Positions 1 through 64,000 of a stretch of 64,000 bases of DNA are shown piece after piece. The translations under genes and the position numbers were made by a program. How positions within the stretch are numbered: position 1 is the stretch's first letter; the number at the start of each line of letters is the position of its first letter. Origin of the DNA: Mobula hypostoma (lineage: Eukaryota). Under the pieces are notes generated by a model that was not told where the DNA came from, did not search any database, and saw only the letters and a list, made by a program, of their open reading frames with translations. The DNA lies in the NCBI RefSeq assembly GCF_963921235.1, contig NC_086097.1, positions 45,634,001 through 45,698,000 on the forward strand, given 5' to 3'.

Positions 1-1037
1 CACCAAGAGCACAACATGCAATGCTGAAGGAGGTGAAAAAGAACCCAAGGCTAACAACAAAAGACCTGCAGAAATCTCTAGAACTTGCTAAGGTCTCTGC
101 TCATCTGTCCACTGTAAGGAAAACACTGAACAAGGATGGTGTTCATGGAAGGATAACACGGAGGAAACCACTGCTGTCCAAAAAAAAAAACATTGCTGCA
201 TGTCTCAGGTTTGCAAAAGACCACTTGGATGTTCTACAGTGCTTCTGGGACAATGTGGACAGAAGAGACAAAAGTTGAACTTTTGGGCAGAAATGCACAT
301 TGTTTGGAGGAAAAAGAGCACTGCACACTAACACCAAAACCTCATCCCAATTCTGAAGCATGGTGGTTTGGGGCTACATTGCTGCCTCAGGGCCTGAACA
401 GCTTGCGGTCATTGAGGGAGCAATGAATTCAAAATTGTATCAAGACATTTTACTGGAGAATATCGGAGTAGCAATCCGTCACCTGAAGCTCAATAGAAGT
501 TGGATAATGCAACAAGTCAATAATCTGAAAGACAAGAGTAGATCAACCACAGAATGGTTTTTTAAAAAAAAAAGAAGAAAATTTGTGTTTTGGAATGGCT
601 GAGTCAAAGTCCTGACCTTTAATCCAATAGAAGTGTTGTGGAAGGACCTGGAGCAGGCAGTTCATGCAAGGAAACTCACCAACATCCCAGAGTTGAAGCA
701 GTTTTGTAAGGAGGAATGGCCTAAAATTCCTCCAAGCCGATACGCTGGACTGATCAACAGTTACCAGAAACATTTGGTTGAAGTTATTGCTGTACAAGGG
801 AGTCACACCAGTTATTGAAAGCAAAGGTTCACATACTTTTTCCAACAAATATATATAATATTGGATCATTTTTCTCAATAAATAAATGAACAAGTATTAT
901 TTTTTGTGTTATTTATTTAATTAGGTTCTCCTTGTCTAGTTTTAGAACTTACATAAAGATCTGATCACATTTTAGGTCATATTTATGCAGAAATAGAGAA
1001 ATTTCTACAGGGTTCACAAACTTTCTAGCACCCTGTG
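1..1037 (+). mobile_element. Tc1-family DNA transposon remnant (3' part of frameshifted transposase plus right IR/DR terminal repeat)
   Basis: ORFs 21-278, 193-426, 360-602 and 633-818 give consecutive Tc1 motifs (RRKPLLSKK; WTEETKVELLG; MVVWGYIAASG; QQxNN..K; SPDLNPIEVLW). The motif ggttcaca(t/a)acttt occurs at ~826 and ~1012, as expected for IR/DR ends. Confidence 0.9.
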
Positions 1038-1094
1038 TATTGTATTAAGGAATTGGCATACAGCTTTTCAATGTATTGAATTCAATTGAATGAT

Positions 1095-1705
1095 CTTTAT
1101 TGTCATTATACATAGGTACAATGAAACTCTGTTTGGCTTCCTCTCAGGTAATTAAATAAAGTGGTAGATGTAAAACAAGACAGTAATAGAAGAACAGTAT
1201 TAAATAGATAAGTAGCAGAAAATAAGTTGCAACAGCACCAGAATTTCACAGTAATGCACAAAGTGCTGTTAGTACAAGTATTTGAGTGCTTGTGTGTGGA
1301 TGTGTGTGCTCACAGTTTCAGTCATTGTTCTGTGGGAGTGGTGTCATGGAGGCCACAGCTGTTCCTCAGTCTACTTGTTCTGGCTTTTAATGTCCTGAAC
1401 CTTTTGCCGGACGGCAGCGGGTCAAACAGGGAGTGGCCGGGGTGTGTGGTGTCTCTGGTTATGCTGATTGCTTTCCTCCTGAGTCTGCTGGAATAGATGG
1501 TATCCAGTCCTGGGAGCTCCATCCTGACAATTCACTGGGCCGCCTTCACCACGCGATGCAGGTCTTGTCACTCAGCGGCTGTGCAGCTGGCATACCACAC
1601 TGTGGCGCTGTTGATCAGGATGGTTTCAATTGTGCTTCTGTCGAAGTTAAGCAACAGCTTTTGTGGGAGTTTAGCCTGTTTCAGCTTTCTGAAGAAGAAG
1701 AGTCT
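1095..1705 (-). mobile_element. Rex1/Babar-type LINE 3' fragment
   Basis: ORF 1322-1522(-) LPGLDTIYSSRLRRKAISITRDTTHPGHSLFDPLPSGKRFRTLKARTSRLRNS resembles the Rex1 RT C-terminus; AATAAA near 1095-1100 on the minus strand. Confidence 0.75.
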
Positions 1706-2794
1706 TTGTACACTACCAGAATTAAAATATTGCAAGAGAATATGAGCTCAACTTAACACTTTTTCGATGTGCTCTACTTGAATAGTGTTGAAATACAGCT
1801 AGCCTTTACTGTCGCAGTAAGAACATCAAAGCATGATCAGGTAGAGTCAACATGATTTTATGAAGAGGAAATGTGTGACAAATCTAACAGCAATAGTATT
1901 AACAGGCTAGATAAACAGGAAACACTAGACATGGTAGATCCAGATTTTCATGGCCAGTATGTTCCTGTAAGGGGGAAATGGAAAAAAGAGAATTCCAAGG
2001 AACACTGGCTGTCACGGGATATTAAGAGTTTGGGTTCTCAGATAAGCACGTGGCACGTGTGGAGCGCTGAAAATGGGTAAGGTCCTTCAGGCACATAGAA
2101 TGAATATGGAGGTACTTAAGAATAAAGGAAGTTATGAGGTGGAAAAAAGGTCAATAAAATATTGCTGGTAGACAAGACTTGATAGAGTGTACAAAATGAG
2201 GCACAGATCAAGAGACTTTTTTTCCAGGATGGAAGTGGCTAATACAAGGGGGCATAATATTTAGATTGATCTTAAAGTAAGATTAGAGTAGTTTAAAAAG
2301 TTGAACTGGTGGCTGAAGGGCCTGTACTTGTTCTATTACTTTCCCATACAAAGCCATGCTGATTCCTCCTGATTCAACAATTGTCTATCCAGATGATAGA
2401 CTATCTCAGAATTCCCTCCAGTATCTTCCCCATTGCTGATGTCGGGCTGAATGATCTCCAGTTCCTGAATTGTCCTTGCTACTCTTTTTAACCAGACATT
2501 AGCCACTTTCTAGTCTTTGAGACTGGCTAACAATGAAGCAAAAATCTTTGCAAGGCCCTCTATAATTTCTAGTCTGGTCTCCCACAAATTCCAATTATTG
2601 ACCCTAATTCACTTTAGGGCTGAAAATACCTTCTCCCTGGCCCTCCAAAACGTCTTCACTTGTTTCCCTGAGCAACCATGATTTTCTTCTCAATAAAGTT
2701 ACTGCCTGTTATGCTGCTGGCATTTAAAGCAGCAATGAAGGTCCTCCATTTCTGCCTCTACAGTATGGTGCCAAGTAGTCTTTGGTCTCCTGCT

Positions 2795-5172
2795 TTTATA
2801 GACAATAGGTGCAGGAGTAGGCCATTCAGCCCTTTGAGCCAGCACCACCATTCACTGTGATCATGGCTGATCATCCACAATCAGTACCCTTTTCCTGCCT
2901 TCTCCCCATATCCCTTCACTCCGCTATCTTTAACAGCTCTATCTAACTCTTTTTTTGAAAGAATCCAAAGAGTTGGCCTCCACTGCCTTCTGAGGCAGAG
3001 CATTCCACAGAACCACAACCCTCTGTGTGAAAAAGTTTTCCCTCAACTCCATTCTAAATTGTCTACCCCTTATTCCTAAACTGTGGCCTCTGGTTCTGGA
3101 CTCACCCAACATCGGGAACATGTTTCCTGCCTCTAGCGTGTCCAATCCCTTAATAATCTTATATGTTTCAATCAGATCCCCTCTCATCCTTCTAAATTCC
3201 AGTGTATACAACCCCAGTTGCTCCAATCTTTCAACATATGACAGTCCTGCCATCCCAGGAATTAACCTCGTGAACCTATGCTGCACTCCCTCCATAGCTA
3301 GAATGTTCTTCCTCAAATTTGGAGACCAAAACTGTACACAATATTCCAGGTGTGGTCTCACCAGGGCCCTGTACAACTGCAGAAGGACCTCTTTGCTCCT
3401 GTACTCAATTTCCCTTGTTATGAAGGCCAGCATGCCATTAGCTTTCTTCACTGCCTGCTGTACCTGCATGCTTACTTTCAGTGACTGATGAACAAGGACA
3501 CCTAGATCTTGCTGTACTTCCCCTTTTCCTAACTTGACACCATTCAGATAGTAATCTGCCTTCCTGTTCTTGCCACCAAAGTGGATAACCTCACATTTAT
3601 CCACATCAAACTGCATCTGCCCACTCACCCAATCTGTCCAAGTCACCCTGCATTCTCATAACATCCTCCTCACATTTCACACTGCCACCCAACTTTGTCA
3701 TCTGCAAATTTGCTAATGTTACTTTTAATTCCTCCATCTAAATCATTAATGTGTATTGTAAATAGCTGCGGCCCCAGCACTGAGCCTTGCGGTACCCCAC
3801 TAGTCACTGCCTGCCATTCTGAAAAGGACCCATTAATCCCTACTCTTTGTTTCCTGTCTGCCAACTAATTTTCTATCCATGTCAGTACCCTACCCCCAAT
3901 ACCATTTGCTCGAATTTTGCCCACTAACCTCCTATGTGGGACCTTATCAAAGGCTTTTTGAAAGTCCAGGTACACTACATCCACTGGCTTTCCCATGTCC
4001 ATTTTCATAGTCACGTTCTCAAAAAATTCCAGAAGATTAGTCAAGCATGACTTCCCCTTCGTAAATCCATGCTGACTCAGACCTATCCTGCCACTGCTAT
4101 TCAAATATGCTGCTATTACATCTTTTATAATTGATTCCAGCATCTTCCCCACCACTGATGTCAGACTAACTGGTCTATTATTGCCTGTTTTCTCTCTCCC
4201 TCCTTTCTTAAAAAGTGGGATAACATTAGCTACCCTACAATCCGCAGGAACTGATCCTGAATCTCTAGAACATTGGAAAATGATTACCAATGCATCCACA
4301 ATTTCTAGAGCCACCTCCTTAAGTACCCTGGGATGCAGGCCATCAGGCCCTGGGGATTTATCAACCTTCAGTCCCATCAATTTACCCAACACCATTTTGT
4401 GCCTGATGCAAATTTCCTTCAGTTCCTCTGTTACCCTAGGTCCTCTGGCCACTATTACATCTGGGAGATTGTTTGTGTCTTCCCTAGTGAAGACAGATCC
4501 AAAGTACCTGTTCTTTGTCTGCCATTTCCTTGTTCCCGAGAATAATTTCACCCGTTTCTCTCTTCAAGGGCCCAACTTTGGTCTTAACTAATTTTTTTTC
4601 TCTTCACATACCTAAAGAAGCTTTTACTATCCTCCTTTATATTTTTGGCTAGCTTACCTTCGTACCTCATCTTTTCCCCCTGTATTGCCTTTTTAGTTAT
4701 CTTCTGTTGCTCCTTAAAAGTCTCCCAACCCTCTGGTTTCCCACTCATCCTTGCTATGTTATACTTCCTCCCTTTTATTTTTATACTGTCCTTAACTTCC
4801 CTTGTCATCCATGGTTGCCGCTTACTCCTCTTGGAACCTTTCTTCCTCTTTGGAATGAACTGATCCTGCACCTTCTGTATTATTCCCAGAAGTACCTGCC
4901 ATTGTTGTTCCACTGTCATCCCTGCTAGGGTATCTTTCCAATCGACTTTGGCCAGCTCCTTCCTCATGGGTCCATAGTCCCCTTTGTTCAACTGTAATAC
5001 TGACACTTCTGATCTTGCCTTCTCCCTGTCAAATTGTAGATTAAAACTTATCATATTATGGTCACTACCTCCTAATGGCTCCTTTACCTCGAGTTCCCTT
5101 ATCAAATCTGGCTCATTACACAACACTAAATCCAGAATTGCCTTCTCCCTCATAGGCTCTAATACAAGCTGC
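2795..5172 (-). mobile_element. CR1 (HER-type) LINE, 5'-truncated, disrupted ORF2
   Basis: ORFs 4584-5153, 3865-4551, 3670-3864 and 2939-3646 carry [54 protein letters not shown] and LEYCVQFWSP, followed by a CR1 3' UTR. Confidence 0.95.
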
Positions 5173-5519
5173 TGTCCTCTTCCTCTGCTTTTCAGGGGTC
5201 CAATGAAATTCTATTTTGACCTGTCTTCTCATCACGTGCCTAAATCCATCTCCAACATTTCTGCTAGATGATTGTGGCCATGTCCTCTTGGTGACACTGA
5301 AGAAGTAGGGCGTGTTTGGAGATCTTTCTTGGCCAAAAAATGTGGAGGATCTTCGGGAGGCTCATGGTGCAGAATGACAACAGCTTGGCAAGGCCGTTCT
5401 CTGTCATGCTCCTCAGGAAACACGGGAGGAAGATTCATGAAAAATCCCACCCAGCTCCTGTGGTTGAAGACATGGGCAGCCCTGCTGATCTCAAAGAAGG
5501 CCTACTATGTCTCTGTTCA

Positions 5520-7930
5520 GCTTTTAATATAGCTGTGGAACCTCTTGGGATTTTCCTTAACATATTTATGCCGTCCATATTGTACCCTCTCTTTACACTC
5601 CAGCTTTCCCTCGTCAGGTTGTTCTTTAACATTTTATAGTCATGATGGGATTCACTTATCCCTGACCTTTTTAAATCTTTTTATTGAATAAGTATACAAA
5701 AAGGTAAGCCATATAGACACTAATACACTGTTAGAATATAATAAAATTACAGGAAATGTTAATACAGATAAAAAATGATACAAACAATGTAATTTAAACA
5801 TAACATAATAAGGTAACATAATAGTATACTAATTTTTATATATATATAGAGAGAAAAGGAAAAAAAAAACCCCAAAAAAACCCACCGTGCAACTAAACTA
5901 AAAGCAAAGCAAAGCAATGGGCTAACTTGGAACCAAGTAGAATTAAAGAACTTAAAATCACGTCCTCAAACCCGACCTCCATAAAAAACAGTAAAAAAAA
6001 AACAAGAAGGGAATATAAATATGGAGCAAAAAGAGAAGAAAAAAAAATTACATTAAATGAAAATATTGAATAAAAGATCTCCAGGTCTGTTCAAATTTAA
6101 GTGAGGAATCATAGAGATTGCTTCTAATTTTCTCTAAATTCAAGCATAATATCGTCTGAGAAAACCAAAAAAAAGGTAGTTGGAGCATTAAGCTCTTTCC
6201 AATGTTGTAAGATACATCTTTTCGCCATTAAAGTAAGAAATGCAATCATTCTACGGGCTGAAGGAGAAAGATTACTGGAAATTTTAGGTAATCCAAAGAT
6301 AGCAGTAATAGGGTGAGGAGAGATATCTATATTCAATACCTTTGAGATAATATTAAAAATGTCTCTCCGAAAAGTTTCCAGAGTAGGACAAGACCAAAAC
6401 ATATGAGTTAAAGAGGCTATCTGCCCCGGACATCTATCACAAAAAAGGATTAATATGAGAATAAAAATGAGCTAATTTATCTTTGGACATATGTGCTCTA
6501 TGAACAACTTTAAATTGAATTAGGGAATGTTTAGCACAGATAGAGGAAGTATTGACTAATTGTAAAATCTGCCCCCAGTCATCCACAGAAATGATAGAAC
6601 CCAATTCCTGTTCCCAATCTACCCTAATCTTATCAAATGGAGCTTTCCTAAGTTTCATAATAATATAAATCATAGCCGATGCACCTTTCTGACATGGATT
6701 AAGGTTAATTATAGTATCTAAAATATATGTAGGAGGAAGCATTGGAAAGGAAGAAAGTATAGTACTTGGGAAATTTCTAACTTGTAGATATCTAAAAAAA
6801 TGTATTCTTGATAAATTATATTTATTAGATAATTGTTCAAGAGACATAAGGGAACCATCTAAAAATAAATCCAAAAACCATGAAATACCCTTAGTCTTCC
6901 AAATTTGAAAAGCACGATCTGTGAAAGAGGGAGGAAAAAATATGTTACCTAAAATAGGAATCGCTAGCCCAAATTGGTTAAGATCAAAAAATTTTCTGAA
7001 TTGAAACCAAATACGTAAGGTATATTTAACTATCGGGTTAGAGACCTGTTTGAGGCGTTTCAAATCAAAAGGAAGAGAGGAACCTAAAATAGAGCCAAGT
7101 GTATAGCCCTGAACAGATTGTAATTCCAATGCTACCCATTTAGGAATGGATAGTATATCCTGGTCAAGTAACCAAAATTTCATATGTCGAATATTAATTG
7201 CCCAATAATAGAATCTAAAGTTAGGTAATGCTAAACCTCCATCTCTCTCCCTGACCTCCTAAACCTAATGTATGCTCCCTTTCTTTCCCCCCCAACAAGA
7301 GCCTGACAACATCTCTCATCAGCCGTGGTTCCCTGAACCTACCAGACTCGATGGGCTGAATGGCCTAATTCTGTTCCCGTGCATTATGGTCTTAACAGGA
7401 ACATGCTGCTCCGAGGCATTTGCCATTACACTCTTAAAAGCCTCTCACTTGCCATGTGTTCCTTTCCCTTAAAACAACCTCATACAATCAACTCTGCTGG
7501 ATCCTGTTTAATTCCCCACCCCTAAATTAGCCCTGCTTCAGTTTGAAAACCAAACCTAACCTTTTCCATCACTATCTTAAAACTAATAGGATTATTGTCA
7601 GTAGAGCCAAAGTGATCACTGACTGCCAACTCAGTTACTTGCCCTACCTTGTTCCCTGAGAGGTGGTCTGGTATGGCACGCTCCTGCATAGGGCCCTCAG
7701 GAAACTTTCCTGGACAGATTTCACAAATTCCACCTTGTCCATGGCGTTAACACTCAGTCAATACCGGGAAAATTAAAATCTCCCCCAATACAGCTCTATT
7801 ATTCTTACAACAATGGGGAATTTCTCTACACACCTACTCATCCAGTTCCTGCAGACTATTGGGTGTCTCTTAACACACCCCCACTGTAATGACGCTCCCT
7901 TACTATGAAGTACTACTGATACGACCTCTC
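5520..7930 (-). mobile_element. Old, highly degraded CR1 fragment split by an L1 insertion
   Basis: Minus-strand KENPKRFHSYIKS near 5520-5560 and endonuclease-like remnants at ~7400-7900 on the other side of the L1. Confidence 0.5.
5669..7247 (-). mobile_element. L1-clade LINE, 5'-truncated, with 10-bp TSD
   Basis: ORFs 6437-7183 and 6124-6402 encode the L1 ORF2 C-terminus (GGLALPNFRFYYWA; HMFWSCP). TSD tccctgacct at 5659-5668 and 7248-7257. Confidence 0.92.
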
Positions 7931-8994
7931 TGGACAATCGCCAAGAATTTCATCTCTGAGTACTGCTATACAGTACTTAGAATAAATACAAAAGTGCAGG
8001 CATCTTGCTCTAATATGCATGAATTTTGTAAGATCTCCGTTGTAATACTGTACAGCTTTGGTCGCAGAATCAGAATCTTTAGCTAAATAAAAAATTAGAT
8101 TCCCCTTGGAGTCCATGTAGCATAGAATTATTGAGTTTTTAGAATGAGGGGATTATCTTCCAAGGAGTGATGTTTAAGAATCACATTCTTTTAAGTTACA
8201 TTGGCCATAACAAGTGATTCCTTTGAGACAAAGGAAATTGTGAACAAGATCAATAAATAGAAGCTGAATGGTTAGACCACTCAATACCATGAGGAGACTT
8301 CCCTTGCTATGCATGTTTTAGATATTTGGAATTCTTTCTGTCTGAATGTCGAAGTTGCTTGTTCTTGCTCAGTTGTTGAGTATATTCAAACTGGAGATCA
8401 GTGGAGTTCCAGAGTCTCAAGGAAAATGAGATTTTTGAATTCTTTTTGTGTACTTGGGATCAGTGCTGATTTTGAATGGTGGATCTGGTGCAAGGGGTTA
8501 TATGGCTCATCTATTTTTTTTTGCAGTATGTAAATTGTTATAAATAAGGAGATGCCATTTTGAGGATAGTAGGATAGTTACAGTTCCAGGTGAAATATTT
8601 TATTACCTTTTATGTACATGTTTCCCCAATAAAAGATTTGATTTAATAATTAGTTTTAGGCTTGTTGTTAAAGCTCTAGGCATTGTAATATTTAGTCAAG
8701 CACACTTTTAAATGTAAGGAGATGTAACTGAACAATGGCCAATTCATCAATCTATCTTCTGGCCTGTTCTCCACTTTTTCCTCAGAAGAATTTGGTCAAA
8801 TTCCTCCTCTACTCTTTCCTTACATTCAGTGTCTCAGAACAATTGGTGCAAAATTTCATGTGTGGGGTGTAATCAACATTTAGTCTTCATTTTGGCTGTA
8901 ATTCTAAACAAATGTTTCATTACAAAATCATTTATCCTCTTCACGGGCTCAGTGTCTGCCTCCCATTCCTAAAAGTGTTTGTTTTCCTCTTCAG

Positions 8995-9143
8995 GAAGCA
9001 TAAAATTAGCAGGCCTAGCTTGTGGAGGTCAGCACGTGTGGGCTTGTGATGTTGATGGAATTGTTTATTTCCGTGTGGGGACACAACCATTAAACCCCAG
9101 CATGATGCTGCCTGCTTGGATAACCATTGAACCACCAGAACAG
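8995..9143 (+). CDS. TECPR2: TECPR2 coding exon (4th from last)
   Basis: Acceptor ttttcctcttcAG and donor GTaggt. Encodes (G)SIKLAGLACGGQHVWACDVDGIVYFRVGTQPLNPSMMLPAWITIEPPEQ, matching the recalled vertebrate TECPR2 C-terminal tectonin repeats. Ends in phase 0. Confidence 0.95.
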
Positions 9144-9439
9144 GTAGGTGGCAGACAGGATTTTGTTTGTCGTTCCAATAAAGGATATTCATCTCTAGAA
9201 ATTTAACCCTTCTACAGTTGAGTGTCCTAACTTGGATATGGAAAGCAGTGTAAAGTTTACTCTTACAGCTCCAAACCTTTAATCAGAACATCTTCAAACT
9301 AGAATCAGCTTTGAAGGTTTTAATTTCCCAAATTACCTGCACTTGTGACTTTTATGTCAATCCATGAGATTGGACAAAAATTTGACAGAGATTGTAAGAT
9401 TAAAAATTACTTGTGGGGTCAACCAAAGAAAGATTTTTT

Positions 9440-9925
9440 GCAACACATGCAAAATGCTGGAGGAAATCATCAGGTCAAGCAGCGTCTATGGAAATAAATA
9501 AACAGTCGATGTTTCAGGCCAAGACCCTTCTTCAGGACTGGAAAGGAAGGGGAAGAAGCCAGAATAAGGTGGTGGGAGAGGGGAAGGAGGGCAAGCTTGA
9601 AGAGATAGGTGAACTCTGGTGGGTGGGGGAGGAGAATGAAGTAAGAAGCTGGGAAGTGATAGGTGGAGAGAAAAAGGAGGAGGAGCATTGGTGGGAGTGG
9701 GAAAGTGGTAGGCAGGTGAGGAGAAGAGGTAAAGGGGAAGCCATAATGGGATATTGAAGAAGAGAAAATGGGGCAGGGGTAAAATTACTGAAGTTGGAGA
9801 AGTTAATGTTCATGCCTTCAGGCTGGAAGCTCCCCAGACAGAATATGTGTTGCTCCTCTAATCTGAGAGTGGCCTCATCATGGCAGTAGAGGAGGACGGT
9901 GATTGACATATCAGAATGGAATAGG
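9440..9925 (-). mobile_element. Penelope-like element 3' end / pseudo-LTR
   Basis: ORF 9532-9996(-) contains CHDEATLRLEEQHIFCLGSFQPEGMNINFSNF, homologous to the end of the GIY-YIG element at 46200-47416; same terminal repeat. Confidence 0.8.
9503..9540 (-). ncRNA. Putative minimal type-I hammerhead ribozyme in Penelope pLTR
   Basis: Minus strand reads CAGUC-CUGAAGA-AGGGUCUUGGCCU-GAAA-CAUC-GACUG: CUGANGA and GAAA cores, 5-bp stem I, AGG/CCU stem II, AUC cleavage triplet. Confidence 0.7.
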
Positions 9926-11263
9926 GATTGGAAACTTGATTTTGTTGCTGGTTCTGAAGGGATCTTTGAAATTATTGAGTCCAATAGGATGAACATGAGG
10001 AAAAAATTAAGCTGAGAAGGTATAAATTGTTCCTATCGAGTGGTTAAGATGAATTTTATAGACAAATTGAGAAGTTGTAAAAGGGAATAGAATATAATAT
10101 TGATAGGGTGAGATTCAGTAAGTTGAGAGGAGCCTCATTTAGAACATAAGCAACATGTGGATATCATGGGTTGAAAGATTTGCAGCTGTGTTGTGAATTT
10201 GTGTTCTAATTAATTTTTCACAAGCGTTTCTTTGTGGTTTATGTTTATGTGGAAATTATTTGGATTTTAACACCAATTGCACAAGGATAATGCTACTTTT
10301 TTACATCATTTTGAATCTGCTGTGCTGCTCAATTTTAAAGCTTCCACAGTTGTACTACTTTCTCCTCCCCACATGCACCAGTCTAATTACCTGTCTTAAC
10401 CTTATCTTCACATGACAATGATTCACCTGGAGCCTTAAACACACGGTGTATTTTTGTACATGTACAAAGGTGGCAATTAAAGCAAGGTTGTTTAACAATG
10501 GAGGTTGAATATGAATCAGTCTAGTATCTGTATGTACAGTCTCCAGGTGAGCATGGAGGAAAATCTCAATAATTTCTCCATAAACACCACAGCTGTTTGT
10601 ACTGAGCCGTTAGTACAACAAAAACGAAGATTAAACAAAATCATAAGGTAAATAGTCGAACTACTTTGTAAATTGAACACTTTAAGCATCTAAAAAGATG
10701 TATATTATTATGAAGAAATCATCCATACATTGATTTGAAGTCTGATTAGAGCATTTTCTCCAGAGGTCTGACATCAAGCACGTGAATGTCAATATTTTTC
10801 CTTGACCTTGGAGCCATCCTTAATCAATTTTAAAACATTGAATCTGAAAATACTCAGTGCATGGAGATTGTAAGTACAGCCAGTTATCTTAACAGTCATT
10901 AACAGTTATTTGATTATAAGTTTACAAATTAGTTCCAACATTTAAGCCAAATTGAAATTAATGATTAGTTTCTGCTGATAATTGGAAGGTTAATGGATTT
11001 GGAGCATGAATGAAACTTTGAGAGGTTCAAGCATGTGTGGCTAAATTTCTGTTCTGCAGAACTTAGTTCAGCCCACCCTTGGGTATCATGGTTTCTGAGA
11101 CATTGTAATTTTGAACAACTGTCTGCAGAGATGCTTTCTGTTTCTGAGTAAGTTCAGCTTCTAAGCTGATAACTATATCTGGACTAACGGCTTTAAAATT
11201 CCCCATCTCCTGCTCTCAGAAGACACCTACACCTAAGTGAATTGTTTAAATCCCGCTTAAGTT

Positions 11264-14200
11264 TAAGGGGCCTATCAGCAGCAGCAACTGAGCTCGATGA
11301 AGGAGTGCTTCTCGCAGGTCAGAGGCAGTTACTTAAAATGAGAGCTTCGAGGGCGTAGTTCATTATGTGGGGCCTATCAGCGGCGGCAACTGAGCTCAAT
11401 GAACTAAAAAGTACAGAAGGGAAAGGTGGAGCGGCTGTTGTCGGGAGTAGGTCAGTGGCAGGAGTAGAAGTGACAGGCTTTGGCTAATTCAGCCTTCAGC
11501 GAAAGTGGGAGTCGGCGAGGTAAGTGGGTAGGTGGACTTCGTTTTTGGTTTTTCTTTGCATTTTTTTTGAGGGCACGTTGGTAGGGTTAGTATTTTGCTC
11601 TGGGTGTCAGTTATGGGAATCTTAGGAATCTTCCAGTCTCCCAGATGGCCACATCTGTGCCAGGTGCACCAAGATGCAGCTCCTGAGAGACTGTGTTAGG
11701 GATCTGGAGCTGCGGCTTGATGACCTACAGCTTATTAGGGAGAGTGAGAGTTAGTCACCCTGAGGCTGTGGGAGTTAGGTAAGTGGGTGACAGTCAGGGG
11801 AGTGAAGGGAAGAGCTCAGATAGTAGAGAGCACTCTGTGGTCATCCCCCTCAGTAGTCGCTATCTCATTTTGGATGTATTTGAGGGGGATAACCTGACAG
11901 AGGACGACCACTGCGATCAGGTCTCTGGCACTGATCCTGGTTCCGTGGTGCAGAAGGGAAAGAGGAAGATGAGGAATGTGGTCGTCATAGGGGATTCATT
12001 AGTGAGGAGAAAGGACAGGAGGTTCTATCAGCCTGATAGAGATACCCACATGGTGTGTTGCCTCCCAGGTGCGAGGGTACGGGATGTCTCGGATCGAATG
12101 TAGAGTATTCTGAAGGGAGAGGGTGAACAGCCAGAAGTCTTGGTACACGTTGATACTAATGACATGGGTAGAAAAAGGGAGAAGGTCCTGAAGGAAGAAT
12201 TCAGAGAGTTAGAACATAGAACATAGAATAGTACAGCACAGTGCAGGCCCTTCGGCCCACAATGTTGTGCCGACCCTCAAACCCTGCGTCCCATATTAGG
12301 TAGGAAGCTGAAAAGCAGGACCTCAGGGGTAGTAATCTCAGGATTGCTGCCTGTGCCATGTGCTAGCGAGTGCAAGAATAGCATGATCAGGCGTATTAAT
12401 GTGTGGCTGAGAGACTGGTGTTGGGGGCAGGGATTCAGATTCCTGGATCATTGGGGAATCTTCTGGGAGAAGTATGACCCTGTACAAAAAGGACAGGTTA
12501 CAACTGAACCCAAAGGGGTCCAATATCGTAGCAAGCACATTTAATAGAGCTGTTAAGGAGGGTTTAAACTAATTTGTCAGGGGGATGGGAACCGAAGTGT
12601 TAGGGTTGAGGAAGGGGAAAACAGAAATAAATCAAAGGTAGCATGCAACAGAGATTATAGAAAGAACAGACAGGAGATGAGGCTTAATCACAGCCAGTGG
12701 CATGAGTTACAGGGCAATAGAGGCGTGGTGCAGTTAAAACAGAAAGCAACAAATACCGGACTGAAAGTGTTATATTTGAATACACGCAACGTAAGGAATA
12801 AAATGGACGATCTTGAAACTTAGCTGCAAATCGGCAAATATGATGTTGTGGCCGTCTCTGAAACTTGGCTAAAGGATGGCTACCATTGGGAGCTGAGCGT
12901 CCAAGCATATACGGTGTATCAGAAAGATACATTAGTAGTTCGAGGGGGTGGTGTGGCTCTGTGTATAAGAAATAATATTAAATCATTAGAAAGAGATGGC
13001 ATAAAGTGTAGAGTCCCTATGGGTTGAGTTAAGAAATGACAAGGGTAAAAGGACCCTAATGGCAGTTGTATGCAGGCCTCCAAACAGCAGCCGGGATGTG
13101 GATTACTAATTACAACAGGAGGTAGAAAAGACGTGTCAGAAAGACAATGTCATGATAATCGTTGGGGATTTTAACATGAAAGTGCATTGGGAAAACCAGA
13201 TTAGTATTGGACCTCAAGTGAGAGAATTTGTAGAATGTCTGAGGGATGACTTTTTAGAACAGCTTGTTGTTGAGCCACTAGGGGATCGACTGTGCTGGAT
13301 TGGGTGTTGTGCAATGATCTGGAGGTGATAAGAGAGCTTAAGGTTAAGGAACACTTAGGGAACAGTGATCACAATAAGATCAAGTTTACATTGAAATTTG
13401 AGAGGGAAAAAATAAAATCCAATGTGTCGGTCTTTCAGTAGAATAAAGGAAATTACAATGGCATGAGAAAGGAACTGACCGAAGTTGATTGGAAAGGGAA
13501 GTTTGCAGGAAGGACAGCAGAACAGCAATGGCTGGAGTTTCTGCAAAAAATGAGGGAAGTGCAAGACACATATATTCCAAAGAAGAAAAAAGTTTCTAAA
13601 GGAAGAGGACACTACTGTGGCTGACAAGTGAAGTCAAAGCCAAAGTAAAAGCAAAAGGGAGGGTATACAGGGAAGCTAGATCTAGTGGGAAGATAGAGGA
13701 TTGGAAAGCTTTTAAAAACTTGTAGAAGGAAACTAATAAGGTCATTAGGAAGGAGAAGATGAGTTATGAAAGGAAGCTGGTGACTAATATCAAAGAAGAT
13801 ACGAAAAGCTTTTTTAAGTACATAAAAGGTAAAAGAGAGTTGAGGGTAGATATGCGACCAATACAAAATGATGCTGGAGATATTGTAATGAGAGATGCAG
13901 AGATGGCAAAGGAACTGAATGCGTATTTTACATCAATCTTCACAGTGGAAGACATCTGCAATATACCGGACATTCAGGAGTGTCAGGGAAGTGAAGTTTG
14001 TGCAGTGAAAATTACGACTGAGAAGGTGCTCAGGAAGCTTAATGGTCTGAGAGTGGATAAATCTCCTGGACCTGATGGAATGCACCCTCTGGTTCTGAAG
14101 GAAGTAGCTGGAGAGATTGCAGAGGCATTAACAATGATCTTTCAAGAATCAATAGATTGTGGCTTGTACCGGATGACTGGAAAATTGCAAGTGTTACTTC

Positions 14201-15638
14201 ACTGTTTAAGAAGGGTGGGAGGCAGCAGAAAGGAAACTATAGACCTATTAGCCTGACATCAGTGGTTAGGAAGTTGTTGGAATCGATTGTTAGGGATGAG
14301 ATTATAGAGTACCTGGAGGCAAATGACAAGATAGGCCAAAGCCAGCATGGTTTCCTGAAAGGAAAATTCTGCCTGACCAACCCACTGCAATTCTTTGAGG
14401 AAATTACAAGCAGGGTAGACAAGGGGGATGCAATAGACGTGGTGTATTTGGATTTTCAGAAGGCCTTTGACAAGGTGCTGCACATGAGGATGCTCAGCAA
14501 GATAAGAGCCCATGGAATTACAGGGGAGTTACTAGCATGGGTGGAGCATTAGCTGGTCGGCAGAAAACAGAGAGTGGGAATAAAGGGGTCCTATTCTGAC
14601 TGGCTGCTAGTTACCAGTGGAGTTCCGCAGGGGTCAGTGTTGGGACTGCTGCTTTTTTATGATATATGTCAATGATTTGGACGACAGTATTAATGGATTT
14701 GTGGCTAAATTTGCCAATGATACCAAGATAGGTGGAGGAGCGGGTAGTGTTGAGGAAACAGCTTGCAGAGAGACTTAGGTAGTTTAGGGGAATGGGCAAA
14801 GACGTGGCAAATGAAATACAATGTTGGAAAGTGTGTGGTCATGCACTTTGGTGGAAGAAATAAACAGGCAGTCTATTATTTAGATGGGGAGAGAATTCAA
14901 AATGCAGAGATGCAAAGGGACTTGGGAGCCCTTGTGCAAGATACTCTAAAGTTTAACCTCCAGCTTGAGTCGATTATGAAGAAAGTGAATGCAATGTTGG
15001 CATTCATTTCTAGAAGTATAGAATATAAGAGCAGGGATGTGATGTTGAGACTCTATAAGGCAGTAGTGAGACCACACGGAGTATTATGTGCAGTTTTGGG
15101 CTCCTTATTTTAGAAAGGATACACTGACATTGGAGAGTGTTCAGAGAAGTTTCACAAGAATGACTCCAGGAATGAAAGGGTTACTGTATGAGGGATATCT
15201 GGCAGCTCTTGGGCTGTATTCCCTGAAGTTCAGGAGAATGAGGGGGGGAATCTCATAGAAACATTCTGAATGTTAAAAGGCCTGAACAGTTTATATATGG
15301 CAAAGTTTATTTCCCATGGTAGGAAATTCTGGGACAAGAGGGCATGACTTCAGGATTGAAGGACATCCATTTAGAACTGAGATGAGGAGAAATTACTTTA
15401 GTCAGAGGGTAGTAAATCTGTGAAATCTGTTGCCACGAGTGGCTGTGGAGGCCAAAACATTGGGTGTATTTAAGGCAGAGATGGATAGGTTCTTGATTAG
15501 CCAGGGCATCAAAGGGCATGGGGTGAAAGCAGGGGAGTGGGGATGACTGGAAGAATTGGGTCAGCCCATGATTGAATGGTGGAGCAGACTTGATGGGCTG
15601 AATGGCCTACTTCTCCTATATCTTATGGTCTTAAGGTC
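11264..15638 (+). mobile_element. Near full-length CR1 LINE (5' UTR, ORF1 zinc finger + SGNH esterase, ORF2 APE + RT, 3' tail), decayed
   Basis: ORF1 remnants: CSGC..HICARC, VVVIGDSLVR, CCLPGARV, VISGLLPV. ORF2 remnants: [41 protein letters not shown]. 3' tail tcttatggtcttaaggtct. Confidence 0.93.
12213..12295 (-). mobile_element. 83-bp CR1/SINE 3'-tail insert inside CR1 ORF1
   Basis: (agaacat)n tail plus ggcccttcggcccacaatgttgtgccgac, flanked by ttag (12209-12212 and 12296-12299). Removing it restores EEFRELGRKLKSRT. Confidence 0.8.
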
Positions 15639-15899
15639 TAAGTTGTGCATTTTTAACTGCTAATGTACTTCCAAATTCAGAAACTTCTGTTTGTAAAATT
15701 GCTTTACAAATTAGGAACTTAAGGCAGAATTTTGACATCAGCATCACTCTTAAATATCTAAGTTCCAAAAAGATTTTCTAGTTGATTCTTATTTATTCCT
15801 GAGAGTTTTTATTTATTGCTGAGAATTTTGTGCCTGCAGTCGGTGCTTTTAATTGCATTAAGCTTCCAAATGTCTGCTAGTATGTTGATTATTTCTGTC

Positions 15900-16410
15900 A
15901 CCAAGATGAAGCTCGATGCAGATTAGAGGATCAGCAACTCGTATTCTGCCTTGGTAGTCTCTAATCTGACAGCATCAACATTAGTTTCTCTAATTTCTAA
16001 TAACATCTCCCCTTTGTCGCTCTCTTTATCCCCTTACCTCACTTACCCCTATCACACCCTCTTTCCCCTCCACTCCCCTTTCAATCTGCCTATCACTCCC
16101 TCATTCTTCCCACCGACTCCCCTCTTCACCACTGTCCTCTCACAATGGATTTCATCCTCTTTATCCCTTTGTTACTTCCATGTATCACCTATAAACTTCT
16201 AACTTAACACTCATTTCCACTCCTCGCCCCCCATCTGGATTCGCTTATTGCCTGCCAGCTCCATGCCCCCCTACCTTTTTATACTGGAACAAAAGTCCCT
16301 CTTTCGAGTCCTGATGATAGGTTCTGACCTGAAACATGACTGACCATCTCTGTAGACGCTACCTGTTGCCCAGCTTGTTTGGGTCCTCTGGAATCACCTC
16401 CATGTGTTGA
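15900..16410 (+). mobile_element. Penelope-like 3' fragment with degenerate hammerhead (16307-16341)
   Basis: RLEDQQLVFCLGSL-like C-terminus, pyrimidine-rich spacer, then AGUC-CUGAUGA-UAGGUUCUGACCU-GAAACAU-GACU (one base short at the cleavage site). Confidence 0.7.
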
Positions 16411-19184
16411 AATGTCAGAACTGGGGCTGGTTATGAAGGGAAAGGCCAGCACTTCTCTGATACTTGCTGCTATTTTCCTGTAAAATCCAGGATAGTGGCT
16501 TCAGTTTTACATCAGCAAGCACTATGGATTATAATTCTGATTAGGCTTCCTATTTGGTTGAAAGTCAGTGTTCCAAAGAGAATTTACCAACTCTTTCACT
16601 AGTCTGAATTAAGCTAGAATTTTTCAAAGTTGTTTGTATTGATATCTAATTTTACAGTATACAATTACTGTAGATGTCTCTGAACCAGCATTTTTGGGAA
16701 ATGAATCTATTATTTCAATGGGTGAACATATAGAATGTCATTACCTATTTGCATCGACAGTACTTTATTAGAATATTGTCTAAACATGGTATCTCAAACC
16801 CCTTTTACATATATAACAGGTTTAAGGAATTTTAGAATTCAGTATTTTTAGAAATGCAAAGGTGCTTACACAAAAATCTATATTTATTTTTATCAACTTT
16901 TGATAATCGGGGAGATCAAGGTTTTTAGGGAAGTTCTGAAATAGTGTGACACACAAAGTGATGGTCACACTTTTCACATTGATCAAACTTGTTAACAAGT
17001 GAAAACACAGCAGCATGAATTGATTTTACATAGCAAGATAGAGATTTTTATCTTTAACAACATAAAACTATTTTTTCCTAAACAAATGAGTGAAAGTTGA
17101 TATCAATTTGCGGGATGAAACTCTAAATGTAATTCTTTACAATTGATTGTATTTTTCCTCAACAATTGATTATGTGCGGTGAAAAGCAGAATATTTGTTT
17201 GGAAAGGTTGCCTTTCTAAAGGTCGCTTCATTTGCAGGATATATTTGTTTCACATGGAATCTGCTTTATCCAATTACATAACCATGAAGTCTCCTACTGC
17301 TGGTATCAATTATAAGAATGCTGTAGTAAGCATGTTGCATGGAGGTTTCCAAATAAATAGAGAATTCCTTTTTTAGTGACATTTTTCTCAACTGAAATTT
17401 TTCTGCATTATTATCCTGGTGATTTCACAGCCCTTACAATTCATTTATTTAGGACAGAGAAATTTTAGATGATAAGCTTTTCGCTGTTTATAATATTGTA
17501 TTATTAACACCAACTTGGGTACAAATAAATTAGAATGAAATTTACAGTATAGAGTCAACTTGCTCTTGATTGTAAAAGCCTTGATCGGCACTCACTCAGC
17601 TGAAACTTTGCAGTACATGAGCGGCAATACCAGTACTTTTCATTTATATCCTGTTTTAAATTCATATCCTTACCCTTGTAGCTGTGGTAACTTGTTTGTT
17701 ATTTGAAGGGATCACCAGCTTCATTGGGGAAGTGGCTTTGATCCTGGTTTAAATTTCAAATCTTTTCTAGACAGTTGCTGATGCAGCAAATAAACTGTCT
17801 ACTGAGAAAGCACAACCTGGCTACCTCAGATAGATATCACTATCAGCCTTTTGTATTTATTCTGATCCTACTGTTTTCATTTGTCTGTAGCAATGCCTAA
17901 GTTAAAGCCTGTGAACTTTGCTCTGACGTGTACATTATATTGCAAAATTGTTGCACTTAACAATTGTAAATGTGCAATTCTGGTCATAAACCTTTGCTTG
18001 CTCATACGCTTGTCATTCAAGTGTAAACTTCAACATTGAGTGTTAGTTCTGTAGCAATGCAAGCTACAGTGATGCTGTTGCATTTACCATCGGGAGAAAG
18101 AACCTGAAAGTACTTGAGAATTTGTCTATGTTCATTTCTTACCTTCATTTGTAAAATGAGGAGACTGAGTCCAGTTCTCCAAATATCCTTCTCACAGCAT
18201 GCCCTTCCAATTGCTATCACCTGCAAACATGGATACCTATTTCTTCAGATCCTTATTGTAGATTCAGCAAAACTCTTAATACTCCACTTTCCAACTATTT
18301 GGAAAATCTAGCAGTTCATCTGAACCGTCATGCTCTGGTTTCCATGCTGTCTTTCAGTTTGCTCGTTCCCTGGATCCCAAGCATTCTTGCCTGATCTCCC
18401 ATTCTTCTGTTCCCTTTCATCTCACCAGCTTCAATGGAAAATTTGCCATTCTGCTGTGTAACTACTTTTCTAAAAGGTGAACTAAGAGTGTGTTGGAGTA
18501 TTAAAAGAATGATGTCAGATAGTCTGGAAAATTAACATGTCTGGCACCACTATATTCTAGAGCACACCTCATTAATGAAGTTCCCCTGTAATAAATCATT
18601 GAGGATCAAGGGCTGATCATTGGGGTGTACATTATTAGTTGCATCTTTCCTGTCTGAAAAAGACCTACTCAATCAACTCTCTGACTTTGATGTGATCCCA
18701 TTCATCCAGATTGGCGCACTTGGCAATGCCATATGTTCTTGTGCGCAAGCCTTCTATGTGGCATCAAGTGCCTTCAGGAAATCCAAATGCATTAAGTTGG
18801 CAGGTACCCCTCTTTCAACTCTACATGTTATATCCTTGAACTCTTTAAAAAAATGATTAAACGTAATTTTTTTGTAAAAACATTAGTGACTTGATACAGT
18901 TAAGCTTCTCTAAATGATTCGTTATTTCTTCCTTGATTATAGACCCCAATGTCATGCCAACAATTGATAATAAACTAACTGACCTATAATTTCCTGCACT
19001 TCCTCCTCTTCCCCCCCTCCCCCACCCCACCCCGAATAAGCTCTCATATTCGTGGTTTTCATTGGTGCCTTCCGGGAAATTAGAGGAGCTGTAAGCCATG
19101 TGCTGTGATCTCAGCTGCTCTCCGACTCTTCGACCACATGCTTACCCAGACCCGCTATGATAGCCATGTATCCTGTATCTTTTT

Positions 19185-19405
19185 CACCATTCAACCTCCC
19201 AGCTCTTTGCTTCATCCTTCCCCTCCCAGTTTCACCTATCACCTTGTGTTTCTCTCCCCCTTCCCCAACCTTTTAAATCTGCTCCTCATCCTTTTTTCTC
19301 CAGTCCTGCCAAAGGGTTTCGGCCCACAACGTCAACGTCAACTGCCTGACCTGCTGAGTTTCTCCAGCATGTGTGTGTTGCTTGGATTTCCAGCACCTGC
19401 AGCTT
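19185..19405 (+). mobile_element. Penelope pLTR fragment
   Basis: cagtcctgccaaagggtttcggccc...ctgcctgacctgctgagtttctccagcatgtgtgtgttg; same family as 9440-9540, ribozyme core mutated. Confidence 0.7.
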
Positions 19406-20826
19406 TTTGTTCTAAACCTCTTGGGTGCGGAGCATTGGATACTAGTGACTTTTTTGTCTTTAGTTCCATCATTTTTTTTTCTAATAACTTGTTCCTTTTG
19501 AGAATGTTATAATTTCTTCCTTTCTGCTTAAAACTAGCCCATCTGTTATGTGTAGGATGTTTGCAGTGTCTCTCAGAGTGAAGACTGTTATGAACTATTG
19601 GTTACCATTATGTGCCCTTTCCTCATTTCAGGCTATTAATTTCCTCAGTCTTAGTTTCCTGGAGACCCATACTTATAAAACCTGTTCCTTTTCAAAAAAT
19701 ATATCCACTGAAGCTTGCTTTGATGTTATTTGCAAGTTTGCTTGCATAAGCAATTTGCTCCCCTTGTGAAGTTTATAGTCTTATGCTACTGGTTCCTGAA
19801 AAACTCCTAATCTCTAATGCTTTGGAATATTCAGGATATTTCTGTTATATTTCTCTGGAATCCTTTTTTATTCAGTATTTTCATTGACTGCTTTCATTAA
19901 TCATGGGCCATTCATCTCTGTCACAAAGTCCCTCTTTCTGCTGACGATCATGATATAAAATATCTGCCACTGACCCTTTTACCCTATTTTCAAAGTCCAC
20001 TCTGGACAGCTGTTCCTTCAAACCTTGGCTATTGCTCTTTTTAAAGGCAAGGGCACTGAAACCTGAAGGACAATTGTTCCAAAAATGTGAAATCTGGGCA
20101 CAACAGCTGTTTCAAATTTCACTGATAAGGATTCAATGAAAAGAATGCTTGAAAGGCTTTGTAAATGTTGTATGGAAAAGAAAGCTCCCTTGTAATTCCA
20201 CTCGTGATTGTTGCAACATTCATGAGGCTACCAGCATTCATTAACAGAAAAAATGATTTTCCACCACGTGAGGATATATTTTCAATGCGGGTTCATGTTA
20301 CAGCCAGTGTTCTTTTTACACTCAATTCCTGCCTGCTTTTGTATTGCAGCAGAACAGTAAAGCTCCCATAATCTGCCATGCTCAGGATTTTGATAGTACT
20401 GGACGAGCAGGTTTTCTAGACCATTGGATGTTAATCTTTTCAATACACTTTTAATTTTTTTCAGTGGTTCAATTTAATATCAGAGAATGTATACAGTATA
20501 CAATCTGAAATCCTTACTCTTCGCAGACCTCAACAAAAGAGAGAAAAATCCCGAAGAATAAACGACAGAAAACCATTAGTACCCTCTCCTGTATACTCTA
20601 GCAAAAGCATCAACCCCCATCCCCACCATGCAATAGCAAGCCCCTGGAGATCATGATCTAGAGTTTATCAAAAACTACTGTCCAAACCAACATTTCAAAA
20701 GGCTGTCTCTCTCACTAGAGGGGGAGAGAGTCATCGCTCCTGCCACAGCAAGAGGGGAGACCAAAAAACTCACTGTTTTGATGTTACTATCTGCAGCGTC
20801 ACTTATTCGAGTTCCCCAACTCGAGA

Positions 20827-20940
20827 ATCAGTAAACTCTCTCTCACCATTGTGTGTGTGTGTGGGTGAGATATATATATCTCACACACACACAATGGTGA
20901 GAGAGAGTTTACTGATAGAGATATATATATATATATACTA

Positions 20941-20984
<44 letters not shown>

Positions 20985-21005
20985 TTCTGTCTCTCTATCT
21001 ATCTA
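20827..21005. repeat. ~90-bp inverted repeat followed by (AT)n and (CT)n microsatellites
   Basis: atcagtaaactctctctcaccattgtgtgtgtgtg (from 20827) is mirrored by cacacacacacaatggtgagagagagtttactgat (to 20916). (AT)n at ~20921-20937, (CT)n at ~20946-20980. Confidence 0.9.
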
Positions 21006-21039
21006 TCATTTGAGAGCAGAGGCCTTCAATAGCCGCGCC

Positions 21040-21575
21040 CACAGAGGTTGGCTGGCGTTTACAGGATTCCCTGTGAATGTGGAACAGCACATATCGGCAG
21101 ATGGGACACACGGTGGAAACCCACATCAAGGAGCACAGGAGGTGTATCCATTTGGGTTACCCAGAGGAATTGGCGGTAGCAGAACACTATTCACAATAGC
21201 CATAGGATTGACTGCGATGGCACAAAACTACTGTGCTGCGCCAGCGGCTTTTCAGACTGCCTGGTAAAGGAAGCTATTGAAATAAAACTGGAGGAAAAGA
21301 ATTTTAACAAAGATAAAGATCTCACTCTAAGTAAGAACTGGAATTCAATTGTAAACAAGGCGAGTGAGCGGAAACCTGATTGGATGAGGACTAACCAATT
21401 GGGAGGGACGGACTATGGGGATGTAAATACCACTGACTAGGCATACCCACGCATCATCCCTGAAGAAGATGGCAGAGTTTGTCATTGAAACGTCAGTTAT
21501 AATCGATAACTGTACTTGGCTGGAATCCCGAGAAGAGTTTATTTGTCATGTAGGCTAGGAAAGCACTAGATCTTC
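21040..21575 (+). mobile_element. Second Penelope family: GIY-YIG endonuclease remnant plus pLTR with hammerhead core (21460-21494)
   Basis: GVYRIPCECGTAHIG from 21054, then LVKEAIEIKLEEKNFNKD, then CUGAAGA-a-GAUGGCA/UGUCAUU-GAAACGUC. Confidence 0.8.
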
Positions 21576-22030
21576 TTTCATGAGAAAGAAAAGTTTCTGA
21601 AGTGGATTTGTATTTTCTTTACAATCGTTGTAGCCAGTGTCACTGATAAGTTAAAACTCAGTGACATTCTGTAACCTCCAAATTCCTAAGTAGCAGGAGC
21701 TTAAGATTTTTCATATAACCCATCATTTAATAAATACTGGCATTTAGAGTATATATCTTAATGTGCCTCAGTTTCACTATAATATTTTCCTAAAACAAAT
21801 ATCAACTTGCTAATTTGCAAAGTTTATTTAATTGTTTTTACAGAGAGAGGGCAAGCTGAGGCAGGCATTTGTAGGTAAGATAGCAAACTGAGTGAACTAA
21901 TCTGGTACTTGCATAATTACATGTAAACTCAATTAAAATGTGCACAGAATTGCATGATGGTTGAGTACTGTTATTCATTTATGTCTATATTTGTGATATT
22001 AAAATAATTTTTTTTAATTTTTATTTAAAG

Positions 22031-22172
22031 CCACTGGGAACACAACTGATCAATGTTTATTGTAGCCCCAATGACCAGATGCTTTGGGCCATTGACAATC
22101 GTGGAAATGTGCATGTTCGAATTGGAATAACAGAAGCCATGCCTGTAGGAACTAATTGGGAGCATGTGCCAG
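22031..22172 (+). CDS. TECPR2: TECPR2 coding exon (3rd from last; not in the ORF track)
   Basis: T-rich acceptor ...tttaaAG and donor GTaaaa; 142 nt, phase 0 to 1. Encodes PLGTQLINVYCSPNDQMLWAIDNRGNVHVRIGITEAMPVGTNWEHVP(G). Confidence 0.96.
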
Positions 22173-24065
22173 GTAAAAGTAGAAATCATTTATCCCATAA
22201 TGTAACTGTAGTTCTTAGTTACTTCATCTGTCATCTATATCAAATCTAGTAATGTTGTGTCGCAGTAATTTTTGGAGAACATGTTTGACAATCTCTGGCA
22301 CAATTTTCCTCGAGTAGAATTTGTCAAATTATCATCCAGACCACTTCACAATTTGTCTCCCTAATTTCTTTAGGGTATTTGATTCCAAACTACCAGATGA
22401 TCTGTATGCCTTACTTTTATGTGATATTAATGCCATTCCCTCCAGTTTCCTCTGATTCTACAATCCGTTACCAACTACAGGGGCTTGCTAGGTCACAAAT
22501 GACTTGACTTGTATAAATCTGACGTTATACATATTCTCCCAAAAGTATTTTTTAATTTAGTAATAATGAAATGTTTCATGGTGTTTATTAATAAATGGAT
22601 GTAGTGTATGTTCCATCAGTTTAACTATTGATAGTGTCAATGAAATGCAAAAATTATAGCAAGTATACCTAGAAGGATAGAGTATGCATTACACAAGAAA
22701 ATGGCATTTTTGAATTATGGAGAAATCAGCTAACAGACAGTTCTCAGGAATGGAACTCTTGTGTAACCCAGGGACTGCCTGTACTATGAGGCATGATACC
22801 AATGGTGAAAACCCAGTAAGTCAGGCACATTTATGGAAAAAGAAACAGAATTAATGTTTTGAGTCCAAAACACTTTGTCAAAACTGGCCAGTTTTGATAA
22901 AGTGTGAGACATGAAACAGTAACTTTCCCTTTTCATAGACCAGCTGAGTATTTCCACCATTTTTCTATTTCATTTCAAATTTCCAGCATTTTTGTTTAAT
23001 TTTAATGATACTTTTAACAGTTTTACCATTACCTCGCCCTCCACTGTAATATCTCCAGCATTATCTAGCAAGAGATATATCTTTACTACAGCATCGTGCT
23101 AAATTGTATTTTCAGGCAACTAATTTTTTATTTACATTTCTTCTTGGCCCTTAGATTCCCATTTCACATAATTATTCTGAGTTGTTATTATCTACCATGT
23201 AAATGCCATCTCTTTTAATGTATGTTCTTTATCCAGAGCTTCAGTATTTTGTTTCCTTTAATGAACTGTTCATGAATTTTATTACATCCAATATCTATTT
23301 GAATATTTCCTCATAGTGATCTAATTCTGTTGTTTTTAATTACATTCTGGACAAGATTCCTTTTCTTTCCGTTTTTTTTCTCTTCTTGTGCACTCTCTAA
23401 TTTTGATTTAAAAACTCTTTTTCCCAAATATCTCGTGATTATTACGTTGCCAACTTCCCCTGCTTTCTTAAACAAAAGCAAGTTAAATTGTACTTCCTCC
23501 TCCACTGAAATGCAGCTGGAGGTTGATCAATAAAGATAAATGATGTTTTTAAGGAATGATTTAAATAATTGGGTCAGCAGGAGGAATTATCTGCTCCTTG
23601 GTGAGTTTGTTTTGGTTTCAGAGTTTCTTCCACAAATCCTGCAATATTTAGAAAGGCTCTAAATATAAACCAGTAAATTCTAGGCCAGTGAGACTGACGT
23701 CAGTTGTGGGAAAGTTGTTGAAAGGTATTCTGAAAGAGTCCGGATATACAAATGTTTGCATAAACTTGGACTGATTAGGAATAGTCATTTTTTTGTGCAT
23801 GGTTGGTCATGTCTAACAAATCTTATAGTTTTTTGAGGAAGTTACCAGGAAAGTGGATGAAGAGAAAGCAGTGGATGTTGTCTACATGGACTTTAGCAAG
23901 GCATTTGACAAGGTCTCACATGGGAGGCTGGTCAAGAAGGTTCAGTCACTGACCATTCAAGATAAGGTAGTCAATTGGATGAGACATCGGTTTTGCGGGA
24001 GAAGTCAGTGAGTGGTGGTAGATTGGGTACCTCTCTGACTGGAGGCTTGTGACCAGTGACTGATG

Positions 24066-24303
24066 GTCCACCGAGATGCAACACAGAGCGTCATAGGAGG
24101 TCATTCTTGCCTGTGGCCATCAAACTTTTCAGCTCCTCCCTTGGAGGGTCAGACACCCTGAGCCGATAGGTAGGTCCTGGACTTATTTCCTGGCATAATA
24201 TACATATTACTATTTAACTATTTATTGTTTTATTACTATTTGATTATTTATGGTGCAACTGTAACGAAAACCAATTTCCCCTGGAATCAATAAAGTATGA
24301 CTA
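24066..24303 (+). mobile_element. Rex1-type LINE 3' stub with 9-bp TSD
   Basis: PRCNTERHRRSFLPVAIKLF followed by AATAAA and a short tail. tgactgatg at 24057-24065 and 24304-24312. Confidence 0.75.
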
Positions 24304-25195
24304 TGACTGATGCTGAGTCCACTAGTTGTTTGTCATCTATATCAATGATCTGGATGATGTGGTCAACTAGATCAGCAAATTTGCAGATGACACCAAGATT
24401 AGGAGTGTAGTGGACAGTGAAGAAAGCTATCATGGTTTGTGGATGGATCTGGACCAGCTGGAAAAATGAGCTGAAAAATGGCAGATGGAATTTAATGCAG
24501 ACAAGTGTGAGGTGTTGCACTTTGGTAGGACCAGCCAGGTTAGATCTTACACAGTGTACGGTAGAACACTGAGGAGTATGGTAGAAGACAGTGATCTGGG
24601 CATACAGGTTCATAATTCGTTGAAAGTGATGTCACAGGTTGATAGGGTCGTAAAGAAAGCTTTTAGCACTTTGGCCCTTATAAATCAAAGTACTGAGTTC
24701 AGGAAATGGAATGTTCTGTTGAAGTTGTACAAGACATTGGTGAGGCCTAATTTGGAGAATTGTGTACAGTTTTGGTCACCCACCTACAAGAAAGATGTAA
24801 ACAAGGTTGAAAGAGTACAGAAAAAAATTTACAAGGATGTTGCCAGGTTTGGAGGACCTGAATTAAAAAGGAAGATTGAATAGGTTAGAACTGTATTCCT
24901 TAGAATATAGAAAGTTGAGAGGAGATTTGGTAGAAGTACACAAAATTATGAGGGCTGTAGATATGTAAATGCAAACAGGCTTTTTCTATTGATATTGATG
25001 TTGGGTGGGATGACAATCAGAGGTCATGGGTTAAAGAGGAAAGGTGAAAAATTTGAAGGGAACATGAGAGGTCGTGAGAGTGTGGAACGAGCTGCCAGCA
25101 CAAGTGGTGCATACAAGTTTGATTTCAACACTGAAGCAAAGTGTGAATAGGTACATGGATGGTATGGATATGGAGCATTATGGTTCCAGTGCATG

Positions 25196-27685
25196 TCATA
25201 GAAGCATAGAAAACCTACAGCACAATACAAGCCCTTTGGCCCACATTGCTGTGCCAAACATGTACTTACTTTAGAAATTACCTAGGGTTACCCATAGCCC
25301 TCTATTCTTCTAAGCTCCATGTACCTATCCAAGAGCCTCTTAAAAGACCCTATCGTATCCGCCTCCACCATCGTAGCCGGCAGCCCATTTCACATACTTA
25401 ACCACTCTCTGCATAAAAAAAACCCCCAAACATCTCTTCTGTACCTACTTCCAAGGAACTTAAAATTGTGTCCTCTCATGATACCCATTTCAGCCCTAGG
25501 GAAAAAGCCTCTGATTATTCACACGATCAATGACTCTAATCATCTTATACACCTTTATCAGGTCACCTCTCATCCTCCGTTGCTCCAAGGAGAAAAGGCC
25601 AAGTTCACTCAACCTATTCTCATAAGCCATGCTCCGCAATCCAGGCAACATCTTTGTAAATCTCCTCTGCACCCTTTCTATAGTTTCCACATCCTTCCTG
25701 TAGTGAGGTGACCAGAACTGAGCACAGTACTCAAAGTGGGGTCTGACCAAGACCCTATATAGCTGTAATATTACCTCTCAGCTCTTGAACTCAATCCCAT
25801 GGTTGATGAAGGCCAATATACCATATGCCTTCTTAACCACACAGTCAACCTGCACAGCATCTTTGACCGTCCTTTGGAGTCAGATCCCAAGATCCCACTG
25901 ATCCTCCACACTGCCAAGAGTCTTACCATCAATGCTATATTCTGCCATCATATTTGACCTACCAAAATGAACCACCTCACACTCATCTGGGTTGAACGCC
26001 ATCTATCACTTCTCAGCCCAGTTTTGCATCCTATCAATGTCTTGCTGTAACCTCTGACAGCCCTTCACACTATCCACAACACCCCCAACCTTTTTGTCAT
26101 CAGCAAATTTACTAACCCATCCCTCCACTTCCTCATCCAGGTCATTTATAAAAGTCATGAAGAGAAGGGGTCCCAGAACAGATCCCTGAGGCACACCACT
26201 GGTCACCAACCTCCATGCAGAATATGACCCGTCTACAACCACTGTTTGCCTTCTGTGGGCAAGCCAATTTTGGATCCACAAAGCAAGGTCCCCTTGGATC
26301 CCATGCCTCCTTACTTTCTCAATAAGCCTTCCATGGGGTACCTGATCAAATGCTTTGCTGAAATCTATATGCAGGACATCTACTGCTCTACCTTCATCAA
26401 TGTGTTTAGCCACATCCTCAAAATTTCAGTCAGGCTTGTAAGGCACAACCTGCCTTTCACAAAGCCATGCTGACTATTCCTAATCATATTAGGCCTCTCC
26501 AAATGTTCATAAATCTTGCCTCTCAGGATCTTCTCCATGAACTTACCAACACTGAAGTAAAACTCACTGGTCTATGATTTCCAGGGCTACCTCTACTCCC
26601 TTTTTTGAATAAGGAAACTACATCTGCAACCCCCCCACAATCCACCGGAACCTCTCCCCTCCCCATTGATGATGCAAAGATCATTGCCAGAGGCTCAGCA
26701 ATCTCCTCCTTCGCCTCCCACAGTAGCCTGGGGTACACCTCGTCCAGTTACGGAGACTTATCCAACTTGATGCTTTCCAAAAGCTCCAGCACTTCCTCTT
26801 TCTTAATGTCTATATGCTCAAGCTTTTCAATCCGCTGTAAGTCATCCCTACAATCGCCAAGGTCCTTTTCCATAGTGAATACTGAAGCAAAGTATTCATT
26901 AAGCATCTCCGCTACCTCCTCCAGTTCCATACACACTTTTCCACTGTCATACTTGATTGGTGCTATTCTGTCATGTCTTATCCTCTTGCTCTTCACATAC
27001 TTGTAGAATGCCTTGGGTTTTCCTTAATCCTGCTCACCGAGGCCTTCTCAGGGTCCCTTCTGGCTCTCCTAATTTCATTCTTAAGCTCCTTTCTCCTAGC
27101 CTTATAATCTTCTAGATCTCTAGCATTACCTAGTTTTTTGAACCTTCCGTAAGCTTTTCTTTTCTTCTTGACTAGATTTTCAATTGCCTTTATACACCAC
27201 GGTTCCTGTACCCTACCATCCTTTTCCTGTCTCATCAGAACATACCTATGCAGAATACCAGGCAAATATCCCCTGAACATTTGCCATATTTCTGTAATAC
27301 ATTTCCCTGAGAACATCTGCTCCCAATTTATACTTACAAGTTCATGCCTGATAGTTTCATATTTCCCCTTACTCCAATTAAACGCTTTCCTCATATGTCT
27401 GTTCCTATCCCTCTCCAATGCTATGGTAAAGGAAATAGAATTGTGATCACTATCTCCAAAATGCTCTCCCACTGAGAGACCTGACACCTGACCAGGTTCT
27501 TTTCCCAGTACCAGATCAAGTACAGCCTCTCCTCTTGTAGGCTTATCTACATATTGTGTCAGGAAGCCTTCCTGAACACATATGACAAACTCCACCCCAT
27601 CTAAACCCCTTGCTCTAGGGAGAGACCAATCAATATTTGGGAAATTTAAAATCACCCATCACGACAACCTTGTTGTTATCGCATA
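25196..27685 (-). mobile_element. CR1 LINE (endonuclease + RT), nested
   Basis: ORFs 26993-27655, 26748-26996, 26523-26738, 26006-26413 and 25496-25750 carry [22 protein letters not shown] and KFADD. Confidence 0.93.
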
Positions 27686-27823
27686 TCGATGGGAGCAGGT
27701 AGTTTACATGGTTTTGGCATGGATTAGGTGGAGTGAAAGGTCTGTTTCTGGGCTGTACTTTTCTATGACTAATGAAAATCTGCTTTAATATTGCAAACAA
27801 TATCTTGTCGAATTTTTTTACAG

Positions 27824-27973
27824 GTTTGCAGGCAAGTCAATTAACTGTGAGCAACAGAACAGTTTGGGTCCGTTGTTCTAATGGGGACATAGCACGTCGT
27901 TATGGAATAACGAACAAAAATCCTCCAGGCGATTATTGGAAAAAAATTCCCGGCAATGTGGCTTGCATAACCG
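27824..27973 (+). CDS. TECPR2: TECPR2 penultimate coding exon
   Basis: Acceptor ttttttacAG and donor GTaagt; 150 nt, phase 1 to 1. Encodes (G)LQASQLTVSNRTVWVRCSNGDIARRYGITNKNPPGDYWKKIPGNVACIT. Confidence 0.96.
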
Positions 27974-28544
27974 GTAAGTTGGTAGTAAATGTGGTCAAAT
28001 ACTACTTTTCCCAATAAGAATTTGTATGATGAGAAAAGAGACGGTGGATGCTGGAATCTGGCACAAATATTTTTGGTGTACATCAAGTTTTGTTTGGATT
28101 GGCATCCCTGGTCAGTCCAGCAATTATTATCCGCCTCTAATTTGAGAAATTGGTCATGAAGTGGATTTCTTGAACGTGCAGTCCCCTTGGTGAAGATATG
28201 TCACAATGCTGTTTGACAAATAGATCCAGTGACTATGAAGGAAATATATTTTAATTCCATGTCCAAATTGTGTGTGACTTCTATGGGAGTCTGTGGGTAG
28301 TGGTGTTCCCATGTGCTGCTGCCCTTATCCTTGATGATGGTTGAAGCAGCGGATTGGGGGGGGGGGGAATGTAGGTGCTGTTTGAGTAGCCTAGGTTTGT
28401 AATTACATTTCATTTTATAGGTGGTACAAAATGCAGTAACAGTGGTGAAGGAAATTAATGTTTATGGTGGTGGATTGGGTGTTGATCGAACAGGCTGCTT
28501 TGTCATAGGTGGATCGAGGTTCTTGGTGTTTTTGAGCCTCTATG

Positions 28545-29230
28545 ACACTACATGTGACACTACAGTACAGAAACAGATACTTTGCCCATCTAGTCCATTC
28601 CAAACTTAGCCGGCCTAGTCCCATTAACCACACATGGACTTTCATAACCCTCCCATCCATGTACATCCAAACTTCTCAAATATTGCAATTGTTCATGTTC
28701 AAGTTTAATTATCATTCAATCATACACGAATATACACAATCAAAACAGGTTTTCTCCGGGGTGTTAAACCCAGATCCACCACTTCTGCTAGTAGTTCATT
28801 TGACACTTGCAGCACCCTCTGAGTAATGAAGTTTCCCCTCAGGTTCCCCTCAAATATTTTGCCTTTCACTCTTAATCTATGAACTCTAGTTTTAGTCTCA
28901 CCTAACCTTAGTGGAAAAATCCAGCTTTCAGTTATCCTATCTATATTCATAATTTTGTATATCTCTGTCAAATATCCACTCATTCTCCTATGCTCCAGAA
29001 AAACTATCCTAACCTATTCAACCTTCCCTCAGGTCCTCAAGTCCAAGTCAACATCCTTGTAAATTTTTTCCATACTCTCTTTCAATCTTGTTTATACTTT
29101 TCCTGTAGGGAGGTGACCAGAGCTGCACATAATATATCAAAGTTAGCCTCACCAACAGTAAAACTTACACAACTTCAACATTATATCCCAATTGCTGTAC
29201 TCAGTACTCTGATTTATGAAAGCCAATGTG
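28545..29230 (-). mobile_element. Degraded CR1 3' fragments
   Basis: ORF 28720-28983(-) resembles the CR1 C-terminus (EIYKIM..FPLRLGETKTRVHRLRVKG..NFITQRV), with a CR1 tail near 28550-28660. Confidence 0.75.
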
Positions 29231-29676
29231 CAATGAGTCAGGTAAAATTAATGATCTTCTAGTTAGAGATCTTGTTGGAAAGGGTGATCACAGTATGATT
29301 GAATTTCCCATACAAATGGAAGGTGCCATAGTTTGCTCTAATCTGGTGTACTATATAAAACTTTTTACTATTTGTTGTGTTGCTTCTTGAAGTTTCTCCA
29401 ATCTTCTGGTTTCCTTCTACTCTTGGTGACTTTGTAGGCATGATCTCTTAGTTTGATGCTTTCCTTAGTTCTCCAAGACTGGCTCTACCTACACTTACTT
29501 GCCTGGCTTTTAATTGTAACGTACTTCTGTTGCATACAGTGAAAAATCACTTTGAAACTCCTTCCTCTTCTTCATCCACCCCTGTGTTTCCAGTCTACCC
29601 TAGTCAGCTCCTCCCTTATCACTTGCAGTCTCCCTCAATCAGTAAATTCTGTTGACATTTTGAAATGCAACACATA

Positions 29677-31109
29677 CAGTGCCTTTAAAAAGTATTCACC
29701 GTCCTTGGAAGTTTTCATGTTTTATTGTTCTACAACATTGAATCACAGTGGATTTAATTTGGCTTTTTTGTCACTGATCAACAGAAAAAGTCTCTTGTTT
29801 GTCAAAATAAAAACAGATCTCTACAAAGTGATCTAAATTAATTAAAATATAAAACACAAAATAATTGGCATAAGTATTCAACACCCTTTAATATGACACA
29901 CCTAATTATCACTGGTGCAGCCAATTAGTTTTAAAAGTCACATAATTAGTTAACTGGAGATCTGTTTTTGGAGACCTATGTGCAGTCAAGATGTTTCAAT
30001 TGTCTGTAGTAAAGACACACCTTTATCTGGAAGGTCAAATTGGATGAGTCAGTATCCTGGTAAAAACTACACCATGAAGGCAAAAGAACACTCTAAGCAA
30101 CTCCACAAATAGGTTATTGAAAGGAACAAGACAGGAGATAGATACAAGAAAATTTCCAAGTCACTGAATATCCCATGGAATATAGTTAAGTCAATCATCA
30201 AGAAATGGAAAGAATACAGCACAGCTGTAAATTTCCCTAGAGCAGGCCGTCCTCAAAAACTGAGTGACCATGAAAGATGGGGAATAGTGAGAGAGGCCAC
30301 CAAGAGTCCAATGACGACTCTGGAGGAGTTACAAATGTCAGTGGCTGAGATGGGAGAGACAAAATGTTGCCAGCTTTATGGGAGAATGGCATGAAATATC
30401 GGCTAGAGTTTGCCAGAAGGCATGTGGGAGACTGAAGTCAGTTGGAAGAAGCTCCTATGGTCTGATGAAACCAAAATTGAGCTTTTTAGCTATCAGACTA
30501 AATGCTATGTTTGGCATAAGCCGAACACTGCACATCATCAAAAACACACCATCCCAACCATGAAGCATGGTGATGGCTGCATCATGCTGTGGGGATGTGT
30601 CACTGTAGCAGGTCCTGGAAGGCTTGTGAAGGTAGAGGGTAAAACGAATGCAGCAAAATACAGGGGAATCCTGGAGGAAAATTTGATGCAGTCTTGGAGA
30701 ACTGCGACTTAGGAGAAAATTTCTTTTCCAGCAAGACAATGACCCTAAGCATAAAACCAAAGCTACACGGGAATGGCTTAAAAACAACAAAGTTATTGTC
30801 CTGGAGTGGCTAAATTAGAGTCCAGACCTCAATACAATTGAGAATATGTGGCTGGACTTGAAAAGGGCTGTTCACTCATGATTCCCATGCAATCAGAATG
30901 AGCTTGAGCAGTTTTGTAAAGAAAAATGGGGGAAATTGCCATGTCCAGTTATGCAAAGCTGATACAGACCTATCCACACAGACTTAAGGCTCTAATTGCT
31001 GCCAAAGGTGCATCTACAAAATACTGATTTGAAGGGGGGTGATTATTTATGCATTCAGTTATTATGTGTTTTATATTTGTAATTAATATAGATCACTGTA
31101 GAGATCTGT
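29677..31109 (+). mobile_element. Tc1-family transposon; left TIR intact, right TIR truncated, transposase (30074-31027) pseudogenised
   Basis: TA|CAGTGCCTTTAAAAAGTATTCACC start and inner DR at ~29870. Motifs GRPQKLS, LWSDETKIELF, KHGDGCIMLWG, FQQDNDPKHK, SPDLNTIENMW. Partial mirror of the left TIR at 31031-31109. Confidence 0.92.
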
Positions 31110-31229
31110 AACAAGAGAAAATCTGCAGTCACTAGCAATCCAAGCAACAAAATGCTGGAGGAACTCAGCAGGCCAGGCAGCATCTATGGAAAAGAGTACA
31201 GTTGATGTATATAGTTCGGGTCTCTTTAC

Positions 31230-31825
31230 TTGAGGGAAGTTGTACAGGTTTTGGAGGCAGTGCTGTGGAGGTTCACCAGGTTGATTCTGGAGATGGGGGG
31301 GAATTAGCTTCTAAGGAGAGATCGAGTTGCCTGGGACTTTACTCACTGGAATACAGAAGAATGAGAAGGGGTCTTATAGAAACATTTAAAATTATGAAAA
31401 AGATTGATAAAATAAAGGCAGGGAAGTTATTTCCATTGGTACGTGAAATTAGAACTAGGGTACATAGCCTCAAGATTTGGAGAAATGGATTTAAAATGGA
31501 GATGCGGAAAAACTGCTTTCCCAGAGAGTATCTGTGGGATTCTCTTCCCAAGTGACATAGCAGCTACCTCATTAAATATACTGCATAATAAGACACAGTA
31601 CCATATAGGAAGGTGGTTGGGAAACAGAAATAAGAGTACTTAGCTTTGTATTAGCTCAATAGTATTAAGCAGTATTTGGTAACTGGAAAAACATAATATG
31701 CTTAATGGTTATCGGGAGAAGGCGGGTAGGTGGAGCTGAGTCCATGGCCAGATCAGTCATGATCATATTGAATGACAGAGCAGGCCTGATGGGCCATTTG
31801 GCCTATTTGTGCTCCAATGTCTCAT
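31230..31825 (+). mobile_element. CR1 3' fragment (preceded by a Penelope pLTR piece at 31110-31205)
   Basis: LGLYSLEYRRMRRGLIETFKIMK..LFPLV followed by a CR1 3' UTR. Confidence 0.8.
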
Positions 31826-32125
31826 TCATGTTTTAGTGTTTGAGGAGAAATATCACTTACCCAGGCACTGAATTGCCCTTGTAGCCATAATATTCATATG
31901 GCTAGTCCAGATGAGTTTCTGATCATTGGTAACCCACACCCTCAAGATGTTCATGATGGGAGCTCTGAGTGATGAATATACCAATGTACAGCAGTAGCTA
32001 CTGTGCATTTAACATATCAATAATATCTAGGTAGTGTGTGTGTGTGTGTATATATATATTTTTTTTTAAGTTGTTGGTACTTTATGTGTGTTGCTTGAAA
32101 TTCCAGCATCTGCAGATTTCCTCGA

Positions 32126-32332
32126 GTTTGTGTATATATTGTTTGATTAAGCATTCTTTGTTTAAATAATTCATTATGGCTATATGTACGAAATACAGGA
32201 ATGGTATACATTATCACGCCACCATGTTATATGCATGCACCTTGCTTAAAGCAAAACCGAAGTTAGATGCATTATTCCCGGCTCTGTGTTTTTGCTTTGT
32301 TAGTTTAATATTTTGAAGGTACAAAGCATACC
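32126..32332 (+). mobile_element. Solo LTR related to the LTR at 49272-49492
   Basis: Its reverse complement aligns by eye with 49272-49492 (tatg.tttgta.cttcaaaa; taacttcg..ttt.ctttaag; aattatttaaacaaagaa; tacacaa). Confidence 0.65.
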
Positions 32333-33413
32333 GGTCGGAAAAATTTGATCATTCATTTTGTTAAAAAAAAAAGTTGTTCATCATACAAGGACTCAAGCCG
32401 TTGAATAGCCTAGTAATTACTATATATGTGTATGTGTGCACATTGAGTTTTTTAAGAAAAGTGAATGCTTGAGCCAATAAAATATCTATATGCTTGAACC
32501 AATAATATTTTTAAATATCTTGCATATTACAAGTGGTCAGCATTCATAGCAGTAAAACTCATTCTACTTTTTAACTTTGAGTTCCGTGGTGAGATCTGAC
32601 GTATGTATCTCATAAGTTTGAATGTGTAATCAGCCCCCTTACTGAGGACAGCCTGGTATGACATCATCTATTGCAAGATACTGTATATAGCCAGAGACAA
32701 TTCCAAATGCATCTCATTGTGTAAATGTAAAGTTTTTTGTGAAATCCACTTTTCCTTAGTGTAAGTTAACAATGGCTTTCTGATATCAAATCTAGTACTT
32801 TACAAAAGATGGTGACCATCCAAGGTTTTGGTGGGGTGGGGGAGTTTAGCAGGTTAGGGGTTCTTCTTTTGAGAGAGAACTAGCTAAGTTTTTGGTTGAG
32901 CATAATGTATTTTCTGTCCCTCCATCTTGAATGTTAAACGTGAGCTCTTTCAACTGTTACAATTATCTCTACATAGCATTTCAAAATCTACACCTCAAGC
33001 AGGGTTTAATGTAATAATTTATATTAGATTTTTAAAAAGTCATACTACCCCTCGGTTCCATTTCATCATCTACAATTTAGTCCGATATTTATTCCTGCAG
33101 TCTGATTAATGAAGTGAATAAGAGTTGATTAAAGATGTTTAAAAACTTGTAAATTGATTTATATAACCATTTCAAGATTGCTTTATCCACTGTTGTCCTT
33201 GCCTGCTGTTTTGCTGTCTTCTCACTACTGTGATGTAATTACTTAGCAATTGTGATAAGTGTACTTTACACATATCACCTTTTATGGAAAAACTAAATTA
33301 CCTTTGCTGGAAATTCCTAACAAAAGAAGATCATAGTATTTAAACTTGCTTTGTGTATTTAGTGTTTGTTTTCAAACTGCTAATATCATATATTGTTCTT
33401 TCTTCTTGCATAG

Positions 33414-33571
33414 TAACTCCTCAAGATGAACTGTGGGGCATTGGTAATGGAGGATCCCTCCTTCAACGACTTACCAAGAATTTTAGCCATACAGGTTCAC
33501 TGGTTAACCCGAACCGGAACGCTGGTTTGGGCCAATTTGATGACTTTGATGATGAATGGGAGATTATCTGA
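33414..33571 (+). CDS. TECPR2: TECPR2 terminal coding exon with C-terminal LIR motif
   Basis: Acceptor tcttcttgcatAG, phase 1. Encodes (V)TPQDELWGIGNGGSLLQRLTKNFSHTGSLVNPNRNAGLGQFDDFDDEWEII-stop; human TECPR2 ends DEWEVI as recalled. Confidence 0.96.
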
Positions 33572-36190
33572 AGATTGGGAGCATAGTTTATTGTAGCATT
33601 AAGCTGATTTAATTAAACAGTTTACATTTACTTTCTGTACACAATTTTAAACCTGTTAAGGTTAAATATTGTATTTGGTTAACGTGGTGTACACATTTGT
33701 CCATTATTGTCATTATAATTATATGGCTTTGGGGTTTCTGCCACCATTGGTATATACAAATTGCTATGTAATTCAATAAAGCAACTAAAGTACTTGGAGT
33801 CCTGTCTTCAGATTGGACAACCACTGCCAGAGTATGCTTCTGACAGAATATCATATTTGGACTGGCTTGGTTGCCAATCATTTACTAATCCATATAAATG
33901 CTTTAAGTTGTTGTTTGACATGCCGACATGAACTGAATGGTTTGTTCATTGTTTTTTTGCATCATATGGATTGAATGCATATTTTATAGAGCAAATGATT
34001 CTTTTTTTTTGTCGCTATAGTGACAGCATGTCTATTTTCCCTAAACTTGCAGTCACCCTGAAACTCAGATTAATTTCTGTGACTGGAAGCCAGCAATCCT
34101 CAATCTAAAAACACATTCTGTCGTGGATTTGGGTACGATCACTTTACACAATAATGTCGTAAAATAATTTGCAATTATTTTAAGTTCTAATGTATTGGTA
34201 TCTGACAGTAAAAGCCCCAAAAGTTCTAATAATTGTAGATATCAAAATAATGCAATTTCCAAAATGTTCTCTGGTTTAAAGTCTTAGAAATAAGTAGTAC
34301 ACTTGTTTAAATGTTATTGAATATTCCAAAATTGCCTTATTAAATATTAATTATTGTAAATAGTAAATGTGCACAACTATAGTAATAATTTGAGACTTTC
34401 ATGACCTTTGACTTTTTTTTACTCCTTTTTAAGAAGTGACATAAACAAGTAATAGCCAAAAATGATTAGTGATACTTTTTGCCTACCCACTGCAGAAGTA
34501 ACAATGTTTACACTTTCCAGATAAATATTAACCAGATGTGTATGTACAGTTCAGATGCAGTTTCTGTATATTCTAAAAGGTTAGTTCAGTTGTAATTTGC
34601 ACTTTGAGCAGTTGTAGTGAGTACTTTGAGGAAACATTATAAAGAGATTGCTTGCATTTATTATATGGTATGTTATGTCCCATTGTATTGGGTATGACTA
34701 ACTTTTTTCTGAAAATCTGTGAATGAGTTTTCTTCAGTAAAAATTACAGAATGAAATATCCAAAAATTAATTCATCCTAGAAATTAAATATTCACAAACA
34801 ATAGCACATTTTTTAAAAGCTAAAAGTAGATGGAACATTAATTCAGTTGCCCAAACATTACTAGTTCATTCAAAACATAGTCTTTATAGCGCAGCCCTTT
34901 TATTCAATTTTGTATACAAATCCCTTAAATTACAAGGGATTTGTGTAATCGGCAGTATAGTTGTGTAGCAATTCATGCCAGATTTCCAAATAAATATCTG
35001 GAAAAATTAAACTCGTGAAAGCCCATTCTGTGCTCTAGTTGATACTCTTCAGGGAATGAGAAGCTAACTTGACTGATCACTCACTTTCCCTTGGAATCCA
35101 ATAGGTTGGATATTTGTTGAAATCTGTTTAAAAGCTTTATCGTTGTTAAGCAGAGTTTCCATAAGTGAAACTGAAAATATTTTAAAATATAGAGAATTGG
35201 GTTTGCAAAATTATGTTTCAATTTTATCCACATCAGTTTTTATTGTTTTTATCAATTTTAATTAAGTCCAGTCAAATGAATTTTTGTAATGTTGGTCCTC
35301 CCCATGACAACATAACTGACTGTGTATGAACTGTAAATAATTACACTGAGCTTTTTGGATATTCTCTCACTGAAAATAATATATGTGAATGTGATACTAA
35401 GAAGTATGGAAGTGTTTAATTCCCCATGACTTTCACACGGGCATAAAACAATATAAGTTCAATAGGAAAAGATGATATTCGAAAAAATAAAAATCAACTC
35501 TAATGGGAGTATTATAATTGCAAAAGTTTGCAAAGTGGCAAAATTAGTTTGCACAGCTAAATGTCTAGCCTGTGTATGTGAACTCGTTTGCCACTTCTTG
35601 GTAAATGATACTGGAAATTCTGATGTAATTAAAAATAAACTTCGTTCCTCAACTTAATTTTCATTCTTTGAAAGGATTGCAGCAATTATGTTCAATTGAT
35701 ACATTAGATGCTTTTTACAAATGTAAAATATTTTAAGCTGTTTATAAAATGTCTTTGCAATAGTACATTGTGTAAAATTTACAGTGATTGTTAATCCTGG
35801 GACTGAATTTTCAGTGAGTAATATGCTGTCTTAAGCTGTTCAAAGGATTGTGTGCATTAACATGATGTTGCAGCTTTACATGGTCTTTATCGAAATTTCA
35901 TCTAAAATGTTTTGCTGTCCAGAATACTTGTAGATATTAAAATGTAAATTGTAGATAAATTGAGAGTCTTTGCTATGGCTGAATTCACAAGAAAAAGCTC
36001 TGGGGTATTTAAACTATGCTATAATCTAAACTGTACTACATGCATGGTATTGTATATTTAAATTATTATTTAAATTTATTATGTTTTACATTTGTGTTTC
36101 AGAAGTAGTCTTGTTCCCAAAATACTACCTATACTTGTTTGTATAAGCTAGCAAAAATTAAATAAAAGAATTAAAAGATCTTTTTACATC
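33572..36190 (+). other. TECPR2: Probable TECPR2 3' UTR
   Basis: AT-rich, with no recognisable transposon. AATAAA at 33775, 35634 and 36161; the last is followed by ATTAAA and a T-rich tract. Confidence 0.6.
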
Positions 36191-36529
36191 TGTTTTGTAT
36201 AATTTATTAAAATTCTTCCTTTATTTTAAGCTAGAAATTCTGAAGCTGAAGTTAACTATTTTTTAAGAATTGAAAATGAATAATTGTACCCATTTGTCAT
36301 TATGCCCACTGACTAAATAAAGTTAATGAAGTGAATCACCACCTTGAATTACTGTAATGCTAATGGTGAATATTATTTTACTGTTTCTTGGGGAGTTCTC
36401 GGATTTTAACAAAACGACAGTAAATGAAAAAGATAGATTTCTCAAATTAAGATGGTGTGTGAATTGCAAAGGAATTTGGATGCAGTGACATTCCCATTTA
36501 CCCACTTCCCTCTGTTCTCTGCAACTTAA

Positions 36530-37122
36530 AGCATATGACATTGAAACAGAATTAGGCCATTTGGCCCATTCGCCTTCCTTTTTCCCCATATCCACTGACA
36601 CCCTTACTAATCAAGCACCTATCAACCTCTGCTTTAAATATACCCAATGACTTCCTTTCCCAATATCCACTGACACTCTTACTAATCAAGCACCTATTAA
36701 CCTCTGCTTTAAATATACCCACTGACTTCCTTTTCCCCATATCCACTAACACCCTTACTAATCAAGCACCTATCAACCTCTGCTTTAAATATACCCAATG
36801 ACTTCCTTTCCCAATATCCACTGACACTCTTACTAATCAAGCACCTATCAACCTCTGCTTTAAATATACCCAATGACTTCCTTTTCCCCATATCCACTGA
36901 CACCCTTACTAATTAAGCACCTCTCAACCTCTGCTTTAAATATACCCAATGACTAGGCTGCCACACCAGTCTATGGCAATCAATTCCTCACATTCACCAC
37001 CCTGTGCCTAAAGAAATTCCTCATCTCTGTTCTTAAGGAGCATCCTTCTACCCTGAGGTTGTGCCCTCTGATCCTAGACTCCCTCACTGTAGGAAACATC
37101 CTGTCCACATCCACTCTATCTA
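36530..37122 (-). mobile_element. CR1 3' fragment containing a tandem array
   Basis: CR1 C-terminus/3' UTR sequence (LGIFKAEVDRCLISKGVSGYGEK). Confidence 0.85.
36578..36954. repeat. Minisatellite of five 75-76-bp units
   Basis: Unit cttt(t)cc(c/a)atatccactgacac(c/t)cttactaatcaagcacctatcaacctctgctttaaatatacccaatgacttc is repeated five times. Confidence 0.95.
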
Positions 37123-38589
37123 AGTCACTTAAGCCCTTGCCTTTTCACTTTCCCAGTTCTGATGAAGGGTCTTAAACCTAATTTATAATATTCCTAACTT
37201 CCCATCCCCACCAAGGATGGTTGATCTGTTGAACACATCATTCTGTTTTTGTTCTCAATCTCCTGCCTCTTCTCTACTGGATGGTACCAATGTGGTAGTT
37301 TCATTGGAACAGATTAATTAAATATGAAATTGATTCTGGAGTACCTCACAGTTACCTGTGGCATGTAGTCAGGTTCACAGTCTGTTTTAATCCCTGATAT
37401 CTCAAGGAGAGAAATAAGGTGGCTGTAAGTTGGTCTTGTGAGAAGGCTAACAGCATTTTGGTTGAACATTTTTATTTGGTGCTCTGCTTTAATCATGTTC
37501 TTGCTACTTTTCAGTACGTGTAGAATCTGATACAGTTTAACTCCACATTTTCAGCTATGTCTGAAACTACCAGTGTGATGTCTACATATTGAACTAATAT
37601 GGCTGACAATAGTAGAGAGAGGAATATTTTGTGTCATGAATCCGCAGATCCAGGAGCTGATGGCCTATAGTCCCTAATGAAGGTACAATTTTGAGCTGCT
37701 AAACATTCTGAACTGATCCCAGTTTAACACTCTGGCAGTTAAGCAAAATATTGGACTTTGTGCAGAGTCAGTGCAAACAATATTATCGAGGAAAGCTGCA
37801 TTAGATTAATTAAATTGCCTGAGGTCAAGTAGTTTTATTGCTCGTGTTATTCTCACAAACTGATTGGGCCAACCTCAACCTCTCAACTCTGTTGCTAGTA
37901 AGCTGCTGTTACTGATAAACTCCTGAAGCTGCCACCCAGAGTGTATTCTGCGTCATAGCTGCCGTAAGTACTGCTCATCACAATACTTGTGCAACAGCAG
38001 TAGGAAAATGTTAAGTTTTTAAATTTAGAGAAAGTGTGTAGAACATCTGGACCTGATGCTCAAATCAGGTTTCTTATTGACACATGTTTATAGACCACTG
38101 AGAAATCTGATGGTGGAGGAAAACTGACAGTATAACACATACAATTAAATGAGCTAACTTTATAATTCTTAATTTAACTACAGGGTTAGTGAAGAAAAAG
38201 CAAAAAAAAAGAAAAGGACCAATTTTAATGAAACAGTCTAACGTGCACAAGTTGGAACTCACGGTTTCTCCTTTGCCGATCTTCCTTCGATCTCCCCAGC
38301 CTTCATCAGGTCATGACTCCACTCCGGCATCTTCCCTCTTCATCTCCTGCCAAACCGAAGACCCAGATCACCGTGGTGTCAGGCACACGGCCACGAAAAA
38401 CACCCTCCCGTCATGGGATGGCTCACATTCCAAAGCACCTGTTACCTCTAACCGTAACCCAAACACTGCTTCTACAGAAAGACCATTACATTAGCAGTGA
38501 AACCTTTCCCAGGGTGTAACATATTTGGGAGGCCTTAAGGTCCTATTGAGTTTAGAATGTTGCGCTCAGCAAACCCAATATCATCACGT

Positions 38590-38900
38590 CCCTTATGGTA
38601 GTAATGAGAAGCGGTCATGTCCTGACAATGAGGACTCTTAATGAAGGATGCCACCTTCTTAAAGCACAGCCTTTTGAAAGTGTCCTTGTTGGTAGGGAGG
38701 GTTATGCTCGTGATTGAGCTGGTTAAATCTACAACCTTCTGCAGCCTCTTGTGATTCTGCACATTAGAGTCTCTACAGCAGGCAGTGATGCAACCAGTCA
38801 GAATGTTCACCACTGTACAACATGTCAAAATTTGCTAAAATCTTTGGAAGCATATTAAATCTCTTCAAATTCCTATTGGCGTGTAGCTGCTGAATGCTTT
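38590..38900 (-). mobile_element. Old Rex1-type LINE fragment
   Basis: ORF 38535-38828(-) VVNILTGCITACC..KRLQKVV..KKVASFIK. Confidence 0.65.
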
Positions 38901-40559
38901 CAGAGCCACTCTTCCACCTCTGCAGTCATTTCTGGTCAGCTATTACCAATGTGAAACTGTCACTCTCACCTCCATCTTTGTTTGATATATATTCTGCTGC
39001 CGGAATAAAGTATCATGAGGGAGACATACCGAGCATTCCCTGAAAGGTTACATATGAACAAGTGAATTAAAACCTATTGACCACCCCCCCTCCAGAATGG
39101 TATCTCTACCAGTCTTCACAAAATAACAGTATAAATAAGAGTATACTCACTAATGTCTTTTTGAAGCTAACCAGATCAATTTTATTAAAATGCTTTTTTG
39201 ATAGATGCATTTTCTATCAAATAGCCGCAAGATTTAAAATTCAGGTGGCAACTTGCAAGGTAAATTTAAGGTTAAAACAGGTTGCTTTTATAGAGGATTC
39301 TTTAAATTGTTTGATTTCATTATATTAGTGGATTTCTGAACAGGTCAGTGATACATTGATTATTTTTATGAATGCAAGCAAATATAGCTTGGGGAATTAA
39401 GGCTTTCAAAACAAATGTTAATTTTGTTTGTCTCTAGGCTTTGATGGTGAATTGGATATTTATGGTTCTGAAATGGGGAATCAACTTGTTTTCTGCATTC
39501 CATGAGATGAGAAGCTGTTTAAGTTGGAGATCACATATGATATAGGAATAATGATTTATATCTAATTAAGAAAGCTGTATAACTGAATTGTAAATTCAAA
39601 ATTGACATTATTCCCACACACTTTACATTCTTTCCTCTTCAGGGAGGGAACATCTTTTAGTTGAGGTTTGATACCAAGAGACTTCAGCCACTTGCTGCAG
39701 GGTATCCTTTAACTAGTCACCATTTCCTCCGCAGTATGCTAATAGGGAGGGGGGGTCACAATTAAAACAGTGGATAGGGTGCTGATAAAGCAAGTCACAC
39801 ACATGCTGGAGGAACTCAGCAGGTCAGGCAGCATCTATGGGAAAGAGTAAAACAGTCAACATTTCGGGTCGAGATGCTGAGTTCCTCCAGCACTTTTTGT
39901 GTGTTGCTTTGGCGTTCCAGCAATCGCAGATTTTCTGGTGTTTGTGATAAAGCAGGTTACAGTTCTGTATAAAGTTGCGGTATTCTAGTTGCATCATTTC
40001 CAAACCAGTGTTTCATCATGCGCCAAATCTGCAGCTGACAACTCATTGGGCTGGTAAACAGTTGGTCTGGAATCATTGTCCGTAGTCCATGACTGATTAA
40101 TACGATACCTCGGCCTCTCGCACGTCGTAGAAAACAGCCCCTTTCTGACTATCAAACACACATTTATTCCTGGAATTATTGCTTTATGTGCACATGTACT
40201 GAGATACAGTGAAAAGCTTGTCTTGCATACTGGTCACACAGATCAAATCATTACACAGTGCACTGAGGTAGAACAAGGTAAAACAGTCACAAAACAGAGA
40301 AAGGTGTAACAGCTGCAGAGAAAGTGCAGGGCAGATAAACCATGCAGTACAAGGCCATAAGGAGGTAAATGTGAGGTCAAAACTAATTTATTGCACTCGG
40401 GAACCATTTAAGATCTTCCTGCAGTGGGGTAAAAACTGTCCTTACATTAATCCCAACTTTTATTCTCCATACATTCCCATCATTCCCTCCAAATTCTTTA
40501 CATTCCTCTTCAAATTCTACCACTCAGTTACATATTAGGCGCAATTTATAGTGGCCAAT

Positions 40560-42185
40560 TTTGCCCATCACGGGCGAAGTCCTCCCCACTGTCGAACACA
40601 TCCACATGGAGCGCTGTCGTAGGAAAGCAGCATCCATCATCGAGGACCTCACATGCTCTCTTCTCATTAATGCCATCGGGAAGGAAGTACAGCAGCCCCA
40701 GGACCCACACCACGAGGTTTGGGAACAGTTATTACCCCTCAACCATCAGGCTCTTGCTGCGCATGGTGGTGGTAGAATTGGTTGAAACAGGGCCGCAACG
40801 TGAACGCTTCGACCTTGACTTGTGCATCACTGCCCAAAGCACTGATTTTAACACTGTGGAGAAAACGCTTTCTGAGGCCTTGGAGGGATTAACATCCTAC
40901 TATGAAGAAAACCACCTCCGCGCAAACCCATCAAAGACACAAGTTTGTGCATTCCACCTCAGGAACTGTGAAGCCAAATGACAGTTTAAAGTAACCTGGT
41001 GTGGAGCAACGCTGACGCATTGCGGGCACCCTATCTACTTAGGAGTCACCCTCTACAGATGCCTCACTTTCAAGAACCACATCAATAAGACAAAGGCAAA
41101 AGTGAGCGCACGAAACAACATCCTGAATAAGCTCACTAACACAAAATGGGGAGCAAGCTCGAAAACATTGCGAACCAGTGCATTTGCTCTTTGCTATTCC
41201 ACTGCCGAATACACCTGGCCTGCAAGGGAAAGATCTATTCATGCTAAGAAGATGGATGCCGTTCTGAAAGTAAGCTGCCGACTTATCACAAGCTGTTTAA
41301 AACCAATAAACACCAACAGTCTATATATCCTGGCTGGTATTGCTCCCCCGATATAAGAAGAATGGTAGCCAGCAAGAAAGAACGACTTCGTCAAACATCA
41401 GATGAGAGGCACCCTCTACATGGTCATACACCTACACCCAGCCACCTAAAGTCAAGGAAGAGCTTCATGAACAGTGTTGTTCCATTACAATTAAGCCCAT
41501 CTGTAGCCCGCATTGCCTTGTGGAAAGACCGGCTCGCCAGTCTCAAACAACACCCAATGATGGAAATTCCACCGGATGAAAGCTTTCCCCCAGGAGCTAA
41601 TCGCAACTGGGCAACCTGGAAGTGCCTTAACAGACTTAGGACTGGTGTAGGTCGTTCAAAGGTGTCACTAAGCAAATGGGGATATACAACCGGCCCGACA
41701 ACTTGTGAATGTGGAACTGAGCCGCAAACTATGGAACATCTCCTGCAATGCCCATTGCTGGAGGAACCCTGTACTGTTGCAGATCTTGCAGAATTCAACA
41801 ACAAGGCGCAAAAATGTGTCCAGTTCTGGCTGGGCCAAGTATAGACTGTCCTTGGACACGAGAAGAAGATCAGGCTCTTGAACCAGTGGGGATTCGGAAA
41901 TTTCACTCGCCGCATCACGGAACTGTCCCCACAGCCTATGGACTCACTTTCAAGGACTCTTCATCTCATATCCCCGATATTTATTCCTTATTTATTTATG
42001 GTTACTCTTACTATTGTTATTATATATTTGGTTGGTTATCCGTCCTTTTAGGTGCGGTCTATTACTGATCCCTCCATGATTCTTGGATATACCGAGTATG
42101 CCCGCAAGAAAACGAATCTCAGGGTTGTTGATGATGATATATATGCACTTTGATAATAAACTTACTTTGAGCTTTGAACTTTGAA
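40560..42185 (+). mobile_element. Rex1-type LINE 3' end, interrupted by a Vingi/Ingi-type insertion
   Basis: ITGEVLPTVEHIHMERCRRKAASII..LPSGRKYSS..RFGNSYYPSTIRLL continues after 41880 into a 3' UTR ending aataaa..(tttgaac)n; a similar tail lies at 62660-62955. Confidence 0.75.
40757..41868 (+). mobile_element. Vingi/Ingi-type LINE, 5'-truncated, with 12-bp TSD
   Basis: DLCITAQ..NHLRANPSKTQVCAFHL; YLGVTL; LNRLRTGVGR; CECG..QTMEHLLQC; tail ggacacgagaagaag. TSD atcaggctcttg at 40745-40756 and 41869-41880. The LINE call is firm, the clade less so. Confidence 0.8.
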
Positions 42186-42254
42186 ATAATTTTAATAGTA
42201 AAATAAGTTAGAATGAATGAAATGTGACCGATAAAGGGGAAACTGGAATTTAAG

Positions 42255-42430
42255 GCTGCTCACGTGATCCCCCTGCAGTGTTTGTGGTGACTCGTGGTCT
42301 CAATATCAATTTATAGACAGCGAGAGGGTGTTCCCTCTGCAGCTTCACCATTAGTCAGGATCAAGGCGGTGTGTCGAGGACGGCCAATGCCGGAGTCCCT
42401 GGTCAGGGGACGGTCGCATAAAAGGGCTGA
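42255..42430 (+). promoter_or_regulatory. Putative ANKRD9 proximal promoter
   Basis: E-box CACGTG at 42261-42266, CCAAT at 42384-42388 and TATA-like CATAAAA at 42417-42423, at the start of a CpG-rich tract. Confidence 0.5.
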
Positions 42431-42584
42431 CAGGAACCCAGCGCCTGGCTGCAGAGGCAGCGTCGAGTCCCGGGAGAGCGGGTTTCCCGGACCAGCAGCA
42501 ACAACAGTTGCCAGAGAGAGAGACAAGTGCAGATTTGAGGAGAGCTTCGCGTCACCTTGAGAACGGCTGTAAGAGCGCGTCAGC

Positions 42585-43487
42585 ATGCCTTGGGACCTGG
42601 GCAGCCCTCCCCACGGCCGGGACTACCGCTGCCAGAAGCGCTGCAAGAAATCGTCTTTCGCCTTCTATCAGGCGGTGCGGGACCTCCTGCCTGTCTGGAT
42701 CCTGGAGGAAATGAGGACCATGGAGGCGTTTCACTGGGAGGAGGGCGGCCGTATGAGCGCCTACTCGCCGTCCGAAGCCCTGCTCTACGCTCTGGTGCAC
42801 GACCACCAGCGCTACGGCCAGTACCTGCTAAACCAGCACCCGCGGGCAGCGCTGGCCGTGCCCAGCGACAGCTTTTGCTGCTGCCGCTCCTCGGCACCGC
42901 ACCTCGCCATGGCCGTACGCTACAACCGCGTCGCCACCCTGGCACACCTCCTGAAGTGCCTGCGGGACTGTCCTGGCATCGACCGCTCCGACTACATCAA
43001 CCGCAGGGGCTGTGTGCATGTGGAGAGCGGCAAAACGCCGCTGCATGTAGCTTGCGAGCTGGCAAGAGCCGAGTGTTTGATTTTGCTGCTGACGCACGGC
43101 TCCTCTCCCTACATCACGGACTGCGAGGGTAACACACCGCTGGACACGTTACTCCTGCAGCTGTGTGACAGCCGGCTGGAGATGCAGAGAAAGCACGCCT
43201 GCCTACATCGTCTCCTGCTTTTCATGCCGGAACTGAAATTTAAAATGAAGTCGGCGCTGAGAAGCAACGCCGGCCTCTGGCAGGGTTTGCTTTCTCCGGA
43301 CATCTTTCAGTGGCTCTCGGGCTGCAGTCCGCCGCCGCTCTTTGTGAAGGCCATGCAAACTTTAATCGCAGCCATCGCTCCAGAGAGATTCCCAGAGGGG
43401 CTGCACGAATTGCCTATATCCCACCTACTTAAACCTTTGGATTTCAAACTGACCATGGAGGACACTGCCCAATCAAACTATAAGTGA
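42585..43487 (+). CDS. ANKRD9: Ankyrin repeat domain-containing protein 9 (300 aa, uninterrupted CDS)
   Basis: MPWD..CKKSSFAFYQAVRDLLPVW..AYSPSEALLYALVHDHQ..AVRYNRV, ankyrin motifs GKTPLHVACEL and GNTPLD. CpG-rich, AATAAA at 43513, and adjacent to TECPR2 as in human. Confidence 0.96.
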   Translation: MPWDLGSPPHGRDYRCQKRCKKSSFAFYQAVRDLLPVWILEEMRTMEAFHWEEGGRMSAYSPSEALLYALVHDHQRYGQYLLNQHPRAALAVPSDSFCCCRSSAPHLAMAVRYNRVATLAHLLKCLRDCPGIDRSDYINRRGCVHVESGKTPLHVACELARAECLILLLTHGSSPYITDCEGNTPLDTLLLQLCDSRLEMQRKHACLHRLLLFMPELKFKMKSALRSNAGLWQGLLSPDIFQWLSGCSPPPLFVKAMQTLIAAIAPERFPEGLHELPISHLLKPLDFKLTMEDTAQSNYK

Positions 43488-44439
43488 TGTCGCTTTTATG
43501 TTTAAGGAATTTAATAAAAGACTGGTTACAGAAAGGCTTTATAGAGCGGCCTCCGCCGCGCTGGAAAACGGACGTTTGGCTGCTTTTATAAAGAACTTTA
43601 GTGAAGTGTACTATGGAATCAGAAACTTCGCGAAAGAGGTCATTAAAGCCTGAGTGATTTGTTTGACTTCCTTGGGTTATATCTTTCACTCAAACTTTTG
43701 AAATAATAGCTGTTATGTAATGCTTTTGAGTGTGAACTGTATCTCCGCATTCGGGTTTCAATTCCCGCAGTAAATAGTTTTGATTAAGTGTTTAATAGAC
43801 TTGTTTCAAATTAGTATCGTGAACGTATTAACAACTGCAGTTCCTGGTGTCATTTAAGTTTTTTTTTCCCAGGCAGTTCTTCCCTGTCAAAGATGACTTA
43901 CTTCCACTCAGGTTTTGAGGGTTCCGAGGTGGTGGAACCACAGACTCTGCCGCATAGGGGCAGTGGATTACTGGGGAGGTACCACCTTCCCTCCGCTGTT
44001 ACCACGGGATCTCTTTGTGCTCCCCATCCATGACCTCAAGACTGTCCCAAATGCTCCTTCTCCCCATTGAATAGTCTTAAAGCAGAGATACCCAGGAGTC
44101 AGTAAGATGATCATTTTCTGGAGAAAGCTCTGCGTACTTCCTTGAATCTTTTCCTCCGTCTGTCTGGTAATTTCTGGCAATGGCGGATTTTAGAAAAGAA
44201 TATCTTTCAGGAATCAGGTGTCAGACACGCAAATAATGTGGCCTCTACCAATGTAACTGAATTTGACGAAAGCTTCCATAAATGCTGTCCGCTAATCCTT
44301 TCAGTGAACTCGGAGATGTTTGCTTTGACAAATGTTTTTGGGATCTTTCCCGGATCTCAGGGCTCACTGGTGTGCCCTGCCCGGTCAGTGAGTTTTGTGC
44401 AGAGTTTGAGGGTTTGATCTTCAGATTCCACTTTCTTCA

Positions 44440-44880
44440 ACCACTATGGTCACCCAGTCACAGGAAGGAAGTGGATGCTTTTGGAGAGAGTGTGGAGAAG
44501 AGATTTACCAAAATGCTGCCTGGATTAGAGAGTGTTAGCTATAAAGAGAGGCTGGGCAAACTTGGTTTATTTTCTCTGCAGCACTGAAGGCTGAAGGGAA
44601 ACCTGACGAGAATTATAAAATTGTGAGAGGTAAAGACAGGTTCCTGTCTTTTTCCCTGGGTAGAAACGTCAAATATTAGAAGACATAGCTATAAGAACAT
44701 GGGAGGTGGGTAAAGTTTAAAGGAGATGTGCAACGTAAGTTTTATACACAGTGACAGGTACCCAGAAGGGGCTGCCGGAGGAAGTGGTGGAAGTAGACAA
44801 AACTGAGGCATTTAAGAGCTGCGTGCATAGGCAGGGAATTGGGGGATATGAATCATGTGTTGGCAAATAGATTTGGTTTA
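44440..44880 (+). mobile_element. CR1 3' fragment
   Basis: LWSPSHRKEVDAF..RFTKMLPGLESVSYKERLGKLGLFSL. Confidence 0.8.
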
Positions 44881-46199
44881 TTCCTCTCCAGAAATGCTGC
44901 TTTAGTGCTGAGTTTCTCCAGCAGTTTGTGTGTGTTTCTCAAGACTTCCGGCCTTTGCCGAATCTCTTATATTTAGATTTAGTATAACTTGGCGCTTGGT
45001 CCCCCTGACATTCTTAGGCTGAAGGGCCTGTATTGTCCACTGTTCTGTGATGATGATCACCAGGAAGTGACACGTGAGATGTGGGAAGCCATCCGCATTT
45101 TCCAGGGTCTCACTGTGTATCTGAATGGTGGGCGGGCAGTGTGATGCAAGGCCTGCAAATCGGTGGATGATTGCTTTGTACAGATGTTGAGTTTCAGATT
45201 CATCTTCCTCCGAGGCCTCGGGGACAGAGGTGGCGATGCCTTGAAGATTGCCGCTGAATGTATGTAACTGCAAGCATTGTGCGTACACTAAAGATGACCT
45301 TGGATGTAGAGAGTAGTTGGCATAGATTAAACAGTTTATCATTAGTTCTAAAAATTAGCTTTCCTTCCATAAGTGGTTTGCACAACATTGTGGCAAGAAA
45401 GGTATTAGTAGCATTTAAGAAATTCTTTGACAGGTACATAGGTGGGTTATAAAGGAGGGAAGAGTTAGGTTGATTTTAAAGTAGGTTAAAATGTCAGCAC
45501 AACATTGTGGGCCGAAGGGCCTGTACTGTGCTGTAATGTTCTATGTTCAACGTTGAAAGAATGAAGCATCCTCATTAGACATCCAGGAGTTTCCTTGCTG
45601 TCTGACATGGGAAATTAGCACCAGGGTCTCCCTCACTTCACCTCCCAGTGGACAAAGAGCAGCTTCCTGAATCATAGTGTGGGTTCTGTCTATCCAGAGG
45701 TTTGATGGGCACGATTTTCATCACAGATCAACTCTGAGAAAAATGCAGGTGGCCGAACCAACTATTAAACATGGTGTTTTCAACCTTTCACCCGTACCAT
45801 CGACTCCACCCGCTGAGAGACGCTGTGGGACACCCTCTTCAAATTCCACTGCCCACATAAATTCTTCAATGATTATGCTAGTGCTAATATGTTGTGTAAG
45901 CCATGATATTAACCTATGGGTCTACAACAGGCTATTCTCTGTAAGGATGATGATAACACCTCTGATGGCAAAGAGAGAAGAGCAGCACCTTGTGTATTGC
46001 TCTGCTTGATAGCCTGGCCTTTCAATCATGGTACAGTATGCACAGCTAAAAGTGATGGATCTTTGAAACTGATTTTAAACATGATGACATATGCCCTCAG
46101 GTTGCACAAGTGGATGTTCATTTCTGTCTGATCTAATATTCCTCACTGAAGCAGCAAATGTGAATTAGTTAAGTGCCACAGTCTTTAGCACATCATAAG

Positions 46200-47416
46200 A
46201 TCGGTAGACAGTTTGTCTCCAAAGATGGAGGCAGAGAGACTGAGGAACCTGTCTCTTGTAAAAATGATATACTGTACCCTTTCTCAATTCCTTTGTCTAC
46301 ACTGCATTGGTTCCCAGGATGAGGCTTTCCTTTCCAGGACATCAGAGATGCCTCCTTCTTCAAAGAATGGGGTTTCCCTCCCTCCATTGATGCTGTCCTC
46401 ACCCACAGCTCCTCCTTTTCCCAGACATCACACTCACCCCATCTTGCTGCCACCTTAACAGGGATAGAGTTCCCTTTGTCCTCACCTCCCACCCCATGAG
46501 CCTCCCCACCAAACACATACTCTGCAATCTCCACTGTCTTCAATAGGTCCACTACCAATCATTTCATTATCTCCCCACTCTCTCAGCTTTTTGCAGAAGT
46601 CGCTCTCTCCATAATTGCCTTGTCCATTCGTCCATTTTCACTAATCTCCCTCCTGGCACACATCCCTGCAAGTGACAGAAATGCTACACCTGCCCATTCA
46701 CCTCCTCCCTCCCCTCCATTCAGGGCCCCAAACAGTCCTTCCAAGTGAGGCAACACTTCACCTGTGAATCTGTCGAGGTCACCTACAGAATTCGGTGCTG
46801 CCAATGCCACCTTCTGTACATTGATGAGAGCCAGCATAAACTGGGGAACCACTTTGTCGAGCATCTCCAATTCATCTGCAAAAAGCGGTATTTCCCGTTG
46901 GCCAACCGTTTTAATACCTATCACCATCCCTGTTCTGAAATGTCAGTTCCTTGGCCTCCTCTTAATGAGACCGCTCTTCGGGTGGACAAACATTGAGGTA
47001 GCCTGCAACCTGCTGGCATGAGTATCGATTTCTCCTTCCGATAATTTGTTTCTCACCTCCTTCCCTCTTCTTCTATTCTCTTCTCTGGCCCCTTGCATCT
47101 TCACCTCACTTGCCTATCACCTCCCCAGTGCCCTCTCTCCCATGGTCCACTCTCCTTTCCTATCAAATTCCTTCTTCTCCAGCCCTTTGTCTTTTCCACC
47201 AGTCACCTCCGTACTTCATTTCTCCTCGCCCACCCACCCGGCATCACACATCACCTTCCAGCTTGTCCTCCTTCCCCTCCCCTCACCTTCTTATTCTGGC
47301 ATCTTCTTCCTTGCCAGTCCTGATGAAGTGTTGTCAGCCTGAAACACTGTCTGTTTATTCATTTCCATAGATGCTGCCTGACCTGCTGAGTTCCTTCAGT
47401 ATTTTATGTGTGTTGT
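46200..47416 (+). mobile_element. Penelope-like retroelement (RT C-terminus, GIY-YIG, pLTR), decayed
   Basis: FQVRQHFTCESVEVTYRIRCCQCHLLYIDESQHKLGNHFVEHL is a degenerate GIY-YIG motif; pLTR with CUGAUGA..GAAAC at 47320-47345. Confidence 0.85.
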
Positions 47417-48599
47417 TCATAGTCTAAAGGCCAAGAATAGTCAATCAGAACCCAGTGATCTATTAGTAAGCTGCAGCCCAGAAAGGCAGCCATGGTAACA
47501 AACAGGTGCTCACTTGATGTTTTTCAAATAACGTATTCCATGACATTTTAAATATTTATACAGCGGGGAATCTGAGCTTATATGAAAATAGAAAGCTATT
47601 TATCACCCTGTTCTTTGGAGTGTTATCACTAAGAACTGGGATAATTTGTAATTAACATCTCTCAAGGTTGACGGGCATTGGTTAATGTCATCTATGACTC
47701 AAATGCCAAATTATGTTTCAATTATGAGAGCACAATTAGAAAGCGTTCACATTCTTTTTGTATGAGCATATTTCTAATGAAACTATAAGTAGTCTGACTG
47801 TTAAGCTTATAAACATAGTAGTTAATTTTATCTCCTACATTTTTTAAAAGACCAGGACATGCAGAAATTTGAGGGAATTGTCTCCTGTTGCAATATTTCC
47901 ATGAAGTGAGGTTGCTGGGTTTAAGTTACAACAATCATGCGAGTTTACTTTAAGCTCCTGCTGTACTTTGTCAAGCCGACTAGTGCCACACCTGCTTTGT
48001 TCATTCATTCTTACTCACTGGCATTGAACCCCTTCATCTCCTTCAGTTTCCTCATCCAGCTGATTTACAACTTGTAAAAGGAAGTACAGACTCTATGGAC
48101 ATCTCCCATGGTTTTCTGTGGCCCCAGCTCAAGCTGTCATCTCTCCAGGAGACAGTGGGAGGCTGCAGGTGTTGGAAATCTGAGTAATACACAACATGCT
48201 GGATGAACACAGCAGGTCAGGCAGCACCTATGAAGGGAAATGTCGAGACTGATGAAGGGTCTCATCCTGAAATGTTGACTTGTCTCTCTCCACTGGAAGC
48301 TGGCTTTAAATCCACAACAAAATGCAGGAACTATTGTCTCAGCTGTAGAAATAAATGACAGTAAACACTGGCTACATCTGCCACATTTTGTACAGACATT
48401 CATGGGAAGCATTTTGTAAATCAAAAACACTGGGCAAAGTGCATTCTAGGAATGTTGGGTTTATATTTACCATGCATAGATAATGGTGTGTTATTCATCA
48501 TAACAAGAAATAGCTTTGTAAATTAAAGACACGCACACCTCCACCTGGACAGTGTCGTAAACAAACTTACAAAATCATCTCTGAAGAAACTCAAACCAT

Positions 48600-48890
48600 T
48601 TCTTTACCCCCAGGCTTGTTTGTTATTGTTTTATTTGTTGCATGTACCTTGAAACATGTGGTGAGATGTGTTATTTGCATCAATCACCAGCACAGTCTGA
48701 GGATGTGCTGAGGGCAGCCTGTTCCAGTACCGGCGTACAATTCACCTTAAAACATACCATCCCTGACTCATACATCTTTGGAATGTGGGAGGACTCCTGA
48801 ACACTTGGAATAAACCTATGTGGTCACTGGAGAGTGTACAAATGCTTACAGTCAGCGGTGGGAATTGAACCCATATCACTGGCACTGCAT
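48600..48890 (-). mobile_element. tRNA-derived V-SINE-like element, degraded
   Basis: B-box GGGTTCAATTCCC on the minus strand at ~48860-48873 and a V-domain-like stretch ending ctcccacattcc. Confidence 0.6.
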
Positions 48891-49271
48891 CTGTCCCAGT
48901 ACAAGTGCTGTGTTTTCTTAAAATATTACTCTTCTGAACTTAAGTCTTGTAGGGTGTTTGACTGAAGATCTCCAACCAAAAATTACCATATACCTCCAAT
49001 ATGACATAGAAAATGCAACCAAACTAGGCCAAGGTTGAAAAACGTACTGGCTTATGCATGAAAATTGCAGTTAATCAGATAGCATAGCTCCTTACAATAG
49101 TTTCAAAAGGAATATAAATTTCTTCCTTTCTTCATGTCAGCATTTATCCCTTAATTCACACCAAAAATTACACAACTATTCTTTGTGATATTTTGTCATT
49201 TTGTTTATCTCATACAAGCTGAGGCTGCATTCTAAAATAATTAATATGGAAGTACTTTTGAATATCTTGAG

Positions 49272-51021
49272 TGTTATGTTTTGTAACTTCAAAACACTAA
49301 ATTAATTCAATGAAAAACATGAGAGTCTGGGATTTGCAAGTTTAACTTCGAGTTTACTTTAAGTGAGGCATGATCGTATATCACTTGGTAGCTTTGACAT
49401 GGACAATTAAAATATTTTTACATGTAACCAGTAATTAATTATTTAAACAAAGAAGAATGCTCAAATATTATTGAAATATTAAATACACAACACTTTTCCC
49501 TGCTTAGCTATAAACTCCAACTCAACAGGGTAATACATCTTAACTATATACACAGTCTACTGTATAATACTATGTAGACATCAATAGCATAGTAAATTTG
49601 AAATTGTCCCATTCAGACCTAAAGACTTAACTGCTGTGGGGGATTTCTTACTCTTGTGTGATATTGTCTTTCCTGACAAGGTGGGGGGTGGGTAGGGGGT
49701 CACTCTGCTTGGCAGTTGAGACTTGTGGCTGTGAAATAATCTCAAGTTCTGGGGCCTCCCCCGTGGTGGTTGTAGGAGTTGACTCTGGGACTGCAGGAAG
49801 TGGTTCTAACAGTAGTAGCCACTTTTCTTCCTTTCCTGCTACTAGTTTGTGCACCTTGATCTTGGGAAGGTGCATTTAGTTCAATGGAGCATTCTCCTAT
49901 TAATCCTTCTATTACTCCTTTTACGATCTGATCTCTCCTCTTGGTTTCCTCATCTACAATATCATCTGACAAATCTTCTGTTTTCACATCTCCACTGCTT
50001 CCTTTCTTTTTGGTCTTCCATTCATCCAGCTGGGCTTTGGTCTTTGCAGCTACCTTTGCAAGCAGCTTTTTGTCTCCCACTTGAAGTTCGTGCAATAACC
50101 TTAATGCATACAGAGTAGATGCTGGTTCTTTATAGTCACAAAAGCTGAATGCTTTCAACTTCTGCGGAACTCCTTGAACTCTCTTCCTGCTTAAAACCAA
50201 GCCGCATTTCACAAATAACTGCCTGATTGACCTATCAGAAGCTTCCTCAGATACGTTGCCTACAAAAACTGTAGGAGTCGGACCAGTGCTTTTGTCATGT
50301 TCACGATTCCTCTGAGCAGCATGGGCCCTTCCTCGGTCCAATACGCTTTCCAGCCAGAGGATCAGAGATTGGCACCGTCACCTGTTTGTCCTCTGTTGAG
50401 CAATGGTTCATTGTGTCTGACATGGAGGTAGTTCTCGCATCATCCACTACTTCTCTTAATACTCTTTCAGTTGACTTTTTTGCAGGGGATGGATCTCCAA
50501 ATAAGTTGTAGTTGTCTCAGCCAATCACGGCCTCACTATGCTGGTCCTTCTGTTTTTACCACCTACAAGCTCAATGTGGCTTGTTGGTTGTTGTATTTCA
50601 CTGTCACAGATAACATTCTCACAGGAGTTCTCTTTCTTCCAGTATAAGTCCTTAGTCGGATATCTGAAGGTTTCAGTTTAGTGTCTTTGAAATGCATCTC
50701 AAACTCGTGACTGGCACAGCTGAACCAGTGTCTAATTCCATTTTAATTAAATTGCCGTTCACTTCTGGTGTAAACCATATTGCATGTCTATTGTTAATCT
50801 TCACATTGTAAATCGCAAGGCTACATAATCCGGTATCACTCACCCCATTATCAGGTTTTTCATCAACAGTATGCAAATTAGTGCTCTTTCTGAAACTGCA
50901 AATAGACTTTTTAACATTTTCTCTTCCCTATACAGATCATTTATTTTTGTCTGTCTGGCATACTCTTTGTACATGTCCTACTTTGTTGCATTTTCTGTAA
51001 GTTTCACCTTTAAATCTGCAC
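49272..51021 (-). mobile_element. Non-autonomous Gypsy-type LTR element: gag knuckle, protease, captured RBM25 segment, integrase tail, PPT, 3' LTR
   Basis: LTR TGTT..AACA at 49272-49492, with purine tract GGGAAAAG adjacent on minus. Gag CRFKGETYRKCNKVGHVQRVC at ~50958-51020; protease MELDTGSAV..LRTYTG..GRDWL at ~50500-50780; integrase-like tail ending ERQYHTRVRNPPQQL at ~49625-49820. Confidence 0.85.
49823..50381 (-). pseudogene. RBM25: Processed RBM25 fragment (RRM and following helix) embedded in the LTR element
   Basis: GPTPTVFVGNVSEEASDRSIRQLFVKCGLVLSRKRVQG..KAFSFCDYKEPASTLYALRLLHELQVGDKKLLAKVAAKTKAQLDEWK..DEETKRRDQIVKG..ELNAPSQ is colinear with recalled human RBM25. No introns; one frameshift near 50330. 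Confidence 0.9.
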
Positions 51022-51027
51022 TATTTG

Positions 51028-52790
51028 TGTTGTGTTTGTAAAACCATATATCGATTAAATAAGACCACACACGCGGAGATGAAGTTAACTGGTATATTCA
51101 TTTTGCAGGGAGAGAGAGGGAGAGAGCAACCAATCAAATGCACATAGTTAAGTTATCAGTCAATACGTTGTGCTAAGAGGTGTCATTGCACTAAAAGAAA
51201 TAGATCCATACATTACAATTCAATCTTTAGAGTAATGTAACATAAAACTGTATATGTAATAAAACATTAAATTTCCCTTTAACAGACCATATTCAAATAC
51301 ACATGCTTTCACATAACAGCCTATAACTAACTTCGGTATACTAAAGATTCATTCTTTTGGGTAGCGCTGTTTCTTTCAGGATAGCACCTATGGACCTGTG
51401 GAGTGGTATCAGGTTTGGCAGGTGTCTTGTCTAAGACAACGTTCTCAGTCACCAGTGTCACATTGCTGTGAGTGACATGATCATCACTGGGAGGTAAGTC
51501 CAGTGACTATAACGCGTCCATCTTGTTGGATGCATTCGACTCAGGAGTGTTCTTCGGCTGAGCATCCAGTATCTGGTCCACATGACGTCTCTATGTCTTG
51601 ATCTCCAACATCCGCTGTGTACATCAGTGGTCTGGTTCTTGTAGCTATCTTACCAGGTGTTCACTTGTCCTCTCAGTAACTTCCTGTACAACCTCGAAAC
51701 TCCTTGCTGCTTCACCTGGCAACTGGCTGAACTGTTTATTCTGTACTTCCCTCTGTCTGTCTGGTTTCCGGAGGTCAATGCAAGATCTCAGACTCCCGTT
51801 CATGCAGGTGTTGATTTATCATTACATGAACAGAGTTATATTGGTATGAAGGGTTGATGGGGCTAAGAACTAGGCATTATGGCAAGACCTGTGGGATAAT
51901 GGGCAAAAAGGGAGACACCTTTATAAAACTATTGGATTGATGGGAGAAGGGGGTAAAACAAGAAGGGAAAGAATTATATTGACTCTGCTTAGAACTGGGC
52001 ATACTATGCTTAATTATTTCTTATATCTTGTTGGAAACATCACTCCGGGCTGTGTAGGTTTTGTCATCATTATGAAACAGTTGAGCACATTCTATCACAA
52101 TATGAAGCATATAACATTGAAAGAAAGCAAATGCAGGCATTTAGGGGTTGATAGCTTTCATTTTAAAACTTTACAATCTGTAGGGCTTTTTGGTAAAATT
52201 TAGTTTTCACTTGATAAAGAACTAATAGGGGTTTTATTTCCCAACTCTCTACACTTTCTCCAGTCCAGTTGGTGGCGATAATGCACCTTAAGGTTGGACT
52301 ACCAACCACTATCAAAAGTCAGAAGAAGAAGAATGAACAGAGTTGTCCATCTTGCACTCTAGAGGAATGTCCTCCTTGTCCGTAGCGTTAATGGACTTCT
52401 TAAAGGTTTGGACAAACCTTTCAGCTGGGTGCTGAGGAGATGACCTGAAATGCTTGTTGCCATTTTTCCTCATGAATAGTCTGAACTCTTCTGACATGTA
52501 CTGTGGTCTGTTGCTACTCACAATTTATTCAGGTAAGCCATTTCTGGAGAAGATAGTGCCCAAAGTGGAAACAATCCTTTCTGAGATAGTTAATTCCATT
52601 GGTATGACTTCAGGCCATTTCCAATGAGCATCCACAGCAATCAGAAACATGGAGTTCATGAATAGCCCAGCAAAGTCAATATGTACTCTTTGCCATGGTG
52701 ATGACAGCCACTCCCACAGGTGTAATGGTGCCTGTGGGGATGCATAATGAACCTTGTGGCATCCCAAACAGCTTTTGGTCAAGTCTTCAT
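51028..52790 (-). mobile_element. Second Gypsy element: integrase core, PPT and 3' LTR (51028-~51266)
   Basis: PWQRVHIDFAG..FLIAVDAH..WPEV, FSRNGLPE, AERFVQTFKKSI and RRHVDQIL; purine tract aaagggaaa before the TG..CA LTR. Confidence 0.85.
51838..52332 (+). mobile_element. I/Nimb-type LINE 3' fragment with (GAA)n tail and 12-bp TSD
   Basis: LTLLRTGHTMLN..ETVEHIL; terminal stem-loop gttggtggcg..ccaac; TSD atgaacagagtt at 51826-51837 and 52333-52344. Confidence 0.75.
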
Positions 52791-53319
52791 CTGTCTCTTT
52801 GTTCTACATTAATGATTTGGATGAAGGGACTGAATAGATTGTAGCCATATTAGGCAAGATGCAAAAATTGCTTTGTTTTGCTATGCTGTTTGAAGTGTTG
52901 TCGATAAACTTGGGAGTAACTACACAACCATATCCTTGTTCTCCTCATAGAGTACAGTTCTGTATCACTCCTAAAATAGCACTTTTCCTTCTGCTATATC
53001 TGTGATTCCTTTGGCTGATGCAGCACAGACAAGTACTTAGAATCATATAACCATTTACATTTAAAGCACTCCAGGTTTCCTAGAAAATCAGTGCTATATT
53101 TAGAAATACAGGAATGGTTTCTATAAATTACATGTAAACATCTTCAAAACACTAGCATTTATTGTTTAATAATTTCACAGGAGAAAATGAACATTGTGTT
53201 TCAAAGCTTTAAACAATGGTATATTAAGCAATGGAATTTTTTGCTTTCAATGTACTTTAGATAGGTGACGTCTCCATTAACTCTCAGCCACATTGCCAAT
53301 GTGAGACTTAAAGCATACT

Positions 53320-53744
53320 TGTCACAACCACGGATTCGGCAGCACAGCAGATGCGACAATTGCACTCATGAATATGCAAGTGTCAGCTAATTATTATTTC
53401 ATTGTGATAGTATTTAACTCCATTCATTCCATCATAGTGTTTGTCGAGACTTGGACACAGCACAGCAATGCTTCACTGTCTGTTTGCATTCGGCCTCAAC
53501 TGAGAAATTGGCCTGTCGAGTCAACTGACTGAAGACTAGCCGTGTTCATTTTATATTTAGTTGTTCTGTTCAGCCACAGTGCAGGCTTCGTTCTCCACTT
53601 GAGAGTTTTAATTAATGGTCCTGTTTGGCCTAGTGTTTATTGTATTCTTTTTCCTTTAACACTGTTCGCATTAAAATCTGTGAACTACCGACCCACTTCA
53701 GTGTCTTCTACTCCGCACTTGGGCCATATCTGAACCTAGTGACA
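53320..53744 (+). mobile_element. Solo LTR (425 bp)
   Basis: TGTCAC...GTGACA termini, flanks atact/gtact (5-bp TSD with one mismatch), ATTAAA at ~53670. Confidence 0.7.
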
Positions 53745-54567
53745 GTACTGGAGAATGGCCTTAATTTGCATCCAGGACTTTCTGAGCAAGAATTGGTGGC
53801 TTGATAACTTGGGGAGGGATAGCTGGGGTTGGAAATGCAGAGAAAATTTGAAAAAGCGTATCCATTCAGTCTGTCAAATCTGTCCCAGCCCCACGCAAGA
53901 GCAAGTCAGGCAGCCCTACTCTTATCCTGTTGCTCTGCAACGTCTTCCTTTTAGATAGTTTCCCAGTTCCCTCATGGCAATTGAATTTGCCTCCTCAGTT
54001 ACACCTGACAGTGCGTTTCAGAGTTTAGCCACTCATCGTGGTCACGAACAAATTTTGCATTCGGCCTCTCAAGATGCATCACTTTACACAAGGGTTATAC
54101 TCTGAACGTGAGGAGTAGTTTCTTTAGAACTGTAATGACTTTACTCATAAAATATTGAACCTTTAAATTTATCCATCCAGTGGGCTGCTGGATTTGCATT
54201 CAAATCAATCAGTTTCTGGATGTTGGAGCAATTGTGGTATATGGGGAGAGATCAAGAAAATAATGCTGAAAATAAAAATCAGCCATGGTGGATAATGCTT
54301 ATGGGGCCAGATGGCCTTCACCTGACCTGATATCTTATTTCCTTATTACAGATATGCACAGTTGTATTCACAGAATCATACCTTACACACAACATGTCAC
54401 AATCCCTGTGTATTTTCTGTGTCACCGAGGTGACTTACAGGCTAGAGGGAACAACCATGGGAGTTCCTACTGATGTTTCCAGGTTTCATCGAGCCTCATG
54501 AATTCCCATCAAATATCGACAAGGAAATCTCTCTCAGATTATGCCCGCTGCAATGAACACCAAATGC

Positions 54568-55000
54568 AAGATCATAAGACAACGGAACAGAATCAGGCCA
54601 TTCGGTCCATCGAGTCTGAACCACTGTCATGGCTGACTTACCTCCCCTCTCAACCCCAATCTCCTGCCTGCTCCCTGTAACCTTTGACACCCTTACTAAT
54701 CAAAAACCTTTCAACGTCTGCTTTATATATACTCAATGACTTGGCCTCCACAGCTGTCTGAGGCAATGAATTCCAAAGATTCACCACCCTCAGGCTAAAA
54801 AGAATTCCTCATCTCTGTTCTAAAGGGACCTCCTTCTATTCTGAGGCAATGCCCTCTGGTTCCAGACTTTCCCACTTCTGTAGGCATTCTCTCCACATCC
54901 AATAGGCCTTTCAATATTTCGTAGATTTCAAAGAAACTTCCCCTCACTCTTCTAAGCTCTGTTGGTTACAAGCTCAGAGCCATCAAACACTCCTCATTTG
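54568..55000 (-). mobile_element. CR1 3' fragment
   Basis: Same 3' UTR/C-terminus as the other CR1 copies (e.g. 15300-15638). Confidence 0.8.
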
Positions 55001-56699
55001 CTTCTCACAAACATAGAAAGCAGCAACAGAATAGAGTGTGCATCACCAAAACCGGCCAAGTTCTGAATATGTAAACCAGCATGGGAATGAACTTCTCAAC
55101 TCTCTAGCTGCTCCAAATGAACTTACCCATGGATGCCCACTCAAGGAGTTGATGTTAAATCTTCTCGTGTAGCACTTCATCGTGTTAAATGGGATCAAAC
55201 TGATCTGGCAGCTTAAAGCTGTGCATCCATGTAGCAGTAGACTACCTCCAGCAGCAGAAACGTAGAACATTACAATTTGTAATGTCATGGCTTAGCTTAT
55301 GCCCGAATCATTTGTCACCACGCTCAGAGTGCCATGATGGCTCGATCTGGCATTCTCCTGAGATCCCCACCTTTGCAGTTTTTAGTCAATTCAATTCTTT
55401 CCATATGACAGTAAGAAACTATTGACAGTCAGGATGCAGTAAAGGCTGAGAGACCAGTCTGTGAGAGCCCAACCTGTAGATTTGAAGATATCTGCTCCCA
55501 AACCTGTCACACTAGCCAAGCTGTAATTGTTATAACATTGACATGTACCCAACAATGTAGAAAATTGCTCAGATATGTCGTATTCACAATAAGGCAGGAC
55601 AAATCCAATCTGGCTAATTATTGCCTAATTAGTCTGTTCCCAGTCATCAACAAGGTGGCTGAAGGTGTTGTCAATAGGACTGCCAATTAGCACCGAGAAA
55701 CTGTTCAGTTTGAGTTTTATCAGGACCACTGGGTCCAAACAATTCCAGAAGCAATGTGAGGGTGACTGTTCTTGGTATCAAGGGTGCCAACTGTTTTTTG
55801 GCAAATTTGACAAAAGCATCAAGTTGCCTGAGGGAACCGAACTCAAAGGGAAAACACTGCAATGGCTGGTGTCATACCTCACAGAAGGTTCAGCACATAA
55901 TCTCCTGCAGGAACTCAGCAGGGTTTCTAATGCATGATCTTGACCTGAAATGAAGGCAACTTCTTTCCCTCCACAGATGCTGCTTGGCCCACTGATCTCC
56001 TCCACCCGATTGGTTGATTCTCCAGATTCCAGTATCTACTGTCTCTTGTGTCTCACACAAAGGAAGATGAACTGTTGGAGCTCAATCATCACAGCTCCAG
56101 GCAATCACGCAAGAATTTGTCAGGAGGAGTGTTTTATGCCGAACTATCTTCACCTGTTCATCAATGATTTTGATCCAAAAGTTGAGATGTTTGTTGACTG
56201 CACAGTGTTCAATTCTAGTTGCAGCTCTTCAGCAAATATAGGAGAACACCCCTGTGAGTAATCATTCCAATAAGTGCCAAACAACTTTAATGAAACAAAT
56301 TATCACACCAGTCTTCTCCAACAAGGGAGAGTCTAACCATTCACCTTTGACTTTCAATGGCAAGACCATTGCCAAAACCTCAAACATCAACATAGTGGGG
56401 GTCACTATTGACCAGAAATTTCCTCGGTAATGTCTCTGAATAGTGAAACAGCGATTCAAGTATTGTGTTCACAAGTACAGGACAGAGGCTGGTTATGTCA
56501 GGATAAATGACTGACTTCCTGACACCCCTAGAAGTTTCCACCATCTATTGGAATACTCTCCATCTGCTTGATTGAGCGCATCACCGAAAACACACCAGGT
56601 CAAAGGAGCAAATTTGACTGCCACTCGTTCCATCACTCTAAACATCCACTGCCTTCCATCCACTGCGATCTGAAGCTGCAACAGAGCCATGGAGACTGA

Positions 56700-57800
56700 G
56701 AGTCATAGACTATACAGCATAGAAACAGGCCCTTCTGCCCAACTTGTCTGTACTGACTAAGTTCCCTGATTGAGTTAGTCCCATTTGCTCATGTTAGGTA
56801 CATACCTTCCTAAGCCTTTCCTATCAATGTAACAATCTAAATGACCTTTAAATATTGTAGTTGTAACCGTCTCAACCTCTCCATTTGGCAGCTTGTTCCA
56901 TACACCCACCACCGTCTGTATGAAAAGTTGTCCCTCAGATCCCTTTTAAATCTTTTCCCTCTCACCTTAAACCTATGCCCTCTAGTTCTGAATTCCCCTG
57001 CCCTAGGGAAAATACTTTTGCTATGACCATTATGATTTTGTAAACCTCTATAAAGTCACCTCTCAGCCTCCTGCACTTCAGGGAAATAAGCCCTAGTCTG
57101 CCCAGCCTCTCCCTATAATGTAAACTCTCCAGCCCTGGTAACACTCTTTTAAACCTTTGTTCCACTCTCTCCAGTTTAATTATATCCTTTGTGTAATGGA
57201 GCAACCATAACTGCAAGCAGTACTCTAAATGTGGCCTTGTGAAACTTTTCCGCTAAAGCATAGAGTCATACGGGACTACAGTACAGATGTAGGCCATTCA
57301 ACCCATCTGGTTAATGCTGAACTATTACTTTGCTTAGTCCTGTCAACCTGCTCCTAGCCCATGGCCCTCCATGCCCCTCTCATCCATGTACTTACCCAAA
57401 CTTCTCATAACTGTTGACATGGAACCCACATCCACCACTTGCGCTGGCAACTCGTTCCACAATCTCACCACCCTCGGAGTGAAGAAGTTTTCTCTCATGT
57501 TCTCCTTAATCTATGACCTCTAGTTGTAGTCTCACCCAACCTCAGTGGAAAAAGCCTGCTTGCATTTATCCTGTCTATCTATATCGCTCATAATTTTGTG
57601 CACCTCTTCCAAATCTCTTCTCCTCCTACGCTCTAGGGAATAAAGTTCTAAACTCGCCAACCTTTCTCTTTAACTCAGGCCCTCAGGTCTCAGCAACATC
57701 CTTGTAAGTTTTCTCTGTACTTTTTTCAATCTTATTGATAGCTTTCCTGTAGATATGTGACCAGAACTGCACACAATACTCCAAATTAGCCCTCACTAAC
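56700..57800 (-). mobile_element. Two adjacent CR1 3' fragments
   Basis: ORF 56962-57216 (KLERVEQRFKRVLPGL..RRLRGDFIEVYKI); a second tail starts at ~57260. Confidence 0.8.
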
Positions 57801-58099
57801 TATTAAAATAAATACTTAATATGGACCGATAAATGACGAAGTTATTTCAATTTAACTTCCATCTAGAAAACCTACTGCAATGACTTAGCCCAGACACACT
57901 GACATCACCAGCTGGAACTAAAATACCTACCGTCATGAAGGACAAGAGTAGCAAGCAAAGGAAATTCCACCACGGGTTTCACGCCATCCTGATGGAATTA
58001 TAACATCATCCCTACATTGCTGGGTCTACATCCTGAACTTCCTTACCCAACAGCACTTTGGGAATATCTTAAGCAGAAGGACTACATCAATTCAGCATA

Positions 58100-61000
58100 G
58101 AAGCAAAAGAGAGAGCAAATATTACAAAAAATTAGTTGGAAGGTAAAGGATTTAGAAGCTTTTAAAAACCAACAGAAGGCAACTAAAAAGCCATAAAGAG
58201 AGAAAAGATGAAATACGAAGATAAATAGTCAATAATACAAAAGAGGATACAAGACTTTTGACAAGATACCAGACAAGAGACTGCTTAACAACGTAAGTGC
58301 CCATGGTATTACAGCAAAGAGTGAGAGTAGAGAGAGCCTATTCTGGTTGGCTGCCAGTGACTAGTGGTGTGCTGTAGGGGTTGGTGTTGTGTCCGCTTCT
58401 TTTCACATTATGTGTCAATGATTTGGATGAAGGAATTGATGGCTTTGTGGCCAAGTTTGCAGACAATACGAGGGATAGGTGAAGGGGTGAATAGTGTTGA
58501 AGAATCAAAGAATCTGAAGAAAGGACTTGGACAGATTGGCAAAATGGGCAAAGAAGTGGCAGGTGGAATATATTGTGGAGAAGTGTACTTTGGTAGAAGG
58601 AATAAAGGCATGGACTATTTTCTAAATGGGGAGAAAATTCTAAAATCAGAAGCACAAAAGGACTTTGGAGTCCTTGTGTAGGATTCCCTGAAAGTTAACT
58701 TTGCAGGTTGCGTTGATAGTAAGGAAGGTGAATGCAATGAGAGCATTTGTTTCTTTCTTTCTTTTTAAATCTTTTTATTGAGTAAGTATACAAAAAAGGT
58801 AAGCCATATAAACATTAATACAATGTTAAAGTATAATAAAATTCCAAAAGATAACAATACCAAAAAGAAAATACTACAATGTAATTTAAGCATAAGAAAC
58901 CAAGATAACATAATAATATACTAAGTTTTATATATATCAATGGAAAAAAAGAAAAAAAAAAACCCCAAAAAAAACCCACCGTGCAACTAACTAAAAGCAA
59001 GGCAAAGCAATGGGCTAACTTGAAACCAAACAGAGTTAAACTTAAAATCACGTCCTCAATCCCGACCTCCATTAAAACAGTGAAAAAAAAACAAGAAGGG
59101 TAAATATTACATTAAATGAAAATATCGAATAAAAGGTCCCCAAATCTGTTCAAATTTAAATGAAGAATCATAAAGGTTACTTCTAATTTTCTCCAAATTC
59201 AAACATAAAATCGTCTGAGAAAACCAAAAAAAGGTAGTTGGAGCATTAAGCTCTTTCCAATGTTGTAAAATACATCTTTTCGCCATTAAAGTAAGAAATG
59301 CAATCATTCTACGGGCTGAAGGGGAAAGATTACTAGAAATTTTAGGTAGTCCAAAGATAGCAGTAATAGGGTGAGGAGAGATATCTATATTTAATACCTT
59401 AGAAATAGTATTGAAAATATCTCTCCAAAAAGTTTCCAAAGTAGGGCAAGACCAAAACATATGAGTTAAAGAGGCTATCTGCCCCGAACATCTATCACAG
59501 AAAGGATTAATATGCGAGTAAAAACGCGCTAACTTATCTTTGGACATATGTGCTCTATGAACCACTTTAAATTGAATTAGGGAATGTTTAGCACAAATAG
59601 AGGAAGTATTAACTAATTGTAAAATCTGCCCCCTATCATCCACAGAAATGGTAAGCCCCAATTCCTGTTCCCAATCTACCCTAATCTTATCAAATGGAGC
59701 TTTCCTAAGTTTCATAATAATATTATAAATCATAGCCGATGCACCTTTCTGACATGGATTAATGCAGTTAAGATGTTTTTTTTGCCAAAATTTTTATATG
59801 TGTTTCAGGCATTACCAATTTTCGTTCCTAAATCTTTTTTTGATAAAGTTGACTCTAAAATTTCTTCATTTATTTGGCAGAATAAGAATCCGAGACTGGG
59901 TAAAATACATTTACAGAAAGCTAAGAGAGATGGAGGTTTAGCGTTACCTAATTTTAGATTTTATTATTGGGCTATTAATATTCGACATATGAAATTTTGG
60001 TTACTTGACCGGGACATACTATCTATTCCTAAATGGGTAGCATTGGAATTACAATCTGTTCAGGGTTATACACTTGGTTCTATTTTAGGTTCCTCTCTTC
60101 CTTTTGATTCGAAACGCCTTAAGCAGGTCTCTAACCCGATAGTTAAATATGCTTTGCGCATTTGGTTTCAATTCAGAAAATTTTTTGATCTTAATCAATT
60201 CGGGTTAGCGATTCCTATTTTAGGTAACATATTTTTTCCTCCCTCTTTTACGGATCGCGCTTTTCAAACTTGGAAGACTAAGGGTATTTTACGGTTTTTG
60301 GACTTATTTTTAGATGGTTCCCTTATGTCTTTTGAACAATTATCTAATAAATATAACTTATCAAGAATACATTTTTTTAGATATTTACAAGTTAGAAATT
60401 TCCTAAGTACTATACTTTCTTCCTTTCCAATGCTTCCTCCTATATATATTTTAGATTCGATAATTAACCTTAATCCATGTCAGAGAGCATTTGTTTCGAA
60501 AGGACTAAAATACAAAATTAATAATGTAATGCTAAGTCTTTATAAGGTACTGGTCAGATCACACTTGGAGTATTGTGCAACACTGGACCCCTTATCTCTG
60601 AAAGAATGTGCTGGCATTGGAGAGGGTCCAGAGAAGGCTCACAAGAACGGTCCTAGGAACGAAAAGGTTATCAGATGAGCAGCTATTGAAGGCTTTGGGC
60701 TTGTACTCAGTGGAATTTAGAAGAATAAGGGAGGATCTCATTGAAATCTATTGAATGCTGAAAGGCCTAGATAAAGTGGATGTGGAAAGGATGTTCCATA
60801 TAGTGGGGGAGTCTTTGACCAGAGGGCACAGCCTCAGAATTGAGGGATGTCCATTTGGAACAGAGATGAGGAAAGATTTATTTAGCCGGAGGATGGTGAA
60901 TCTGTGGAATTCATTGCCACAGCCAACTGTGCAAGCCAAGTCATTGGGTATATTTAAGGCGGAGGCTGATAGATTCTTGACTAATCAGGGCTTCAAAGGA

Positions 61001-61115
61001 TATAGGGAGAATGCAGGAGAATGGGGTTGAGAGGGAAAATAAATCAACTAATGTGGAATGGCAGAGCAGACTCAATGGTCTAATTCTGTTCTTATATTGT
61101 ATGGTCCTATGGTCT
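58100..61115 (+). mobile_element. CR1 fragment interrupted by an L1
   Basis: AKFAD..DFGVLV..NAMRAFVS before the L1, continuing as KGLKYK..LYKVLVRSHLEYC after 60483; 3' tail (tatggtc) at ~61100. Confidence 0.88.
58754..60482 (-). mobile_element. L1-clade LINE with 5' inversion and 15-bp TSD
   Basis: 3' part on minus (58754-~59762, ORF 59107-59733); upstream ORF2 part on plus (~59758-60482). TSD gagagcatttgtttc at 58739-58753 and 60483-60497. Confidence 0.93.
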
Positions 61116-61637
61116 AATTCAAGAAGGTGACTTACTGCTACATTCTGAAAGGAAATCACAGGAGGGCAACAAATTTTGGCCATAACTAGTTAATTATGTG
61201 AAGACACTTATAGTTTTGGCAATGGCCTGAAGTGTTTGTTGGAAAGATTTCTACATTGACGCATGTTGACGCATACATTTTTGCAAGCTGATACACGGTT
61301 AAAGATAAAAACAAAGGTTATCTCTTTGGTGATAGCTGCTGTTAGGACCAAAAGTTTACATAAGTGAATCTTTTAAAATATCTTTGGTTGCTTTTATAAA
61401 GTTGATATGAAACTGAGAACATAATTTGTGATGTACTTCACTCGGCTAAACTTAATGAGAAAATAATTTGTAAGATGTTCGCTTAGCTATTACCTAAGTT
61501 ACACAGCAGACTTCATCATATGTACATACTCTTAAATCATAAAACATTAATATTATTTATCGCACATGAAGCTTGGTTTCTGTGCAGTTTACGTTAACAA
61601 GGCCCTCTGCAACATCCCAACACGTATGACATTGAAG

Positions 61638-61746
61638 CAACACACATCAAAGTTGCTGGTGAACGCAGCAGGCCAGGCAGCATCTGTAGGAAGAGGTGCA
61701 GTCGACATTTCAGGCCGAGACCCTTCGTCAGGACTAACTGAAGGAA
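61638..61746 (-). mobile_element. 109-bp Penelope pLTR insert with hammerhead core (61700-61735) and 16-bp TSD
   Basis: TSD acgtatgacattgaag at 61622-61637 and 61747-61762. Minus strand reads AGUC-CUGACGA-AGGGUCUCGGCCU-GAAA-UGUC-GACU. Confidence 0.85.
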
Positions 61747-61845
61747 ACGTATGACATTGAAGTGATTTCTAATTCAATTTTTAAAGTTTCCAGAATACCC
61801 AGCAGGCAGATGGACATTGTATTAGGCTGAGTTGGAATTCAGCTG

Positions 61846-61993
61846 GAAACAAACAAGAGAAAATCTGCAGATACTGGAAATCCGAGCAACGGTCCTGCCA
61901 AAGGGTTTCGGCCGGAAATGTCGACTGTAGGTGCTCTTTGCCTAGTTGTTGCCTGGCCTGCTGAATTCCTGCTGCATTTTGTGTGTGTTGCTC
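61846..61993. mobile_element. Inverted-arrangement Penelope pLTR mini-element
   Basis: pLTR pieces in both orientations, flanked by ggaattcagctg at 61834-61845 and 61994-62005. Confidence 0.7.
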
Positions 61994-62104
61994 GGAATTC
62001 AGCTGACGTGGGAGAGTGCCTACTAGTGGTTGTCTCAGTCCAGTTAAGTTGTTTATTTCAGCCTGATGAGTCGCTTCATTGTTCTGAGTCTCACTCTATA
62101 CTTG

Positions 62105-62373
62105 TAATTATTTATTTATTGAGATACAGCACGGAATAGGCCCTTCTTGCCCTTTGAGCCACACCACCCGGCATTCCCCTGATTTAATCTTAAGCTAATC
62201 ACAGGATAAGTTACAATGACCAATTAACCCACCGACCGATACGTCTCAGGCCTGTGGGAGGAAACCGGAGCACCCAGAGGAAACCCATGCGGTCACGTGG
62301 AGAACGTACAGGCAGTGACAAGAACTGAACCCTGGTCGCCTATACTGTAAAGTGTTGTGCTAACTACTACACT
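62105..62373 (-). mobile_element. HE1-like V-SINE
   Basis: tRNA-like head (tagtgtagtagttagc..gggttcagttc), V-domain gggtttcctctgggtgctccggtttcctcccaca, and CR1-type tail gggcaagaagggcctattccgtgctgtatctc. Confidence 0.8.
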
Positions 62374-64000
62374 ATTAATTCAAACTCCAAGCCTTCTGGC
62401 AAAAGAACAAAATGGGAAGGAAAATGAATACATTTTACAGGAAATGGAAATCTACCAGTACCAATCTCATGACTTCCACTATATTTATCAAACCAATATT
62501 TCTTTAGAGCAATACTAATGGGATTGCAATCAGTACACGACGTGCACACTGAATCTTCTGCATGAACTTAATCTGTCACGGCTTCTTTTATTTATCTCAG
62601 AGGCTAATTCAGCTGAACATATTCGTCCCTCTAAACCACATATTGATAGCTTCACTCATCTTCACGCACCCCATCACTGAAATGTTCCCACAACCTATGG
62701 ACTCAATTTCAAGGACTCTACATCTCATGTTCTTAATATTTATTATTTATTTATTTATTATTATTATTTCATTTTCTTCTCTCTTTTTGTATTTGCACAG
62801 CTTGTTGCTTCATTTGTCCATCCTGTCAGTGTGGTCTTTCACTGATTCTGTTGTGTTTCTTGCATTTCTTGCTCACAAGAAAATGAATCTCAGGGTTGTA
62901 CATGGTGACATACAGTATATGTACTTTGATAATAAATTTACCTTGAACTTTGAATGAGCTGCATCTGTATTTCTTGGAGTTTAGAAGAATGAGGTTATAA
63001 GATCTTACTTAAACATATAAGATCCAAAGGGCACTGGACAGGGTTGATGTTCAGTGGCTACAAAATAAGAGGCCAGTTGTTCAGAACTGAGGTGGAGATT
63101 TCTATTCTAAGAGGGCAGTGCCATTTCTGAAAGCTGGATCATCAGATATATTTAAGGTGGAGCTAGATAAATATTTGAAAGATTCGGGAATTGAGGGTAC
63201 TGGAGAACTGGCACAGAGGAAAGTTGAGACCAGCGTGGATCAGCCGTGATCATATTGAATGGTGCTGCGAACTTGTTGGACCTGGTGGCCTACTCTCGCT
63301 CCAGTTTTCTTGTGTTCTCGCTGGTTTATCCTTTCACAGCGCACAACCATCAGAAGAAACCGAAGCCTCTCCTCTTTGTAATCCTAGTTGGGATTTTTTT
63401 TTCATTATGTGCTGTGTCCTATGACGTGGGCATTCCTGGTCTTTCCGTGACCATGATTGTTCTTGGCAAAGTTTTCTACAGAAGCAGTTTACCATCTTCC
63501 TACTGGGCAGTGTCTTTACATTGTGGGCCAAAGGGCCTGTGGTGTGCTGTAGATTTCAATGTTCAATGTTCTAAGACAGGTGACCTCAGCCATTATCAAT
63601 ACTCTCCAGAGATTGTCTCCTGGCATCAGTGATCGCAAAACCAGGACTCGTGATATGCACCAGCTGCACATACAACCAACCACCACCTGCCCCCATGGCT
63701 TCACGTGACCCTGATCAGGGTTTAAGCAGGTGCTACACCCTTGCCCAAGGGTGACCTGCAGGCTAGCGGAGGGAAGGAGCACCTTACACCTCCTTTGGTA
63801 GAGATGTATCGCTCCTCCACTACCCACTAGTTGGGAAGACTCAAGTTAATATTACATCAGGTACTCAATCCATTTGGCCACTGTTTCACAAAGGAAATAG
63901 TTTCAAATACAAGAAGTGAGTTTACCTATGTTGAGAAGACAAATATTATCTGCTGTAGAATTTTTGAGTGCTGGGAGGTTCGGTAATGCTACTCAGGAGG

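Follow-up and report, generated by a model that had tools for sequence, protein, structure and literature searches.

Minimal hammerhead ribozymes have been known in Penelope-like retroelements since 2014 (PMC4209133); they were described in the fish elements Xena, Poseidon and Neptune, and the two supplement files that we searched contain no shark, skate or ray name. The published motifs and those described here have in common the type I form without a loop 3, the palindromic positions 15.2/16.2, an unpaired base between positions 9 and 10.1, the G10.1-C11.1 pair (here in the least decayed copies), and an occurrence mostly as solo copies and as pairs on opposite strands; stem II differs, with 4 pairs in our family A as against the 7-8 given for Schistosoma. 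Neptune-type EN+ elements, for which inverted partners, truncation and a 30-40 nt tail have been published (Craig et al. 2021, PMC8557442), share these three features with family A as well as the series of reverse transcriptase (RT), cysteine linker and C-terminal GIY-YIG endonuclease (EN), but family A is present here as broken 3' remnants only. In the Poseidon element of the lizard Anolis carolinensis (Frangieh et al. 2024, PMC11167929), two 3' ends lie downstream of the hammerhead, the flanks are AT-rich and copies span the uncut site; all of this recurs here, whereas our family B ends 49 and 78 nt past the cut site and has a predicted extended helix I. Non-LTR animal retrozymes also have a type I hammerhead and a Penelope origin, with one chondrichthyan reported positive in a 2026 preprint (bioRxiv 10.64898/2026.07.22.740005), but they are defined there as tandem repeats with a motif in each unit, and nothing is tandem in the DNA analysed here. 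Apart from that preprint and its single retrozyme-bearing chondrichthyan, literature searches on sharks, rays and chondrichthyans listed nothing that deals with such motifs in these animals. Our results extend the known Penelope minimal hammerheads to a cartilaginous-fish genome, in which they occur at high density (14 loci of family A in 64 kb) and escape Rfam.

The window, as we call the whole 64-kb stretch of DNA that was analysed, had been interpreted from its letters as carrying six hammerheads and three degenerate copies that represent a large, probably unannotated population of ribozymes. Hammerhead-like letters are present at all nine coordinates given in that sequence-only reading, and all nine are relics of minimal type I hammerheads lying in the 3' repeat of two Penelope-like families. 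We conclude, with a probability of about 0.85, that the motifs came along as passengers in copies of two Penelope-like retroelements that were truncated at the 5' end, and have since decayed; the RNA copied was likely uncut, and the motifs are likely inactive today. The pieces and their host gene are listed below.

8955-33568 (+): last four coding exons of TECPR2, at about 8955-9158, 22028-22195, 27823-27972 and 33404-33568.
9439-9918 (-): 3' fragment of family A, antisense in a TECPR2 intron, that comprises the C-terminus of the endonuclease (9918-9778), the pseudo-LTR, the hammerhead and a short 3' end (66-71% identity to P0002/P0003 by tblastn, E 7e-16; nhmmer).
9503-9540 (-): minimal type I hammerhead, core and stems intact, helix III ACAU, predicted cut 9508/9507 (pattern scan, MFE fold).
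15893-16365 (+): 3' fragment of family A, sense in a TECPR2 intron, with a remnant of the endonuclease (15893-15997) and a hammerhead relic without base 17 (16307-16340) (tblastn, profile).
19168-19409 (+): piece of family A, sense in a TECPR2 intron, with a long tail and a relic of the hammerhead at 19301 (nhmmer/profile).
21045-21572 (+): family B 3' fragment with frameshifted GIY-YIG remnant (about 21045-21365), pseudo-LTR, hammerhead and 3' ends at 21543 and 21572, sense in a TECPR2 intron (translation; homologue P0004, 62%).
21445-21520 (+): hammerhead of family B with its core at 21460-21494, a stem II of 7 pairs, ACGU in helix III, a disrupted first stem I pair and a predicted distal helix I in which 21445-21455 pairs with 21505-21520.
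22809-22988 (both strands): old family A head-to-head pair, arms beginning about 10 nt before the core, first stem I pair U-A instead of C-G (profile).
31109-31222 (-): family A 3' piece beginning inside the hammerhead, long tail (profile).
32077-32130 (+): family A piece, tail only, adjoining a TG/TA microsatellite (profile).
37148-37231 (+): old family A relic (the 37154 site), motif without its 3' half (profile, E 0.01).
39786-39949 (both strands): family A head-to-head pair with its junction in stem II and a direct repeat of 10 nt (39783 and 39945) (profile).
44876-44978 (+): family A piece beginning just past the hammerhead, long tail (profile).
46239-47419 (+): longest family A remnant; a broken frame for RT-thumb, zinc-finger linker and GIY-YIG (46282-47035) is followed by the pseudo-LTR, a relic of the hammerhead at 47315-47352 (U16.1C) and the short 3' end (tblastn, 50-52% over about 215 aa, E 2e-51; full-length relatives with RT and GIY-YIG).
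48159-48292 (both strands): family A head-to-head pair, + arm running from C3 (48249) without the 5' stem I strand, - arm complementary to the tail of the 47315 copy (profile).
55849-56050 (both strands): old family A head-to-head pair, decayed core (profile).
61638-61746 (-): family A insertion of 109 nt that consists of a hammerhead and a short tail, flanked by 16-nt target duplications (61622-61637 and 61747-61762).
61700-61735 (-): best-kept minimal hammerhead, helix III AUGU (homodimer by wobble only), predicted cut 61704/61703 (pattern scan).
61850-61993 (both strands): separate family A head-to-head unit, long tail on the - strand (61850-61890) and relic 61892 (A6C/G8A) on the + strand, 12-nt direct repeat at 61834 and 61994 (profile).

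The full pattern of stem I-CUGANGA-stem II-GAAA-NNUH-stem I had been claimed for six sites and holds at two of them, 9503 and 61700, but not at 16307, 21460, 47315 and 48249. Both of the former have an intact core and a G10.1.U11.1 wobble; at 9503 all five stem I pairs are Watson-Crick and stem II has 4 pairs, and at 61700 stem I has four Watson-Crick pairs and one GU. At 16307 the NUH fails because the unpaired base 17 is missing. The 21460 motif, which belongs to a family other than A, has an intact core and ACGU, and its first stem I pair is C.A. At 47315 the sequence reads ACAC and not the expected ACAU or AUGU, with one mismatch in stem I and one in stem II. The core at 48249 is intact, and the 5' strand of stem I is missing because the copy begins at an inversion junction. 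The degenerate copies at about 19301, 37154 and 61892 proved to be true family members by the family profile; the 19301 core carries A6C, G8A, G12A and A13C, with helix III still ACGU. Relics beyond those listed earlier were found at 22809-22988, 31109-31222, 32077-32130, 39786-39949, 44876-44978 and 55849-56050. The idea of a population of working ribozymes was not borne out: the whole core is intact in 4 of the 12 scored motifs (9503, 21460, 48249 and 61700), both helices I and II surround it in two (9503 and 61700), and neither of these keeps a self-complementary Watson-Crick helix III.

The chance that the matches are mere look-alikes is practically negligible. Two sites with a stem I of at least 3 pairs were observed, against a mean of 0.027 and a maximum of 1 in 300 dinucleotide shuffles, and two sites with stems against none in 40 local Markov shuffles. 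The core plus NNUH alone is a weaker signal, with 4 sites against a mean of 0.64 and 2 of the 300 shuffles doing as well, and the folding z-scores range from -0.6 to 1.2 across all 9 stretches folded, none of which beats its own shuffles; even at 9503, where stems I and II appear in the MFE fold, z is 0.14. However, single-strand folding no better than that of shuffles is expected for a motif so small, and all sites occupy the same position within a repeat family that is linked to a Penelope open reading frame (ORF), a shared context that already refutes a chance origin. Hammerhead families are absent from the 21 Rfam matches in the window (E<=10), which agrees with the supposed lack of annotation as far as Rfam is concerned, and the Rfam hammerhead search that had been suggested would miss them. 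A relaxed descriptor found no third hammerhead family in the window.

Family A is represented in the window by 19 pieces at 14 loci (family profile, nhmmer, E<=0.01), of which 12 were themselves seeds of the profile, picked with the motif in view; the reversed window gave no match, with a best E of 0.65. The pieces are 64-95% identical to the majority sequence. Three copies continue into an RT-thumb/GIY-YIG frame (tblastn), and the motif lies about 250-280 nt downstream of that frame. Four of five long relatives scanned match RVT_1 and GIY-YIG in one frame and the fifth matches GIY-YIG only, several of these scores being below the Pfam cut-offs; the relatives match 46430-47035, and the endonuclease remnants of the window itself are not recognised by Pfam. 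The cysteine linker (C-x-x-x-C-x-x-C) between RT and EN suggests that family A is Neptune-type, Nematis having the same linker. Neither a complete element nor a tandem pLTR-ORF-pLTR unit is present in the window. The density of 14 loci in 64 kb would extrapolate to well above the 4,000-9,000 motifs of coelacanth and Xenopus, counts that include descriptor-passing motifs only.

Family B has one copy in the window. Its motif lies about 95 nt downstream of the endonuclease remnant, and the majority letters of the family are predicted to restore the extended helix I. The family is high-copy in two species, in which 13,141 and 13,409 contigs were aligned with loose ends; contig ends accumulate at 21543 and 21572 in both (207 and 210 in X3, 195 and 197 in X10), and beyond these ends the contigs diverge into unlike, AT-rich sequence. 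Only about 13 residues are seen upstream of the GIY-YIG motif, and they contain no cysteine linker. The EN letters resemble those of Poseidon, and family B is likely Poseidon-type. The Penelope origin, with three family A copies linked to the ORF and an endonuclease remnant in family B, the presence of two families, the minimal type I architecture and the large number, all put forward in the sequence-only reading, were supported.

The copies carry known marks of Penelope insertion, namely two 3' ends, head-to-head pairs and target duplications of 10-16 nt. The 3' ends of family A fall at profile columns 117-126 (5 of 19 pieces) and 141-156 (9 of 19), the other five being decayed or cut short, so that two ends about 30 nt apart, both downstream of the cut site, are common to the copies, and the 5' ends differ from copy to copy. 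A head-to-head arrangement was seen in five units. Three units have direct repeats, of 16, 12 and 10 nt, with chance rates of 0.00005, 0.0003 and 0.004, and none of at least 8 nt was found at 10 of the 15 units searched. The 11 nt repeated at 32045/32129 resemble a microsatellite and were left out of the target duplications, and 61700 and 61892 were rejected as arms of one element, each having its own direct repeats. Six of the 19 family A pieces begin between the core and about 15 nt before it. Together with the 109-nt unit and its 16-nt duplication, and with retrozymes that derive from Penelope repeats and are reported in one chondrichthyan in the preprint (bioRxiv 10.64898/2026.07.22.740005), these starts would fit a non-autonomous, SINE- or retrozyme-like family transcribed and mobilised as a hammerhead-plus-tail RNA. 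We consider this improbable, since the remaining 5' ends spread from 1.1 kb upstream to inside the tail, three copies run on into the ORF, and the profile matches include no tandem arrays of the unit. The 5' ends of family A pieces do not form a class at the cut site.

The forms of helix III had been taken as CpG-decay variants of one palindrome. Such decay is confirmed within family A, where positions 15.2/16.2 read CA in 6, TG in 5, CG in 1 and TA in 1 of 13 copies, a distribution that points to an ancestral CG, but the ACGU at 21490 comes from another family than the ACAU and AUGU copies. The ACGU palindrome is kept at 19301, at 21460 and in L001, a distant relative with 49% protein identity that has an intact core, different stem letters and the same anatomy. 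In family A no measurably better preservation of the core than of the adjoining tail was seen (15 of 125 letters off the majority against 64 of 447, Fisher p=0.56). When G8 and G12 are left out, the core is somewhat better kept (8 of 102 changed, 7.8%, against 14.3%; p=0.10), so a weak constraint may remain. In 13 rows, 5 of 9 stem pairs change on both sides, the covariation score being reached by 17 and the pair count by 118 of 500 shuffles, with the stem II of family B misaligned there; the first stem I pair is C-G in 4 copies and U-A in 4.

It is possible, though rather doubtful, that the parent kept the fold for a non-catalytic role, or that the fold is dispensable, cleavage being not needed for spread. 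Insertion of the Anolis element in vitro was unaffected by core mutations, RNA-seq reads did not end at its cut site (PMC11167929), and the copies in our window span the cut site of their own motif. Most complete copies have U at 11.1 (TG in 7 of 13), which is however an ordinary CpG product. The 19301 and 61892 copies share A6C, which gives low activity in a phage ribozyme (PMC3088659) and suggests an A6C subfamily, but the informative changes common to both number just two, and 8 others of the 93 pairs have at least as many non-majority letters in common. Against a non-catalytic role, the core and ACGU are kept across families A and B and L001 while the stem letters differ.

Could solo copies nevertheless work as ribozymes, cutting host transcripts such as the TECPR2 pre-mRNA through dimers? 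Two of them keep core and stems, their ACAU and AUGU are mutually complementary, and a hairpin in the + transcript would join 47315 and 48249 (mean pairing probability 0.83). Yet the three sense copies in the TECPR2 introns are all defective and the intact 9503 is antisense, the two intact copies lie 52 kb apart, and published minimal monomers showed no cleavage. Co-folds of 9503 and 61700 favour misfolded duplexes by 11-15 kcal/mol, and the 47315/48249 hybrid costs 16.6 kcal/mol. We regard this activity as very improbable. In a model of complementation, separately broken relics at this density could rebuild one working ribozyme: in a + transcript downstream of an ankyrin-repeat gene, the 47315 tail would pair with the inverted arm 48159-48244 and set the intact core of 47315 beside the intact cut site of 48249, and the opposite CpG-decay forms would allow a helix III of 3 pairs and a stem I of 4. 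The predicted fold, which lies 16.6 kcal/mol above the minimum, has a weak stem II, and such a rescue is hardly to be expected.

The reading of decayed passengers of Penelope-like elements would involve the following course. In the parent, a tandem transcript may be slowly cleaved as a dimer through ACGU, helped by an element protein (PMC4209133, PMC11167929); no intact same-strand tandem pair is present in the window. The element endonuclease would nick DNA, and the reverse transcriptase would begin at either of two internal sites that lie 50-110 nt downstream from the ribozyme, copy through the motif and mostly stop early, sometimes adding a second inverted arm, after which the copies would drift. 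These copying steps are borrowed from a lizard element, the Anolis Poseidon (PMC11167929). A copy with sequence on both sides of the cut site must derive from uncut or re-ligated RNA. A point against the reading is that 9503 and 61700 still keep core and stems. To the host, the copies seem to be inert repeat debris, and a genome of this kind is well suited to asking if cleavage has any bearing on Penelope mobility and at which points reverse transcription begins and ends.

As for relatives elsewhere, pattern and protein scans found none in metagenome contigs, and the protein scan none in viral contigs. L001 is one locus from a genome collection, placed in a bacterial bin, and is probably host DNA. 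Contigs lying on the family B copy came from X1 (648) and X9 (462), runs only guessed to be RNA, with strand and ends not readable; one of the X9 contigs, at 21465-22058, falls a single letter below the threshold for bridging, with 30 letters ahead of the cut site.

Hammerhead-like letters are present at each of the six sites at which the sequence-only reading had placed minimal Penelope ribozymes, but the core together with stems I and II is kept only at 9503 and 61700, two of the 12 motifs that we scored position by position (the whole core is kept in 4/12). The motif at 16307 has no base 17, that at 21460 shows C.A at the first stem I pair, that at 47315 carries the change U16.1C, and that at 48249 is without the 5' strand of stem I. 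The 9503 and 61700 motifs are not due to chance: their pattern appeared in dinucleotide shuffles 0.027 times on average (maximum 1, n = 300 shuffles) and was found 0 times in a second shuffle control (n = 40 shuffles). Rfam models gave no hammerhead match in the window at E ≤ 10, and none of the nine stretches that we folded was better than its own shuffles. The CpG decay claimed for the palindrome was borne out, CA or TG standing in 11 of 13 copies; the window is animal DNA with a G+C content of 40% and a CpG observed/expected ratio of 0.30. The earlier catch is correct, and concerns a kind already known, here in a lineage that has been little studied. A 2014 paper described this kind and reported thousands of copies in coelacanth and Xenopus (PMC4209133), and a 2026 preprint reports retrozymes in one chondrichthyan (bioRxiv 10.64898/2026.07.22.740005). 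Our literature search for hammerheads or Penelope in rays or sharks found no paper on such motifs.

Most of the motifs belong to remains of a probably Neptune-type Penelope-like retroelement (family A). With 12 window pieces as seeds, a profile search detected 19 pieces at 14 loci in the window (E ≤ 0.01); when the window was reversed, the best match had E 0.65. An upstream reading frame is continuous with three copies; translated 46679-46993 matches three ray proteins at 54-63% identity, and tblastn with these proteins recovered, at 46282-47035, the RT-thumb together with cysteine linker and GIY-YIG, and, at 9918-9778 and 15893-15997, the end of the endonuclease. Neptune and Nematis are marked by a C-terminal GIY-YIG with a cysteine linker ahead of it (PMC8557442), and family A resembles them in domain order. 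Of 715 relatives (E ≤ 0.001), five long ones were scanned, and 4/5 contain both RVT_1 and GIY-YIG, some scores being below Pfam cut-offs. One distant relative has the part order of family A, with different stem letters:

L001, 43-1330: Neptune-like Penelope element whose minimal hammerhead (core at 1242) is intact

The contig that carries it comes from a bacterial genome bin and is probably animal host DNA. Penelope-derived coding pieces were also seen within the public ray gene models P0001, P0003 and P0004 (named mucin-2, DIPK1C and WDR64-like), where they probably reflect mis-annotation or exonisation.

The 3' ends of family A, which are alignment ends and so approximate, fall into two groups, 5/19 at profile columns 117-126 and 9/19 at 141-156, matching, as do the two family B ends given below, a tail of 30-40 nt which Frangieh et al. 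(PMC11167929) tie to two internal reverse transcription start sites in their element. Six of the 19 pieces start between the core and ~15 nt upstream, a number too small for a test. Five units show the head-to-head arrangement already reported (PMC4209133, PMC8557442). Direct repeats of 16, 12 and 10 nt surround three units, and repeats of at least 8 nt are absent from 10 of the 15 units searched.

The motif at 21460 belongs to a likely Poseidon-type element (family B, window copy 21045-21572) and sits after a frameshifted GIY-YIG remnant; no relatives of it were found in the window. On 21020-22300 we placed 13,141 public contigs from run X3, which may be the source sample, and 13,409 from run X10, a second species, and in both the contigs depart from the stretch at 21543 and 21572. 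Summed contig depth, which is not copy number, was 78,861 at the motif versus 16 in a single-copy intron. The majority letters at 21445, 21450 and 21509 each make a mismatch into a G-C pair. The predicted distal helix I has 10/11 pairs in the majority, whose unlisted positions were taken as unchanged, versus 7/11 in the window copy, which argues for a family helix I predicted to exceed the bare minimal motif, the window copy lacking three of those pairs. In the window copy, 21495-21511 forms a perfect 6-pair hairpin directly after the cut site, a rival of the family's distal helix I. The majority letters at 21422-21429 read as a TATA-like box ~30 nt upstream of the hammerhead 5' edge, which would place transcription start close to the motif. 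Directly upstream of the copy, TG/CA and CT/AG microsatellites form a near-perfect inverted repeat of 90 nt (20826-20917), which draws spurious microRNA matches below Rfam cut-offs.

Non-majority letters make up 12.0% of the core (15/125) versus 14.3% of the tail (64/447; p = 0.56), or 7.8% of the core without G8 and G12 (p = 0.10 versus tail), and this sample, a small one, shows no clear evidence that selection acted once the copies had inserted. The final four coding exons of TECPR2 lie on the + strand of the window; the one queried matches a Mobula protein cluster at 100% identity and other batoids at 93-96%, so that a ray is the likely host. Three TECPR2 copies with a core lie in sense and are all defective, and the intact one is antisense, numbers too small for a bias.

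The core change A6C is common to 19301 and 61892, and at 19306 and 61895 both relics carry it with one stem II loop change. A6C is reported as a natural phage variant of low activity (PMC3088659) that prefers Mn2+ (PMC7151607). A subfamily may possibly have spread with this altered core, a lead only, because the two copies have just two informative changes in common and 8 other pairs of 93 have as many common non-majority letters.

Position, ends, truncation and decay of the elements are the parts of the mechanism seen directly. The element protein would nick DNA and then, starting downstream of the ribozyme, copy the element RNA; since copying would start there, each copy that spans the cut site would stem from RNA that had not been cut. 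In the work of Cervera and De la Pena a minimal monomer showed no cleavage and dimers low cleavage (PMC4209133), and Frangieh et al. report cleavage only with protein and core mutants without effect on insertion (PMC11167929). The intact copies 9503 and 61700 are 52 kb apart, neither has a Watson-Crick homodimer helix, and their predicted co-folds favour other duplexes. On these grounds the relics in the window are likely inert. The motifs 47315 and 48249 have complementary defects, and a hairpin predicted with pairing probability 0.83 joins them, but their hybrid ribozyme is predicted at 16.6 kcal/mol above the minimum with pair probabilities ≤0.002. Two separate insertions (47360-47411 with 48180-48244) here form a predicted long + strand RNA hairpin, downstream of an ankyrin-repeat gene:

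42573-43487 (+): ankyrin-repeat ORF, presumably ANKRD9

Elsewhere in the window, an intronless RRM-bearing frame (Pfam RRM_1) at 49742-50377(-) resembles a retrocopy, presumably of RBM25. The fragments 5698-7258 and 58793-60678, which we take to be L1/Tx1-like, have segments 79-94% alike, one of them inverted between both. A Tc1-like transposase remnant lies at 30113-30712(+), with a weak DDE_3 match (E 0.083), and within a LINE-tail-like repeat at 36575-37012 five copies recur every 75-76 nt, with a period of 151 nt.

Follow-up and report, generated by a model that had tools for sequence, protein, structure and literature searches.

Capture of host transcripts by LTR elements

Chimeras of LTR elements and host genes have been described, and both the mechanism by which they arise and their non-autonomous behaviour are already published, in the sections of PMC5131818, PMC13317346 and PMC4276931 that bear on gene capture. 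LTR-mediated retrocopies, as presented in such sections of Tan et al. (2016, Genome Res, PMC5131818), are chimeric and flanked by discontinuous LTR retrotransposon sequence. Maize Bs1 is, according to the corresponding parts of PMC5131818 and PMC13317346, an LTR element with fragments of three host genes that is found in 1-5 copies. The passages on non-autonomous elements in PMC5131818 give MaLR, mobilised by MERVL, as an example of LTR elements that move in trans. Here, we show that positions 51020-49272 (minus strand) of a 64,000-nt stretch of the Mobula hypostoma genome, which was analysed whole and which we call the window, are a dead and 5'-truncated copy of a non-autonomous Ty3/Gypsy-type LTR family that carries a fragment of the host gene RBM25. 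A search of open-access papers and bioRxiv found no report of an RBM25-carrying retrotransposon. What is notable here is the copy number of the family, its age and the isoform that it preserves.

The RBM25 family resembles LTR-mediated retrocopies, as PMC5131818 portrays them in the passages concerned, in many ways. It has an intronless host piece inside an LTR element, microsimilarity at a fusion point (here the 3' junction), a join in the parental frame, the behaviour of a non-autonomous LTR element, and switch points common to its copies, which corresponds to secondary retroposition as a unit. Yet the fly cases in these passages have one to few insertion sites, whereas the RBM25 family has thousands of candidate loci. 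It also differs from them in being old (~11-15% from the host exons), in its occurrence in several cartilaginous-fish genomes and in having kept gag and protease. Bs1, within what these two papers tell of it in part, likewise has host exon fragments between LTRs, switch points common to all copies and secondary retroposition, but the RBM25 family draws on one gene, from which it took six consecutive exons, has thousands of candidate loci and is found in a vertebrate. Transducing retroviruses, in the portion of PMC4276931 devoted to them, also carry spliced host sequence in place of viral coding sequence, depend on helpers and might produce a Gag fusion. In contrast, the 5' junction of the RBM25 family falls within an exon, the vehicle is a germline Ty3/Gypsy element without env, and the insert is a fragment of a splicing factor with no sign of selection. 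Elements of the MaLR type share with the RBM25 family the lack of RT and integrase (IN) and the possession of LTRs common with an autonomous relative. As in that type, the best matches hold more copies of the RBM25 family than of its helper, with 19 of 150 IN-tail frames reaching at least 120 aa. Unlike that type, it bears a host gene fragment and retains gag and protease (PR).

A decayed copy in the window

The sequence-only reading had placed a gag knuckle, a protease, RBM25-like sequence, an integrase tail, a PPT and a 3' LTR in this order on the minus strand, and every one of these parts was found where it had been put. The parts are listed below; P0121 is a Gypsy polyprotein with precomputed gag-asp_proteas, RVT_1 and RT_RNaseH matches.

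50958..51020, minus strand: 5' end of the window copy, with the gag end and the second CCHC zinc knuckle (direct reading, tblastn)
50999-50958, minus strand: the knuckle proper, a remnant whose first Cys is now Tyr
50488..50957, minus strand: retropepsin-type protease, with stops and frameshifts throughout (tblastn of P0121, ORFs)
50732-50721, minus strand: DTGS motif of the protease
near 50500, minus strand: GRDWL..L(D/I)W, the end of the protease
50440..50487, minus strand: stub intervening between PR and RT (by-eye match to the '...LQVVLARHPTVF' region of P0121)
50430..50439, minus strand: 5' junction zone, the final 10 nt of a small host exon (host exon against 7 copies)
50382..50429, minus strand: copied cassette exon of RBM25, 48 nt and in frame (host locus, translation of P0124)
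49841..50381, minus strand: copy of RBM25 exons A-D without introns, running from the RRM through a helical region to a Lys-rich patch
49822..49840, minus strand: 3' junction zone, a purine run (alignment of the host, the autonomous L057 and 7 chimeric copies)
49651..49821, minus strand: C-terminal tail of integrase, the last ~57-62 codons of pol (ORFs, comparison with L057)
49493..49505, minus strand: PPT abutting the 3' LTR (alignment of the LTR border in 5 elements)
49272..49492, minus strand: 3' LTR of 221 bp, with ends TGTTGTG...ACATAACA (alignment, clusters of loose ends)
32128..32330, plus strand: solo LTR belonging to this family (matches the LTRs of 4 full elements at 71-74% identity)

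Residues 216-316 of P0121 align to 51020-50703 by tblastn, and a further match of the same protein covers 50676-50488 (48% identity, E 9e-14). Pfam scans of the decayed PR, gag and IN ORFs, in the window and in the copies L009, L011, L012, L056 and L057, gave nothing above threshold. Because Pfam thus returned no significant match on decayed ORFs, we base the gag and PR assignments on the P0121 alignment. The element's own pol sequence ends at the stub 50440..50487 and resumes with the IN tail, which closes with a stop at 49650-49648 and is in a frame different from that of the RBM25 part. Both borders of the LTR coincide with clusters of contig loose ends with varied flanks, at 49272 and 49492, among the contigs of four runs.

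The window copy is truncated at ~51020, a point past which other copies extend with a first knuckle. A similarity search found the rest of the element's 5' half nowhere else in the 64,000-nt window, in agreement with the decayed copy lacking its 5' half that had been described. The solo LTR reported at 32126-32332 was likewise recovered, with a family LTR match over 32128-32330. Several LINE reverse-transcriptase fragments also lie inside the window, and the genome is rich in them.

The RBM25 fragment and its junctions

RBM25 proteins are made of an RRM, an ER-rich region and a C-terminal PWI domain. The RBM25-derived stretch of the window spans ~618 nt, from 50439 to ~49822 on the minus strand. 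The sequence-only reading had identified it correctly, from the RRM to the Lys-rich patch, but its ~560 bp fell short of the actual length, which includes the 48-nt exon and 10 nt more. The stop-to-stop ORF in the RBM25 frame (50377-49742, 211 aa) matches Pfam RRM_1 at E 1e-8. In a database search it gives 207 matches, which among the longer proteins are RBM25 in every case (top E 1e-58, 71% identity), the protein that had been named. Its stop, at 49744-49742, lies ~25 codons into the IN tail, off the IN frame. RRM_1 is present in the insert and PWI is absent from it, the PWI exons being found at the host locus only. The insert is a piece taken from RBM25 and does not amount to an RBM25 gene.

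The host gene itself maps to the minus strand of G000:C1 at ~99.79-99.84 Mb, on the same contig as the window. The insert corresponds to six of its consecutive exons: 10 nt of a small exon, the 48-nt cassette exon and exons A-D, of 171, 58, 161 and 177 nt. The comparison with the parental gene bore out the expected loss of introns. Five of them, of ~5.8, 3.4, 1.7, 2.8 and 4.8 kb in the host, are gone from the insert, and the alignment spans five exon-exon junctions. The absence of a poly(A) tail and of a target duplication around the RBM25 part was also confirmed; the insert passes straight into the IN tail. Both its ends lie within the RBM25 CDS, and the 3' one is the gene's own run of purines in Lys codons.

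The 48-nt exon is found in the host gene at G000:C1:99832633-99832586, where a polypyrimidine-AG acceptor precedes it and a GTAAC donor follows. The Heptranchias perlo protein 'RNA-binding protein 25-like isoform X1' (P0124) opens with the translation of this exon and continues with the same exons as the insert. Hence, the exon is genuine, since it is translated in an annotated shark isoform.

At the 5' junction, the 10 nt that precede the 48-nt exon reproduce the host exon end without change in one of seven copies (L013) and agree with it at 9 of 10 positions in L009, L010, L012 and L014. They are partly deleted in L011 and carry 2 changes in the window copy. Since these nucleotides match the end of the preceding exon, the captured RNA was normally spliced RBM25 mRNA, and since at least 10 nt of that exon are retained, the junction lies inside an exon and not at a splice site.

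The 3' junction could be compared with an element that has no RBM25 piece. A peptide search with the IN tail returned 9,932 candidates, and 19 of the 150 scored have open frames of at least 120 aa; these exceed what chimeric copies allow and are therefore candidate autonomous relatives. The relative that we inspected, over its 3' 2 kb, is L057. Its 224-aa frame has the IN core and C-terminus; a PPT and an LTR follow, and L057 is 76-81% identical to the chimeras from the purine run through the PPT and the LTR. Polyproteins with RVT_1, RNase H, Integrase_H2C2 and rve match its ORF at their C-terminal ends. The representative library holds no close full polyprotein for this ORF (best identity 49%). 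A 320-nt stretch guessed to be the RT end of L057 turned out to be unrelated sequence. A generic Gypsy PR-RT query for an autonomous partner gave 24,011 candidates, and none of the 30 loci fetched was similar in DNA to the gag-PR of the chimera.

Host exon D ends in a purine run of Lys codons and L057 has a similar run at the same point; the seven chimeric copies follow the host up to this run and the element beyond it. The 3' crossover lies somewhere within this purine microsimilarity, and the exon D donor follows it by 0-5 nt. This junction is a microsimilarity crossover like those of LTR-mediated retrocopies, which supports the proposed template switching there. We had entertained the idea of a splice-made chimera with both junctions on exon borders, and dropped it given the purine run of L057 and the 10-nt match to the preceding exon.

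A dispersed and old family

The element is not confined to the window. In the 3.48-Gb genome, a 636-nt RBM25 piece gives 3,408 candidates, a 5'-junction probe 2,430, a PR probe 5,295 and the shark protein P0124, used as query, 5,555; these counts (~2,400-5,500) are rough first-look figures and not curated copy numbers. All 39 scored non-self matches of the RBM25 piece cover at least 580 of its 636 nt, at 81-84% identity and on many contigs, and all 39 run across the end of RBM25 into the IN tail. The 5'-junction probe gave the same picture, with 39 of 39 scored non-self matches spanning the junction. Seven loci were fetched with their flanks and all seven align unbroken through both junctions. 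A class of PR matches that stop 57 nt before the junction had been taken for autonomous copies, but the member fetched (L056) is chimeric; the break at 50487 reflects a locally divergent stretch of the window copy, as seen from contig loose ends.

Four full copies (L012, L014, L009 and L011) span 2.7-3.4 kb, L012 being ~2.96 kb long. They reach ~1.1 kb farther in the 5' direction than the window copy and have terminal direct repeats of 200-265 bp. The paired LTRs are 74% identical in L012 and 76% in L014, and the ends TGTTGTG...ACATAACA (TG...CA) are found across nine aligned LTRs. A PBS-like TGGTGA occurs 0-1 nt past the 5' LTR in three of the four full copies, the fourth (L011) being damaged there, and a purine tract abuts the 3' LTR, as it does in the window at 49505-49493. 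Target duplications of 5 bp are complete in L014 and L011 (5/5) and imperfect in L009 (4/5) and L012 (3/5), i.e. 17 of 20 positions over the four copies against ~5 of 20 by chance. The 5' part of L012 encodes a Gag with two CCHC knuckles, and its gag ORF matches P0121 at E 4e-31. The family is thus a non-autonomous Ty3/Gypsy derivative of roughly 2.9 kb. The sequence-only reading had proposed a non-autonomous, gene-transducing LTR family in place of a LINE-made retrocopy, with junctions that would recur between paired LTRs, and the common junctions, the LTR pairs, the 5-bp duplications and the lack of poly(A) all agree with this proposal.

The family is, as judged from contigs and annotated proteins, common to several cartilaginous-fish genomes. 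In four runs from four organisms, all of DNA-type contigs, 21,813-32,204 contigs per run match the element at 80% identity or more, while the 3' flank at 48900-49235 has single-copy depth in the same runs. Among the listed contigs, the 3' junction is bridged in organisms A, B and D, and in C with an insertion of 401 letters; the 5' junction is bridged by one contig, of organism D. Over the flank 48900-49271, identity is 98% in organism B and ~92% in organism D. We did not count the bridging of the LTR end by a contig of another organism, which enters the element by 30 letters only. In addition, the annotated protein P0208 of Hypanus sabinus opens with the stub, the 48-nt exon and exon A, and is 68% identical to the ORF of a copy over 80 aa.

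Nine copies compared with the host exons show 84-89% identity (K2P 0.10-0.15), whereas copies compared with each other show 75-84%. Being closer to the host than to each other fits a burst from a founder near the host sequence. The synonymous distance is 0.29 from host to copy and 0.24 from copy to copy, which suggests that the burst came fairly soon after the capture. Substitution rates are usually assumed to be slow in cartilaginous fishes, and with such rates the age of the family would be on the order of 10^8 years.

Origin of the chimera and its meaning

We think it very probable that the founder was a Gypsy element made by a template switch onto spliced RBM25 mRNA and back, and that it then multiplied in trans. 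A reverse transcriptase copying Gypsy RNA would have switched to the spliced host RBM25 mRNA and then returned. RT, RNase H and most of IN, ~3.3 kb of pol by an estimate with P0121 as ruler, would thereby have given way to ~0.62 kb of RBM25. The RBM25 piece does sit where the enzymatic core of pol had been thought to be missing, between the PR-RT stub and the IN tail. The chimera would have retained what it needs in cis (both LTRs, the PBS, the PPT and the 5' leader) together with gag and protease, and autonomous relatives would then have supplied the enzymes for its many rounds of copying and insertion. For the 5' junction we infer template switching as well; we also infer that an element of the L057 type did the mobilisation in trans, and that the RBM25 piece was a passenger that brought no functional gain.

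The last point has a competitor, unlikely as we find it, in which the RRM of RBM25 was no passenger and an expressed Gag-PR-RRM fusion aided the spread of the element or served the host. The fusion would once have been expressed, and its RNA-binding domain, or the thousands of transcripts homologous to RBM25, would have contributed to the exceptional amplification of the family or acted back on the RBM25 of the host and on splicing; we regard this too as improbable. If true, the captured domain of a splicing factor would have raised the fitness of the retrotransposon instead of riding along as a passenger. The frames allow it. [quoted passage not shown] Since the parts are frame-compatible in individual copies, a Gag-PR-RBM25 fusion was possible in the founder. 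The shared frame upholds to that extent the fusion once suggested for the ancestor, but an open copy does not occur among the 150 scored. All 150 are broken, with protein identities of 64-85%, a longest open frame of 381 aa and 13 copies without a stop inside the match, and the chance of an in-frame join is in any case one in three.

Two further observations would suit a function for the RRM. The family far outnumbers described LTR-mediated retrocopies, such as Bs1 with its 1-5 copies in the relevant passages of Tan et al. (2016, PMC5131818), and the RBM25 part is the best conserved between copies (81-84% identity, vs 77-82% for PR and 71-77% for the LTR). Yet, Ka/Ks from copy to copy (pairwise Nei-Gojobori, 8 copies and 28 pairs, the truncated L056 left out) is 0.69 in frame, vs 0.68 and 0.60 in the two control frames, which are shifted. 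By this dN/dS comparison, which had been advised as a check on the insert, the copies bear no sign of constraint. From host to copy the ratio is 0.34, vs 0.98 and 0.78 in the shifted controls; purifying selection confined to the host gene would yield such a ratio.

A very unlikely origin is a capture of the kind that made viral oncogenes, with a Gypsy element in an intron of RBM25, read-through into the gene, splicing of a cryptic donor to an exon and a single switch at the 3' end. Read-through and splicing is indeed the route given for oncogene capture by retroviruses in the portion of PMC4276931 that deals with it, and in 7/7 copies the host homology seemed at first to begin exactly where the 48-nt exon has its acceptor. 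However, the 10 nt upstream of this exon match the preceding exon, fully in L013 and at 9 of 10 positions in four other copies. No source insertion was found in the 80 kb of the host RBM25 locus that we examined, and the lone trace of the element there is a solo LTR that precedes the first coding exon by ~36 kb.

A processed pseudogene of RBM25 made by LINE enzymes, landed once in a dead Gypsy element and multiplied by segmental duplications, would share with the insert its being an intronless copy of a host mRNA, and would be at home in a genome rich in LINE reverse-transcriptase fragments, several of which are in the window, but it is already refuted and keeps virtually no probability: the insert ends within the CDS on both sides without poly(A) or a long flanking target duplication, it lies within an LTR element and travelled with it, thousands of dispersed candidate loci lie on many contigs and share both junctions wherever scored, and whole elements bear LTR pairs and 5-bp target duplications.

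The RBM25 family has implications beyond the window. Its copies preserve an old RBM25 mRNA isoform with the 48-nt cassette exon, which is still annotated in the shark protein P0124. The family contaminates gene annotation, as the stingray model P0208 starts with the element's junction, and it constitutes a dated marker for the comparison of cartilaginous-fish genomes. Finally, it indicates that a highly successful non-autonomous family, with thousands of candidate loci, can arise in a vertebrate from LTR-mediated gene capture.

Subfamilies and surroundings of the truncated copy

Among the copies compared, the chimeric family splits into two subfamilies, which differ just past the junction between the RBM25 piece and the integrase C-terminal tail (window 49812-49842). 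One comprises L012, L013, L014 and L010, and the other L009, L011 and the truncated copy of the window (WIN). The sequences past the junction read ...GTGTCCAGAGCTG... vs ...GTGGCTAC.GCTG...., and it is because of this difference that the contigs show loose ends at window 49812.

Immediately upstream, the truncated copy abuts part of a different Gypsy element:

51021-52803, minus strand: 3' part of the upstream Gypsy element
52803-52312, minus strand: its integrase core

In the tail of this element there is an R-x-YP-x-R motif, and near window 51025 the element has an end that resembles an LTR. Its integrase shares only 41% identity with that of L057, the autonomous relative of the chimera.

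Other content of the window

Repeats make up most of the window and include many fragments of LINE-type open frames. One of these gives an RVT_1 match at 3865-4563 (E 3e-11). Amid repeats, in GC-rich surroundings, lies an ankyrin-repeat frame that is probably a single-exon host gene.

42573-43487, plus strand: uninterrupted ankyrin-repeat open frame of 304 aa (Pfam Ank_2, E 4.5e-7)
2939-5210, minus strand; 13726-14552, plus strand; 24470-27658; 59107-60678: LINE-type reverse-transcriptase and endonuclease ORF fragments

Gene models and the host RBM25 locus

The annotated protein P0208 of the stingray Hypanus sabinus opens with 80 aa made up of the chimera's stub (the element sequence between protease and reverse transcriptase) and the start of RBM25, fused to a GTF2IRD2-like body of transposase origin. 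The model is probably an artefact of gene annotation or else a transposon-on-transposon chimera.

On the contig of host RBM25, at G000:C1:99876648-99876893, the chimeric family is represented by a solo LTR. It is oriented opposite to the gene and lies upstream of it, about 36 kb from the first coding exon. In 80 kb of the locus, we found no chimeric-family sequence beyond this solo LTR.

Host RBM25 has an in-frame cassette exon of 48 nt (G000:C1:99832633-99832586). It is within this exon that a shark annotation begins (P0124, Heptranchias perlo 'RNA-binding protein 25-like isoform X1'), and its end is a read-through into the intron following exon D, the last host exon captured. This short isoform has roughly the same extent as the RBM25 stretch captured by the chimera.
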